A stretch of 64,000 nt of DNA. It comes from Schmidtea polychroa. Lineage: Eukaryota. The stretch spans positions 11,160,001-11,224,000 of the forward strand of contig CM097887.1 in the NCBI GenBank assembly GCA_044892525.1, in the 5' to 3' direction. Positions within the stretch are counted from its first letter, which is position 1. Each line of letters begins with the position of its first letter. Below are positions 1-64,000 of the stretch, piece after piece. The translations under genes were made by a program, and so were the position numbers. The notes below the pieces were generated by a model. The model ran no database searches, was not told where the DNA came from, and saw only the letters and a list, made by a program, of their open reading frames with translations.

Positions 1-2146
1 GGTGTGGAATCATTTTTTACGAGGGACAAAAACTCAAGTGGCGAAATGTACACAATGTAGGCAGGTTTTAAAGATATTGGGTGGGTGTACGACACCCAAT
101 CACACCCATTTGCGGACTAAACATAACAAGATTTTAAATAAACGAAAAATTGATAATGCGGATGCTGCTGGTGCGAATACCGGTGATTTAGCTACAAAAA
201 TCAAAACGATTAAAGATTTTTATATTTCAAAAGTAGACGAAAGTTTTGCTGCAGTCACATCTCGAATGGTAGCTTCAGACGGATTACCGTTTCACATATT
301 TTGTAGTTCAGACGATTTAAGAAAATGTTTACGAACGCGGGGATTTTGTGACATTCCAAAATCACCTACCAGTATACAAAAAGTCGTGATGGATTACAGC
401 AAAAAAAATCGGCAGTCGATAATTTCAATAATAATTACGTTTCAGTCTGACACTTGACGAATGGATTTCTTCTCGAAACAGACGTTTTATGAATGTTAAC
501 GTGCATGGATCAGGAGATCGAGTCTGGAATTTGGGATTGGCTCGTATTAATGGTCGATTTGCGTCTGAAGATTGTATAAAATTGCTGGAAAAAAAGCTTG
601 AATCATGCCAATTAAATATTGGAAATGATATTTTGTGCATTGTTACAGATGGTGCCTCCATGATGCAAAAAATTTGTAGATTTTTACCCTGCGAACAAAT
701 TTTATGTTTTGCTCATGCAATTCAAATTGCAATTGGTAATGTACTCTATAAAAAGCAAACGTTGGATTTAGTAGATAATGCAACAGAAAACGAAGTAGAG
801 CAGGAAAATAATGAAAATGAACCGAACTTTGAGTTAGATGAAGAAAATCTTACTGATGATGAGGATGATGGCAATGGAATGCGGGTAGATATGGGAATTG
901 AAACTGATGTTATGGAAACCACTGAAAACTTTCAACTACGAGCATTAATCACAAAAGTTCGGAAAATTGTTAAAACTTTTCGTCGTTCTCCTTTGAAAAA
1001 TGAAGTGCTTCAAAAATACGTGAAGCAAGATCATAAAAAAGAATTACAGCTTGTGTTAGATTCAAAAACTAGATGGAATAGCATGTTGTCTATGTTAGAG
1101 CGTTTTAATATTTTGAAAACTTCATTAAAAAAAAGCACTAATTGACATTAAAACGGACATAATTTTATATGAATCAGAATGGGATTCGGTATCACGAATA
1201 TCTAAAAATGTGATGCCAGTAAAATTAGCCGTAGACGCCTTATGCCGTGCAGATGCTAATTTAATTTCTGCGGATGCAACATTTACGTTTATGTTACAAA
1301 ATTTTAGTGAAAATGACGAATTTGCCCTTGAATTTAAAAAAGAGATAGAACTCCAGTTCAATCGGAGAAGAACTATTTTATCTGATGTGCTACAATATTT
1401 GCATAATGGTGACAAAACAAAAATTCACAGAGCATTTCCGGTCACTCGAAAACAGAAATAAATAAAATTATTCTATTACTGCCCCGGCGACTTAATGATG
1501 AAATTACTGCTGAAGTTGATTCAGCGGATTCCGAGTCTGATTTTGATTTAGTATTTGAACCTAACAAATTTTTTGAAAGTGAAACGCAGCCCTCTTTACA
1601 GAAATTGTTGCAGCAAAAAATCCAGCAGTCACTTTTACAGCCGACAACAAGAATTTAAAAAAAAACATCAATTCAATCTGCGATTCGAAATGAATTAAAA
1701 TTTTGGGACGAAGGTGGATCTCGTGGACCATTTTTGGAAATAATTTACAAAAACTTGTTGTGTATTCCCCCAACAAGTGTTGAAGCAGAGAGAGCTTTTT
1801 CCGTCGCTGTAGCATTTTCAACAAAAATTAGGCCAAGACTTAATGATACTACATTGGGCAATTTGTGTATGCTGAGAAGCTTCTTCAAAAAGCAAACATA
1901 AATTTTTATTTTTATATTATCTTTTTTTAAATATTGAATTTGTTTTGTTTATGTTTTTTTTATTAATATTAATACAAATATAAAAATTTTCTTTGTTTAC
2001 TTTGAAATAAATTTATGCTGGTTAACATTTTCTTTGCTCTTGACTTTTTATTTTTCAATTCCAGAATAATTCCGTTATTCCGAATTTCATCTTACGTAAA
2101 TCCGAAAATTCCGGAATTCTGTTTTCGTTAAAAAATGGATTCCCTA
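1..2146 (+). mobile_element. hAT DNA transposon, right part with probable 3' terminus
   Basis: Clustered (AA)TTCCG subterminal motifs at ~2057-2120, followed by ...GGATTCCCTA ending at 2146 (reverse complement TAGGGAATCC, a hAT-like terminus). The left TIR and TSD are not in the window. Confidence 0.6.
2..1901 (+). pseudogene. hAT-superfamily transposase, disrupted by frameshifts and stops
   Basis: N-terminal BED finger (WNHF...CTQC...H...H). SLTLDEW at ~445-465. TDGASMM, CFAHAIQ and RWNS motifs in ORF 489-1145. hATC dimerisation motif LLCIPPTSVEAERAFS at ~1760-1805. Spread over at least 4 frame segments; 5' part lies outside the window. Confidence 0.93.
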
Positions 2147-4479
2147 TACCAGACTGTACTTTTTCGAGCGTAAAATAAAACTTTTTGGTTTCAAGGCATT
2201 CGATATTCAGCATGTCTTCGTAATCAATATGGTTGCCTTCAATAATTGTTTCGGTCCGATCGATTAAGGAAACTGAAGCTTTCCACAATGTTCCTGTTGA
2301 CTACCTCATTTAACACGTTTTCAATGAAATTTATTTACGTCATTTCTACAGTAATTTAAAATGTTTTATTTATACAAATACCATATGATTCTGATTGGTT
2401 GATAGACTACAAATGTAAAATATATGAGTTTAAATTTGATACAACATGAATACAATATTTCTATTGGTAATTAGTATAATGAGTGTGTGCTCACGCAATA
2501 CAACAATAACGGTAGTGTCTTCAAATAAATCAATATGTGTTTGTCCAAATACCGCCAAGTTGATTGATATTTTATATATTCTTGACAAACTAAAATGGGC
2601 AAGGTATCTAGGAAAAATAATATCCGAAAGATTGTAAAATTTAGAAAACGGCTATGTATAATTTAAAAATTTATAGATTTAATAATTTGTTTATAAATCA
2701 TCAATATTGTACAGTTATTTGTCCCTGGTGAATGTAGGTAACCTGATGATAGTGATTCTATCGAAATATATAGTGAAAAAGTTGTACGAATGGTGATTTT
2801 TATTAATAAAGTTTTTACCGTGTTTATTTAAAAAACTAAGATGGTTATATATTTAAAATAAATGAACTAAACCAAAAATATAATTAACTGATAATAATAT
2901 TTTAAGAATTATCTTGTAAAAAAAATCATTTGCCATTTAATGAAAAAATTATTTGAAATATAAATTCTTTCGGTAACTTGGGATAAAAAATTTTTTACAA
3001 AAGGTAATCTGAGCATTTAAAAAGAACATTTTACCTAAGCAGTGATGAGCTAGGAGCAATGTTGCAAATACGTGTTGGGCAAAACCAAGAGACAATGTGA
3101 GTTAATTAAATATAAAGGTGGTATCTTTTGATAGCTTAGAGCAATTGTTTCCAAACACAAACTCCATAATTTATATTCAATTTATTTCTCGAATAACAAT
3201 AAAATTTCATTATTTCATTTTAAAATTAAGAAAATTATTTCCGAAATTTAGAAATTCTAGGATTGTGTTGGTTGATCTACAATGATGACATTGTCTATAA
3301 GTACAAGCTAGACTAATTTTTGTTACCATGGCTACAAATACAATCGGTGTGTATGCATGTGTGTGAATATGTCTGGTTGGGGTGAAAGACGGCTGAGTGG
3401 GTAAATTGACCAAGTTCGAGACCCAGCTCAACCAGAACGAATGGACCGAGAACTGGCAGGATGGATCAAACCAATCATTGAAGAGTTAGTCGAAATTTAC
3501 GAGAAACGGCCTCCAGTGGATTTGACTAGATTTGGGTAGAGCTGGGCGTGACAAACTTAAGAGAGCTTTATAGGCCAATATTCCCGCACGAAAACCATAA
3601 TGTGATGATGCTATGTGTACATATCAAATAAGTATATTGTTGGGTTTTTATTTGAAAGTCGGTTCTCTCTCTGACTCTTCGTGTTATTATTCAACCAAAT
3701 AAATCGAACCCAACACAGGATAATTTTATTCAATCTTTTTCACAATTACACTTTGTCACTATTTGTACCTTTCTCTCCAGATAATTTTCCACTCGATAAG
3801 GTAGAAAACCCAAGAAGCAATCACCTTTTCTTGTACGAGTCTTACCATTTTTGAATTACTAAATTTTTTTTCTTTTGATTACTGATCGCCGGATTTCTGC
3901 TTCTCTTCTTTCTTTTTCTCTTCGACCAAATGGCGGCTTGCTCATTTCTGAGCTCTTTTTTCATACTGTCAATTATCTAGAGAATTGCACTTAATTATTT
4001 CTCAGGGAATCTTAAGTCTATATTTGAGGGTTTTTGATTGTTTTAATTTGTTTACCCTTGATTAGGGCTCAAAATATTCCATCTCTTATCTTATTGCTCG
4101 GGTCTCACAGCGCACCGGGTTTTCTTCAGCGCTCGGGTTTTCCATTGTTTCCCATTTGTTTTCCCGCATTAACTCTCTCTGTGAACACCTTATTAAATTT
4201 TCATTAATAATTTTTTTAATTAATTTCATAATTTCTGAACTCGCCTATCGATTTGGCGTTCAACCATACCCGATACCTCCGTTCAATATTGATTTTTAAT
4301 AAGTTTTAATTAATTTTACATTTTTATTGATTTTACCCATATTTGTTATGCTTTCCTTTTATATATAAATTTTTTATTTTTGTGCTAACCTTAACAATAT
4401 TGTGTTGGTGCATAGTATTATGAGATGAACGAGAGGAGGAAATAAAACCCATAAATAGAATAGAGACCAGAATAGAAAA

Positions 4480-4691
4480 TCGGACATAGACCTTCTATCG
4501 GCAGTCCGTGACCCAAATGGGTGCTTGGCATTTATAGTGTATGCTCACTTTATGCTGATACTCACCATTTGATAAAGCACCAAAGTTGATCACTCAACGG
4601 GTATCAAGTGGTAAGACACATCATTTTATTCTAGGTTACGCTGAAAATACCTCGAAGGGGTAATATCTATGCTTACCTGTAACCCACCAAA
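4480..4691. repeat. Dispersed repeat, probable degenerate LTR
   Basis: GTTGATCACTCAACGGGTATC (4585) matches 27053 at 18/21. ACCTGTAACCCACCAAA (4675) matches 27142 at 16/17, with colinear spacing (90 vs 89 nt). AGACCTTCTATCGG (4488) is identical at 15730. Confidence 0.55.
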
Positions 4692-5026
4692 AGTTTTAAT
4701 TATAAAAATCTTTTTAAACTAATTTAGGCAAAAAACAACAGAATAATCATATATTCGGAGTTTATCCGACAAAATACTTTGACGCCCTAGTGGTAGAGGT
4801 GATTCAAACCACACACAATAATTTTTTTGGTGCAATATTAATAAAAAATTGGCTCAAATTCAATTAATTTGGTGCGTCATTAAATGGTAGCCATATTTTT
4901 TATATTTCAAAATATATATTAGAAGTGATTTTAATTTTAATTAGAGAAGCTTAATTGCGTATTTTTCATTTTCAAAATTTTTTTGGTATGTGTTGAGTAC
5001 AACCAGTCCCCATGTGAGGTCGAGAT

Positions 5027-5547
5027 CAGAGCCGTAGCTAGGGGGTGGCGAATGGGGCGACCGCCCCAGGCGCTAAAACTGTGAAATGATCATTTAAATT
5101 TTTTTTGCTTTTTTTTCTTTTTTTCATATTAAATTTTTATATTCTGCTTTCCATGTTTACTGTTTTCAAAAGTTAAACTAAAACAAAACTGTTTTGCTGG
5201 TCTATCTAAAGGTTTTTACAAACGGACGGCTAAATCCGAAGGTGGCTGATCATAAAAACAGTTTTGAGCATAGAAAATGCTACTTAGACTGGAAAGATTT
5301 TGAAAATCGTTTGAAAGGAAGGACAATTGATGATAATGGTTATAGATATCGATATGCCCGATGCAGTAGTCTATATATTAAAACGAGTTTGGTTAAGCAT
5401 TGTATAGATTTGCATCTTAATTTGACTCTTCAAGACCAATTCCATTCCTGTAAGTACATAATTAATGGGAGTTGTGGATTCTTTTGGCACCAGGGGCGCC
5501 TAATTTCAATCTCGCCCCGGGCACCATTTTCCCTAGCTACGGCTCTG
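5027..5547 (+). mobile_element. Non-autonomous hAT element (521 bp) carrying an internal transposase fragment
   Basis: Perfect 17-bp TIR CAGAGCCGTAGCTAGGG / CCCTAGCTACGGCTCTG. 8-bp TSD GTCGAGAT at 5019-5026 and 5548-5555. Internal peptide HKNSFEHRKCYLDWKDFENRLKGRTID resembles TTF-zinc-finger (Tip100-like) hAT transposases. Confidence 0.93.
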
Positions 5548-5737
5548 GTCGAGATAACCGGAAAGTAGAAAAATATTAAACTATCTGACTCCCATTGTTC
5601 TTTAATATTTCAATAAATAAATTCATTTACCGTATATTACCTGAGTTCCAATAATACTGGTCACATAGGTGCATTATTTAATGCATTATTCTGTTCTTCA
5701 CCTAATTGAATCTTTTGATTAAACTTATCTTAATTAA

Positions 5738-5982
5738 CCCTACACTGCATGACTTTTTATATTTGATACTTTGTACACTTTCACTTAAACTGTAAGACGT
5801 TTTAAAAATTGATTTTGTAATACAAAACTATTGAGAATTACATTACGGTTTTTTTGTATTATATTGCAAATATAGCCAATACAATGTAATATGAGAGAAC
5901 ATTTACCGAGAACAAGAGCGAGACAGTTTTTATTCTAATAAGATAATTGTGTATCACCAGTGATACAATATGCAGTGTAGGG
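5738..5982. mobile_element. piggyBac-type MITE (245 bp)
   Basis: 13-bp TIR CCCTACACTGCAT / ATGCAGTGTAGGG flanked by TTAA at 5734-5737 and 5983-5986. Confidence 0.92.
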
Positions 5983-6705
5983 TTAACATTAACTTTTCCT
6001 CTTGTTCGAGTTGCTTTCTGGATTTTTCTGGAATCCAAAATTTTCTTGAAAAATTCAATTTTTTCTAGCAGTCAATATAAAATCAATCTACTTTTAATGA
6101 AATCTTTTATCTTGTTCGCTATTGATCCTTTAACATTTTTATTTATCTTCATTAAATTTGAAACTCTCGATCATTATTTTTATTGATCGTTAGCTTAAAA
6201 AGAAATTTGTTTCAAGTAACTGACACAAGTAGTCCAAAAATGCCTTTTTTCAGTGAAAACCCTTGATAATTCATAATAGGTGCCACTAATACAAACATAG
6301 ACCAATAAAATGTGCTCAAAGTCAGAGGCTGATTGATCAAGGACTGATTTATGACGTCTACAGACAAAGTTAAGACCATTACACCAGACAGAAAATAAAA
6401 TATATTTATAATTATCTCTCACAGAAATTTAACGAGTCAACGTAATTATATAAAATGTGAACATGATCAATACGAGTGTTGAGAAGAATTAAAAATGTTC
6501 TTCAACATCGACAGCAACAAATATGGCCATAATTATATCTAACAATTTACAACAATAATTAAGGATAAAATAACAAAATATAATATAAAAATTAGAACTT
6601 TACAATTATTAACTACATAAAATAAAAAATTTTTATTGGAATAATCATAATGATTAAACATCGGTGAAGTTTTATGTTTAAGTTTTTTGCTTAATCACTT
6701 AAACA

Positions 6706-6933
6706 TTATAGAACAACATCTTTTATTTCTGGTGGAACTTCAACTTTAGGATGCTTGCTATCAAAGTGCATTCTATAAGTTTTAATATCTTGCATTTGTG
6801 TTTTACAAACAGTGCAAGTATAAATCAAAGCCTTTTGAGCAGCTTTCTTCTGATCAATTCCAGACTTCTTTGATTCAGTTTGCTTTTTTAAATTTTTTTG
6901 TTGTGATTGTATTTTTTGATGACCACGAGCCAT
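6706..6933 (-). CDS. ZNF706: Zinc finger protein 706 homolog (4F5/SERF-like N-terminus plus C2H2 finger), 75 aa
   Basis: MARGHQKIQSQQKN...ALIYTCTVCKTQMQDIKTYRMHFDSKHPK closely matches the ZNF706 family consensus (MARGQQKIQSQQKN...ALIYTCTVCRTQM...HFESKHPK). Full length, no coding intron. Confidence 0.95.
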   Translation of the reverse strand: MARGHQKIQSQQKNLKKQTESKKSGIDQKKAAQKALIYTCTVCKTQMQDIKTYRMHFDSKHPKVEVPPEIKDVVL

Positions 6934-6944
6934 TTTAGAGTAAT

Positions 6945-6995
6945 CTTAAGATAAATAATAAATAATAAAGCATACAATAAATGCAGTTAACTTAC
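6945..6995 (-). other. Probable 51-nt 5'-UTR intron of the ZNF706 gene
   Basis: Minus strand reads GTAAGT...T-rich...TTAAG, ending 11 nt upstream of the ATG. Confidence 0.55.
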
Positions 6996-7293
6996 ATTTC
7001 TAGCTTGGGAAACACAAACAAAATGATTATTTAAACAATCGAATTTTAATTTTAATCGGAAATTAATTTGATTTATTAAATGGCAAGAATTTGTCAATTC
7101 AGTTTTATTATCAAATTTATTTAAATGTATAAAAATGAATTCAAATGAAAATAATTAGTAAATTTTATAAAAATTAATATTAATTTTTGATTTAATTATT
7201 TTCAAAATTAGTTTTTTAACCCTTAAATGAATTCTGTAGCATATCTGCAACAATTTATTTAAGCGAATATAACTCAGTATACATGCAATAAAG

Positions 7294-7706
7294 CAGTGTT
7301 GTCCAAACTTTTTTGAGCCACGGCACACTTGGCTGAACTAAAAATTTTCGCGGCACACCTAAATTTTTTTTGCTTTATTTGCAATTTTTTATTGCACTTT
7401 TACTAATCTTTTAATAAGAAATGAAAAACTTATAAACTAAAAAATATTATTATTTAATATTTAAGATTCTAAATAAACATAATTAAGCTGCTTACGTATT
7501 GTAGATAGTCAATATTTCTAGTAAGAAATATAAATATGATTGTAAACAAATAAATTTCGCACTTAATTGACTGATTAACATTTAAATTTGATATAACTGT
7601 TAAAATATCCACAATTCAATTTCCTTTTATTAAGTTGTTTGGAAAAACAGGGTTTTTTTGACTTTTTTTAAAAAAAATTTCACGGCACACAGTTTGGACA
7701 ACACTG
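7294..7706. mobile_element. hAT-type MITE (413 bp)
   Basis: 16-bp TIR CAGTGTTGTCCAAACT / AGTTTGGACAACACTG. 8-bp TSD CAATAAAG at 7286-7293 and 7707-7714. Subterminal (C)GGCACAC motifs. Confidence 0.95.
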
Positions 7707-7935
7707 CAATAAAGGAACTATAATGCGTGTGTTGCATAAGTGTTATAAAACACCAAATTCTTTTTTTAAGCTTTGCAATATCAAACAGGTAGACCTGATT
7801 GACGGATTAGAGTTATTTACTGTTGAATCCATTCAACTCTGGAAGCTCTATCATATGGATTAGGTATTTATTTAATCAAATTAAAAACATTTCATCTCTG
7901 ATTTTGAAAAAATAACTCTTTTAAAAATGTACATC

Positions 7936-8420
7936 TTAAATTAGCTTCAACTCCTTTCCTGCGTTTGATTTCAAGTTTAGCGCGTTGTAGAAAGATTCAA
8001 CAGCTTGTGTATTGACGCCTGTAGAGTTATTTATGTACTCGTAATTATGGCACAGAACTATGAGTAAAATTAAAATTCTCAGACCAAAGTAGATTTGGTG
8101 ATACCAATCCAGATTGTTGAATTCTGTTTGCAAATTATTGGGACTAATACAGCTGCAGTCTTAATAGGAATTACTGTGGCGAAGGCTCTTGTAATGTTTT
8201 CTTTGACCTCCACGAGGAAAAGAGCATCTTTTTTATTGCTAGGGGATCGCCCACGATGGCTTTTACATTTGTGATTAAGCATCGTTTCATTTATCTGAAC
8301 GATGTTTTGCGGTCCCTCTAGTTTGTTATTGCAAAAATCAGTTTCTGGAATTTAATTGACAAATTTCTTTAATATTTTATCCACTGTTCCCTCAAAAACA
8401 TTCAAACTGTCCTTAATACT
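7936..8420 (-). pseudogene. Merlin/ISXO2-like transposase remnant
   Basis: KLEGPQNIVQINETMLNHKCKSHRGR (catalytic DE changed to NE), then ...TRAFATVIPIKTAAVLVPII...STIW, and HNYEYINNSTGVNTQAVESF in a shifted frame. These match ISXO2/Merlin motifs GGPG.IV.IDE...K..RGR and TGVHTQ.IES. Confidence 0.85.
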
Positions 8421-8829
8421 ATGTCTAGGTTATCTACATGATATATTTAATGAATATTTAATTAATTTGTAATTTTAAATAAATAATATATTTAAAATTA
8501 CATGGGGAAACTTTGTTGTGTTTTGTAAATTCAAGTCGGTAACCTCTGACTCCACGCGTCCCTTTAATCGTAAATAACAAAACAATAAACTTCCCAAAGT
8601 ATGAATCACAAAAATCTCTCAAAATCCAAAGATACATTCAGCGACAGAGTTTTAAAAGTTTAATTGGTTTTCGCTCGGCGAGGATGCTTTCTCAAATCTT
8701 TATCAATATTCACCTTTTGTCCACTAATTTCTTTTTAATAGAATTTTTACTCTTTAATCTGGTTCGCTTCCAATTCAATTTTCTTTTCACGTCTCGAATA
8801 TCTCCTAACTCTATTCGTTCGTCTCCCTA

Positions 8830-9400
8830 ACTTCTTGATTGCCTTAAGCTTGGTTTCTTCGCGACCATAGGTGAGACAGAATGCCTGTTTGATCTAATTT
8901 TCCCATTCCTTATATACTCTTCAAAATTGTTATTACAAATGGTTATTGCCGAACCAATTTCTCCCCTGACATTCGACTCCACATATCTGCTTCGACTGTA
9001 ACCCAGAATGACCCGATGAACAAAGATAATTAATGGCCCGCCAGGCTTTTCTACATGCATTATCTTTTTCTTGGTCTTTTCCCATTAACCATTGTGTCAT
9101 GATAATGGGCCCAAATCTTCATTCTGTTTACTTTTCTCTTTGTTTCCCGAACTCGGGATTTCTTTCTACTAGCTAATAAATTAATTTCGTTTTCTTGTTT
9201 TTCATCTTTTACGCACCATTTCGCACTTTTCCTAGCTCTTTCTGAAAATGCCGTTTTCACCATGTTATTCCTTGCTACCCCCATGACCAATTTTCCAGAC
9301 TTTAATTCGAATTTATGAATCTTTAATCGATTTTCTACAATTCATATTTTTGCGCTTTTCCCATATACTGATGTACTTTCTCGAGCCTTTCTACCTATTT
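8830..9400 (-). pseudogene. Possible highly degraded retroviral-type integrase fragment
   Basis: Only scattered motif-like pieces (VH..., GHGG, KCE, DLGPL..NG) across broken frames. Confidence 0.25.
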
Positions 9401-11753
9401 TATTTCTTCGCATTGTTATTTCTCTTCCTGACCAGTCTTACACTTCTCTCATTCCTTTAATTACAAATATAATTTAATTTTACTTTTAATTATTTTATAA
9501 CCCCAATAGTATCATTGATAGTTTGCAGTTTATGGACAAGTGGTTTTTGTAAATAAAAAATATTTCAATTTTCGATTTATAAGCTTTAATAATATGATTT
9601 ATAAAACGCCGAAGAATCCATTATCAACACAGAATGATTTATGAGAATATTATCATTGGAAAGATGCACGGTAAGGAAATTAATTATATTGTTATATGAA
9701 GAGAGTATGAAAGGAAGACATAGAGAGACAATTGTCAAATAGAGATGATTTGGGTTGACAGTTATTATAGTTAGTTCTATAATATTTAGGTTGTTTATAT
9801 CTCTGTATAGTGTATTAAGTTTGTATATATCTATTAATCCGTGTGTTGTTAGGAAATCTGTAGAACACAGCCGAGTCACCTATAAAAATACTGTTTCGGG
9901 ACAGCTGGGGAGGTTGTATGTAATACTAGTTGTAGTAGAATTTTACCTTTTTTTAAATATAATTACGAACCAAAACAGAACCTCAATTAGGTTTTATTTT
10001 TACTTCTGTTTTCGCGTTCTCAACTTCCTGAAACTAAAATTATTAAAAGACTATATAGCGATAATTTACTATAGTAAATTATCGCTATAGAAAAAATTGA
10101 CAAAATAAAAAAATCGAATTTCAAATTTAAAAAAACCAAGAAAACAGAAAGTTATATAGAAGATTAATCTTAAGATACTCAAGATTAAAGTTCAGAAAAA
10201 TATTAAAAGGAATATTATCAAACATTAACAATTCAAGAATAGAATCCCGAAAAAGATAAAAAAGAAAATTATAAAGACTGGTCCAATTTCTATGAGCCGA
10301 GGTTTCAGGTCGATTATTTTATATATATTATTTCTTTAATAAAATTTGTTATCGTTTATAAGTGTTGTTGTTAATTTTATTATACGTTTTATTTGGGGTG
10401 TAATAAGCACGCAGATACACACGCACCCCGATTGTCCCGCTACACAAGTTTTAACGGAGACTCTTTCGGGCTCATCAAATTTCCTAAATAATCTATACAA
10501 ATTAGACACAAACTAAGAGTAAACATTTAACACTAGTGTTTAAGAATAACAAAACAGAATACATATTATAAATATTAATAATATATAAAAACTACTGTAA
10601 CTTTACAAATTTATTCTAACAATAATATGCACCTTGAAGTCCGGAGGGAAACTGACAATTTGATTCAATTACCCCTATCTCCAGAAAGTTTGACGGATCT
10701 TGAATGTTTTAATATGTTATCTTGTGCTTGGAAGCTCCGGGGTCATCTCATGATGTGTTTTACCAAAAGACAAAACTTTCAATTTTCTGAACTCAAGTTT
10801 TGGGACTTTTTAACAAGGTGACAATTTATAATTTGTCGTTTTGATATATTAGAATTTCAGTCAAGCTTTCTTAAATACTAATATCTCCAGATCTGTTATC
10901 TTATACTTTGAAGTTCTTGTTGAAACTTCTCGGATTATTGAGTTTCTAATTTGTTTTTTAATTATTAATTCTTTTATTGATTTTTTATTTGTAATTTCTC
11001 TAAAGTACGCTATGATGAAAAATTATCGACTGCAAATCGTAATTACAATTAAAAAGTTACAATCAGTAAATTAACACCACACTACAACAATCATTAATTA
11101 AGTGGATCAGACCACTATATAAGGCAAATTGGAATTAGAAACTATCTCAAGTAGAAGCCAAGAAATCAAGAATAGAATTTAGGTAAATAAATCGAATTTT
11201 TCTAAGAACAAACGAAGGATTAAGAAGAGTAAATAGATCAATTAGTATCAAATCATGAACCCAACACGTTCATAAGTCAGTGAGCAATATTTTTTAACTA
11301 AATAAATGGTATTCTATTAAAACAAAATTATCGTGTTTTTCGTGAGAAAACACAGTAAGATTGAATCTAAAAATATTAAAGATATCAAAATTTATTTTTT
11401 ATTTAAATTTATTATATATTTGAAATTTTTAGATTTTAGAAAAATTCAATGAAATAAAAATGGTGGCACAAAAACGACACAACTAAGTTACACAAAATAA
11501 TTAGTATCCAACATTTAAAAAGTAATATTCACGTGAAAAATTTATTTTTTTATGTTTTCTTCATCAAAATGTATCTCGGACATTCAAATGGCAAAATATA
11601 CATTTTCTGCTTCTAGCAGATTGAATTTGGAAATGATGTATATCAAAATCAATCATTATAAATTTATTTTTAATTTACACGGCTGTTAAGAAATTAATAA
11701 AATAATTTGGAAATATTTTATAAATTAAAATGACTAGACAATCTATCGTATTT

Positions 11754-13223
11754 TTAACAAAATAGGTCTCCTAAACTTAATTCTATTTCGAATTCAAATA
11801 TTGCCAGTTGCAAATTAATTTTAGCGAGATTTAATTTAATATCTTCAATTTGCTTATATTCACTTGCACGGAGCCATTCAAAATAAATGATCTTTGCCTC
11901 AATTTGTGACAATATAGGGAAAACCAAATGAACCGAACAGTAAATTTTATAGAGATCTTTTGTGAAGTTTCCATACATGATTAGTTCTTCTTTCGTCGAT
12001 ACATCCATCATAAACTCGTTTTCTTGCAATAAATACAATAGAAACTTCAAGTAACCATAAACGGACTGAGTTTGGATAACATCTTTGGTTGTCATTGAAT
12101 AAAGTGACAAGTTTGACAAATTTAAAAATCTATTATCAACTGGTCGTAGCAAATCTTGAACGCATGTTTCGATGGCTATCAAATTTTCTGTAATATAATT
12201 CATCATATTTTTCATTAAAATGGTAAATTCTAATTTCAAAAATTCTGAAATGGGTCTATCTGAATCATTTGTAAAACAAAATCTTGATATGCAATCGTTA
12301 CATACAAATTTGTTTCTATTGAATTGGTTTTCTCTTTGACATAGTTGGCATTTATTTTCTTTTGATTTATTATTTTCAATTTTCCCTAATACAAATTTGA
12401 TTATTTTAACATTTTTTCTTATATTTGAAATTTCGTTCTCCACATTTTGGGTGTCTTCGCATATAATTTTTAATATATACCTCTCTGTAAGGGTGTTGTA
12501 AGATTTATTTTCCAATCTTTGATTATTAGCTTTGAATACATTAGCGTAAGCACAAAACATACTTTTTAAGAATTCGAAGGATTCGGAGAAATAATGACAT
12601 TTGCCGACCAACTTATGGTACTCTTGAAGTTCTGATCTATTGACAAAATACTTTTCATGTTTCTCATATAAATCACCTGAAAGATGATCAAAGGTAAAAC
12701 TTAGATTTTTGATGTTGTCGATTTCACAAATGTACTTTTTTGTAATATTTTGGTAGTTGACTGCAAATGTTTTCATTAACTGTTTTGATTCTGTAGAATC
12801 GGATAATAAAATGTTTTGGAAATCATTTTCTAAAAGGTTCTTTTTAAACAATTTCAAAGATTGAATAACTGAAACAAGGTTTTCAGAACTTATTTCAAAA
12901 GCTTGTAAAAAAACAGTAAGTTTTGGAAAATTATTGTGCATTAACAATTGCTCACTTTCCGACATAAAGTCAATCAGAATCTCCGCTACGGATATATTTC
13001 TCAGAGATTCGAGGGGATTCGAATAAATGGATATACTCACAATATCAGTACGATCCAATGGACAAGTTGGACTTTCGAGAATCCATTTCCTAATACATGA
13101 TACGCAGAACTTGTGTTGACACGGTAAAACAGCCGCATATTCAAACTCTAAATTATTTTCATAGCAAACGTTACAAACATTATCGGTTTCCATCATTCTT
13201 AATTCCTTTTTGATATCAAACAA
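11754..13223 (-). CDS. RING-finger protein, putative E3 ubiquitin ligase, 489 aa, intronless
   Basis: CNVC-x14-CQHKFCVSC-x9-CPLD: a C3HC4-type RING with Asp as the last ligand. A second Cys cluster CQLC-x12-CNDC lies near residues 292-311. The long ORF is uninterrupted in very AT-rich DNA. Confidence 0.88.
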   Translation of the reverse strand: MFDIKKELRMMETDNVCNVCYENNLEFEYAAVLPCQHKFCVSCIRKWILESPTCPLDRTDIVSISIYSNPLESLRNISVAEILIDFMSESEQLLMHNNFPKLTVFLQAFEISSENLVSVIQSLKLFKKNLLENDFQNILLSDSTESKQLMKTFAVNYQNITKKYICEIDNIKNLSFTFDHLSGDLYEKHEKYFVNRSELQEYHKLVGKCHYFSESFEFLKSMFCAYANVFKANNQRLENKSYNTLTERYILKIICEDTQNVENEISNIRKNVKIIKFVLGKIENNKSKENKCQLCQRENQFNRNKFVCNDCISRFCFTNDSDRPISEFLKLEFTILMKNMMNYITENLIAIETCVQDLLRPVDNRFLNLSNLSLYSMTTKDVIQTQSVYGYLKFLLYLLQENEFMMDVSTKEELIMYGNFTKDLYKIYCSVHLVFPILSQIEAKIIYFEWLRASEYKQIEDIKLNLAKINLQLAIFEFEIELSLGDLFC

Positions 13224-13873
13224 TTGGATAAATCAACATTGAGCTCAATTTTTATTGTAATAAATATTTTCGTAAATCTATTGGATAAATTATATTTTTA
13301 TTATTTTTAATTTAATTTAAAAAAAATATAAATTAACTTTGTCTGCTTGTTTTATTGTTATTCTATAAACAGAAATAATCAAAAAATTTTAAGATTAATT
13401 TATCAAATTTGGTTAAAAACTAAGAGTAAAGAATGATACTGAAAAAAATCTGTTTTATTTGGAGTTTGATTTAATTAATGACATTGTAGTTTTAATTTTT
13501 CAAAAAATTTTTAAAGGATTTTAGATTTTAAATTTAAAATTTTTGTATTATTTTGTGAAGTAGATAAAATAAAAATTTAAAAAAAGTTTTAAAATTCAAA
13601 AAATAGTAGAAAGAATAAAAATTAATTTTTTATTAAGAAAAAGGACATGTTTATTTTTGAAATAAAATTCAAAAAATTAATTATTTAAGAAAACAAAATT
13701 AAGTAAAGCGACAGAAATAGTATGGATATTAGTTGAAAGCGAATCAAATGGAAACAATTGTTCAAGTCATTAATTTTAATAAGATTTGAACGGTTGGACC
13801 AAAATAAAGGTCATTTATGATTTATTTTATTAAGACGAATAATCATTTTTAATCAAGGGGTTTGGATTCAGTT

Positions 13874-14172
13874 ATAGGAACATTTAACGACAAGAGTATT
13901 GGGTTAGGATATTACGAATGACTTTATTACACCTAATGTGTTATAGTCTTTTAGACGAAAAACGTACAATGAGTTAAATTACCGGGAACAGAGATAGAGT
14001 ACCAGTCATATTTAAACTGCTACAATAACAACTTAGTTTACACAGTGCTACAAACTAGGATAGTGACTCGTAACCATCAACTTTTTACTTTTAAAAGAGT
14101 AAAATTGCCTTGTCTAACAACGACAAGCGACAGTGGGTGGTGGAAAACACAAGTCTCGCATTTAGTCATTAT
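13874..14172 (+). pseudogene. Remnant of Polinton/Maverick-type protein-primed family-B DNA polymerase C-terminus
   Basis: Ordered motifs across frameshifts: IGTFNDK (cf. G.FKDE), CYSLLDE, YQSYLNC...IVTRNHQLFTFK (cf. IRS..H..YT) and KIALSNNDKRQWVVENTSLAFSHY (cf. KIALS..DDKR...TLA.GHY). Confidence 0.6.
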
Positions 14173-15454
14173 TTAGGGATTAGACGATGTTGGCCTGGAA
14201 TTCTACTACTTTAGCCAGGAATATTGACAATGTTTTTTAATATATCTTTAAAAAAAACCAAAAATTTTTTATTTTTATTCTGATATTGAAAACATGTTTT
14301 ATTGCTTTCAAATTTAACTACTTTTATTTGTATGTTTCGAAGGCATGTTGTTAATATCTTCAATAATAAAAAAATATAATAATAGTAATGTTGGGCTGAA
14401 ACCGAGAACTGAGAGTTTGTTTTAATCGATCGAGAATACCTAACACAAAAACCGCAAAGTTGAAAAAATTTATGATCAAGGTTTAATATAAAATAAATAA
14501 AATAAGTTACATCACACATTAAGAATCAATAAAGCCCGTATAAAAGAATAAAGAGATAAATAAATTTAACAAAAAAATTCAACACTTAAAAATTTCGATA
14601 GAAAAATAATAAAATGTAAAATAGAATTATTTGAAAATTATTTAAACGATATAAAAATTAAATCGTCAAAATAATAAAATTAGTTAGCATTATGTAAATT
14701 GTAAAGTTTATAGAATTAAATGGTTATGTAACTTATTAAATTTAAAGAATAAAAGTGTCTAAATTAATAAAAATTAAAATAACTCAAATTATTTAAATTA
14801 TAAAATTTATACAATTAAATAATTGCAATTAATAAAAAATTAAATAATTAATTAATTAAATTAATGAAATTGAAAATAAATAATAATTGCACACACTCAT
14901 GCATGTATGCAAAATTAATTCAAAATTTCTCGCACTCTAATTGGATAGAGTGGCAGAGAATGCATGAATGCGCATTCAAAATCAGTATAAATACTGATTA
15001 CAAATTCATTTGAAAGAGCTAGTTTTTCAACACCACAACTGGTCATTTCGGATAGTGTAACCATTACATTGACGATAAACACTTGCTCTCAGTTTTTCTC
15101 GATTTTATGCCATCGTGGATTGGGTTATATGAAATTTTTGTGTAATGTTTTAACCTAAATAAATTTTATATTCAATTTAGTTCAGTTGTTTAATTGTTTA
15201 ATTTTCATTTAATTTTTAAGTTTTGGATAAAATTTTTTATTGGGTTCACTTGTTATGTTTATTGATTATGAACGATAGTACCGTGGAATTGAGATCCAGC
15301 ATATCATGGTTTGGGGTACCTTCGGGATGCTCAGACTGGTGGGTATGCTGGCTTTTCAATCGCGCAGCTGATTTCGGGTCGAAATGTGGAGGCTTCTCCA
15401 CGGGTCCGTCGCTGGAAGTACTTTGGTCAAACATAGGTTAGGACTAAGAATACA

Positions 15455-15640
15455 GGCAGATCCCTGCTCAAGTTTTTTGAAGAACAATTTAAATATTATG
15501 GAAAGTGTGGATTAACTTGGAAATAAGGGCCGATCCCTGCTCAAATTTTTTGCGAGATAGGTTAAATATTCATAAATATCAAGGAAAATACCTAGCAACA
15601 TTTGTTAATAGAGAAATAAGGGCGCATCCCTGCACAAAAT
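15455..15640 (+). repeat. Three imperfect ~25-30-nt direct repeats (core ATCCCTGC[T/A]CAA)
   Basis: Copies at 15459, 15532 and 15625 (spacing 73 and 93 nt). Copies 2 and 3 share the upstream AAATAAGGGC. Confidence 0.75.
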
Positions 15641-15699
15641 TTTGAAAAGAAACAATAGAAAACATCTAGAAATGAGCAACATAGCCGAATGAGATAGAA

Positions 15700-17600
15700 A
15701 AGTAGAAATGGAAAATGATCGATGACGTAAGACCTTCTATCGGTCGTCTAGAACCCGAAGAGAAAATACCATAGCAATAGAGCTCACCTGCTCATTGTTT
15801 TTTCGCCTTTGTGTACAGTACCAACATGGTCGTCGCCATGGGTGCACAAATGGTTTAAAGTACAATAGTCATGGAGGTGCTTGGGAAAGAGTCGAGTGAA
15901 TTCCTATGATTACCCTTAACGTATTTAAAATTTAAAATGACACACCCCTAAGTAACCAACAGTAATATTAATAATAGACCCATTATTATACCACAAATCA
16001 AGGAATATTTAGTAAGTTTTTCCTTTTAATAATGTTGAGGATACCTAAATGATAAATAACATAATAAAAAAATTAATTAACTGTGAGAAGATCGTCATGA
16101 CAAACGGGACGATCTATGGGAACTCAGAAAAGAAAACGGAAGTAAAAAAGAAATAAAAAAAAGTGAGAAAGATAAATCAAATAAAAGAAAACAAACAAAA
16201 AATTAAAACAAGGGTCATTGTTAATTAAGAAGTACAAATAAAGGTGAAATTTTAAATTCCAGAAAAACAAAATATGGGAAAAAGCCGTATCTAGACAGCT
16301 TATCAAGGATAGCGGAATTGCCGGGAGAAGGCGGCTTAGAAAAAGGGGAAAATATCTCGACATCTGTCAGAGATAAGGCTGACGTAGCGGGGAACAGAGA
16401 GGAAAATGAAAAAACAAAATCTGTCTCCAATGCCACAAATAAAACAAACTATATAAAGGGAAATTGGTAGAAACAAATTCAGACAAATTTGGGAGACAAA
16501 ATATATAAAAACACTGTCAGACCAACCCTACACTACTCGCTTCAGAAAGAAACATTTCTAGCCATTCAAAACTTGCACCAAACTACACCAAAAAGTCACA
16601 TGGTTCTCATTATTCAACGATCAAAAACAGTGGATATGCGATTCGTGAAGGCTGCCAACAACACAAAGTGAACAGACACACAAAACCACCAATCACCCTT
16701 TCCCAACAGGTTCGAGATTCGACATACTTCTTATTGAAAATGTCGGAAAACTCCTAGCAGACGACGGATTCAGCTATATTTTCAAAACTTTTATAGCTGA
16801 ACGAACTCATCGACCTTTACACTGACTCACCATTAGAGAAGATCAATTTTACACGCAAACATTTCTTGAGCTTAGACCAGTGTTTCCCAACCTTTTCTAG
16901 ATCGTGACACACTCAGTTAATCGGAAAATTTCCAAGGCACACCAAACATTTTCAACAAATTATGAAGAAACATTTTATTTTTACATATTTATTCCATGTG
17001 AAGGTTGAGTAGCAATAGAAGCTTAGAAATGAATTTAAATGAGAAAGGCATTCAAATATAATGTCACTTGAAACAAATTCAAAAATACGAGCAATTATAA
17101 AAAAGCTCAATACGCTGTATGAAGTGAAGTAGGATCTATTACTTCGATTTAAATTCCGGTTATTCAATTAATAAGCTACATATTCCACGTCGTATACACC
17201 ATATACACCCCAGTCTCTTTCCTCAGCAACCCATGCATGTACGAAAACAATCGAATCTTCGAACCTCAAACCCAGATACAAAGGTTCATTCCGCATCATA
17301 GAACTGTACAAAAATAATGCAAAAGTAGAGATCGACGACAAGCACACCATGGTAAACTTTTCCAGATTAAACCATCTCTCGCACCCTTGAAAAAGATGTA
17401 CCAAAACAATTATATCGCAAAAGATTAAAGCAGAGACGAAGACATTTTAGGAGACACTGAACGACTGACAATACTATAGGATACCCAAAATGATCAATGC
17501 CTTTGGGACAATCCGTCATTTCCTTCCAGAAGAACAAGCCTCTATCGACCCCATCGCTTTCAATTCTCGATACGCTCGCGTTCTTCGACGGCGGCTATTG
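15700..17600 (+). mobile_element. Degenerate Gypsy/Ty3 LTR retrotransposon (integrase fragments)
   Basis: Zinc-binding and core-start region at 16577-16800: TKLHQKVTWFSL..D.KQWI, CQQHKVNRHTKPP, RFDIL..ENVG...DGFSYI. GPY/F-module C-terminus LKPRYKGSFRII...VNFSRL at ~17265-17375. The LTR-like segment at 15730 is shared with 4488. Confidence 0.8.
16878..17170. mobile_element. One-ended hAT (Buster/Charlie-like) fragment inserted in the Gypsy integrase
   Basis: Starts CAGTGTTTCCCAACC after target GCTTAGAC and shares GGCACAC subterminal motifs with the 7294 MITE. No matching second TIR or TSD found, so the right boundary is approximate. Confidence 0.55.
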
Positions 17601-18839
17601 CAGTGCCTTTGACTTTCAGTTAATAAATATATTAATTTAATAGGTAAATTACAAATACATTGTTAAATTAATTAAATTAAAAAGCATCGCTTTAATATAC
17701 AAATATATTACCTTTTTTTCAAACATCTCCATCTTTTTTCAAGTCATTTAGTTGATTGATCTATCCAAAAAGTGATATAGGCAGCTATTTAGAGCCCCAA
17801 CTGTTAGAAACAAAAATACAATTTTTTAAATAACCTCATAACTTTATAATTAGTTAATCTAAACTATTTGTACTTTTCCACGCTAATTCAAATCTCGACA
17901 ACAAGTATAATTTTCCTAACACCTCAAACCAGTTTGAAACTGCAACAGAAACCGTAGCGACAGTCCAAAGTTAATTTCTCCGCTAACAATTAAAATTTTT
18001 TTTGCTAACAATTATTTCGATCTACTGACATAGTGCACGTGTACCTATATTTCCCACATTTTAATATCTGAACAAGCGGGAAAAAATATGGAATTTATTT
18101 TCGGGCAATTAATATTCATATTATATTTCCATTTCTAAAAAAGTGATAACACTTAAATAATAATTTAATATATATATTTAAATAATATAAATATTTTTAA
18201 AATAAAAATCTATATATTTGAATTACATTTCATATTTAGCGACATTTTATATTTCCATAGTAACCACTGCCCTACATCAAACAGAGAAAAAAGATGGAGT
18301 TTGATTTTATTTCAATGAACACTGAAGACAGTTATCACAAGGTAATATAAATATTTGTTATACATGCAAATATTATTGTAAATATTTTAATATCGTTAAT
18401 AAACTTATAACTAACTTATATAATTGTGGCATTTTAATAAATTTGTTTGATGAAAAAACAGTTCTGGTATCTGAAGTTGATTATAAAGTTGAAATGGATA
18501 CTCATATAGATAAGATTACTAAGTCTACTTATCTATTGTAGCTGAAAGAGTTTAACCAACTATATACCAATGCTAAAATGTAAGTTATTGTCAAATTATT
18601 TTCATATAATAAGATATAAATCGCTTTATGTTTGAAAGATTTAATAAAACTTTCTAAAATCTTACTTTATTTTATTGATATGTTACGATATGATTAATAA
18701 AAAAGTGATAATTTAATTAATTATCTTAATATTCTCGGATACTTTTAGCATTGTATCCATCTTTTATTGCCTTTATCCGATGAAAGCTTTGATTTCCAAA
18801 TTTGAATAAAATTATTCTATTAAAGATGCAAATTTTTAT

Positions 18840-19075
18840 CATATTATTAAAGCTTATAAATCGAAAATTGAAATATTTTTTATTTACAATAACCACTTGT
18901 CCATAAACTGCAAACTATCAATGATATAGCAGGAGTGCCAGAGTTGAATGGATTCAACAGTAAATTACTCTAATCCGTTAATCGGGCCTTCATATCCTTC
19001 AAAATCAGCATACTTCATGAAATTATAATTGATGGGACTCAATAAATCGCTATTTGATATTGCAAAGCTAAAATC
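18840..19075 (-). pseudogene. Fragment of an unidentified multi-exon gene; inverted paralog of 7765-7854 plus 9510-9601
   Basis: AG acceptor, then exon FAISNSDLLSPINYNFMKYADFEGYEGPINGLE*FTVESIQLWHSCYIIDSLQFMDKWL, then a 35-nt GT..AG intron. Near-identical to the two + strand segments at 7.8 and 9.5 kb. Confidence 0.55.
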
Positions 19076-19276
19076 GGTGCTCACTCGCCCTAGGAAGATT
19101 TCCTTTAATCGACAACATCAGAAACTTAAATAGTGGCACTTTTTATATAGAAATACCCTTTTAAAAGATAATTTTTATAAAATAATAATATATTAGGTTT
19201 TCACTTACCGCAATTAATGAGGATCAAAATATATTTTGTATATGTTTCGTTTCTATGTTAAATTAGTGTTTTTAAT

Positions 19277-19877
19277 GGTACTCCTGTATTCCAGCCCCCC
19301 CCCCTATATTGTTATTTCAACTAACCCAATTAAAAATTATTAAAAAAGTTTAATATATTAACTTTGCACTTTCTTTTCTAACGAAACAGATATCTCAACA
19401 CGTTTGCCAATTCTTCCTAACTTTTCCAGTGTTATTCTTTCTTTTTTCTATCCCTTATAATTTTACAAAATATTGGAAAACAAGTTTTAAAATAGTGTGC
19501 AATAAAAGTTTTACGGACACTTCCCGTTTTTGGTGTTGCAAAAACTTTATTTTTAAGAATACTAATTTCTTTTTTACATTTGTGGCAACGAAGAAGAAAA
19601 CTGTCTTCACCATCTTTTCTTTTACGGAATTTGTCAGCCATAAATTTTGAACAGTGAAAACACATAGTTGTATTTGCAGGCTTAATAACACCTAAGCTTC
19701 GTAAGAAATCCAAAAGATTGACTATTTGAAAGACGTAAATAGAATTTCTCTGGATCCATATAATTTTATATTTTATGAAATTAATATTTAATCAATTTCA
19801 ATCATTTTTTTTATCAATTAGAATTTTTAATTGGGGCAGTTGAAATAACAATAGAGGGGTTGAAATACAAGAGTACC
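19277..19877 (-). mobile_element. Merlin deletion derivative (601 bp) retaining the N-terminal Zn-ribbon region
   Basis: Imperfect ~55-60-bp TIRs beginning GGTAC (GGTACTCCTGTATT... / ...AATACAAGAGTACC). Internal ORF 19432-19713 reads CFHC..M...DG....RCHKCKKEISI. No clear TSD. Confidence 0.8.
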
Positions 19878-20174
19878 GATTTACTTATATTTAATAAAAA
19901 AACTTTATAAACCCTTTTTTATTCATAACTCTCAAAATCAATAGAAACTGTTAGCACTACTAATTGAATATTTTTTTTGTAATACATGACAATAATAATT
20001 GAATATAATCTGGATATTCGATATAAATTTGAAAAAAAATCCATAGTAGTTAACTTATGTTTCGATATTTCTTTTAACATGAACACATAAAATTTGTAAA
20101 GTGACGTTCAATGATATTTCTAATGGCAGTCTAGTTTCGAGTTTATTTGGCCCTTGTCGGTACCATTTAAGAAA

Positions 20175-20245
20175 CTCGATCCTACCCGGAATCAAATCCA
20201 GCAACTTTGTGATCAGACCGTAAAATTTGACCAACCTTAGTAATT
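20175..20245 (-). other. Degenerate tRNA-like or SINE-head sequence
   Basis: Minus strand has a B-box-like GGATTTGATTCC preceded by an A-box-like segment. No complete cloverleaf. Confidence 0.3.
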
Positions 20246-20878
20246 GGATGCCAAACTCTAACTGTGTTTAAACCTATTTGGTAACACAGGGATAGAGATT
20301 GATATTTCGAATTAAATTTTATAATTCTGGATTTTGGGAACTTAAAAATTACTATAAAATAAGATTTGGGATTTTGAGGTTTTCAATGATTAGCATAAAA
20401 CATGAGTTTGGATTTTCTTAAATTTAAGAAAAATAAACAGGATTTGGAATTCCTAATTAAGGAGTTCTGCCCTTCAATTATTTTTGAAGTTATATATGTA
20501 ATGTTACAAAAAAAGAATTTATTCAAGAAAAAAGTTCTATTTAGAATTTTAATTCCAAGTCTTGATCTTTTTTCTGCGATAACCAAGGATGCTGTTGAAA
20601 AGCTTTTTTCATCGCTAGTTGAGATCGGTCAAATGAGTACTATGCAGTTTATAACGTTGGATCAATAATTTATTTTCGTTTTTGGTATTTTGAAATCAAT
20701 TGTTTTGCTGAATTTGCATTACGCATATGGAGCTGTTTTGAAATTTTGAACTTTAATGCCGGAATTAATGACTTTAAAAATAAATTAAATTTATTTCTTA
20801 ATTTGTGTCTTCGAAACTGGGAATAGTATTTTCTTAATTCGTTGGTTTTGATCATGTAGATGTCAGAAATGTAATTGT

Positions 20879-20953
20879 ATGACACCAACAAAGAAGACAT
20901 TTGTTATTACCGGTGTAACTTCTGAATTAGGGAAAGCATGTGCGAAATCATAA
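20879..20953 (+). pseudogene. Possible short-chain dehydrogenase/reductase N-terminal fragment
   Basis: MTPTKKTFVITGVTSELGKACAKS* resembles the SDR Rossmann motif TGxxxGxG, with one Gly changed to Glu and an immediate stop. Confidence 0.35.
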
Positions 20954-21712
20954 ATTAATATTAAGCAGCACATACTCTAACGAATCCGATAGGTTTATTA
21001 ACTTCGATTTTTTTAATTGTAGATTTTGAATCAATAAATCTCTTAAATCTATTTCAAATCAATCCAAAAATTACCGCGTTTTAATTAATAAAACACATTC
21101 CATATTTTGAGACGTTTTATAATTCAGTCAATAATTTTGAAAATCACTTAAATTTAAAAATATATTAATTCAATAATTCGACAATACCCCAATAATCATT
21201 TTATAATTATTATTAAATTTTAGAATAAATCTGCAACTATTTTTGTTGAATTTCTTTTTAATAATTTTTAGAACTATTCTCCTTGAAATTTTCACATTTT
21301 AATTACATTCTACCTTTAGTTTTTAAAATTATAAATTTTCACAGCTTTTTTTTATAAAATCAATTAAAAAGGAAATTATATGAGAAACAATAAAATTATA
21401 AGCATAATAAAAACAATATTCTGCATATCTTTTTCAACAACTAAAATGCTCAACACTGTTAAAATTCCAAAAATAAGCTAAATATAGCACTAAGTAGATA
21501 TAAATTGAAACATACCAAAACATCAATTAATCATGGTAAAATGAAAAAAATGAAAAAGCATACACATAAAAGTAAAAAATAAAATGAATAACAAACACAA
21601 GAAGTATTACAAGAAATAAACATAAATATAACAAAAATAAATAACCCAATTAAAATAAATTCAAATTCAAGGCGATAATAAGAAATAGGAATAAAAAATT
21701 AGTTTATCTTAA

Positions 21713-23135
21713 CACTAGAACTACGAAGATTTACCACATATCTATTTCTACCAACCGGTCAAAATGACCGATGTGTTTGTTTAATTAAACAAAATAGTAG
21801 AATTCAAGAAATAAAGCTATAAATTCATAAAATAATTTAATTTTAAAGAAAATAACATGTTTCATTCAAATATTGTAATTACATAAAGAGTAGTATCATT
21901 TTGTATTTAGGTCTCATTTTATTTACGACAATTTTTGCATATCAAAATTTTTTTAAAGTACATTTGCCACAAACATATCTTTGGCAACGAGCACATATAT
22001 TTGCGGATTTATTCTCATTGCAAAAACTTATTTGACACGTTTTTCGCATGTTCAAATTTTAAGGACTCCTCAAGAGGTTGTTCAAATTCCGATGAGTCTT
22101 CATACTTTCCTGAAAGTTCTTCTGCTAATTGAAACAAGAAATCTTTTCTTGTTAAATTTTCTCCAGTTTTTTTATAAAATCCATCCATTTAATGCAACTA
22201 AGTCAAGAATATTTACAGAGGCCATCTTCGAGATCCTGACTTCACACTATACTTCCTGGCCATTTGATCGGTAACATCTACTCCGAATTTAGTTTTGTTA
22301 TAAAATTTTATAGTTTCAGCCATCTTTTTTTCATTTTTTTCAATGCTTAATGAATTATATTTCGTTCTCATCAAGAGAACTTTTTTTGTTGGCTTTTATA
22401 TATTGTTTGTTCTATTAATTACAGATGAAAATCGAGGTAAACTATTTTTTTTGTTTTGCAAGTTTTGGCAATTCTTTTTTGTTTGCGCGAACAGTTCCAA
22501 CTAAAGTAGTACCTTTCTCCAATTATTTTGAAGCTAGTGATATGCCGGTGAAAAATTTTTCAGTCGTTACATTTCTTTCAGACTAGGTGTATGGTTTAAT
22601 CAATTTTAGAACAACAAATTCAGCCAAAGGAATTGACGACTCCTTTGTTTTTTCTTCTGATAAATTCCATTTTTCACTAGTAACTCGGAAAGCTTCTTGT
22701 TTTGAGTAGGTTATGAAATACTGTTTAATTTGACGATTAGTAATGATAAAGCACTACTTACGACACCCTTTATAATGCTTCGTTTTGCATATCCTGTAAG
22801 TCCCATTTTTTCTTTGAAAATGGTATATTTTGGTCTTCTCCCTGGAGAGTATCCAAATTTGAATTTATTTCAAATAGTTCCATCATAAGTAATTTCAGTT
22901 TGCTAATCTTCACTCTCATCGGAATGGAAAGGCAATCTTACAATTGTTCCTTTCTGACCTTGAGTATGTTCTCTTCTTCACTATCGCCATCTAAGGATAC
23001 AAAGACTTTCTCTTTCTCAAACTGAACCTCTGAAATATCTGTTGATTTAGAGCCAACTTCACTGATTTCGGATATATCTTCGCATATATTTGTTATATCT
23101 CCAAGAAATTTTTGGATTTTCTAACGTCTCGGCAT
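21713..23135 (-). mobile_element. piggyBac (PGBD4-like) transposon with a disrupted, internally deleted transposase (21919-23135)
   Basis: RNVTTEKFFTG (DN changed to EK), LVGTVRANKKELP, FYNKTKFGVDVTDQMARKYS...RRWP and a C-terminal Cys-rich domain CQISFC...CARCQRYVCGKC...CKNC. Terminus TTAA|CACTAGAA at 21713 with subterminal palindrome CGGTCAAAATGACCG. The other TIR was not found. Confidence 0.92.
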
Positions 23136-23636
23136 TTTAGAGTAAAAACTTATAACTAAAAAATATTAAAATTTTATTTTTCTTTATAATAATGTTAAAA
23201 ATATTCAATCACAATCTACTTACAATGTGTGCAAGAATAATATGATCTTATAAAGAAATATGTATATTCGTCACAATTTTTTACAAAAAAAATTCAATGT
23301 TTATTTTATGCGTGTTGCAACTTACAAATATACACGGCAAGCAAGAATACTAAATTGAAATTTTTTATATCTACTCCTAGGTTCTTAAATAATTCGTCTT
23401 TGCTCATGCCGATCCCATTAACTTTAATGGTTAAAGCTCCTGCTTCTTTGTCAATATTGACTATTATTTGAGGTTTGAGGCTGTCTTGACTTTTTATTCT
23501 TGATATATTAATTGAATCTGACGCAATTAATCAAACGCAAATAATCAAATTTACGCATAATAAATTGAAAACGTAGAATTTTTGAATTCCGGGAATTTCC
23601 GGGAATTATAGATGTATAAAAATTCCGGGCATCAAC

Positions 23637-23859
23637 TTTTTGGATTGGGTTCCTTAAAGCCCTGATCTAAATCCTATTGAGTTTCTGTAGACGAGTTCGC
23701 AAAAGGGTTCCCATTGTGCGTAACACCTCCGAGCTGGAAACGCATCAGCATGAAAAATGGTGACACATCTCCCCTGATTTTCTGGCAAAAGTGGTCGATA
23801 CAATGCCTAAATGAGTGCGCCTTGTTATCCAGATGAAAGGTAATATAACGAAGTGCTAA
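23637..23859 (+). pseudogene. Tc1/mariner transposase C-terminal fragment
   Basis: WVP*SPDLNPIE and W*HISPDFLAKVVDTMPK*VRLVIQMKGNITKC* match the Tc1 WPxQSPDLNPIE and MP.R...VI..KG..TKY motifs. Confidence 0.9.
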
Positions 23860-23965
23860 CTCTCAGCACTACAGACATTCAGTATTCGTATGTGTTTCTG
23901 ACATTGGTTTCCATTGCTGTTCATTAAAGACTGCAATATGTAAATAACTGCCTGACTGGAGACTT

Positions 23966-23967
<2 letters not shown>

Positions 23968-24009
<42 letters not shown>
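23968..24009. repeat. (TA)21 microsatellite
   Basis: Direct reading; 42 nt. Confidence 0.97.
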
Positions 24010-24010
<1 letters not shown>

Positions 24011-24816
24011 CTAAATCTCCACGCACATGTACTCGCACACCAAAATCAGACTATAAATACTGACCCATTTCAGTCCTAATTAATGCTGAACTTTTGGGTA
24101 GACCAAATTTTTCTGAATTTTATCAACTTATGATCTTGTAGAAGTAAGATCTATATTTCTAGACTTATATTTATTATGCGATTAAAGTTTTGAACATAAT
24201 TTTTGTTTATTCTCAAAAGACGAATTAACTTTCATACGATAAAATCACTAAACCTTTTTCGGCCTAAGCCTCTATTTTTGCAAGATAGTAAACTATAGAT
24301 TATATTGACCGACGTGAAGTGAGTAATGCCTACTACACAATTCACGGGTAATCTTGTGACTTGTGTGAATGATGGCTAATGAGGGATAGAAAAGTAGCCA
24401 ACGACCCGGTGTCTACAGCATTTGGTACGCTACCGCGCTTCCGTGCCAACTTCATGTGATTGTCATGACATGTACTGACTGTTAGACACAGAGACTATGC
24501 TCCTGCATCTAGGCAATCGATATATCAATATACAGGTCCAAGTGTCGGACTGATGAGTGGACAACATAGCAAGTAAGTTCATTGACACACACACGGTTAA
24601 ATCTCCACAAATAGTACCATACTAAGAAGATTTTCATTTACCAGTATCACCTTGCATAATTCAACAAACTAAATATTTGGTGATATTTTATTTTTTTATT
24701 CTAATTAGCATTCCTCTAAACAGCCATTTCCCACAACCGCTTTGTCTCCACACCCTTTGTTATTCGTGACCTTCTCATACAATCCATGCTACCAGATAAC
24801 ACGAATGTAATAAAAT

Positions 24817-27160
24817 TGTTGAGGATACCTAAATTACAAAATAAAAATAATTTAAATGGTTGGGGGAAATGATGATGAATGAATGGGGCAGTCTTTTGGA
24901 ATCCAGTAAAACAAGAGTAGAAGAGAGATGTTGAAAAATGAGAAGTGAACAGAAGAAAATCAATAAAAACAGACAATTAAATAAAAGGTCATTCTTAATT
25001 AATAAATAAAAGTGAAAGAGAAGCGAAACAAACCATATAGAGTAAATTCGCACTGGGAGCAGTGTTGGGACAACAAGTTGAAGGTATAAAGGACCATGTA
25101 ATTACAGAGACCATTAAAGGTCCATATACAGTTTGTGATGCGACGGCAACAAATTTAAAGTTGCGCCCAATTAACTAGAACGTCAGTTACGGTCAAAAGC
25201 AAAGACAGTTGAAGAACAAATAAGCATTCAGCAGAAATTCAAAAGGAATTCAACTCCATTGGAATATATCGGCAAAGTCTAATTGATAACCACAGTTCTG
25301 ATAAATACTATAACATTTGTAAATAGAATCAAAAATTGACTTACCCTATGCAGTTAACAAAGTACCATTGTTGGATAAAGTGAATATCTACTCAACTTAA
25401 AGCTGTATAATATGGGTATACCATTGTGAAATAAAAGATAAAATCAAAATTAGTAATTTATTTAATCCTTTTGAACCTTTTATTACCTAACACTACGATA
25501 AAAATATAGACATCGCTCGACAATTAACAACAAATTATGAATACCCTTGTATATTTAAACAAAGTAACACTCAAATAAATACAAAAAAATCTATAATCTA
25601 ATATAAATTCGCATCTGGACGAAAGAATGAAGAAATTGGGTTGAAAATAGAACCAACGATAAACGAGATTCACCTCTATTGGAAAGCGGAAGAACAACAA
25701 AAAGTCAGAGTAATTTTTCAAAAATATTCAATTGAAACGCTGAATAATAGAAAGTCGTTTATCAAATATGAGAAACTAAAATCTCACTGTATTTCAATAA
25801 TTTATAATGAAAAGATTTTATATGATAATGGGATGTATTCGAGTAATCAATGGACAAAAGTCAAAATGCAACAAGAGAGTACGAGCTTTCCTTGGTTCGA
25901 CGTGGTCGACCTGCCGAAAGAACCTTCCTAAAATATTAGTGATAACTTTTCATAATTTTTCAAATTTTCACGCGCTCTCTATATTCTTGCAACTGCGCTT
26001 ATCAACCATCCAAGATACAGTCACCCATTCGACTCATCACACCGGCATTTAATCACATTTCAGGCAAGACGATTCATCAATCACTTTACAACAAATATCA
26101 TAGTCTCAACACACAGACATACTTTCGCCTACATTTACACACCGGTGCATTCTAAATTTATATTTTTATTTAACTCGGATCTGAATTGTGACCTTTTTAT
26201 AAAATAACATTATGAAGTCATAGGAAGGTATACATTTAATTATTCTACTTGCGTCGATTATTTGCGTCTTCTTTCGAGTAGTTGCAGCTTCGGAAGTTTG
26301 TTGAATTAGACATGGTGGTACTGGTAAATGATAATATTAGTTTGGTGCTATTTATAGTTATGTACTCGGGTGCGTGCCACTTACCTGCTATGTTGATATG
26401 AAGACAGATCGGGATTCCGCACTAAAACTTGTGAAGATATTCCGCATCAAGATAGATAATCAAGGAACGAATCAGACAGATGGAGAGGACATGAATCAGG
26501 TCCTAGGCTACAACGTCTACAACAAATCGAAACGCTGCAATCTCAAGAAGTGTAGGACCAAATGGAGATCCAGGCTTCAAAAATTCAGATGAGGCAACTT
26601 GGAACTCAGGATAACTATTGGTCGATAACTAACCATACAAATACTGAACAAGTCGCATTTCCAACCCGAATCACAGAGCTTCAGGCTAAACCAACAACCA
26701 GTACAATCCCTGTAACCGGCCAAGCAAAGAAACGTAAAAGACCAAAGAAGCTCGAACGCTTCAGATGACGAATACATAAAGAAGTTCGAATCAGCGGCAA
26801 ATTCAATCATGGTCTAGACACTTTAGTTGAGGCAGAAGGTGGCTCGTCGGGTTAAACAAATCATTAGTATATTAAATAAATAAAACATTTCTGTTTTGGC
26901 CATAATTCGTTGCTTAACGCTTCTGATGTCGATGGGGTATAGAGAAAAGGGGACCCTAGAGGTAAGATGGACATAAGGTTTGCTCGACGAATATAGTGTA
27001 CAGTGGTATGGTCACTTTTTGCGAGTATTCACACATACTACACATTACCAACGTTGATCGCTCAATGGGTGTCGGATGGCAAAGTAAACCATTATATCTT
27101 GGATTGCGGCGGAAACAACACGAAAGAGCAATCTTTGGATAACCTGTGACCCACCAAATT
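24817..27160 (+). mobile_element. Degenerate Gypsy/Ty3 retrotransposon remnant(s)
   Basis: RNase H motif FALGAVLGQQVEGIKDHVI at ~25047-25103. GPY/F-like RWRG...QVLGYNVY at ~26480-26525. Leader TGTTGAGGATACCTAAAT is identical to 16033. LTR-like tail at 26960-27160 is homologous to 4480-4691. Confidence 0.6.
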
Positions 27161-27577
27161 AATAATAAAATAATTATGGTAAGAACATAAAAATATTACT
27201 GATGAAAATTGTTATTATTTTAATTATAAATTATTAAACTAATACTTTGTAATAATTATAAAAATAAAATTAATAAAATATTGTAACAATACAATTAGAA
27301 TGATATCATTAGCCAATCAATTATGGATTAAATAGATTAATACAAGTAATTATTAACACAAGAAACATTTAAAAGAGCAACGTAGAGTTTTAATGTATAT
27401 CAAATAGTTGCCATTTTGAAATTATGCTCCCCAATTTAAAAGGTAATGCAATATAAATTTAGTTTCAAATCGTTTAGTTAGTGCATTAAATAAATAAATA
27501 ATAACAAATATATATTTACTGTTTGAAATGAAACTAATAAAATATATAAAATAAAAGCATTAATAATATATCAATTA

Positions 27578-27990
27578 TTAATAAGCGGGTAATATATTTA
27601 TGGAACTTTCAATTTCACAGCCCCTGAAGTTTTCCTAGTTCAACAGATGAAGCACCCTACAGTGTGTCAGCTGATATCTGGTCATTGGTGGCCACTGTTA
27701 TCTATATGATTACTGGTTAGGGATATCTCGATGAAAAATGGCATTTCTCTGCAAGAATTCTAGATCTTCGAGGATCTGCTTGTTGTATTTAATGACATAA
27801 TTTGTTGCTAAAGATCTTTCGATTTGATTCTCCAAAAACCTTAGAAAAAGGAATAATAATTCTAATAGTCATTTAGGTGTAATATTTATTACAAACTCTC
27901 AAATTTGCAAGCTATATTAATTGGATAATGTAAAATTAATAAGTGGCAATAGCAATTGGCTGTACTGTGCGTTCTATTTAAAGAAAAATT
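27578..27990 (+). pseudogene. Ser/Thr protein-kinase gene fragment (subdomains VIII-IX) forming the founder unit of the satellite
   Basis: 27602-27720 reads GTFNFTAPEVF / (1-nt frameshift) STDEAPYSVSADIWSLVATVIYMITG*. Copy 2 supplies the missing base (APEVLLSST). Confidence 0.8.
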
Positions 27991-30900
27991 AGCAGCAAAT
28001 GTATTGATGGAATTTTCCATTTCACAGCTCCTGAAGTTTTACTTAGTTCAACAAATGAAACACCCTAAACTGCGCAAGGTTATACTTGGTCTGTTTTTGC
28101 CACTGCTATCTATATGAATACTAAAAAATTGTATTTTCATGCAAGAATCCAGGCTCTTGAGGATCTGTTTGCTGTATTTAATGATATCATTTGTTGCTAA
28201 AGACCTTTCGATTTGATTCTCCAAAAGAAGGGGGATTTAGGGGTAATATTTATTATGAACTCTCAACTTCACAAGCTATATTAAATTGATGTAAAATTAG
28301 TAAGTGGCAATAGCACTTGACTGTACTGTGCTTTATATTTAATGAAAAATTAGCAGCAAATGTATTGATGGAACCTTCAATTTCACAGATCTTGAAGTTT
28401 TACTTAGTTCAACAAATGAAGCACCCTATACTGCGTCAGGTTATATTCGGTCTGTTGCTGCCACTGCTATCTATATGAATACTAAAAAATTGTATTTTCA
28501 TGCAAGAATTCCAGGCTCTTGAGGATCTGCTTGCTGTATTTAATGATATCATTTGTTGCTAAAGACCTTTGATTCTCCACTGCTATCTATATGAATACTA
28601 AAAAATTGTATTTTCATGCAAGAATTCCAGGCTCTTGAGAATCTGTTTGCTGTATTTAATGATATCATTTGTTGCTAAAGACCTTTCGATTTAATTCTCC
28701 ACTGCTATCTATATGAATACTAAAAAATTGTATTTTCATGCCAGAATTCCAGGCTTTTGAGGATCTGTTTGCTGTATTTAATGATATTATTTGTTGCTAA
28801 AGACCTTTCGATTTGATTCTCCACTGTTATCTATATGAATACTAAAAAATTGTATTTTCATGCCAGAATTCCAGGCTCTTGAGGATCTGTTTGCTGTATT
28901 TAATGATATTATTTGTTGCTAAAGACCTTTGATTCTCCACTGCTATCTAAATGAATACTAAAAAATTGTATTTTCATGCAAGAATTCCAGGCTCTTGAGG
29001 ATCTGCTTGCTGTATTTAATGATATCATTTGTTGCTAAAGACGTTTCGATTTGATTCTCCACTGCTATCTATATGAATACTAAAAAATTGTATTTTCATT
29101 CAAGAATTCCAGGCTCTTGAGGATCTGTTTGCTGTATTTAATGATATCATTTGTTGCTAAAGACCTTTCGATTTGATTCTCCAAAAAACCTTAGAAGGGG
29201 AATAATAATTCTAGCAGTGATTTAGGGGTAATATTTATTATGAACTCTCAACTTCACAAGCTATATTTATTGGATAATGTAAAATTAGTGAGGGGCAATA
29301 GCACTTGACTGTACTGTGCGTTCTATTTAAAAGAAAATCAGCGGCAAATGTATTGATGGAACCTTCAATTTCACAGATCTTGAAGTTTTACTTAGTTCAA
29401 CAGATGAAGCACCCTATACTGCGTCAGGTTATATTTGGTCTGTTGCTGCCACTGCTATCTATATGAATACTAAAAAATCGTATTTTCATGCCAGAATTCC
29501 AGGCTTTTGAAGATCTGTTTGCTGTATTTAATGATATTATTTGTTGCTAAAGACCTTTCGATTTGATTCTCCACTGCTATCTATATGAATACTAAAAAAT
29601 TGTATTTTCATGCAAGAATTCCAGGCTCTTGAGGATCTGTTTGCTGTATTTAATGATATCATTTGTTGCTAAAGACGTTTCGATTTGATTCTCCACTGCT
29701 ATCTATATGAATACTAAAAAATTGTATTTTCATGCCAGAATTCCAGGCTCTTGAGAATCTGTTTGCTGTATTTAATGATATTATTTGTTGCTAAAGACCT
29801 TTGATTCTCCACTGCTATCTAAATGAATACTAAAAAATTGTATTTTCATGCAAGAATCCAGGCTCTTGAGGATCTGTTTGCTGTATTTAATGATATCATT
29901 TGTTGCTAAAGACCTTTCGATTTGATTCTCCAAAAGAAGGGGGATTTAGGGGTAATATTTATTATGAACTCTCAACTTCACAAGCTATATTAAATTGATG
30001 TAAAATTAGTAAGTGGCAATAGCACTTGACTGTACTGTGCTTTATATTTAATGAAAAATTAGCAGCAAATGTATTGATGGAACCTTCAATTTCACAGATC
30101 TTGAAGTTTTACTTAGTTCAACAGATGAAGCACCCTATACTGCGTCAGGTTATATTTGGTCTGTTGCTGCCACTGCTATCTATATGAATACTAAAAAATT
30201 GTATTTTCATGCAAGAATTCCAGGCTCTTGAGGATCTGTTTGCTGTATTTAATGATATCATTTGTTGCTAAAGACGTTTAGATTTGATTCTCCACTGCTA
30301 TCTATATGAATACTAAAAAATCGTATTTTCATGCCAGAATTCCAGGCTTTTGAAGATCTGTTTGCTGTATTTAATGATATTATTTGTTGCTAAAGACCTT
30401 TCGATTTGATTCTCCACTGCTATCTATATGAATACTAAAAAATTGTATTTTCATGCAAGAATTCCAGGCTCTTAAGGATCTGTTTGCTGCATTTAATGAT
30501 ATCATTTGTTGCTAAAGACGTTTCGATTTGATTCTCCACTGCTATCTATATGAATACTAAAAAATTGTATTTTCATGCAAGAATTCCAAGCTCTTGAGGA
30601 TCTGTTTGCTGTATTTAATGATATCATTTGTTGCTAAAGACGTTTCGATTTGATTCTCCACTGCTATCTATATGAATACTAAAAAATCGTATTTTCATGC
30701 CAGAATTCCAGGCTTTTGAAGATCTGTTTGCTGTATTTAATGATATTATTTGTTGCTAAAGACCTTTCGATTTGATTCTCCACTGCTATCTATATGAATA
30801 CTAAAAAATTGTATTTTCATGCAAGAATTCCAGGCTCTTGAGGATCTGTTTGCTGTATTTAATGATATCATTTGTTGCTAAAGACGTTTCGATTTGATTC

Positions 30901-33900
30901 TCCACTGCTATCTATATGAATACTAAAAAATTGTATTTTCATTCAAGAATTCCAGGCTCTTGAGGATCTATTTGCTGTATTTAATGATATCATTTGTTGC
31001 TAAAGACCTTTCGATTTGATTCTCCAAAAAACCTTAGAAGGGGAATAATAATTCTAGCAGTGATTTAGGGGTAATATTTATTATGAACTCTCAACTTCAC
31101 AAGCTATATTTATTGGATAATGTAAAATTAGTGAGGGGCAATAGCACTTGACTGTACTGTGCGTTCTATTTAAAAGAAAATCAGCGGCAAATGTATTGAT
31201 GGAACCTTCAATTTCACAGATCTTGAAGTTTTACTTAGTTCAACAGGTGAAGCACCCTATACTGCGTCAGGTTATATTTGGTCTGTTGCTGCCACTGCTA
31301 TCTATATGAATACTAAAAAATTGTATTTTCATGCCAGAATTCCAGGCTTTTGAGGATCTGTTTGCTGTATTTAATGATATTATTTTTTGCTAAAGACCTT
31401 TCGATTTGATTCTCCACTGTTATCTATATGAATACTAAAAAATTGTATTTTCATGCCAGAATTCCAGGCTCTTGAGGATCTGTTTGCTGTATTTAATGAT
31501 ATCATTTGTTGCTAAAGACGTTTCGATTTGATTCTCCACTGCTATCTATATGAATACTAAAAAATTGTATTTTCATGCAAGAATTCCAAGCTCTTGAGGA
31601 TCTGTTTGCTGTATTTAATGATATCATTTGTTGCTAAAGACGTTTCGATTTGATTCTCCACTGCTATCTATATGAATACTAAAAAATCGTATTTTCATGC
31701 CAGAATTCCAGGCTTTTGAAGATCTGTTTGCTGTATTTAATGATATTATTTGTTGCTAAAGACCTTTCGATTTGATTCTCCACTGCTATCTATATGAATA
31801 CTAAAAAATTGTATTTTCATGCAAGAATTCCAGGCTCTTGAGGATCTGTTTGCTGTATTTAATGATATCATTTGTTGCTAAAGACGTTTCGATTTGATTC
31901 TCCACTGCTATCTATATGAATACTAAAAAATTGTATTTTCATGCCAGAATTCCAGGCTCTTGAGAATCTGTTTGCTGTATTTAATGATATTATTTGTTGC
32001 TAAAGACCTTTGATTCTCCACTGCTATCTAAATGAATACTAAAAAATTGTATTTTCATGCAAGAATCCAGGCTCTTGAGGATCTGTTTGCTGTATTTAAT
32101 GATATTATTTGTTGCTAAAGACCTTTCAATTTGATTCTCCAAAAGAAGGGGGATTTAGGGGTAATATTTATTATGAACTCTCAACTTCACAAGCTATATT
32201 AAATTGATGTAAAATTAGTAAGTGGCAATAGCACTTGACTGTACTGTGCTTTATATTTAATGAAAAATTAGCAGCAAATGTATTGATGGAACCTTCAATT
32301 TCACAGATCTTGAAGTTTTACTTAGTTCAACAAATGAAGCACCCTATACTGCGTCAGGTTATATTTGGTCTGTTGCTGCCACTGCTATCTATATGAATAC
32401 TAAAAAATTGTATTTTCATGCAAGAATTCCAGGCTCTTGAGGATCTGCTTGCTGTATTTAATGATATCATTTGTTGCTAAAGACGTTTCGATTTGATTCT
32501 CCACTGCTATCTATATGAATACTAAAAAATTGTATTTTCATTCAAGAATTCCAGGCTCTTGAGGATCTGTTTGCTGTATTTAATGATATCATTTGTTGCT
32601 AAAGACCTTTCGATTTGATTCTCCAAAAATCCTTAGAAGGGGAATAATAATTCTAGCAGTGATTTAGGGGTAATATTTATTATGAACTCTCAACTTCACA
32701 AGCTATATTTATTGGATAATGTAAAATTAGTGAGGGGCAATAGCACTTGACTGTACTGTGCGTTCTATTTAAAAGAAAATCAGCGGCAAATGTATTGATG
32801 GAACCTTCAATTTCACAGATCTTGAAGTTTTACTTAGTTCAACAGATGAAGCACCCTATACTGCGTCAGGTTATATTTGGTCTGTTGCTGCCACTGCTAT
32901 CTATATGAATACTAAAAAATCGTATTTTCATGCCAGAATTCCAGGCTTTTGAAGATCTGTTTGCTGTATTTAATGATATTATTTGTTGCTAAAGACCTTT
33001 CGATTTGATTCTCCACTGCTATCTATATGAATACTAAAAAATTGTATTTTCATGCAAGAATTCCAGGCTCTTGAGGATCTGTTTGCTGTATTTAATGATA
33101 TCATTTGTTGCTAAAGACGTTTCGATTTGATTCTCCACTGCTATCTATATGAATACTAAAAAATCGTATTTTCATGCCAGAATTCCAGGCTTTTGAAGAT
33201 CTGTTTGCTGTATTTAATGATATTATTTGTTGCTAAAGACCTTTCGATTTGATTCTCCACTGTTATCTATATGAATACTAAAAAATTGTATTTTCATGCC
33301 AGAATTCCAGGCTCTTGAGGATCTGTTTGCTGTATTTAATGATATCATTTGTTGCTAAAGACGTTTCGATTTGATTCTCCACTGCTATCTATATGAATAC
33401 TAAAAAATTGTATTTTCATGCAAGAATTCCAAGCTCTTGAGGATCTGTTTGCTGTATTTAATGATATCATTTGTTGCTAAAGACGTTTCGATTTGATTCT
33501 CCACTGCTATCTATATGAATACTAAAAAATCGTATTTTCATGCCAGAATTCCAGGCTTTTGAAGATCTGTTTGCTGTATTTAATGATATTATTTGTTGCT
33601 AAAGACCTTTCGATTTGATTCTCCACTGCTATCTATATGAATACTAAAAAATTGTATTTTCATGCAAGAATTCCAGGCTCTTGAGGATCTGTTTGCTGTA
33701 TTTAATGATATCATTTGTTGCTAAAGACGTTTCGATTTGATTCTCCACTGCTATCTATATGAATACTAAAAAATTGTATTTTCATGCCAGAATTCCAGGC
33801 TCTTGAGAATCTGTTTGCTGTATTTAATGATATTATTTGTTGCTAAAGACCTTTGATTCTCCACTGCTATCTAAATGAATACTAAAAAATTGTATTTTCA

Positions 33901-36900
33901 TGCAAGAATCCAGGCTCTTGAGGATCTGTTTGCTGTATTTAATGATATTATTTGTTGCTAAAGACCTTTCAATTTGATTCTCCAAAAGAAGGGGGATTTA
34001 GGGGTAATATTTATTATGAACTCTCAACTTCACAAGCTATATTAAATTGATGTAAAATTAGTAAGTGGCAATAGCACTTGACTGTACTGTGCTTTATATT
34101 TAATGAAAAATTAGCAGCAAATGTATTGATGGAACCTTCAATTTCACAGATCTTGAAGTTTTACTTAGTTCAACAAATGAAGCACCCTATACTGCGTCAG
34201 GTTATATTTGGTCTGTTGCTGCCACTGCTATCTATATGAATACTAAAAAATTGTATTTTCATGCAAGAATTCCAGGCTCTTGAGGATCTGCTTGCTGTAT
34301 TTAATGATATCATTTGTTGCTAAAGACGTTTCGATTTGATTCTCCACTGCTATCTATATGAATACTAAAAAATTGTATTTTCATTCAAGAATTCCAGGCT
34401 CTTGAGGATCTGTTTGCTGTATTTAATGATATCATTTGTTGCTAAAGACCTTTCGATTTGATTCTCCAAAAATCCTTAGAAGGGGAATAATAATTCTAGC
34501 AGTGATTTAGGGGTAATATTTATTATGAACTCTCAACTTCACAAGCTATATTTATTGGATAATGTAAAATTAGTGAGGGGCAATAGCACTTGACTGTACT
34601 GTGCGTTCTATTTAAAAGAAAATCAGCGGCAAATGTATTGATGGAACCTTCAATTTCACAGATCTTGAAGTTTTACTTAGTTCAACAGATGAAGCACCCT
34701 ATACTGCGTCAGGTTATATTTGGTCTGTTGCTGCCACTGCTATCTATATGAATACTAAAAAATCGTATTTTCATGCCAGAATTCCAGGCTTTTGAAGATC
34801 TGTTTGCTGTATTTAATGATATTATTTGTTGCTAAAGACCTTTCGATTTGATTCTCCACTGCTATCTATATGAATACTAAAAAATTGTATTTTCATGCAA
34901 GAATTCCAGGCTCTTGAGGATCTGTTTGCTGTATTTAATGATATCATTTGTTGCTAAAGACGTTTCGATTTGATTCTCCACTGCTATCTATATGAATACT
35001 AAAAAATCGTATTTTCATGCCAGAATTCCAGGCTTTTGAAGATCTGTTTGCTGTATTTAATGATATTATTTGTTGCTAAAGACCTTTCGATTTGATTCTC
35101 CACTGCTATCTATATGAATACTAAAAAATTGTATTTTCATGCAAGAATTCCAGGCCCTTGAGGATCTGTTTGCTGTATTTAATGATATCATTTGTTGCTA
35201 AAGACGTTTCGATTTGATTCTCCACTGCTATCTATATGAATACTAAAAAATTTTATTTTCATGCCAGAATTCCAGGCTCTTGAGAATCTGTTTGCTGTAT
35301 TTAATGATATTATTTGTTGCTAAAGACCTTTGATTCTCCACTGCTATCTAAATGAATACTAAAAAATTGTATTTTCATGCAAGAATCCAGGCTCTTGAGG
35401 ATCTGTTTGCTGTATTTAATGATATCATTTGTTGCTAAAGACCTTTCGATTTGATTCTCCAAAAGAAGGGGGATTTAGGGGTAATATTTATTATGAACTC
35501 TCAACTTCACAAGCTATATTAAATTGATGTAAAATTAGTAAGTGGCAATAGCACTTGACTGTACTGTGCTTTATATTTAATGAAAAATTAGCAGCAAATG
35601 TATTGATGGAACCTTCAATTTCACAGATCTTGAAGTTTTACTTAGTTCAACAAATGAAGCACCCTATACTGCGTCAGGTTATATTTGGTCTGTTGCTGCC
35701 ACTGCTATCTATATGAATACTAAAAAATTGTATTTTCATGCAAGAATTCCAGGCTCTTGAGGATCTGCTTGCTGTATTTAATGATATCATTTGTTGCTAA
35801 AGACGTTTCGATTTGATTCTCCACTGCTATCTATATGAATACTAAAAAATTGTATTTTCATTCAAGAATTCCAGGCTTTTGAGGATCTGTTTGCTGTATT
35901 TAATGATATCATTTGTTGCTAAAGACCTTTCGATTTGATTCTCCAAAAAACCTTAGAAGGGGAATAATAATTCTAGCAGTGATTTAGGGGTAATATTTAT
36001 TATGAACTCTCAACTTCACAAGCTATATTTATTGGATAATGTAAAATTAGTGAGGGGCAATAGCACTTGACTGTACTGTGCGTTCTATTTAAAAGAAAAT
36101 CAGCGGCAAATGTATTGATGGAACCTTCAATTTCACAGATCTTGAAGTTTTACTTAGTTCAACAGATGAAGCACCCTATACTGCGTCAGGTTATATTTGG
36201 TCTGTTGCTGCCACTGCTATCTATATGAATACTAAAAAATCGTATTTTCATGCCAGAATTCCAGGCTTTTGAAGATCTGTTTGCTGTATTTAATGATATT
36301 ATTTGTTGCTAAAGACCTTTCGATTTGATTCTCCACTGCTATCTATATGAATACTAAAAAATTGTATTTTCATGCAAGAATTCCAGGCTCTTGAGGATCT
36401 GTTTGCTGTATTTAATGATATCATTTGTTGCTAAAGACGTTTCGATTTGATTCTCCACTGCTATCTATATGAATACTAAAAAATTGTATTTTCATGCAAG
36501 AATTCCAAGCTCTTGAGGATCTGTTTGCTGTATTTAATGATATCATTTGTTGCTAAAGACGTTTAGATTTGATTCTCCACTGCTATCTATATGAATACTA
36601 AAAAATCGTATTTTCATGCCAGAATTCCAGGCTTTTGAAGATCTGTTTGCTGTATTTAATGATATTATTTGTTGCTAAAGACCTTTCGATTTGATTCTCC
36701 ACTGCTATCTATATGAATACTAAAAAATTGTATTTTCATGCAAGAATTCCAGGCTCTTGAGGATCTGTTTGCTGTATTTAATGATATCATTTGTTGCTAA
36801 AGACGTTTCGATTTGATTCTCCACTGCTATCTATATGAATACTAAAAAATTGTATTTTCATGCCAGAATTCCAGGCTCTTGAGAATCTGTTTGCTGTATT

Positions 36901-39900
36901 TAATGATATTATTTGTTGCTAAAGACCTTTGATTCTCCACTGCTATCTAAATGAATACTAAAAAATTGTATTTTCATGCAAGAATCCAGGCTCTTGAGGA
37001 TCTGTTTGCTGTATTTAATGATATTATTTGTTGCTAAAGACCTTTCGATTTGATTCTCCAAAAGAAGGGGGATTTAGGGGTAATATTTATTATGAACTCT
37101 CAACTTCACAAGCTATATTAAATTGATGTAAAATTAGTAAATGGCAATAGCACTTGACTGTACTGTGCTTTATATTTAATGAAAAATTAGCAGCAAATGT
37201 ATTGATGGAACCTTCAATTTCACAGATCTTGAAGTTTTACTTAGTTCAACAGATGAAGCACCCTATACTGCGTCAGGTTATATTTGGTCTGTTGCTGCCA
37301 CTGCTATCTATATGAATACTAAAAAATCGTATTTTCATGCCAGAATTCCAGGCTTTTGAAGATCTGTTTGCTGTATTTAATGATATTATTTGTTGCTAAA
37401 GACCTTTCGATTTGATTCTCCACTGCTATCTATATGAATACTAAAAAATTGTATTTTCATGCAAGAATTCCAGGCTCTTAAGGATCTGTTTGCTGCATTT
37501 AATGATATCATTTGTTGCTAAAGACGTTTCGATTTGATTCTCCACTGCTATCTATATGAATACTAAAAAATTGTATTTTCATGCAAGAATTCCAAGCTCT
37601 TGAGGATCTGTTTGCTGTATTTAATGATATCATTTGTTGCTAAAGACGTTTCGATTTGATTCTCCACTGCTATCTATATGAATACTAAAAAATCGTATTT
37701 TCATGCCAGAATTCCAGGCTTTTGAAGATCTGTTTGCTGTATTTAATGATATTATTTGTTGCTAAAGACCTTTCGATTTGATTCTCCACTGCTATCTATA
37801 TGAATACTAAAAAATTGTATTTTCATGCAAGAATTCCAGGCTCTTGAGGATCTGTTTGCTGTATTTAATGATATCATTTGTTGCTAAAGACGTTTCGATT
37901 TGATTCTCCACTGCTATCTATATGAATACTAAAAAATTGTATTTTCATGCAAGAATTCCAAGCTCTTGAGGATCTGTTTGCTGTATTTAATGATATCATT
38001 TGTTGCTAAAGACGTTTAGATTTGATTCTCCACTGCTATCTATATGAATACTAAAAAATCGTATTTTCATGCCAGAATTCCAGGCTTTTGAAGATCTGTT
38101 TGCTGTATTTAATGATATTATTTGTTGCTAAAGACCTTTCGATTTGATTCTCCACTGCTATCTATATGAATACTAAAAAATTGTATTTTCATGCAAGAAT
38201 TCCAGGCTCTTGAGGATCTGTTTGCTGTATTTAATGATATCATTTGTTGCTAAAGACGTTTCGATTTGATTCTCCACTGCTATCTATATGAATACTAAAA
38301 AATTGTATTTTCATGCAAGAATTCCAAGCTCTTGAGGATCTGTTTGCTGTATTTAATGATATCATTTGTTGCTAAAGACGTTTAGATTTGATTCTCCACT
38401 GCTATCTATATGAATACTAAAAAATCGTATTTTCATGCCAGAATTCCAGGCTTTTGAAGATCTGTTTGCTGTATTTAATGATATTATTTGTTGCTAAAGA
38501 CCTTTCGATTTGATTCTCCACTGCTATCTATATGAATACTAAAAAATTGTATTTTCATGCAAGAATTCCAGGCTCTTGAGGATCTGTTTGCTGTATTTAA
38601 TGATATCATTTGTTGCTAAAGACGTTTCGATTTGATTCTCCACTGCTATCTATATGAATACTAAAAAATTGTATTTTCATGCCAGAATTCCAGGCTCTTG
38701 AGAATCTGTTTGCTGTATTTAATGATATTATTTGTTGCTAAAGACCTTTGATTCTCCACTGCTATCTAAATGAATACTAAAAAATTGTATTTTCATGCAA
38801 GAATCCAGGCTCTTGAGGATCTGTTTGCTGTATTTAATGATATTATTTGTTGCTAAAGACCTTTCGATTTGATTCTCCAAAAGAAGGGGGATTTAGGGGT
38901 AATATTTATTATGAACTCTCAACTTCACAAGCTATATTAAATTGATGTAAAATTAGTAAGTGGCAATAGCACTTGACTGTACTGTGCTTTATATTTAATG
39001 AAAAATTAGCAGCAAATGTATTGATGGAACCTTCAATTTCACAGATCTTGAAGTTTTACTTAGTTCAACAGATGAAGCACCCTATACTGCGTCAGGTTAT
39101 ATTTGGTCTGTTGCTGCCACTGCTATCTATATGAATACTAAAAAATCGTATTTTCATGCCAGAATTCCAGGCTTTTGAAGATCTGTTTGCTGTATTTAAT
39201 GATATTATTTGTTGCTAAAGACCTTTCGATTTGATTCTCCACTGCTATCTATATGAATACTAAAAAATTGTATTTTCATGCAAGAATTCCAGGCTCTTAA
39301 GGATCTGTTTGCTGCATTTAATGATATCATTTGTTGCTAAAGACGTTTCGATTTGATTCTCCACTGCTATCTATATGAATACTAAAAAATTGTATTTTCA
39401 TGCAAGAATTCCAAGCTCTTGAGGATCTGTTTGCTGTATTTAATGATATCATTTGTTGCTAAAGACGTTTCGATTTGATTCTCCACTGCTATCTATATGA
39501 ATACTAAAAAATCGTATTTTCATGCCAGAATTCCAGGCTTTTGAAGATCTGTTTGCTGTATTTAATGATATCATTTGTTGCTAAAGACGTTTCGATTTGA
39601 TTCTCCACTGCTATCTATATGAATACTAAAAAATTGTATTTTCATGCAAGAATTCCAAGCTCTTGAGGATCTGTTTGCTGTATTTAATGATATCATTTGT
39701 TGCTAAAGACGTTTAGATTTGATTCTCCACTGCTATCTATATGAATACTAAAAAATCGTATTTTCATGCCAGAATTCCAGGCTTTTGAAGATCTGTTTGC
39801 TGTATTTAATGATATTATTTGTTGCTAAAGACCTTTCGATTTGATTCTCCACTGCTATCTATATGAATACTAAAAAATTGTATTTTCATGCAAGAATTCC

Positions 39901-42900
39901 AGGCTCTTGAGGATCTGTTTGCTGTATTTAATGATATCATTTGTTGCTAAAGACGTTTCGATTTGATTCTCCACTGCTATCTATATGAATACTAAAAAAT
40001 TGTATTTTCATGCCAGAATTCCAGGCTCTTGAGAATCTGTTTGCTGTATTTAATGATATTATTTGTTGCTAAAGACCTTTGATTCTCCACTGCTATCTAA
40101 ATGAATACTAAAAAATTGTATTTTCATGCAAGAATCCAGGCTCTTGAGGATCTGTTTGCTGTATTTAATGATATTATTTGTTGCTAAAGACCTTTCGATT
40201 TGATTCTCCAAAAGAAGGGGGATTTAGGGGTAATATTTATTATGAACTCTCAACTTCACAAGCTATATTAAATTGATGTAAAATTAGTAAGTGGCAATAG
40301 CACTTGACTGTACTGTGCTTTATATTTAATGAAAAATTAGCAGCAAATGTATTGATGGAACCTTCAATTTCACAGATCTTGAAGTTTTACTTAGTTCAAC
40401 AGATGAAGCACCCTATACTGCGTCAGGTTATATTTGGTCTGTTGCTGCCACTGCTATCTATATGAATACTAAAAAATCGTATTTTCATGCCAGAATTCCA
40501 GGCTTTTGAAGATCTGTTTGCTGTATTTAATGATATTATTTGTTGCTAAAGACCTTTCGATTTGATTCTCCACTGCTATCTATATGAATACTAAAAAATT
40601 GTATTTTCATGCAAGAATTCCAGGCTCTTAAGGATCTGTTTGCTGCATTTAATGATATCATTTGTTGCTAAAGACGTTTCGATTTGATTCTCCACTGCTA
40701 TCTATATGAATACTAAAAAATTGTATTTTCATGCAAGAATTCCAAGCTCTTGAGGATCTGTTTGCTGTATTTAATGATATCATTTGTTGCTAAAGACGTT
40801 TCGATTTGATTCTCCACTGCTATCTATATGAATACTAAAAAATCGTATTTTCATGCCAGAATTCCAGGCTTTTGAAGATCTGTTTGCTGTATTTAATGAT
40901 ATTATTTGTTGCTAAAGACCTTTCGATTTGATTCTCCACTGCTATCTATATGAATACTAAAAAATTGTATTTTCATGCAAGAATTCCAGGCTCTTGAGGA
41001 TCTGTTTGCTGTATTTAATGATATCATTTGTTGCTAAAGACGTTTCGATTTGATTCTCCACTGCTATCTATATGAATACTAAAAAATTGTATTTTCATTC
41101 AAGAATTCCAGGCTCTTGAGGATCTATTTGCTGTATTTAATGATATCATTTGTTGCTAAAGACCTTTCGATTTGATTCTCCAAAAAACCTTAGAAGGGGA
41201 ATAATAATTCTAGCAGTGATTTAGGGGTAATATTTATTATGAACTCTCAACTTCACAAGCTATATTTATTGGATAATGTAAAATTAGTGAGGGGCAATAG
41301 CACTTGACTGTACTGTGCGTTCTATTTAAAAGAAAATCAGCGGCAAATGTATTGATGGAACCTTCAATTTCACAGATCTTGAAGTTTTACTTAGTTCAAC
41401 AGGTGAAGCACCCTATACTGCGTCAGGTTATATTTGGTCTGTTGCTGCCACTGCTATCTATATGAATACTAAAAAATTGTATTTTCATGCCAGAATTCCA
41501 GGCTTTTGAGGATCTGTTTGCTGTATTTAATGATATTATTTTTTGCTAAAGACCTTTCGATTTGATTCTCCACTGTTATCTATATGAATACTAAAAAATT
41601 GTATTTTCATGCCAGAACTCCAGGCTCTTGAGGATCTGTTTGCTGTATTTAATGATATCATTTGTTGCTAAAGACGTTTCGATTTGATTCTCCACTGCTA
41701 TCTATATGAATACTAAAAAATTGTATTTTCATGCAAGAATTCCAAGCTCTTGAGGATCTGTTTGCTGTATTTAATGATATCATTTGTTGCTAAAGACGTT
41801 TCGATTTGATTCTCCACTGCTATCTATATGAATACTAAAAAATCGTATTTTCATGCCAGAATTCCAGGCTTTTGAAGATCTGTTTGCTGTATTTAATGAT
41901 ATTATTTGTTGCTAAAGACCTTTCGATTTGATTCTCCACTGCTATCTATATGAATACTAAAAAATTGTATTTTCATGCAAGAATTCCAGGCTCTTGAGGA
42001 TCTGTTTGCTGTATTTAATGATATCATTTGTTGCTAAAGACGTTTCGATTTGATTCTCCACTGCTATCTATATGAATACTAAAAAATTGTATTTTCATGC
42101 CAGAATTCCAGGCTCTTGAGAATCTGTTTGCTGTATTTAATGATATTATTTGTTGCTAAAGACCTTTGATTCTCCACTGCTATCTAAATGAATACTAAAA
42201 AATTGTATTTTCATGCAAGAATCCAGGCTCTTGAGGATCTGTTTGCTGTATTTAATGATATTATTTGTTGCTAAAGACCTTTCGATTTGATTCTCCAAAA
42301 GAAGGGGGATTTAGGGGTAATATTTATTATGAACTCTCAACTTCACAAGCTATATTAAATTGATGTAAAATTAGTAAGTGGCAATAGCACTTGACTGTAC
42401 TGTGCTTTATATTTAATGAAAAATTAGCAGCAAATGTATTGATGGAACCTTCAATTTCACAGATCTTGAAGTTTTACTTAGTTCAACAAATGAAGCACCC
42501 TATACTGCGTCAGGTTATATTTGGTCTGTTGCTGCCACTGCTATCTATATGAATACTAAAAAATCGTATTTTCATGCCAGAATTCCAGGCTTTTGAAGAT
42601 CTGTTTGCTGTATTTAATGATATTATTTGTTGCTAAAGACCTTTCGATTTGATTCTCCACTGCTATCTATATGAATACTAAAAAATTGTATTTTCATGCA
42701 AGAATTCCAGGCTCTTAAGGATCTGTTTGCTGCATTTAATGATATCATTTGTTGCTAAAGACGTTTCGATTTGATTCTCCACTGCTATCTATATGAATAC
42801 TAAAAAATTGTATTTTCATGCAAGAATTCCAAGCTCTTGAGGATCTGTTTGCTGTATTTAATGATATCATTTGTTGCTAAAGACGTTTCGATTTGATTCT

Positions 42901-45900
42901 CCACTGCTATCTATATGAATACTAAAAAATCGTATTTTCATGCCAGAATTCCAGGCTTTTGAAGATCTGTTTGCTGTATTTAATGATATTATTTGTTGCT
43001 AAAGACCTTTCGATTTGATTCTCCACTGCTATCTATATGAATACTAAAAAATTGTATTTTCATGCAAGAATTCCAGGCTCTTGAGGATCTGTTTGCTGTA
43101 TTTAATGATATCATTTGTTGCTAAAGACGTTTCGATTTGATTCTCCACTGCTATCTATATGAATATTAAAAAATTGTATTTTCATTCAAGAATTCCAGGC
43201 TCTTGAGGATCTATTTGCTGTATTTAATGATATCATTTGTTGCTAAAGACCTTTCGATTTGATTCTCCAAAAAACATTAGAAGGGGAATAATAATTCTAG
43301 CAGTGATTTAGGGGTAATATTTATTATGAACTCTCAACTTCACAAGCTATATTTATTGGATAATGTAAAATTAGTGAGGGGCAATAGCACTTGACTGTAC
43401 TGTGCGTTCTATTTAAAAGAAAATCAGCGGCAAATGTATTGATGGAACCTTCAATTTCACAGATCTTGAAGTTTTACTTAGTTCAACAGGTGAAGCACCC
43501 TATACTGCGTCAGGTTATATTTGGTCTGTTGCTGCCACTGCTATCTATATGAATACTAAAAAATTGTATTTTCATGCCAGAATTCCAGGCTCTTGAGGAT
43601 CTGTTTGCTGTATTTAATGATATCATTTGTTGCTAAAGACGTTTCGATTTGATTCTCCACTGCTATCTATATGAATACTAAAAAATTGTATTTTCATGCC
43701 AGAATTCCAGGCTCTTGAGAATCTGTTTGCTGTATTTAATGATATTATTTGTTGCTAAAGACCTTTGATTCTCCACTGCTATCTAAATGAATACTAAAAA
43801 ATTGTATTTTCATGCAAGAATCCAGGCTCTTGAGGATCTGTTTGCTGTATTTAATGATATTATTTGTTGCTAAAGACCTTTCGATTTGATTCTCCAAAAG
43901 AAGGGGGATTTAGGGGTAATATTTATTATGAACTCTCAACTTCACAAGCTATATTAAATTGATGTAAAATTAGTAAGTGGCAATAGCACTTGACTGTACT
44001 GTGCTTTATATTTAATGAAAAATTAGCAGCAAATGTATTGATGGAACCTTCAATTTCACAGATCTTGAAGTTTTACTTAGTTCAACAGATGAAGCACCCT
44101 ATACTGCGTCAGGTTATATTTGGTCTGTTGCTGCCACTGCTATCTATATGAATACTAAAAAATCGTATTTTCATTCAAGAATTCCAGGCTCTTGAGGATC
44201 TGCTTGCTGTATTTAATGATATCATTTGTTGCTAAAGATGTTTCGATTTGATTCTCCACTGCTATCTATATGAATACTAAAAAATTGTATTTTCATGCCA
44301 GAATTCCAGGCTCTTGAGAATCTATTTGCTGTATTTAATGATATTATTTGTTGCTAAAGACCTTTGATTCTCCACTGCTATCTAAATGAATACTAAAAAA
44401 TTGTATTTTCATGCAAGAATCCAGGCTCTTGAGGATCTGTTTGCTGTATTTAATGATATTATTTGTTGCTAAAGACCTTTCGATTTGATTCTCCAAAAGA
44501 AGGGGGATTTAGGGGTAATATTTATTATGAACTCTCAACTTCACAAGCTATATTAAATTGATGTAAAATTAGTAAGTGGCAATAGCACTTGACTGTACTG
44601 TGCTTTATATTTAATGAAAAATTAGCAGCAAATGTATTGATGGAACCTTCAATTTCACAGATCTTGAAGTTTTACTTAGTTCAACAGATGAAGCACCCTA
44701 TACTGCGTCAGGTTATATTTGGTCTGTTGCTGCCACTGCTATCTATATGAATACTAAAAAATCGTATTTTCATGCCAGAATTCCAGGCTTTTGAAGATCT
44801 GTTTGCTGTATTTAATGATATTATTTGTTGCTAAAGACCTTTCGATTTGATTCTCCACTGCTATCTATATGAATACTAAAAAATTGTATTTTCATGCAAG
44901 AATTCCAGGCTCTTAAGGATCTGTTTGCTGCATTTAATGATATCATTTGTTGCTAAAGACGTTTCGATTTGATTCTCCACTGCTATCTATATGAATACTA
45001 AAAAATTGTATTTTCATGCAAGAATTCCAAGCTCTTGAGGATCTGTTTGCTGTATTTAATGATATCATTTGTTGCTAAAGACGTTTCGATTTGATTCTCC
45101 ACTGCTATCTATATGAATACTAAAAAATCGTATTTTCATGCCAGAATTCCAGGCTTTTGAAGATCTGTTTGCTGTATTTAATGATATTATTTGTTGCTAA
45201 AGACCTTTCGATTTGATTCTCCACTGCTATCTATATGAATACTAAAAAATTGTATTTTCATGCAAGAATTCCAGGCTCTTGAGGATCTGTTTGCTGTATT
45301 TAATGATATCATTTGTTGCTAAAGACGTTTCGATTTGATTCTCCACTGCTATCTATATGAATACTAAAAAATTGTATTTTCATTCAAGAATTCCAGGCTC
45401 TTGAGGATCTATTTGCTGTATTTAATGATATCATTTGTTGCTAAAGACCTTTCGATTTGATTCTCCAAAAAACCTTAGAAGGGGAATAATAATTCTAGCA
45501 GTGATTTAGGGGTAATATTTATTATGAACTCTCAACTTCACAAGCTATATTTATTGGATAATGTAAAATTAGTGAGGGGCAATAGCACTTGACTGTACTG
45601 TGCGTTCTATTTAAAAGAAAATCAGCGGCAAATGTATTGATGGAACCTTCAATTTCACAGATCTTGAAGTTTTACTTAGTTCAACAGGTGAAGCACCCTA
45701 TACTGCGTCAGGTTATATTTGGTCTGTTGCTGCCACTGCTATCTATATGAATACTAAAAAATTGTATTTTCATGCCAGAATTCCAGGCTCTTGAGGATCT
45801 GTTTGCTGTATTTAATGATATCATTTGTTGCTAAAGACGTTTCGATTTGATTCTCCACTGCTATCTATATGAATACTAAAAAATTGTATTTTCATGCCAG

Positions 45901-48900
45901 AATTCCAGGCTCTTGAGAATCTGTTTGCTGTATTTAATGATATTATTTGTTGCTAAAGACCTTTGATTCTCCACTGCTATCTAAATGAATACTAAAAAAT
46001 TGTATTTTCATGCAAGAATCCAGGCTCTTGAGGATCTGTTTGCTGTATTTAATGATATTATTTGTTGCTAAAGACCTTTCGATTTGATTCTCCAAAAGAA
46101 GGGGGATTTAGGGGTAATATTTATTATGAACTCTCAACTTCACAAGCTATATTAAATTGATGTAAAATTAGTAAGTGGCAATAGCACTTGACTGTACTGT
46201 GCTTTATATTTAATGAAAAATTAGCAGCAAATGTATTGATGGAACCTTCAATTTCACAGATCTTGAAGTTTTACTTAGTTCAACAGATGAAGCACCCTAT
46301 ACTGCGTCAGGTTATATTTGGTCTGTTGCTGCCACTGCTATCTATATGAATACTAAAAAATCGTATTTTCATTCAAGAATTCCAGGCTCTTGAGGATCTG
46401 CTTGCTGTATTTAATGATATCATTTGTTGCTAAAGACGTTTCGATTTGATTCTCCACTGCTATCTATATGAATACTAAAAAATTGTATTTTCATGCCAGA
46501 ATTCCAGGCTCTTGAGAATCTATTTGCTGTATTTAATGATATTATTTGTTGCTAAAGACCTTTGATTCTCCACTGCTATCTAAATGAATACTAAAAAATT
46601 GTATTTTCATGCAAGAATCCAGGCTCTTGAGGATCTGTTTGCTGTATTTAATGATATTATTTGTTGCTAAAGACCTTTCGATTTGATTCTCCAAAAGAAG
46701 GGGGATTTAGGGGTAATATTTATTATGAACTCTCAACTTCACAAGCTATATTAAATTGATGTAAAATTAGTAAGTGGCAATAGCACTTGACTGTACTGTG
46801 CTTTATATTTAATGAAAAATTAGCAGCAAATGTATTGATGGAACCTTCAATTTCACAGATCTTGAAGTTTTACTTAGTTCAACAGATGAAGCACCCTATA
46901 CTGCGTCAGGTTATATTTGGTCTGTTGCTGCCACTGCTATCTATATGAATACTAAAAAATCGTATTTTCATGCCAGAATTCCAGGCTTTTGAAGATCTGT
47001 TTGCTGTATTTAATGATATTATTTGTTGCTAAAGACCTTTCGATTTGATTCTCCACTGCTATCTATATGAATACTAAAAAATTGTATTTTCATGCAAGAA
47101 TTCCAGGCTCTTAAGGATCTGTTTGCTGCATTTAATGATATCATTTGTTGCTAAAGACGTTTCGATTTGATTCTCCACTGCTATCTATATGAATACTAAA
47201 AAATTGTATTTTCATGCAAGAATTCCAAGCTCTTGAGGATCTGTTTGCTGTATTTAATGATATCATTTGTTGCTAAAGACGTTTCGATTTGATTCTCCAC
47301 TGCTATCTATATGAATACTAAAAAATCGTATTTTCATGCCAGAATTCCAGGCTTTTGAAGATCTGTTTGCTGTATTTAATGATATTATTTGTTGCTAAAG
47401 ACCTTTCGATTTGATTCTCCACTGCTATCTATATGAATACTAAAAAATTGTATTTTCATGCAAGAATTCCAGGCTCTTGAGGATCTGTTTGCTGTATTTA
47501 ATGATATCATTTGTTGCTAAAGACGTTTCGATTTGATTCTCCACTGCTATCTATATGAATACTAAAAAATTGTATTTTCATTCAAGAATTCCAGGCTCTT
47601 GAGGATCTATTTGCTGTATTTAATGATATCATTTGTTGCTAAAGACCTTTCGATTTGATTCTCCAAAAAACCTTAGAAGGGGAATAATAATTCTAGCAGT
47701 GATTTAGGGGTAATATTTATTATGAACTCTCAACTTCACAAGCTATATTTATTGGATAATGTAAAATTAGTGAGGGGCAATAGCACTTGACTGTACTGTG
47801 CGTTCTATTTAAAAGAAAATCAGCGGCAAATGTATTGATGGAACCTTCAATTTCACAGATCTTGAAGTTTTACTTAGTTCAACAGGTGAAGCACCCTATA
47901 CTGCGTCAGGTTATATTTGGTCTGTTGCTGCCACTGCTATCTATATGAATACTAAAAAATTGTATTTTCATGCCAGAATTCCAGGCTCTTGAGGATCTGT
48001 TTGCTGTATTTAATGATATCATTTGTTGCTAAAGACGTTTCGATTTGATTCTCCACTGCTATCTATATGAATACTAAAAAATTGTATTTTCATGCCAGAA
48101 TTCCAGGCTCTTGAGAATCTGTTTGCTGTATTTAATGATATTATTTGTTGCTAAAGACCTTTGATTCTCCACTGCTATCTAAATGAATACTAAAAAATTG
48201 TATTTTCATGCAAGAATCCAGGCTCTTGAGGATCTGTTTGCTGTATTTAATGATATTATTTGTTGCTAAAGACCTTTCGATTTGATTCTCCAAAAGAAGG
48301 GGGATTTAGGGGTAATATTTATTATGAACTCTCAACTTCACAAGCTATATTAAATTGATGTAAAATTAGTAAGTGGCAATAGCACTTGACTGTACTGTGC
48401 TTTATATTTAATGAAAAATTAGCAGCAAATGTATTGATGGAACCTTCAATTTCACAGATCTTGAAGTTTTACTTAGTTCAACAAATGAAGCACCCTATAC
48501 TGCGTCAGGTTATATTTGGTCTGTTGCTGCCACTGCTATCTATATGAATACTAAAAAATTGTATTTTCATGCAAGAATTCCAGGCTCTTGAGGATCTGCT
48601 TGCTGTATTTAATGATATCATTTGTTGCTAAAGACGTTTCGATTTGATTCTCCACTGCTATCTATATGAATACTAAAAAATTGTATTTTCATTCAAGAAT
48701 TCCAGGCTCTTGAGGATCTGTTTGCTGTATTTAATGATATCATTTGTTGCTAAAGACCTTTCGATTTGATTCTCCAAAAATCCTTAGAAGGGGAATAATA
48801 ATTCTAGCAGTGATTTAGGGGTAATATTTATTATGAACTCTCAACTTCACAAGCTATATTTATTGGATAATGTAAAATTAGTGAGGGGCAATAGCACTTG

Positions 48901-51900
48901 ACTGTACTGTGCGTTCTATTTAAAAGAAAATCAGCGGCAAATGTATTGATGGAACCTTCAATTTCACAGATCTTGAAGTTTTACTTAGTTCAACAGATGA
49001 AGCACCCTATACTGCGTCAGGTTATATTTGGTCTGTTGCTGCCACTGCTATGTATATGAATACTAAAAAATCGTATTTTCATGCCAGAATTCCAGGCTTT
49101 TGAAGATCTGTTTGCTGTATTTAATGATATTATTTGTTGCTAAAGACCTTTCGATTTGATTCTCCACTGCTATCTATATGAATACTAAAAAATTGTATTT
49201 TCATGCAAGAATTCCAGGCTCTTGAGGATCTGTTTGCTGTATTTAATGATATCATTTGTTGCTAAAGACGTTTCGATTTGATTCTCCACTGCTATCTATA
49301 TGAATACTAAAAAATCGTATTTTCATGCCAGAATTCCAGGCTTTTGAAGATCTGTTTGCTGTATTTAATGATATTATTTGTTGCTAAAGACCTTTCGATT
49401 TGATTCTCCACTGCTATCTATATGAATACTAAAAAATTGTATTTTCATGCAAGAATTCCAGGCTCTTGAGGATCTGTTTGCTGTATTTAATGATATCATT
49501 TGTTGCTAAAGACGTTTCGATTTGATTCTCCACTGCTATCTATATGAATACTAAAAAATTGTATTTTCATGCCAGATTTCCAGGCTCTTGAGAATCTGTT
49601 TGCTGTATTTAATGATATTATTTGTTGCTAAAGACCTTTGATTCTCCACTGCTATCTAAATGAATACTAAAAAATTGTATTTTCATGCAAGAATCCAGGC
49701 TCTTGAGGATCTGTTTGCTGTATTTAATGATATCATTTGTTGCTAAAGACCTTTCGATTTGATTCTCCAAAAGAAGGGGGATTTAGGGGTAATATTTATT
49801 ATGAACTCTCAACTTCACAAGCTATATTAAATTGATGTAAAATTAGTAAGTGGCAATAGCACTTGACTGTACTGTGCTTTATATTTAATGAAAAATTAGC
49901 AGCAAATGTATTGATGGAACCTTCAATTTCACAGATCTTGAAGTTTTACTTAGTTCAACAAATGAAGCACCCTATACTGCGTCAGGTTATATTTGGTCTG
50001 TTGCTGCCACTGCTATCTATATGAATACTAAAAAATTGTATTTTCATGCAAGAATTCCAGGCTCTTGAGGATCTGCTTGCTGTATTTAATGATATCATTT
50101 GTTGCTAAAGACGTTTCGATTTGATTCTCCACTGCTATCTATATGAATACTAAAAAATTGTATTTTCATTCAAGAATTCCAGGCTTTTGAGGATCTGTTT
50201 GCTGTATTTAATGATATCATTTGTTGCTAAAGACCTTTCGATTTGATTCTCCAAAAAACCTTAGAAGGGGAATAATAATTCTAGCAGTGATTTAGGGGTA
50301 ATATTTATTATGAACTCTCAACTTCACAAGCTATATTTATTGGATAATGTAAAATTAGTGAGGGGCAATAGCACTTGACTGTACTGTGCGTTCTATTTAA
50401 AAGAAAATCAGCGGCAAATGTATTGATGGAACCTTCAATTTCACAGATCTTGAAGTTTTACTTAGTTCAACAGATGAAGCACCCTATACTGCGTCAGGTT
50501 ATATTTGGTCTGTTGCTGCCACTGCTATCTATATGAATACTAAAAAATCGTATTTTCATGCCAGAATTCCAGGCTTTTGAAGATCTGTTTGCTGTATTTA
50601 ATGATATTATTTGTTGCTAAAGACCTTTCGATTTGATTCTCCACTGCTATCTATATGAATACTAAAAAATTGTATTTTCATGCAAGAATTCCAGGCTCTT
50701 GAGGATCTGTTTGCTGTATTTAATGATATCATTTGTTGCTAAAGACGTTTCGATTTGATTCTCCACTGCTATCTATATGAATACTAAAAAATTGTATTTT
50801 CATGCAAGAATTCCAAGCTCTTGAGGATCTGTTTGCTGTATTTAATGATATCATTTGTTGCTAAAGACGTTTAGATTTGATTCTCCACTGCTATCTATAT
50901 GAATACTAAAAAATCGTATTTTCATGCCAGAATTCCAGGCTTTTGAAGATCTGTTTGCTGTATTTAATGATATTATTTGTTGCTAAAGACCTTTCGATTT
51001 GATTCTCCACTGCTATCTATATGAATACTAAAAAATTGTATTTTCATGCAAGAATTCCAGGCTCTTGAGGATCTGCTTGCTGTATTTAATGATATCATTT
51101 GTTGCTAAAGATGTTTCGATTTGATTCTCCACTGCTATCTATATGAATACTAAAAAATTGTATTTTCATGCCAGAATTCCAGGCTCTTGAGAATCTATTT
51201 GCTGTATTTAATGATATTATTTGTTGCTAAAGACCTTTGATTCTCCACTGCTATCTAAATGAATACTAAAAAATTGTATTTTCATGCAAGAATCCAGGCT
51301 CTTGAGGATCTGTTTGCTGTATTTAATGATATTATTTGTTGCTAAAGACCTTTCGATTTGATTCTCCAAAAGAAGGGGGATTTAGGGGTAATATTTATTA
51401 TGAACTCTCAACTTCACAAGCTATATTAAATTGATGTAAAATTAGTAAGTGGCAATAGCACTTGACTGTACTGTGCTTTATATTTAATGAAAAATTAGCA
51501 GCAAATGTATTGATGGAACCTTCAATTTCACAGATCTTGAAGTTTTACTTAGTTCAACAGATGAAGCACCCTATACTGCGTCAGGTTATATTTGGTCTGT
51601 TGCTGCCACTGCTATCTATATGAATACTAAAAAATCGTATTTTCATGCCAGAATTCCAGGCTTTTGAAGATCTGTTTGCTGTATTTAATGATATTATTTG
51701 TTGCTAAAGACCTTTCGATTTGATTCTCCACTGCTATCTATATGAATACTAAAAAATTGTATTTTCATGCAAGAATTCCAGGCTCTTAAGGATCTGTTTG
51801 CTGCATTTAATGATATCATTTGTTGCTAAAGACGTTTCGATTTGATTCTCCACTGCTATCTATATGAATACTAAAAAATCGTATTTTCATGCCAGAATTC

Positions 51901-54900
51901 CAGGCTTTTGAAGATCTGTTTGCTGTATTTAATGATATTATTTGTTGCTAAAGACCTTTCGATTTGATTCTCCACTGCTATCTATATGAATACTAAAAAA
52001 TTGTATTTTCATGCAAGAATTCCAGGCTCTTGAGGATCTGTTTGCTGTATTTAATGATATCATTTGTTGCTAAAGACGTTTCGATTTGATTCTCCACTGC
52101 TATCTATATGAATACTAAAAAATTGTATTTTCATTCAAGAATTCCAGGCTCTTGAGGATCTATTTGCTGTATTTAATGATATCATTTGTTGCTAAAGACC
52201 TTTCGATTTGATTCTCCAAAAAACCTTAGAAGGGGAATAATAATTCTAGCAGTGATTTAGGGGTAATATTTATTATGAACTCTCAACTTCACAAGCTATA
52301 TTTATTGGATAATGTAAAATTAGTGAGGGGCAATAGCACTTGACTGTACTGTGCGTTCTATTTAAAAGAAAATCAGCGGCAAATGTATTGATGGAACCTT
52401 CAATTTCACAGATCTTGAAGTTTTACTTAGTTCAACAGGTGAAGCACCCTATACTGCGTCAGGTTATATTTGGTCTGTTGCTGCCACTGCTATCTATATG
52501 AATACTAAAAAATTGTATTTTCATGCCAGAATTCCAGGCTCTTGAGGATCTGTTTGCTGTATTTAATGATATCATTTGTTGCTAAAGACGTTTCGATTTG
52601 ATTCTCCACTGCTATCTATATGAATACTAAAAAATTGTATTTTCATGCCAGAATTCCAGGCTCTTGAGAATCTGTTTGCTGTATTTAATGATATTATTTG
52701 TTGCTAAAGACCTTTGATTCTCCACTGCTATCTAAATGAATACTAAAAAATTGTATTTTCATGCAAGAATCCAGGCTCTTGAGGATCTGTTTGCTGTATT
52801 TAATGATATTATTTGTTGCTAAAGACCTTTCGATTTGATTCTCCAAAAGAAGGGGGATTTAGGGGTAATATTTATTATGAACTCTCAACTTCACAAGCTA
52901 TATTAAATTGATGTAAAATTAGTAAGTGGCAATAGCACTTGACTGTACTGTGCTTTATATTTAATGAAAAATTAGCAGCAAATGTATTGATGGAACCTTC
53001 AATTTCACAGATCTTGAAGTTTTACTTAGTTCAACAGATGAAGCACCCTATACTGCGTCAGGTTATATTTGGTCTGTTGCTGCCACTGCTATCTATATGA
53101 ATACTAAAAAATCGTATTTTCATTCAAGAATTCCAGGCTCTTGAGGATCTGCTTGCTGTATTTAATGATATCATTTGTTGCTAAAGACGTTTCGATTTGA
53201 TTCTCCACTGCTATCTATATGAATACTAAAAAATTGTATTTTCATGCCAGAATTCCAGGCTCTTGAGAATCTATTTGCTGTATTTAATGATATTATTTGT
53301 TGCTAAAGACCTTTGATTCTCCACTGCTATCTAAATGAATACTAAAAAATTGTATTTTCATGCAAGAATCCAGGCTCTTGAGGATCTGTTTGCTGTATTT
53401 AATGATATTATTTGTTGCTAAAGACCTTTCGATTTGATTCTCCAAAAGAAAGGGGATTTAGGGGTAATATTTATTATGAACTCTCAACTTCACAAGCTAT
53501 ATTAAATTGATGTAAAATTAGTAAGTGGCAATAGCACTTGACTGTACTGTGCTTTATATTTAATGAAAAATTAGCAGCAAATGTATTGATGGAACCTTCA
53601 ATTTCACAGATCTTGAAGTTTTACTTAGTTCAACAGATGAAGCACCCTATACTGCGTCAGGTTATATTTGGTCTGTTGCTGCCACTGCTATCTATATGAA
53701 TACTAAAAAATCGTATTTTCATGCCAGAATTCCAGGCTTTTGAAGATCTGTTTGCTGTATTTAATGATATTATTTGTTGCTAAAGACCTTTCGATTTGAT
53801 TCTCCACTGCTATCTATATGAATACTAAAAAATTGTATTTTCATGCAAGAATTCCAGGCTCTTAAGGATCTGTTTGCTGCATTTAATGATATCATTTGTT
53901 GCTAAAGACGTTTCGATTTGATTCTCCACTGCTATCTATATGAATACTAAAAAATTGTATTTTCATGCAAGAATTCCAAGCTCTTGAGGATCTGTTTGCT
54001 GTATTTAATGATATCATTTGTTGCTAAAGACGTTTCGATTTGATTCTCCACTGCTATCTATATGAATACTAAAAAATCGTATTTTCATGCCAGAATTCCA
54101 GGCTTTTGAAGATCTGTTTGCTGTATTTAATGATATTATTTGTTGCTAAAGACCTTTCGATTTGATTCTCCACTGCTATCTATATGAATACTAAAAAATT
54201 GTATTTTCATGCAAGAATTCCAGGCTCTTGAGGATCTGTTTGCTGTATTTAATGATATCATTTGTTGCTAAAGACGTTTCGATTTGATTCTCCACTGCTA
54301 TCTATATGAATACTAAAAAATTGTATTTTCATTCAAGAATTCCAGGCTCTTGAGGATCTATTTGCTGTATTTAATGATATCATTTGTTGCTAAAGACCTT
54401 TCGATTTGATTCTCCAAAAAACCTTAGAAGGGGAATAATAATTCTAGCAGTGATTTAGGGGTAATATTTATTATGAACTCTCAACTTCACAAGCTATATT
54501 TATTGGATAATGTAAAATTAGTGAGGGGCAATAGCACTTGACTGTACTGTGCGTTCTATTTAAAAGAAAATCAGCGGCAAATGTATTGATGGAACCTTCA
54601 ATTTCACAGATCTTGAAGTTTTACTTAGTTCAACAGGTGAAGCACCCTATACTGCGTCAGGTTATATTTGGTCTGTTGCTGCCACTGCTATCTATATGAA
54701 TACTAAAAAATTGTATTTTCATGCCAGAATTCCAGGCTCTTGAGGATCTGTTTGCTGTATTTAATGATATCATTTGTTGCTAAAGACGTTTCGATTTGAT
54801 TCTCCACTGCTATCTATATGAATACTAAAAAATTGTATTTTCATGCCAGAATTCCAGGCTCTTGAGAATCTGTTTGCTGTATTTAATGATATTATTTGTT

Positions 54901-57900
54901 GCTAAAGACCTTTGATTCTCCACTGCTATCTAAATGAATACTAAAAAATTGTATTTTCATGCAAGAATCCAGGCTCTTGAGGATCTGTTTGCTGTATTTA
55001 ATGATATTATTTGTTGCTAAAGACCTTTCGATTTGATTCTCCAAAAGAAGGGGGATTTAGGGGTAATATTTATTATGAACTCTCAACTTCACAAGCTATA
55101 TTAAATTGATGTAAAATTAGTAAGTGGCAATAGCACTTGACTGTACTGTGCTTTATATTTAATGAAAAATTAGCAGCAAATGTATTGATGGAACCTTCAA
55201 TTTCACAGATCTTGAAGTTTTACTTAGTTCAACAAATGAAGCACCCTATACTGCGTCAGGTTATATTTGGTCTGTTGCTGCCACTGCTATCTATATGAAT
55301 ACTAAAAAATTGTATTTTCATGCAAGAATTCCAGGCTCTTGAGGATCTGCTTGCTGTATTTAATGATATCATTTGTTGCTAAAGACGTTTCGATTTGATT
55401 CTCCACTGCTATCTATATGAATACTAAAAAATTGTATTTTCATTCAAGAATTCCAGGCTCTTGAGGATCTGTTTGCTGTATTTAATGATATCATTTGTTG
55501 CTAAAGACCTTTCGATTTGATTCTCCAAAAATCCTTAGAAGGGGAATAATAATTCTAGCAGTGATTTAGGGGTAATATTTATTATGAACTCTCAACTTCA
55601 CAAGCTATATTTATTGGATAATGTAAAATTAGTGAGGGGCAATAGCACTTGACTGTACTGTGCGTTCTATTTAAAAGAAAATCAGCGGCAAATGTATTGA
55701 TGGAACCTTCAATTTCACAGATCTTGAAGTTTTACTTAGTTCAACAGATGAAGCACCCTATACTGCGTCAGGTTATATTTGGTCTGTTGCTGCCACTGCT
55801 ATGTATATGAATACTAAAAAATCGTATTTTCATGCCAGAATTCCAGGCTTTTGAAGATCTGTTTGCTGTATTTAATGATATTATTTGTTGCTAAAGACCT
55901 TTCGATTTGATTCTCCACTGCTATCTATATGAATACTAAAAAATTGTATTTTCATGCAAGAATTCCAGGCTCTTGAGGATCTGTTTGCTGTATTTAATGA
56001 TATCATTTGTTGCTAAAGACGTTTCGATTTGATTCTCCACTGCTATCTATATGAATACTAAAAAATCGTATTTTCATGCCAGAATTCCAGGCTTTTGAAG
56101 ATCTGTTTGCTGTATTTAATGATATTATTTGTTGCTAAAGACCTTTCGATTTGATTCTCCACTGCTATCTATATGAATACTAAAAAATTGTATTTTCATG
56201 CAAGAATTCCAGGCTCTTGAGGATCTGTTTGCTGTATTTAATGATATCATTTGTTGCTAAAGACGTTTCGATTTGATTCTCCACTGCTATCTATATGAAT
56301 ACTAAAAAATTGTATTTTCATGCCAGATTTCCAGGCTCTTGAGAATCTGTTTGCTGTATTTAATGATATTATTTGTTGCTAAAGACCTTTGATTCTCCAC
56401 TGCTATCTAAATGAATACTAAAAAATTGTATTTTCATGCAAGAATCCAGGCTCTTGAGGATCTGTTTGCTGTATTTAATGATATCATTTGTTGCTAAAGA
56501 CCTTTCGATTTGATTCTCCAAAAGAAGGGGGATTTAGGGGTAATATTTATTATGAACTCTCAACTTCACAAGCTATATTAAATTGATGTAAAATTAGTAA
56601 GTGGCAATAGCACTTGACTGTACTGTGCTTTATATTTAATGAAAAATTAGCAGCAAATGTATTGATGGAACCTTCAATTTCACAGATCTTGAAGTTTTAC
56701 TTAGTTCAACAAATGAAGCACCCTATACTGCGTCAGGTTATATTTGGTCTGTTGCTGCCACTGCTATCTATATGAATACTAAAAAATTGTATTTTCATGC
56801 AAGAATTCCAGGCTCTTGAGGATCTGCTTGCTGTATTTAATGATATCATTTGTTGCTAAAGACGTTTCGATTTGATTCTCCACTGCTATCTATATGAATA
56901 CTAAAAAATTGTATTTTCATTCAAGAATTCCAGGCTTTTGAGGATCTGTTTGCTGTATTTAATGATATCATTTGTTGCTAAAGACCTTTCGATTTGATTC
57001 TCCAAAAAACCTTAGAAGGGGAATAATAATTCTAGCAGTGATTTAGGGGTAATATTTATTATGAACTCTCAACTTCACAAGCTATATTTATTGGATAATG
57101 TAAAATTAGTGAGGGGCAATAGCACTTGACTGTACTGTGCGTTCTATTTAAAAGAAAATCAGCGGCAAATGTATTGATGGAACCTTCAATTTCACAGATC
57201 TTGAAGTTTTACTTAGTTCAACAGATGAAGCACCCTATACTGCGTCAGGTTATATTTGGTCTGTTGCTGCCACTGCTATCTATATGAATACTAAAAAATT
57301 GTATTTTCATGCCAGAATTCCAGGCTCTTGAGGATCTGTTTGCTGTATTTAATGATATCATTTGTTGCTAAAGACGTTTCGATTTGATTCTCCACTGCTA
57401 TCTATATGAATACTAAAAAATTGTATTTTCATGCCAGAATTCCAGGCTCTTGAGAATCTGTTTGCTGTATTTAATGATATTATTTGTTGCTAAAGACCTT
57501 TGATTCTCCACTGCTATCTAAATGAATACTAAAAAATTGTATTTTCATGCAAGAATCCAGGCTCTTGAGGATCTGTTTGCTGTATTTAATGATATTATTT
57601 GTTGCTAAAGACCTTTCGATTTGATTCTCCAAAAGAAGGGGGATTTAGGGGTAATATTTATTATGAACTCTCAACTTCACAAGCTATATTAAATTGATGT
57701 AAAATTAGTAAGTGGCAATAGCACTTGACTGTACTGTGCTTTATATTTAATGAAAAATTAGCAGCAAATGTATTGATGGAACCTTCAATTTCACAGATCT
57801 TGAAGTTTTACTTAGTTCAACAAATGAAGCACCCTATACTGCGTCAGGTTATATTTGGTCTGTTGCTGCCACTGCTATCTATATGAATACTAAAAAATTG

Positions 57901-60900
57901 TATTTTCATGCAAGAATTCCAGGCTCTTGAGGATCTGCTTGCTGTATTTAATGATATCATTTGTTGCTAAAGACGTTTCGATTTGATTCTCCACTGCTAT
58001 CTATATGAATACTAAAAAATTGTATTTTCATTCAAGAATTCCAGGCTCTTGAGGATCTGTTTGCTGTATTTAATGATATCATTTGTTGCTAAAGACCTTT
58101 CGATTTGATTCTCCAAAAATCCTTAGAAGGGGAATAATAATTCTAGCAGTGATTTAGGGGTAATATTTATTATGAACTCTCAACTTCACAAGCTATATTT
58201 ATTGGATAATGTAAAATTAGTGAGGGGCAATAGCACTTGACTGTACTGTGCGTTCTATTTAAAAGAAAATCAGCGGCAAATGTATTGATGGAACCTTCAA
58301 TTTCACAGATCTTGAAGTTTTACTTAGTTCAACAGATGAAGCACCCTATACTGCGTCAGGTTATATTTGGTCTGTTGCTGCCACTGCTATGTATATGAAT
58401 ACTAAAAAATCGTATTTTCATGCCAGAATTCCAGGCTTTTGAAGATCTGTTTGCTGTATTTAATGATATTATTTGTTGCTAAAGACCTTTCGATTTGATT
58501 CTCCACTGCTATCTATATGAATACTAAAAAATTGTATTTTCATGCAAGAATTCCAGGCTCTTGAGGATCTGTTTGCTGTATTTAATGATATCATTTGTTG
58601 CTAAAGACGTTTCGATTTGATTCTCCACTGCTATCTATATGAATACTAAAAAATCGTATTTTCATGCCAGAATTCCAGGCTTTTGAAGATCTGTTTGCTG
58701 TATTTAATGATATTATTTGTTGCTAAAGACCTTTCGATTTGATTCTCCACTGCTATCTATATGAATACTAAAAAATTGTATTTTCATGCAAGAATTCCAG
58801 GCTCTTGAGGATCTGTTTGCTGTATTTAATGATATCATTTGTTGCTAAAGACGTTTCGATTTGATTCTCCACTGCTATCTATATGAATACTAAAAAATTG
58901 TATTTTCATGCCAGATTTCCAGGCTCTTGAGAATCTGTTTGCTGTATTTAATGATATTATTTGTTGCTAAAGACCTTTGATCTCCACTGCTATCTAAATG
59001 AATACTAAAAAAAATTGTATTATTCATGCAAGAATCCAGGCTCTTGAGGATCTGTTTGCTGTATTTAATGATTTCATTTGTTGCTAAAGACCTTTCGATT
59101 TGATTCTCCAAAAGAAGGGGGATTTAGGGGTAATATTTATTATGAACTCTCAACTTCACAAGCTATATTAAATTGATGTAAAATTAGTAAGTGGCAATAG
59201 CACTTGACTGTACTGTGCTTTATATTTAATGAAAAATTAGCAGCAAATGTATTGATGGAACCTTCAATTTCACAGATCTTGAAGTTTTACTTAGTTCAAC
59301 AAATGAAGCACCCTATACTGCGTCAGGTTATATTTGGTCTGTTGCTGCCACTGCTATCTATATGAATACTAAAAAATTGTATTTTCATGCAAGAATTCCA
59401 GGCTCTTGAGGATCTGCTTGCTGTATTTAATGATATCATTTGTTGCTAAAGACGTTTCGATTTGATTCTCCACTGCTATCTATATGAATACTAAAAAATT
59501 GTATTTTCATTCAAGAATTCCAGGCTTTTGAGGATCTGTTTGCTGTATTTAATGATATCATTTGTTGCTAAAGACCTTTCGATTTGATTCTCCAAAAAAC
59601 CTTAGAAGGGGAATAATAATTCTAGCAGTGATTTAGGGGTAATATTTATTATGAACTCTCAACTTCACAAGCTATATTTATTGGATAATGTAAAATTAGT
59701 GAGGGGCAATAGCACTTGACTGTACTGTGCGTTCTATTTAAAAGAAAATCAGCGGCAAATGTATTGATGGAACCTTCAATTTCACAGATCTTGAAGTTTT
59801 ACTTAGTTCAACAGATGAAGCACCCTATACTGCGTCAGGTTATATTTGGTCTGTTGCTGCCACTGCTATCTATATGAATACTAAAAAATCGTATTTTCAT
59901 GCCAGAATTCCAGGCTTTTGAAGATCTGTTTGCTGTATTTAATGATATTATTTGTTGCTAAAGACCTTTCGATTTGATTCTCCACTGCTATCTATATGAA
60001 TACTAAAAAATTGTATTTTCATGCAAGAATTCCAGGCTCTTGAGGATCTGTTTGCTGTATTTAATGATATCATTTGTTGCTAAAGACGTTTCGATTTGAT
60101 TCTCCACTGCTATCTATATGAATACTAAAAAATTGTATTTTCCTGCAAGAATTCCAAGCTCTTGAGGATCTGTTTGCTGTATTTAATGATATCATTTGTT
60201 GCTAAAGACGTTTAGATTTGATTCTCCACTGCTATCTATATGAATACTAAAAAATCGTATTTTCATGCCAGAATTCCAGGCTTTTGAAGATCTGTTTGCT
60301 GTATTTAATGATATTATTTGTTGCTAAAGACCTTTCGATTTGATTCTCCACTGCTATCTATATGAATACTAAAAAATTGTATTTTCATGCAAGAATTCCA
60401 GGCTCTTGAGGATCTGTTTGCTGTATTTAATGATATCATTTGTTGCTAAAGACGTTTCGATTTGATTCTCCACTGCTATCTATATGAATACTAAAAAATT
60501 GTATTTTCATGCCAGAATTCCAGGCTCTTGAGAATCTGTTTGCTGTATTTAATGATATTATTTGTTGCTAAAGACCTTTGATTCTCCACTGCTATCTAAA
60601 TGAATACTAAAAAATTGTATTTTCATGCAAGAATCCAGGCTCTTGAGGATCTGTTTGCTGTATTTAATGATATTATTTGTTGCTAAAGACCTTTCGATTT
60701 GATTCTCCAAAAGAAGGGGGATTTAGGGGTAATATTTATTATGAACTCTCAACTTCACAAGCTATATTAAATTGATGTAAAATTAGTAAGTGGCAATAGC
60801 ACTTGACTGTACTGTGCTTTATATTTAATGAAAAATTAGCAGCAAATGTATTGATGGAACCTTCAATTTCACAGATCTTGAAGTTTTACTTAGTTCAACA

Positions 60901-63900
60901 GATGAAGCACCCTATACTGCGTCAGGTTATATTTGGTCTGTTGCTGCCACTGCTATCTATATGAATACTAAAAAATCGTATTTTCATGCCAGAATTCCAG
61001 GCTTTTGAAGATCTGTTTGCTGTATTTAATGATATTATTTGTTGCTAAAGACCTTTCGATTTGATTCTCCACTGCTATCTATATGAATACTAAAAAATTG
61101 TATTTTCATGCAAGAATTCCAGGCTCTTAAGGATCTGTTTGCTGCATTTAATGATATCATTTGTTGCTAAAGACGTTTCGATTTGATTCTCCACTGCTAT
61201 CTATATGAATACTAAAAAATTGTATTTTCATGCAAGAATTCCAAGCTCTTGAGGATCTGTTTGCTGTATTTAATGATATCATTTGTTGCTAAAGACGTTT
61301 CGATTTGATTCTCCACTGCTATCTATATGAATACTAAAAAATCGTATTTTCATGCCAGAATTCCAGGCTTTTGAAGATCTGTTTGCTGTATTTAATGATA
61401 TTATTTGTTGCTAAAGACCTTTCGATTTGATTCTCCACTGCTATCTATATGAATACTAAAAAATTGTATTTTCATGCAAGAATTCCAGGCTCTTGAGGAT
61501 CTGCTTGCTGTATTTAATGATATCATTTGTTGCTAAAGACGTTTCGATTTGATTCTCCACTGCTATCTATATGAATACTAAAAAATTGTATTTTCATTCA
61601 AGAATTCCAGGCTCTTGAGGATCTGTTTGCTGTATTTAATGATATCATTTGTTGCTAAAGACCTTTCGATTTGATTCTCCAAAAATCCTTAGAAGGGGAA
61701 TAATAATTCTAGTAGTGATTTAGGGGTAATATTTATTATGAACTCTCAACTTCACAAGCTATATTTATTGGATAATGTAAAATTAGTGAGGGGCAATAGC
61801 ACTTGACTGTACTGTGCGTTCTATTTAAAAGAAAATCAGCGGCAAATGTATTGATGGAACCTTCAATTTCACAGATCTTGAAGTTTTACTTAGTTCAACA
61901 GATGAAGCACCCTATACTGCGTCAGGTTATATTTGGTCTGTTGCTGCCACTGCTATCTATATGAATACTAAAAAATCGTATTTTCATGCCAGAATTCCAG
62001 GCTTTTGAAGATCTGTTTGCTGTATTTAATGATATTATTTGTTGCTAAAGACCTTTCGATTTGATTCTCCACTGCTATCTATATGAATACTAAAAAATTG
62101 TATTTTCATGCAAGAATTCCAGGCTCTTGAGGATCTGTTTGCTGTATTTAATGATATCATTTGTTGCTAAAGACGTTTCGATTTGATTCTCCACTGCTAT
62201 CTATATGAATACTAAAAAATCGTATTTTCATGCCAGAATTCCAGGCTTTTGAAGATCTGTTTGCTGTATTTAATGATATTATTTGTTGCTAAAGACCTTT
62301 CGATTTGATTCTCCACTGCTATCTATATGAATACTAAAAAATTGTATTTTCATGCAAGAATTCCAGGCTCTTGAGGATCTGTTTGCTGTATTTAATGATA
62401 TCATTTGTTGCTAAAGACGTTTCGATTTGATTCTCCACTGCTATCTATATGAATACTAAAAAATTGTATTTTCATGCCAGAATTCCAGGCTCTTGAGAAT
62501 CTGTTTGCTGTATTTAATGATATTATTTGTTGCTAAAGACCTTTGATTCTCCACTGCTATCTAAATGAATACTAAAAAATTGTATTTTCATGCAAGAATC
62601 CAGGCTCTTGAGGATCTGTTTGCTGTATTTAATGATATCATTTGTTGCTAAAGACCTTTCGATTTGATTCTCCAAAAGAAGGGGGATTTAGGGGTAATAT
62701 TTATTATGAACTCTCAACTTCACAAGCTATATTAAATTGATGTAAAATTAGTAAGTGGCAATAGCACTTGACTGTACTGTGCTTTATATTTAATGAAAAA
62801 TTAGCAGCAAATGTATTGATGGAACCTTCAATTTCACAGATCTTGAAGTTTTACTTAGTTCAACAAATGAAGCACCCTATACTGCGTCAGGTTATATTTG
62901 GTCTGTTGCTGCCACTGCTATCTATATGAATACTAAAAAATTGTATTTTCATGCAAGAATTCCAGGCTCTTGAGGATCTGCTTGCTGTATTTAATGATAT
63001 CATTTGTTGCTAAAGACGTTTCGATTTGATTCTCCACTGCTATCTATATGAATACTAAAAAATTGTATTTTCATTCAAGAATTCCAGGCTCTTGAGGATC
63101 TGTTTGCTGTATTTAATGATATCATTTGTTGCTAAAGACCTTTCGATTTGATTCTCCAAAAAACCTTAGAAGGGGAATAATAATTCTAGCAGTGATTTAG
63201 GGGTAATATTTATTATGAACTCTCAACTTCACAAGCTATATTTATTGGATAATGTAAAATTAGTGAGGGGCAATAGCACTTGACTGTACTGTGCGTTCTA
63301 TTTAAAAGAAAATCAGCGGCAAATGTATTGATGGAACCTTCAATTTCACAGATCTTGAAGTTTTACTTAGTTCAACAGATGAAGCACCCTATACTGCGTC
63401 AGGTTATATTTGGTCTGTTGCTGCCACTGCTATCTATATGAATACTAAAAAATCGTATTTTCATGCCAGAATTCCAGGCTTTTGAAGATCTGTTTGCTGT
63501 ATTTAATGATATTATTTGTTGCTAAAGACCTTTCGATTTGATTCTCCACTGCTATCTATATGAATACTAAAAAATTGTATTTTCATGCAAGAATTCCAGG
63601 CTCTTGAGGATCTGTTTGCTGTATTTAATGATATCATTTGTTGCTAAAGACGTTTCGATTTGATTCTCCACTGCTATCTATATGAATACTAAAAAATTGT
63701 ATTTTCATGCAAGAATTCCAAGCTCTTGAGGATCTGTTTGCTGTATTTAATGATATCATTTGTTGCTAAAGACGTTTCGATTTGATTCTCCACTGCTATC
63801 TATATGAATACTAAAAAATTGTATTTTCATGCAAGAATTCCAAGCTCTTGAGGATCTGTTTGCTGTATTTAATGATATCATTTGTTGCTAAAGACGTTTC

Positions 63901-64000
63901 GATTTGATTCTCCACTGCTATCTATATGAATACTAAAAAATCGTATTTTCATGCCAGAATTCCAGGCTTTTGAAGATCTGTTTGCTGTATTTAATGATAT
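27578..64000 (+). repeat. Nested satellite array: ~208 monomers of 122 bp (116/121-bp variants) in runs of 2-13, separated by ~44 linkers (A type 240 bp, B type 268 bp); open at the window end
   Basis: Monomer CCACTGCTATCTATATGAATACTAAAAAATTGTATTTTCATGCAAGAATTCCAGGCTCTTGAGGATCTGTTTGCTGTATTTAATGATATCATTTGTTGCTAAAGACGTTTCGATTTGATTCT, with starts at e.g. 30170, 30292 and 30414. Linker plus terminal monomer is 361 bp (A) or 390 bp (B); the founder unit is 407 bp. Confidence 0.97.

What the first reader, a model, noticed from the sequence alone, without database searches (positions are those of the whole stretch)
27578..64000. >36-kb satellite array apparently born from a protein-kinase gene fragment
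Seen: joining the first two units gives GTFNFTAPEVLLSSTDEAPYSVSADIWSLVATVIYMITG. Established: GT..(Y/F).APE and D(I/V)WS.G are subdomains VIII and IX of eukaryotic Ser/Thr kinases, and ADIWSLGCTVIEMATG is typical of STE11/MAP3K kinases. Seen: a G-C dipeptide lies about 23 codons upstream of APE, where DFG would sit (speculative). Seen: every homogenised linker keeps this frame open for 58 codons (KISSKCIDGTFNFTDLEVLLSSTDEAPYTASGYIWSVAATAIYMNTKKLYFHARIPGS*), but APE has become DLE and DIW has become YIW. Inference: a kinase exon or pseudogene seeded a large satellite, and the 122-bp monomer starts inside the alphaF-helix coding segment. Satellites traceable to host coding sequence are uncommon, and this one could make sense/antisense or small RNAs homologous to the parent kinase.
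Basis: partly seen in the sequence, partly recalled or inferred. Interest (0 to 1): 0.9.

Follow-up and report, generated by a model that had tools for sequence, protein, structure and literature searches.

The report
Satellite built from rearranged kinase-gene piece
A tandem-repeat array of more than 36 kb in an AT-rich invertebrate genome was built from a small, rearranged piece of a MEKK2/3-type protein-kinase gene (one whole exon, a probable intron and part of the next exon), which is an uncommon origin for a satellite, but nothing shows that it does anything today.

Summary
A tandem array runs from 27580 to the window end: 162 short units (122/116 bp) and 44 long units (361/390 bp), 97.7-99.7% alike within each class.

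- **Plus strand.** The diverged edge copy reads GTFNFTAPEV..SSTDEAPYSVSADIWSLVATVIYMITG (Pfam Pkinase E = 1.2e-4).
- **Minus strand.** It reads FLENQIERSLATNYVIKYNKQILEDLEFLQRNAIFHRDI, the kinase alphaE helix and HRD loop. This antisense piece, not the APE/DIWS piece, makes up about 100 of the 122 bp of the monomer.
- **Parent family.** An exhaustive search with the minus piece found a MEKK2/3-like kinase (P0002, E = 1.7e-6). P0002 also matches the unused plus piece (14/19 and 8/10 residues).
- **Exon match.** The minus piece equals one conserved MEKK2/3 exon, with polypyrimidine-AG upstream. The plus piece starts at the next exon's acceptor (AANVL) and lacks the DFG and activation-loop codons.

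I found no hairpin, no intact gene, no other kinase exon in the flank, and no convincing transcription.

Verdict: a kinase-gene-derived satellite, probably neutral; a new variant of a known kind. The scan had already noted the minus-strand reading on this same DNA (s1-204269).

The parts
27580..64000 (.). Whole tandem array. It runs off the window end; earlier scan notes place another element about 486 bp beyond.
   Evidence: TRF; unit census; left edge from alignment to the consensus; earlier notes.
27580..27717 (+). Edge copy of the plus-strand kinase piece (P+1 loop, APE, alphaF). GTFNFTAPEV is at 27602-27631, a 1-nt deletion lies within 27632-27636, and SSTDEAPYSVSADIWSLVATVIYMITG is at 27637-27717.
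   Evidence: Translations; Pfam Pkinase E = 1.2e-4, profile positions 159-193; z = 14-19 against P0002/P0006; 14/19 and 8/10 identity to P0002.
27718..27721 (.). 4-nt junction (tagg) between the two oppositely oriented kinase pieces.
   Evidence: Direct reading.
27722..27839 (-). Edge copy of a complete MEKK2/3 exon in antisense orientation: (R)FLENQIERSLATNYVIKYNKQILEDLEFLQRNAIFHRDI. The HRDI codons are at 27733-27722. It is 118 nt against the conserved 130 nt.
   Evidence: Pfam Pkinase E = 0.0037, profile positions 92-124; PDB best hit MAP3K2, E = 0.009; P0002 E = 1.7e-6 among 1.84 billion proteins; z = 11-14; exon boundaries compared with Physella and Branchiostoma genes; kinase neighbours in the Atlas search.
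27840..27876 (-). Intron-like 3' end preceding that exon on the minus strand: polypyrimidine tract plus AG (...attattattcctttttctaag|).
   Evidence: Direct reading; it sits within 2 nt of the conserved acceptor position.
27877..27992 (+). Candidate complete intron (116 nt, GT...AG, 27% GC) between the two exon pieces. It has no kinase coding signal.
   Evidence: This assignment is an inference, not shown.
27993..28122 (+). Second copy of the plus-strand piece. It starts in phase 1 after attag| with (G)CA GCA AAT GTA TTG = AANVL (27993-28006), shifts frame, and continues GIFHFTAPEVLLSSTNETP*TAQGYTWSVFATAIYMNT from 28009. The DFG and activation-loop codons are missing.
   Evidence: The [AG]AN[IV]L motif arises in 4 of 20,000 shuffles and is present in all 44 long units; conserved genes begin this exon HRDIK|(A/G)AN(I/V)L; translation.
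27715..27733 (.). 18 nt present only in the edge copy: the G codon of ITG, the junction, and the HRDI codons on the minus strand. They are deleted in every homogenised unit.
   Evidence: Alignment of unit 1 to the 390-bp consensus.
28100..64000 (.). Homogenised core, at least 95% identical to the class consensus from here on, built of kb-scale higher-order blocks (lags 1477, 1599, 2198, 6751 and 14308 bp).
28577..28698 (-). Example 122-bp monomer: 22 nt of plus-strand alphaF coding plus about 100 nt antisense to the alphaD/alphaE exon (ENQIE.SLATNDIIKYSKQILKSLEFLHENTIF).
   Evidence: Pfam Pkinase E = 0.0049 for the neighbouring 116-bp copy at 28485-28586; consensus z = 5-10; CCA-flanked junctions.
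29059..29448 (.). Example 390-bp long unit (A type, descended from the 408-bp edge unit).
29809..30169 (.). Example 361-bp long unit (B type, with a 29-bp deletion in the intron-like spacer).

Best explanation
This is a satellite-type tandem array whose roughly 400-bp ancestral unit is a rearranged genomic piece of a MEKK2/3-like (STE11-family MAP3K) protein-kinase gene.

The unit contains four parts:
(a) on the minus strand, one whole exon (alphaD-alphaE-HRD) preceded by the last ~37 nt of its upstream intron;
(b) a probable complete 116-nt intron;
(c) on the plus strand, the first part of the next exon, which starts AANVL, has lost the DFG and activation-loop codons, and continues GTFNFTAPEV...ADIWS...ITG;
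(d) a 4-nt tail-to-tail junction between the two coding pieces.

The most economical history has five steps. A contiguous [intron end - exon - intron - exon start] segment suffered a small inversion of its first part. The resulting ~400-bp segment was duplicated in tandem. It diverged into two unit types (390 and 361 bp). A deletion between CCA microhomologies produced a 122-bp sub-repeat, which expanded. Finally, kb-scale blocks were amplified and homogenised by unequal exchange.

The outermost copy escaped homogenisation and still shows HRD, APE and DIWS. The core has lost them.

The array is most likely neutral, non-coding repetitive DNA.

Shown: the array, the kinase homology on both strands, the exon correspondence, and the homogenisation pattern. 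Inferred: the intron assignment, the inversion, the order of events, and the lack of function.
For: Array anatomy and homogeneity.

Kinase homology, plus strand: Pfam Pkinase E = 1.2e-4; PDB hits are STE-group kinases; z = 14-19.

Kinase homology, minus strand: Pfam E = 0.0037 and 0.0049; PDB best hits MAP3K2 and MAP3K5; an exhaustive HMMER search of 1.84 billion proteins returns kinases, with P0002 at E = 1.7e-6; z = 11-14; 85 of the 100 nearest Atlas clusters are kinase families.

One parent lineage: P0002 was retrieved with the minus piece only, yet it matches the plus piece at 14/19 and 8/10 residues. With P0006, it is the only MEKK2/3 protein of about 120 to score above 20 bits on the plus piece. 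The relatives of P0002 are named MAP3K2/MAP3K3 and carry PB1 plus kinase domains.

Exon correspondence: Physella and Branchiostoma genes share a 130-nt exon, ag|GSV(K/L)D...HRD(I/L)K-G|gt. Our minus piece begins within 2 nt of that acceptor, after a polypyrimidine-AG, and ends 4 nt before the donor.

Next-exon start: AANVL lies in the correct phase after an AG. The motif arises in 4 of 20,000 shuffles and is kept in all 44 long units.

Edge copy is the most kinase-like: alignment scores are 85 and 79 for the edge copy against 44 and 64 for the core consensus. The HRDI codons occur only in unit 1. Unit 1 is single-copy in reads, while the monomer part is several-hundred-fold deeper.

No RNA-gene origin.
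Against: All Pfam scores (17-22 bits) are below the gathering cut-off of 31.7, as expected for short fragments.

The plus piece scores about as well against STE20-type STK10/SLK (about 22 bits) as against P0002 (23.9 bits). Its APEV-to-Y linker (about 9 residues, bridging the frameshift) is longer than the 5 residues in MEKK2/3. Two different STE kinases could therefore have contributed.

The intron after ADIW|S, conserved in Physella and Branchiostoma, is absent from the plus piece.

The 116-nt 'intron' rests only on GT...AG ends, AT-richness and the absence of coding signal. The GT is seen only in the edge copy; the core has GG.

The parent gene of this genome was not available, so nucleotide-level descent is unproven.

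Non-function is an absence-of-evidence argument. One RNA-labelled run does hold the repeat.
Confidence: 0.8

Rival explanations
1. The two coding pieces come from two different STE-group kinase genes or pseudogenes: a MEKK-type gene for the minus-strand exon and an STE20/SLK-type or ASK-type gene for the plus-strand piece. They would have been brought together by rearrangement before amplification.
For: The best PDB hits for the plus piece are STK10/SLK (E = 0.0017) and MAP3K2 does not appear in that list. The APEV-to-Y linker length resembles SLK/ASK rather than MEKK2/3. AANVLM also resembles the SLK-type AGNVLM (own knowledge of kinase motifs).
Against: It shares the unusual GTF.F.APEV and YS.SADIWS..ATV strings. 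The two pieces are adjacent exons of one gene in the conserved gene structure.
Confidence: 0.12
2. The unit is cargo of a transposable element that captured kinase gene fragments (transduplication of the Pack-MULE, Helitron or Turmoil kind). Under this reading the array is an expanded internal tandem repeat of that element.
For: Gene fragments in opposite orientations with retained intron pieces are typical of captured cargo. The neighbourhood is transposon-rich: BED/hAT and piggyBac-like remnants, and a large retroelement just beyond the window according to earlier notes. Transduplication is documented in animals (PMC2572040, listed).
Against: No terminal repeats or element ends flank the array edge, and no significant inverted repeats were found. 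The diverged edge unit is at single-copy depth in reads, which does not fit a dispersed family. No other copy was seen in the scan's notes, although that blank carries no weight.
Confidence: 0.08
3. The array is a functional small-RNA or antisense-RNA source (piRNA/siRNA cluster) that regulates the parent MEKK2/3 gene, analogous to Su(Ste) or hpRNA loci.
For: Most of the array is antisense to a kinase exon if transcribed from the plus strand. One RNA-labelled run (X7) holds 42% of the sampled words of a homogenised stretch and yields contigs of depth 6-30.
Against: Six other RNA-labelled runs of the same species hold none, including one from the same study. X7 also covers flanking non-genic repeats at similar depth, and a several-hundred-copy repeat is easily picked up from DNA carry-over. 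The unit has no hairpin-forming inverted repeat. The core has drifted away from kinase coding sequence, and similarity to the closest available kinase transcript is only 54-70% with no identical run longer than 6 nt (that transcript is from another organism).
Confidence: 0.06
4. The kinase resemblance is chance in AT-rich repetitive DNA.
For: Every Pfam score is below the gathering threshold. The fragments are short and were chosen after inspecting six frames.
Against: Two independent pieces hit the same family at different, appropriate profile positions. Scores are z = 11-19 against shuffles. P0002 reaches E = 1.7e-6 in a 1.84-billion-protein library and cross-validates on the unused piece. 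The boundaries match a conserved exon.
Confidence: 0.02

Closest known systems
Satellite DNAs seeded by pre-existing functional sequences (rDNA intergenic spacer, transposable elements, MITE-like elements), as reviewed in PMC5615363
   Same: Head-to-tail array, concerted homogenisation, higher-order repeat blocks, a less homogenised edge copy, and a sub-repeat born inside a longer unit.
   Different: The seed here is a protein-coding gene segment (exon - intron - exon of a MAP3K). That review names rDNA spacers and transposable elements as seeds but not coding genes.
Stellate / Suppressor of Stellate repeats of Drosophila melanogaster, which derive from a casein kinase 2 beta-subunit-like gene (own knowledge, not checked here)
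   Same: Tandem arrays descended from a host protein-coding gene of the kinase signalling world. Antisense orientation is relevant to a possible small-RNA function.
   Different: Those units are whole genes or large gene parts that are transcribed, and Su(Ste) piRNAs have a demonstrated function. Here the unit is 122-390 bp of broken exon fragments with no demonstrated RNA.
Coding macrosatellites such as D4Z4 (DUX4) and RS447 (USP17) (own knowledge, not checked here)
   Same: Gene-derived tandem repeats tens of kb long with copy-number variation.
   Different: Those units are 3-5 kb and carry an intact open reading frame. Here the longest open frames are 54-77 codons, with no start-to-stop gene and with the catalytic motifs lost.
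MEKK2/MEKK3 (MAP3K2/MAP3K3) kinases, STE11 family: the inferred parent
   Same: KY.(R/K)QIL..L.FLH.N.I.HRDI, AAN(I/V)L, GT....APEV and ADIWS..(A/C)TV.EM.TG strings. The exon GSVKD...HRDIK and the phase-1 intron after it also match.
   Different: Only about 85 of roughly 260 kinase-domain codons are present, on opposite strands, with frameshifts, stops and loss of DFG. No PB1 domain or N-lobe lies nearby.

Membership tests
Satellite DNA / tandem repeat array | Many head-to-tail copies forming a long uninterrupted array | tested here: met
   207 complete units plus a truncated one over 36.4 kb, with no interspersed foreign sequence.
Satellite DNA / tandem repeat array | Concerted homogenisation with higher-order repeat structure and a diverged edge copy | tested here: met
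   97.7-99.7% identity to the class consensus; only 21 distinct 122-mers; block lags of 1.5-14 kb. The edge (27580-28099) is 82-84% identical to the core, and units from 28100 on are at least 95%.
Satellite DNA / tandem repeat array | Non-coding (no intact gene in the unit) | tested here: met
   The longest open frames are 59 codons (plus strand) and 77 (minus strand). Motifs are degraded (APE to DLE, DIW to YIW, HRD deleted).
Protein kinase domain (Pfam PF00069), as the origin of the sequence | Significant profile match | tested here: inconclusive
   E = 1.2e-4, 0.0037 and 0.0049 at appropriate profile positions, but 17-22 bits is below the 31.7-bit gathering cut-off. Independent searches support homology.
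Protein kinase domain (Pfam PF00069), as the origin of the sequence | Catalytic-loop HRD, APE and D.WS.G motifs | tested here: met
   HRDI at 27733-27722 (minus strand), APE within 27602-27631, and ADIWS within 27637-27717, in the edge copy only.
Protein kinase domain (Pfam PF00069), as the origin of the sequence | DFG motif / subdomain VII between HRD and APE | tested here: not met
   Nothing convincing in the spacer on either strand: best shuffle fractions are 5-6 of 200, from low-complexity N-run matches outside the DFG segment. The region appears to be deleted between AANVL and GTF.
Protein kinase domain (Pfam PF00069), as the origin of the sequence | Collinear, single-strand arrangement of subdomains (an intact or simply decayed gene) | tested here: not met
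   Subdomains V-VIb are on the minus strand and VIII-IX on the plus strand, joined tail to tail.
MEKK2/3 (STE11-family MAP3K), as parent | Closest sequence relatives are MEKK2/3 | tested here: met
   Minus piece: MAP3K2 is the top PDB hit, and P0002 is the top true hit in 1.84 billion proteins, with relatives named MAP3K2/3. Plus piece: P0002 and P0006 score highest but STK10 is comparable.
MEKK2/3 (STE11-family MAP3K), as parent | Shared exon-intron structure | tested here: inconclusive
   The HRD exon boundaries and the phase-1 start of the next exon match. The conserved intron after ADIW is absent. The parent gene of this genome is not available.
MEKK2/3 (STE11-family MAP3K), as parent | N-terminal PB1 domain and the rest of the kinase domain nearby | tested here: not met
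   No other kinase or PB1 exon in 1-27600 (tblastn, all hits at E of about 0.8 or worse).
Hairpin-RNA / inverted-repeat small-RNA locus | Long inverted repeat able to form dsRNA within one transcript | tested here: not met
   Only 13-18-nt arms at 76-85% complementarity. The two kinase pieces do not overlap in sequence.
Hairpin-RNA / inverted-repeat small-RNA locus | Transcription and small RNAs | tested here: inconclusive
   One of seven RNA-labelled runs holds the repeat, at low depth that cannot be told from DNA carry-over. No small-RNA data were available.

The most novel reading that the evidence does not exclude
The array, which is mostly antisense to a MEKK2/3 exon, is transcribed in some tissue or stage and yields small RNAs or antisense RNA that act on the parent MAP3K gene. 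Alternatively, it has become a structural (for example centromere-associated) satellite whose copy number differs strongly between strains. Either way it would be a traceable case of a signalling-gene fragment being recruited as a regulatory or structural repeat.
Probability: 0.07. Interest if true: 0.75.

Novelty: new variant of a known kind. Interest (0 to 1): 0.45.

Why it matters
The seeds of satellites are usually untraceable, or turn out to be transposons or rDNA spacers. Here nearly the whole ancestral unit can be assigned to named parts of an identifiable host gene: an intron end, an exon, a probable intron, and the start of the next exon.

A single non-homogenised edge copy preserves the earlier state. 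That gives an unusually readable, stepwise record of satellite birth:
- rearrangement of a gene piece;
- tandem duplication of a ~400-bp segment;
- split into two unit types;
- birth of a 122-bp sub-repeat at a microhomology;
- amplification of kb-scale blocks.

It also shows concerted evolution erasing the coding motifs. In addition, the rough read depths hint at a large copy-number difference between two DNA samples of the species, which would make the array useful for studying satellite turnover on a short timescale. No function is indicated, so the value is evolutionary and mechanistic rather than physiological.

Tried and rejected
1. It is not significant on either strand.

2. Fold-back inverted duplication or hairpin. 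There are no long inverted repeats. There is no sense-oriented relic of the exon beside the candidate intron (p = 0.95), and no similarity between the two arms.

3. A decayed parent gene in place. No further kinase or PB1 exons lie in the 27.6-kb left flank.

4. RNA-gene or tRNA origin. No match.

5. P0001, the nominal top hit of the exhaustive search (E = 5.5e-14). It is an unrelated repeat protein whose score is the sum of 11 weak repeats, so I discarded it.

6. Locating P0002 on a contig. It is not on record; it is a UniParc/MetaClust entry without an organism.

7. Nucleotide comparison with the P0006 transcript (L001). It comes from another, GC-richer organism (54-70% identity) and is uninformative for descent or small-RNA targeting.

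8. Identifying the organism from the SERF/ZNF706-like gene. The result is only 'invertebrate animal', with a flatworm as the best named hit at 73%.

9. Looking for the 58-codon frame in public protein predictions. No candidate was found.

10. The scan's notes by sequence. Blank, which carries no weight.

11. The rotifer satellite paper PMC8447722. Those monomers are 154 and 143 bp and are unrelated.

12. The first version of my alignment script timed out and was rewritten.
Full report
**1. What is there**

The window is AT-rich (about 32% GC) eukaryotic DNA. Its first 27.5 kb hold transposon remnants and a few genes: BED/hAT, a piggyBac-like fragment, a RING-finger ORF and a SERF/ZNF706-like gene.

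From 27580 to the window end lies an uninterrupted tandem array. I anchored units on the 23-mer that begins each monomer. This gives 138 units of 122 bp, 24 of 116 bp, 23 of 361 bp and 19 of 390 bp, preceded by a 408-bp edge unit.

Within each class the copies are 97.7-99.7% identical to their consensus, and only 21 distinct 122-mers exist. The order of variants shows kb-scale blocks copied again and again, with lags of 1477, 1599, 2198, 6751 and 14308 bp.

Divergence is a step, not a gradient. The stretch 27580-28099 is only 82-84% like the core, and everything from 28100 on is at least 95% like it.

**2.

GTFNFTAPEV (27602-27631) and SSTDEAPYSVSADIWSLVATVIYMITG (27637-27717) are both present. 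They are separated by a 1-nt deletion that unit 2 lacks.

Bridged with X, the peptide hits Pfam Pkinase at E = 1.2e-4, profile positions 159-193. Against solved structures it finds only STE-group kinases: STK10/SLK at E = 0.0017, then PAK and MAP3K5. The 58/59-codon open frame is present in 43 of 44 long units. It is a by-product of near-identical copies: it has no start-to-stop gene structure, and its motifs are degraded.

**3.

The minus strand of the same edge unit (27839-27722) reads (R)FLENQIERSLATNYVIKYNKQILEDLEFLQRNAIFHRDI. That is the alphaD/alphaE helices and the HRD catalytic loop of a kinase.
- Pfam Pkinase gives E = 0.0037 at profile positions 92-124.
- The best solved structures are MAP3K2 (E = 0.009) and MAP3K5.
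- 85 of the 100 nearest clusters in the language-model Atlas are kinase families.

The same antisense reading, without the HRD codons, fills about 100 of the 122 bp of every monomer. For the 34-residue piece of a 116-bp copy (28485-28586) Pfam gives E = 0.0049, and the 122-bp monomer consensus scores z = 5-10.

The bulk of the 36 kb is therefore antisense alphaE-exon sequence, not the APE/DIWS segment. The two coding pieces meet tail to tail with 4 nt between them (27718-27721).

**4. Which kinase**

An exhaustive HMMER search of 1.84 billion representative proteins with the 52-residue minus piece returned five hits. The top one, P0001, is an unrelated repeat protein whose score sums 11 weak repeats, so I set it aside. 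The others are kinases, led by P0002 (E = 1.7e-6, 52% identity).

The relatives of P0002 are MAP3K2/MAP3K3 proteins with PB1 and kinase domains. P0006 is a full-length relative at 77% identity, taken from a transcript assembly.

P0002 was selected without using the plus piece, yet it carries GTFYFMAPEV (8/10 identical to ours) and YSNSADIWSLGATVVEMLT (14/19 identical). On one scale, the plus peptide scores 23.9 bits against P0002 and 22.0 against P0006. The other MEKK2/3 proteins fetched score only 11-15 bits. STK10 is comparable at about 22 bits.

My frameshift-tolerant protein-to-DNA alignment, with shuffled-DNA controls, gives z = 14-19 for the plus piece and z = 11-14 for the minus piece of the edge unit. 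The homogenised consensus scores lower: 44 against 85, and 64 against 79. The edge copy is thus the most kinase-like, as expected of a copy that escaped homogenisation.

**5. Exon anatomy**

I fetched two annotated MAP3K2/3 loci, from Physella (L002) and Branchiostoma (L003), and mapped their exons.

Both have a 130-nt exon that starts ag|GG. TC. GT. (G-S-V-K/L-D) and ends HRD(I/L)K-G|gt. Our minus piece is preceded on its own strand by ...attattattcctttttctaag| and starts within 2 nt of that acceptor. It ends 4 nt before the conserved donor. It is 118 nt long: 130 minus 4 at the end, minus two codons, minus 2 nt at the start.

In both reference genes the next exon begins, in phase 1, with (A/G)AN(I/V)LRD. 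In every long unit of the array, right after ...aaaattag|, the sequence reads CA GCA AAT GTA TTG. With the G carried over from the previous exon, this spells A-A-N-V-L. The motif arises in only 4 of 20,000 shuffles of the spacer.

One codon later the frame shifts and GTFNFTAPEV follows. So about 35-55 codons, covering DFG and the activation loop, are missing. A targeted search confirms this: no remnant of DFG or subdomain VII is found on either strand.

Between the intron-like end (27840-27876, minus strand) and this acceptor lie 116 nt (27877-27992). They start GT, end AG, are 27% GC and have no coding signal. I read them as the intron that separated the two exons in the parent. This is an inference.

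One conserved intron (after ADIW) is absent from our plus piece. This fits either intron loss in the parent lineage or a different parent.

**6. Reconstruction (inferred)**

The whole ~408-bp unit can be accounted for as [last 37 nt of intron 0 + exon 1], inverted, next to [intron 1 + start of exon 2]. This is what a small inversion inside a contiguous ~0.5-kb gene piece would give.

I found no sign of a fold-back duplication or hairpin. No further exons of such a gene lie in the left flank, so the parent lies elsewhere or is lost.

The later steps are visible in the sequence:
- the split into 390- and 361-bp types, the second carrying a 29-bp spacer deletion;
- loss of 18 nt, including the HRDI codons, in all but the edge copy;
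- birth of the 122-bp unit by loss of the spacer plus most of the plus piece between two CCA triplets (junctions; the same joint is seen in reads; also noted earlier as s1-220313);
- a 6-bp deletion giving the 116-bp variant;
- block amplification.

**7. Reads**

In the sample that probably gave the assembly (X1), the edge unit has word depth of about 18. The monomer part reaches 6,000-9,000, which implies several hundred copies. That may exceed the ~208 copies in this window, but contig depths are crude.

Another DNA sample (X5) carries a 95.5%-identical edge unit at depth 42, but the monomer part reaches only about 700. This hints at a large copy-number difference and needs proper data.

One RNA-labelled run (X7) holds homogenised units at depth 6-30 and has no coverage of the edge unit. 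Six other RNA-labelled runs, including one from the same study, hold none. For a repeat this abundant, that cannot be told apart from DNA carry-over, so transcription is unproven.

**8. Comparison with what is known, and novelty**

A standard review says satellites can in principle arise from any sequence. As documented seeds it names rDNA spacers and transposable elements, not coding genes (PMC5615363). My searches found no kinase-derived satellite.

Gene-derived tandem arrays do exist: Stellate/Su(Ste), D4Z4 and RS447 (own knowledge). Those units are whole genes or kb-sized. Here the units are 122-390 bp of exon and intron debris.

I therefore rate it as a new variant of a known kind. The kinase origin is well supported (about 0.9). 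The single-gene exon-intron-exon-with-inversion model is moderately supported (about 0.55). The most probable present state is neutral satellite DNA.

**9. Limits**

The genome outside the window could not be searched, so the parent gene, other arrays and the organism remain unknown. The SERF/ZNF706-like gene says only 'invertebrate animal', with a flatworm as the best named hit at 73%. All Pfam scores are below gathering thresholds. The plus piece could stem from another STE kinase.

Noticed in passing
window 11754-13223 (-): Intact 489-codon intronless ORF with an N-terminal RING finger (zf-RING_2, E = 1e-9) and a long uncharacterised C-terminal part. It is the only long intact ORF in the flank.
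   Followed up: partly
window 6706-6933 (-): Intronless 75-codon SERF/ZNF706-like gene (SERF-like_N E = 2e-10 plus a C2H2 finger). The best named relative is from the flatworm Macrostomum lignano (73%). No source lists this genome's own protein.
   Followed up: partly
window 2-1900 (+), 19432-19713 (-), 22213-22374 (-): Transposon remnants. A BED-finger/hAT-like transposase is broken into several ORFs, and there is a piggyBac-type (DDE_Tnp_1_7) fragment. The 93-codon ORF at 19432-19713 had no Pfam hit; I call it transposase-like by eye only.
   Followed up: partly
window 27339-27441 and 27472-27557: Reads of two DNA samples show a 99-101-bp presence/absence difference at 27339/27341-27441. A short piece at 27472-27557 has very high depth (up to about 1,600) and different neighbours elsewhere. 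The array's left flank is therefore itself made of dispersed repeats.
   Followed up: no
P0002 (UniParc UPI0005FFC045, no organism): The closest kinase in public data has its N-lobe-to-HRD segment duplicated head to tail (residues 1-158 repeated from about 159). This could be an assembly or prediction artefact, or a real partial duplication of the same exon region that seeded this satellite.
   Followed up: no
P0001 (810 aa, from the exhaustive search): An unrelated predicted protein made of about 11 tandem ~46-residue repeats (…GILKCTKQCLLDFHFFKWNSQMYQTV…) topped the search through summed weak matches. This shows how translated satellites pollute protein databases and can inflate E-values.
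   Followed up: partly
window 23968-24009: Perfect (TA)21 microsatellite.
   Followed up: no

Follow-up and report, generated by a model that had tools for sequence, protein, structure and literature searches.

Organization of the locus

The window, i.e. the whole stretch of 64,000 nucleotides that was analysed, contains the left part of a tandem array that begins at 27.6 kb, runs to the window end and continues for a further 22.6 kb to G000:C3:11246572, giving ~59 kb in total. The features found in the window are compiled in Table 1. The array is built from 287 monomer-like pieces of 122 or 116 bp, set in runs (2–13 monomers each from 28354 onward), and 59 linker units with lengths of 361, 390, 436 or 408 bp, each of which closes a monomer run. 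The A linkers measure 361 bp (28 copies, plus one 364-bp variant) and the B linkers 390 bp (25 copies); the 436-bp C linkers (4 copies) are recombinant and confined to the distal part of the array. The linker type is mirrored in the preceding monomers: 27 of 28 A linkers follow a monomer of the 116-bp form, and 23 of 25 B linkers follow one of the 122-bp form. The array is interrupted by a retrotransposon insertion of 8.9 kb, and remnants of transposable elements (TEs) surround it. Its right end stops inside a B block. As the 17 kb to the right of this point contain no remainder of the B linker, no dispersed repeat (see below) and no parental sequence, the right end is attributed to truncation.

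The array is real and far beyond chance. All 287 pieces and 59 linkers are arranged head-to-tail in one orientation, on the plus strand, over 59 kb. Interior monomers deviate from the consensus at 0–6 of 100 sites and many linkers tens of kb apart have the same sequence, which is the behaviour of a sequence under concerted evolution; the difference between the array and its paralogs amounts to ~23%. The genome comprises 781 Mb with 32% GC, and matches fell on four large contigs (C1–C4). A whole-genome search with the monomer-junction pattern returned 286 matches, all of them on the plus strand and inside the array (286/286), and with this pattern no spread over several loci or chromosomes, or to centromeres, was found. 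By size, the array is a single-locus macro-array on C3 rather than a genome-wide satellite. No description of it was found in literature searches.

The units at the left edge differ from those further inside. Unit 1 (27586–27992, 407 bp) forms the edge itself. On its plus strand it carries the codons for APE (27623–27631), SADIWS (~27667–27684) and ITG (27709–27717), and it contains 18 nt (27714–27731) that are missing from every other unit. Common to unit 1 and the B linkers are a ~25-nt AATAATAATTCTA block, TTGGATA and GCGTTCTATTT; common to unit 1 and the A linkers are AAGTGGC, AAAAATTAGCAGC and TTAGCAGC. Unit 2 (361 bp) is of A type, its linker being identical to the basal A haplotype. It keeps APE (GCTCCTGAAG, 28027–28036), has a TAA at 28066–28068 and holds a single monomer. 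From 28384 onward the equivalent codons read GATCTTGAAG (DLE), and unit 3 holds six monomers. HRD is kept in unit 1 alone and APE in units 1 and 2 alone. These states agree with the initial annotation, whose statements about the sequence of unit 1 (length, APE, DIW and ITG, 18 extra nt, a mixture of B-like and A-like features), unit 2 (length, A type, APE, TAA, one monomer) and the units from the third onward (APE replaced by DLE, multiplied monomers) all hold.

Table 1. Features at the left edge of the array (window positions; strand relative to the window)
Feature	Position	Strand	Basis and remarks
Intron 3 remnant of the local kinase pseudogene	27291–27545	-	blastn to parental loci
Left inversion junction, followed by last exon 2 bases and intron 2	27546–27585	+	Alignment to intron 2 of L001 and L005
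Exon 3, inverted relative to its flanks	27586–27715	+	Start codons 27586–27603, 94-nt deletion, GT.NF.APE...SADIWS...ITG, frameshifting indels
Right inversion junction	27716–27722	+	First 5 nt of intron 3 (GTTAG) plus 2 nt; unit 1 only
Exon 2, kinase subdomains VIa–VIb, ...LEFLQRNAIFHRDI	27723–27841	-	tblastn, Pfam, translation
Last ~85 nt of intron 1, including the "B block" deleted in A	27842–27925	-	Alignment with 10–11 parental loci
Dispersed MITE-like repeat piece, internal, ~73 nt	27920–27992	.	Pattern matches, alignment
Unit 2	27993–28353	+	Exon-3 copy intermediate, APE, TAA, long private branch, one monomer
Homogenised array	28354–64000	+	Runs of 2–13 monomers (122/116 bp) ending in A (361 bp) or B (390 bp) units

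Kinase origin of the repeating unit

The minus strand of 27723–27841 reads ...LEDLEFLQRNAIFHRDI, which corresponds to the catalytic-loop exon of a protein kinase. The stretch that the initial annotation had termed "the helix" is no forward kinase sequence but this HRD-loop exon, read backwards. In a tblastn comparison, exon 2 of the kinase locus L001 matched unit 1 with 65% identity (E 8e-13), and the reversed exon 2 of unit 1 aligned to positions 93–124 of the Pfam Pkinase model (PF00069) with an E-value of 0.004; the parental exons reach 3e-16 to 2e-9 against Pkinase. Homology to a kinase domain is present in the array unit; a continuous frame through subdomains I–XI with HRD, DFG and APE is not. 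The unit contains exons 2 and 3 only, placed on opposite strands and carrying frameshifts and stops, and DFG has been lost in a 94-nt deletion. In the 122-bp monomer, the final 23 nt of exon 3 are fused to ~99 nt of exon 2 in reverse orientation.

A genome search with unit 1 returned at least 30 dispersed loci that carry matches to both halves of the unit on opposite strands, 50–250 bp apart, in the order exon 2, intron 2, exon 3. The parental gene structure can be read from one of these loci, L001: exon 1 (glycine loop) and intron 1 are followed by exon 2, which ends in HRDIK, an intron 2 of 45 nt, exon 3 (PANIL...DFG...APE...DIWS...ITG) and an intron 3 starting with GTTAG. Most of the kinase loci have exons 1–3 in order, which identifies them as a real, expanded gene family and speaks against fragments carried by TEs. 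The loci L005 and L019 are orphans with exons 2 and 3 only. Comparison with PDB sequences gave STK10, SLK and MAP4K as best matches, and on the strength of sequence similarity the parental family is classified as STE20-like. The nearest paralogs are only 74–85% identical. The nearest kinase cluster lies 7 Mb from the array locus.

Anatomy of the founder copy

The flank to the left of unit 1 belongs to the same pseudogene. The intron 3 remnant matches the parental loci with 81–90% identity in two blocks (27291–27339 and 27409–27545); this flank is unique, is not repeated in the array and is oriented opposite to exon 3 of unit 1. The adjoining intron 2 segment has the orientation of unit-1 exon 3. 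Save for its last few bases it lies outside the repeating unit, and later units carry a fragment of the dispersed repeat in its place. Within exon 3, the 94-nt deletion that removed DFG lies between two TTGG motifs. The right inversion junction, assigned by comparison with the exon 3/intron 3 boundary of L001, L005, L022 and L029, falls within the 18 nt that are deleted in all other units. Read along the window, the pieces follow each other as reversed intron 3, forward intron 2, forward exon 3, GTTAG, reversed exon 2 and reversed intron 1, and each parental piece is present exactly once.

Judged by these alignments, the locus preserves a ~770-bp minus-strand pseudogene fragment in which intron 2 and exon 3, together with 5 nt of intron 3, are inverted in place and without change in copy number. 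The fragment comprises the 3' part of intron 1, exon 2 (HRD), intron 2, exon 3 (DFG/APE/DIW) and most of intron 3. One breakpoint is located at the end of exon 2 (GAGATAT^AAAAC) and the other 5–7 nt into intron 3. A short stretch at one site recurs in inverted form at the other (ATAAAA/ATAT). Searches for exon 1, exon 4 and a direct copy of exon 2 over 20 kb upstream and 17 kb downstream (tblastn, blastn and tblastx) returned nothing beyond 27291–27933. An extension of the homology upstream of 27291 into AT-rich sequence, suggested by local alignment, was rejected because it scored no better than shuffled sequences (z 0.6–1.2).

Each unit furthermore contains, next to intron 1, the ~73-nt piece of a dispersed, MITE-like repeat. 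The complete repeat is ~170 bp long and is represented by at least 40 scored copies among 202 candidates, with four pattern matches outside the array. The parental kinase loci were searched for a progenitor with the same insertion, and none was present among them. The 3' end of the repeat piece coincides with the probable junction of the first tandem duplication (microhomology AATC), which is found in every unit.

Given a piece of dispersed repeat in every unit and TE remnants around the array, the locus could be viewed as a TE-derived satellite, i.e. a TE would have captured the kinase fragment along with the repeat piece and carried both to this site. The absence of exons 1 and 4, the distance of 7 Mb to the nearest kinase cluster and the existence of other orphan fragments with exons 2 and 3 (L005, L019) are in line with such a transfer. 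Still, we regard it as unlikely. The borders of the fragment show no terminal repeats, target duplications or element ends, and the repeat piece comes from the inside of its element, with neither terminus present. In the other orphan fragments the parental orientation is preserved, and all rearrangement junctions are confined to this locus. Moreover, TE homology does not cover most of the unit but ~73 of 407 bp, the rest being kinase exon and intron. The data are better described by a kinase pseudogene fragment that was rearranged where it now lies.

Phylogenetic position of unit 1

Trees were rooted with 11–12 paralogous kinase loci, which are distant outgroups (74–85% identical) compared over short partitions (117–233 columns). 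The tree of reversed exon 2 and intron 1 was built from 233 columns. It unites all A, B and C units in a clade with a support of 100/98 and places unit 1 as its sister, on a private branch of 0.093. Trees in which unit 1 was forced into A or into B were rejected by the AU test (p-AU 0.005 each). The exon-3 tree places the first copy at the base on a short branch (0.032) and unites the later copies in one clade (100/98) on a stem of 0.13; the second exon-3 copy nests within this clade with a long private branch and retained APE.

Over 173 shared columns, the identity to the outgroup consensus is 79.8% for unit 1, 76.3% for A and 76.9% for B, and unit 1 is nearer to the outgroups than the A or B consensus in 11 of 11 comparisons. 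These fixed-column counts supersede pairwise identities obtained with cheap gaps, in which the A type wrongly appeared closest to the parents. Of the same columns, 15 show the ancestral state in unit 1 but a derived one in both A and B (the crown stem), 12 have a substitution private to unit 1 and 19 are derived throughout. Since the paralogs possess the 18-nt stretch, the B block and TTGGATA, their losses from later units and from the A type are derived.

The initial annotation had proposed that unit 1 is ancestral to both linker types, and had named its nesting within the A or B clade, or a better match of the parent gene to the array consensus, as outcomes that would contradict this. Neither was observed: unit 1 is basal in the rooted tree, nesting is rejected, and the kinase paralogs match unit 1 better throughout. 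The proposal stands with regard to the basal position, but has to be modified with regard to ancestry, as 12 private changes are opposed to 15 on the stem. Going by these counts, unit 1 is not the ancestor but represents a sister lineage, whose private changes are about as numerous as those on the stem of the other units.

The long private branch (0.093) and the 12 private substitutions could also reflect the decay of an ordinary array unit in an edge position, where units do gather mutations, or its overwriting by conversion from a kinase paralog. Either process is very unlikely to have produced unit 1. Decay cannot bring back the parental states of 15 sites and three indels, or an 18-nt stretch that agrees with the parental HRD codons and the beginning of intron 3. 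Conversion from a paralog cannot create an inversion junction that no paralog has, and it would wipe out the 19 derived sites common to unit 1 and all other units. The unique flank, moreover, continues the same pseudogene. In the following, unit 1 is treated as a sister relic of the repeating lineage, attached to its local pseudogene.

The mixed character of unit 1 was taken in the initial annotation as a combination of features that were only later split between the linker types. This applies to the B-like states, which are ancestral, but not to the A-like ones, such as TTAGCAGC, which are derived states common to unit 1 and A; here B keeps the parental TCAGCGGC, like the paralogs, and just upstream it is also nearer to the consensus of the dispersed repeat. 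In the last ~60–70 nt of unit 1, 2–3 derived transitions unite unit 1 with A, and no site unites A and B against unit 1. Thin as this evidence is, unit 1 is probably a mosaic whose last ~60 nt are kin of the A type. This segment would stem from an exchange at an early stage, in which the A type had its beginning as well, or from conversion by the adjacent A unit. To explain the shared transitions, a later exchange or conversion is required, or else parallel CpG changes.

Read support and divergence along the array

Two samples of one study yielded public short-read contigs that extend over 27484–28127 with 0 differences. The contig depth over this interval is 16–24, as for single-copy sequence, compared to 600–7800 within the array. 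A contig from a second study (sample X5) covers 27489–27914 at single-copy depth, including both inversion junctions, and shows 19 differences (95.5% identical). Ten of these cluster at 27847–27884 and shift unit 1 toward the B type. The cluster is possibly a conversion tract in one lineage, a provisional assignment since it relies on contigs rather than raw reads. The B-like changes in this allele indicate that the edge unit is not fully isolated from the array. One run, only guessed to be RNA, contributed two tiny contigs on monomers, from which nothing can be concluded. Long arrays of identical higher-order blocks are hard to assemble, and the inner copy number and block order may be wrong, but a misassembly where a collapsed repeat meets its flank is an extremely unlikely account of units 1 and 2, as the spanning contigs of the two samples are without difference at single-copy depth and the second study provides an independent allele of the same region.

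Divergence by position separates the left edge from the remainder of the array. It amounts to 18 of 100 sites in unit 1 and to ~11% in the second exon-3 copy, and everything else falls between 0 and 6 of 100 with flat means across the array. The expectation of the initial annotation that homogenisation is weakest at the boundary is borne out insofar as unit 1 and the second exon-3 copy are diverged; the change is a step of ~1.5 units, however, and not a gradient. The opposite end, which was to be inspected for the same effect, consists of ordinary units that are not diverged. As that end is truncated, the edge effect is seen at one edge only and is unreplicated.

Origin of the array and order of events

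We consider it highly probable that the array constitutes a non-coding complex satellite which is specific to this locus and originated in situ from a STE20-like protein-kinase pseudogene fragment. This assignment builds on the flank, which is intron 3 in inverted orientation, on the rooted trees and the AU test, on the ancestral indels, on the restriction of the monomers to a single locus and on the single-copy contigs. What is directly visible are the states of each unit, from which the order of events is reconstructed.

The starting point would be a fragment of a kinase pseudogene at the locus. Prior to any duplication, it would have undergone the inversion and the 94-nt deletion and would have come to adjoin the ~73-nt repeat piece. 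A tandem duplication of the 407-bp block may then have joined the repeat piece to the intron 2/exon 3 boundary at the AATC microhomology. In the expanding lineage, an 18-nt deletion would have removed the inversion junction together with the HRD codons, and APE would have changed to DLE. The A type would derive from a B-like state by deletions of 25 nt and 3 nt. The 122-bp sub-repeat presumably formed at a CCA microhomology and gave rise to the 116-bp variant. Unequal exchange would subsequently have built and homogenised higher-order blocks up to 59 kb, with the recombinant C linkers and the 8.9-kb retrotransposon insertion as the latest additions. Unit 1 and, in part, the second exon-3 copy lie at the edge, where they would be unable to mispair in register, and may in this way have escaped homogenisation. 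Both are best understood as sister relics with a drift of their own of ~7–9%.

The succession put forward in the initial annotation, i.e. duplication, split into A and B types and then monomer amplification, fits the single monomer of unit 2 but is unproven. As a scenario for the birth of the array it was incomplete: an inversion in place, the loss of 94 nt from exon 3 and a piece of dispersed repeat also played a part, and all three had been missed.

Comparison with known systems

Satellites that evolve by unequal exchange keep relics at their edges (Smith 1976; McAllister and Werren 1999, as cited in PMC5411766), and the Rsp and 1.688 arrays of Drosophila serve as comparison systems (PMC5411766, PMC4280042). 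The array described here resembles these satellites in its homogeneous interior, its unhomogenised terminal repeat, TE insertions in and near the array and its higher-order blocks (PMC5411766, PMC4280042). Conversely, the terminal unit is here also the founder copy and runs into unique pseudogene sequence, so that the rearrangements that created the unit can be read base by base. A further difference is that one edge survives and that the divergence takes the form of a step rather than a gradient.

Satellites can also be seeded by TEs via tandem or double insertions (PMC5932611). Common to such cases and the present one are a single-locus array grown from a small duplicated block, unequal exchange and founder structures that are still visible (PMC5932611). 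The seed is different, however, as it is a host pseudogene fragment with an inversion and microhomology junctions here, and the TE contribution is limited to ~73 of 407 bp.

A third point of reference is the Stellate/Su(Ste) system. In Drosophila melanogaster, Stellate and Su(Ste) are tandem repeats derived from a casein-kinase-2 beta-like gene and foreign sequence. The Ste and Su(Ste) units are near-complete genes with a shown piRNA function. Like these, the array is a kinase-related tandem repeat whose units are chimeras with a piece of transposon origin and include sequence antisense to the parental family. In contrast to Stellate/Su(Ste), its unit consists of two broken exons, ~75–80% identical to the paralogs, with no open frame. 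By analogy, the array might be transcribed and feed piRNA-like small RNAs that dampen the STE20-like kinase family, in which case it would have evolved in parallel to Stellate/Su(Ste) and independently of it. This idea, which draws on the geometry of sense exon 3 and antisense exon 2 and on nothing beyond it, is extremely doubtful, and an identity of 75–80% to the paralogs argues against efficient targeting by small RNAs.

In summary, the array is a clear non-coding example of a known process; it represents no new kind of element and gives no indication of function. Its value lies in the preservation of its beginnings. The birth of a satellite is usually inferred after the founding junctions have been erased, whereas here one locus keeps the whole sequence of events. 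It can serve as a case study against which models of unequal exchange, and of a microhomology-mediated origin of tandem repeats, are worked through, and provides, with a relic branch and a crown stem of similar length, a natural internal clock.

Recombinant linkers and probable mobile sequences in the array

Besides the 361-bp A and 390-bp B linkers, a third type of 436 bp was found, which is confined to the distal part of the array, where a block periodicity of ~5 kb is also seen. Its layout runs from an A linker through a repeated 75 nt of the exon-3 start (exon 3 holds DFG/APE/DIW in the parental kinase) to a B-type end, which makes the 436-bp linker an A/B recombinant. Every linker of the array also contains a ~73-nt internal piece of a ~170-bp dispersed repeat, which is termed MITE-like on account of its sub-terminal inverted repeats and has at least 202 candidate copies spread over all four large contigs. 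One A-type linker is interrupted by an 8.9-kb insertion. With a long T run at the right border and 13 nt missing from the target, this insertion fits a non-LTR retrotransposon that integrated in minus orientation.

Features within and outside the window (C1–C4, four large contigs; G000:C3, contig of the window)
Feature	Location	Strand	Remarks
Two adjoining open frames	window 2-1145	+	BED zinc finger match in first
Intron-less open frame, 489 aa	window 11754-13223	-	RING finger at the N terminus (Pfam zf-RING_2, E 1e-9)
8.9-kb insertion	L031 ~484-9200 = G000:C3:11224484-11233200	-	directly past window end; strand that of the putative retrotransposon
436-bp linkers, n=4	window coordinates extended: 77749, 82833, 84466, 85622 (C3:11237749-11245622; L033/L032)		third linker type
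Dispersed repeat, ~170 bp	L036-L045, e.g. L039:2968-3117		sub-terminal inverted repeats
STE20-like kinase gene clusters (L001-L030)	G000:C1:263.0-264.9 Mb; C4:86.7-92.9 Mb; C3:3.4-8.5 Mb; C2:27.1/119.0/131.3 Mb

Neighbouring frames and the kinase family

Outside its RING finger, the 489-aa frame gave no family match. The BED match at the window start is weak (E 0.003, below Pfam's cut-off), and the frame carrying it has the appearance of a hAT-type transposase relic. Decayed sequence beyond the right end of the array resembles this pair of frames in look. The STE20-like kinase genes form an expanded, clustered family with 17-140 kb between copies, in which introns are about as conserved as exons (74-90%); some copies (L005 and L019) lack exon 1 and are orphan fragments.

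The edge unit in another sample

In X5, a public short-read sample from another study known as assembled contigs, the single-copy allele of unit 1, the left-edge unit, carries ten changes clustered at window 27847-27884, which give it a B-like character. This cluster may represent a gene-conversion tract extending into the edge unit.
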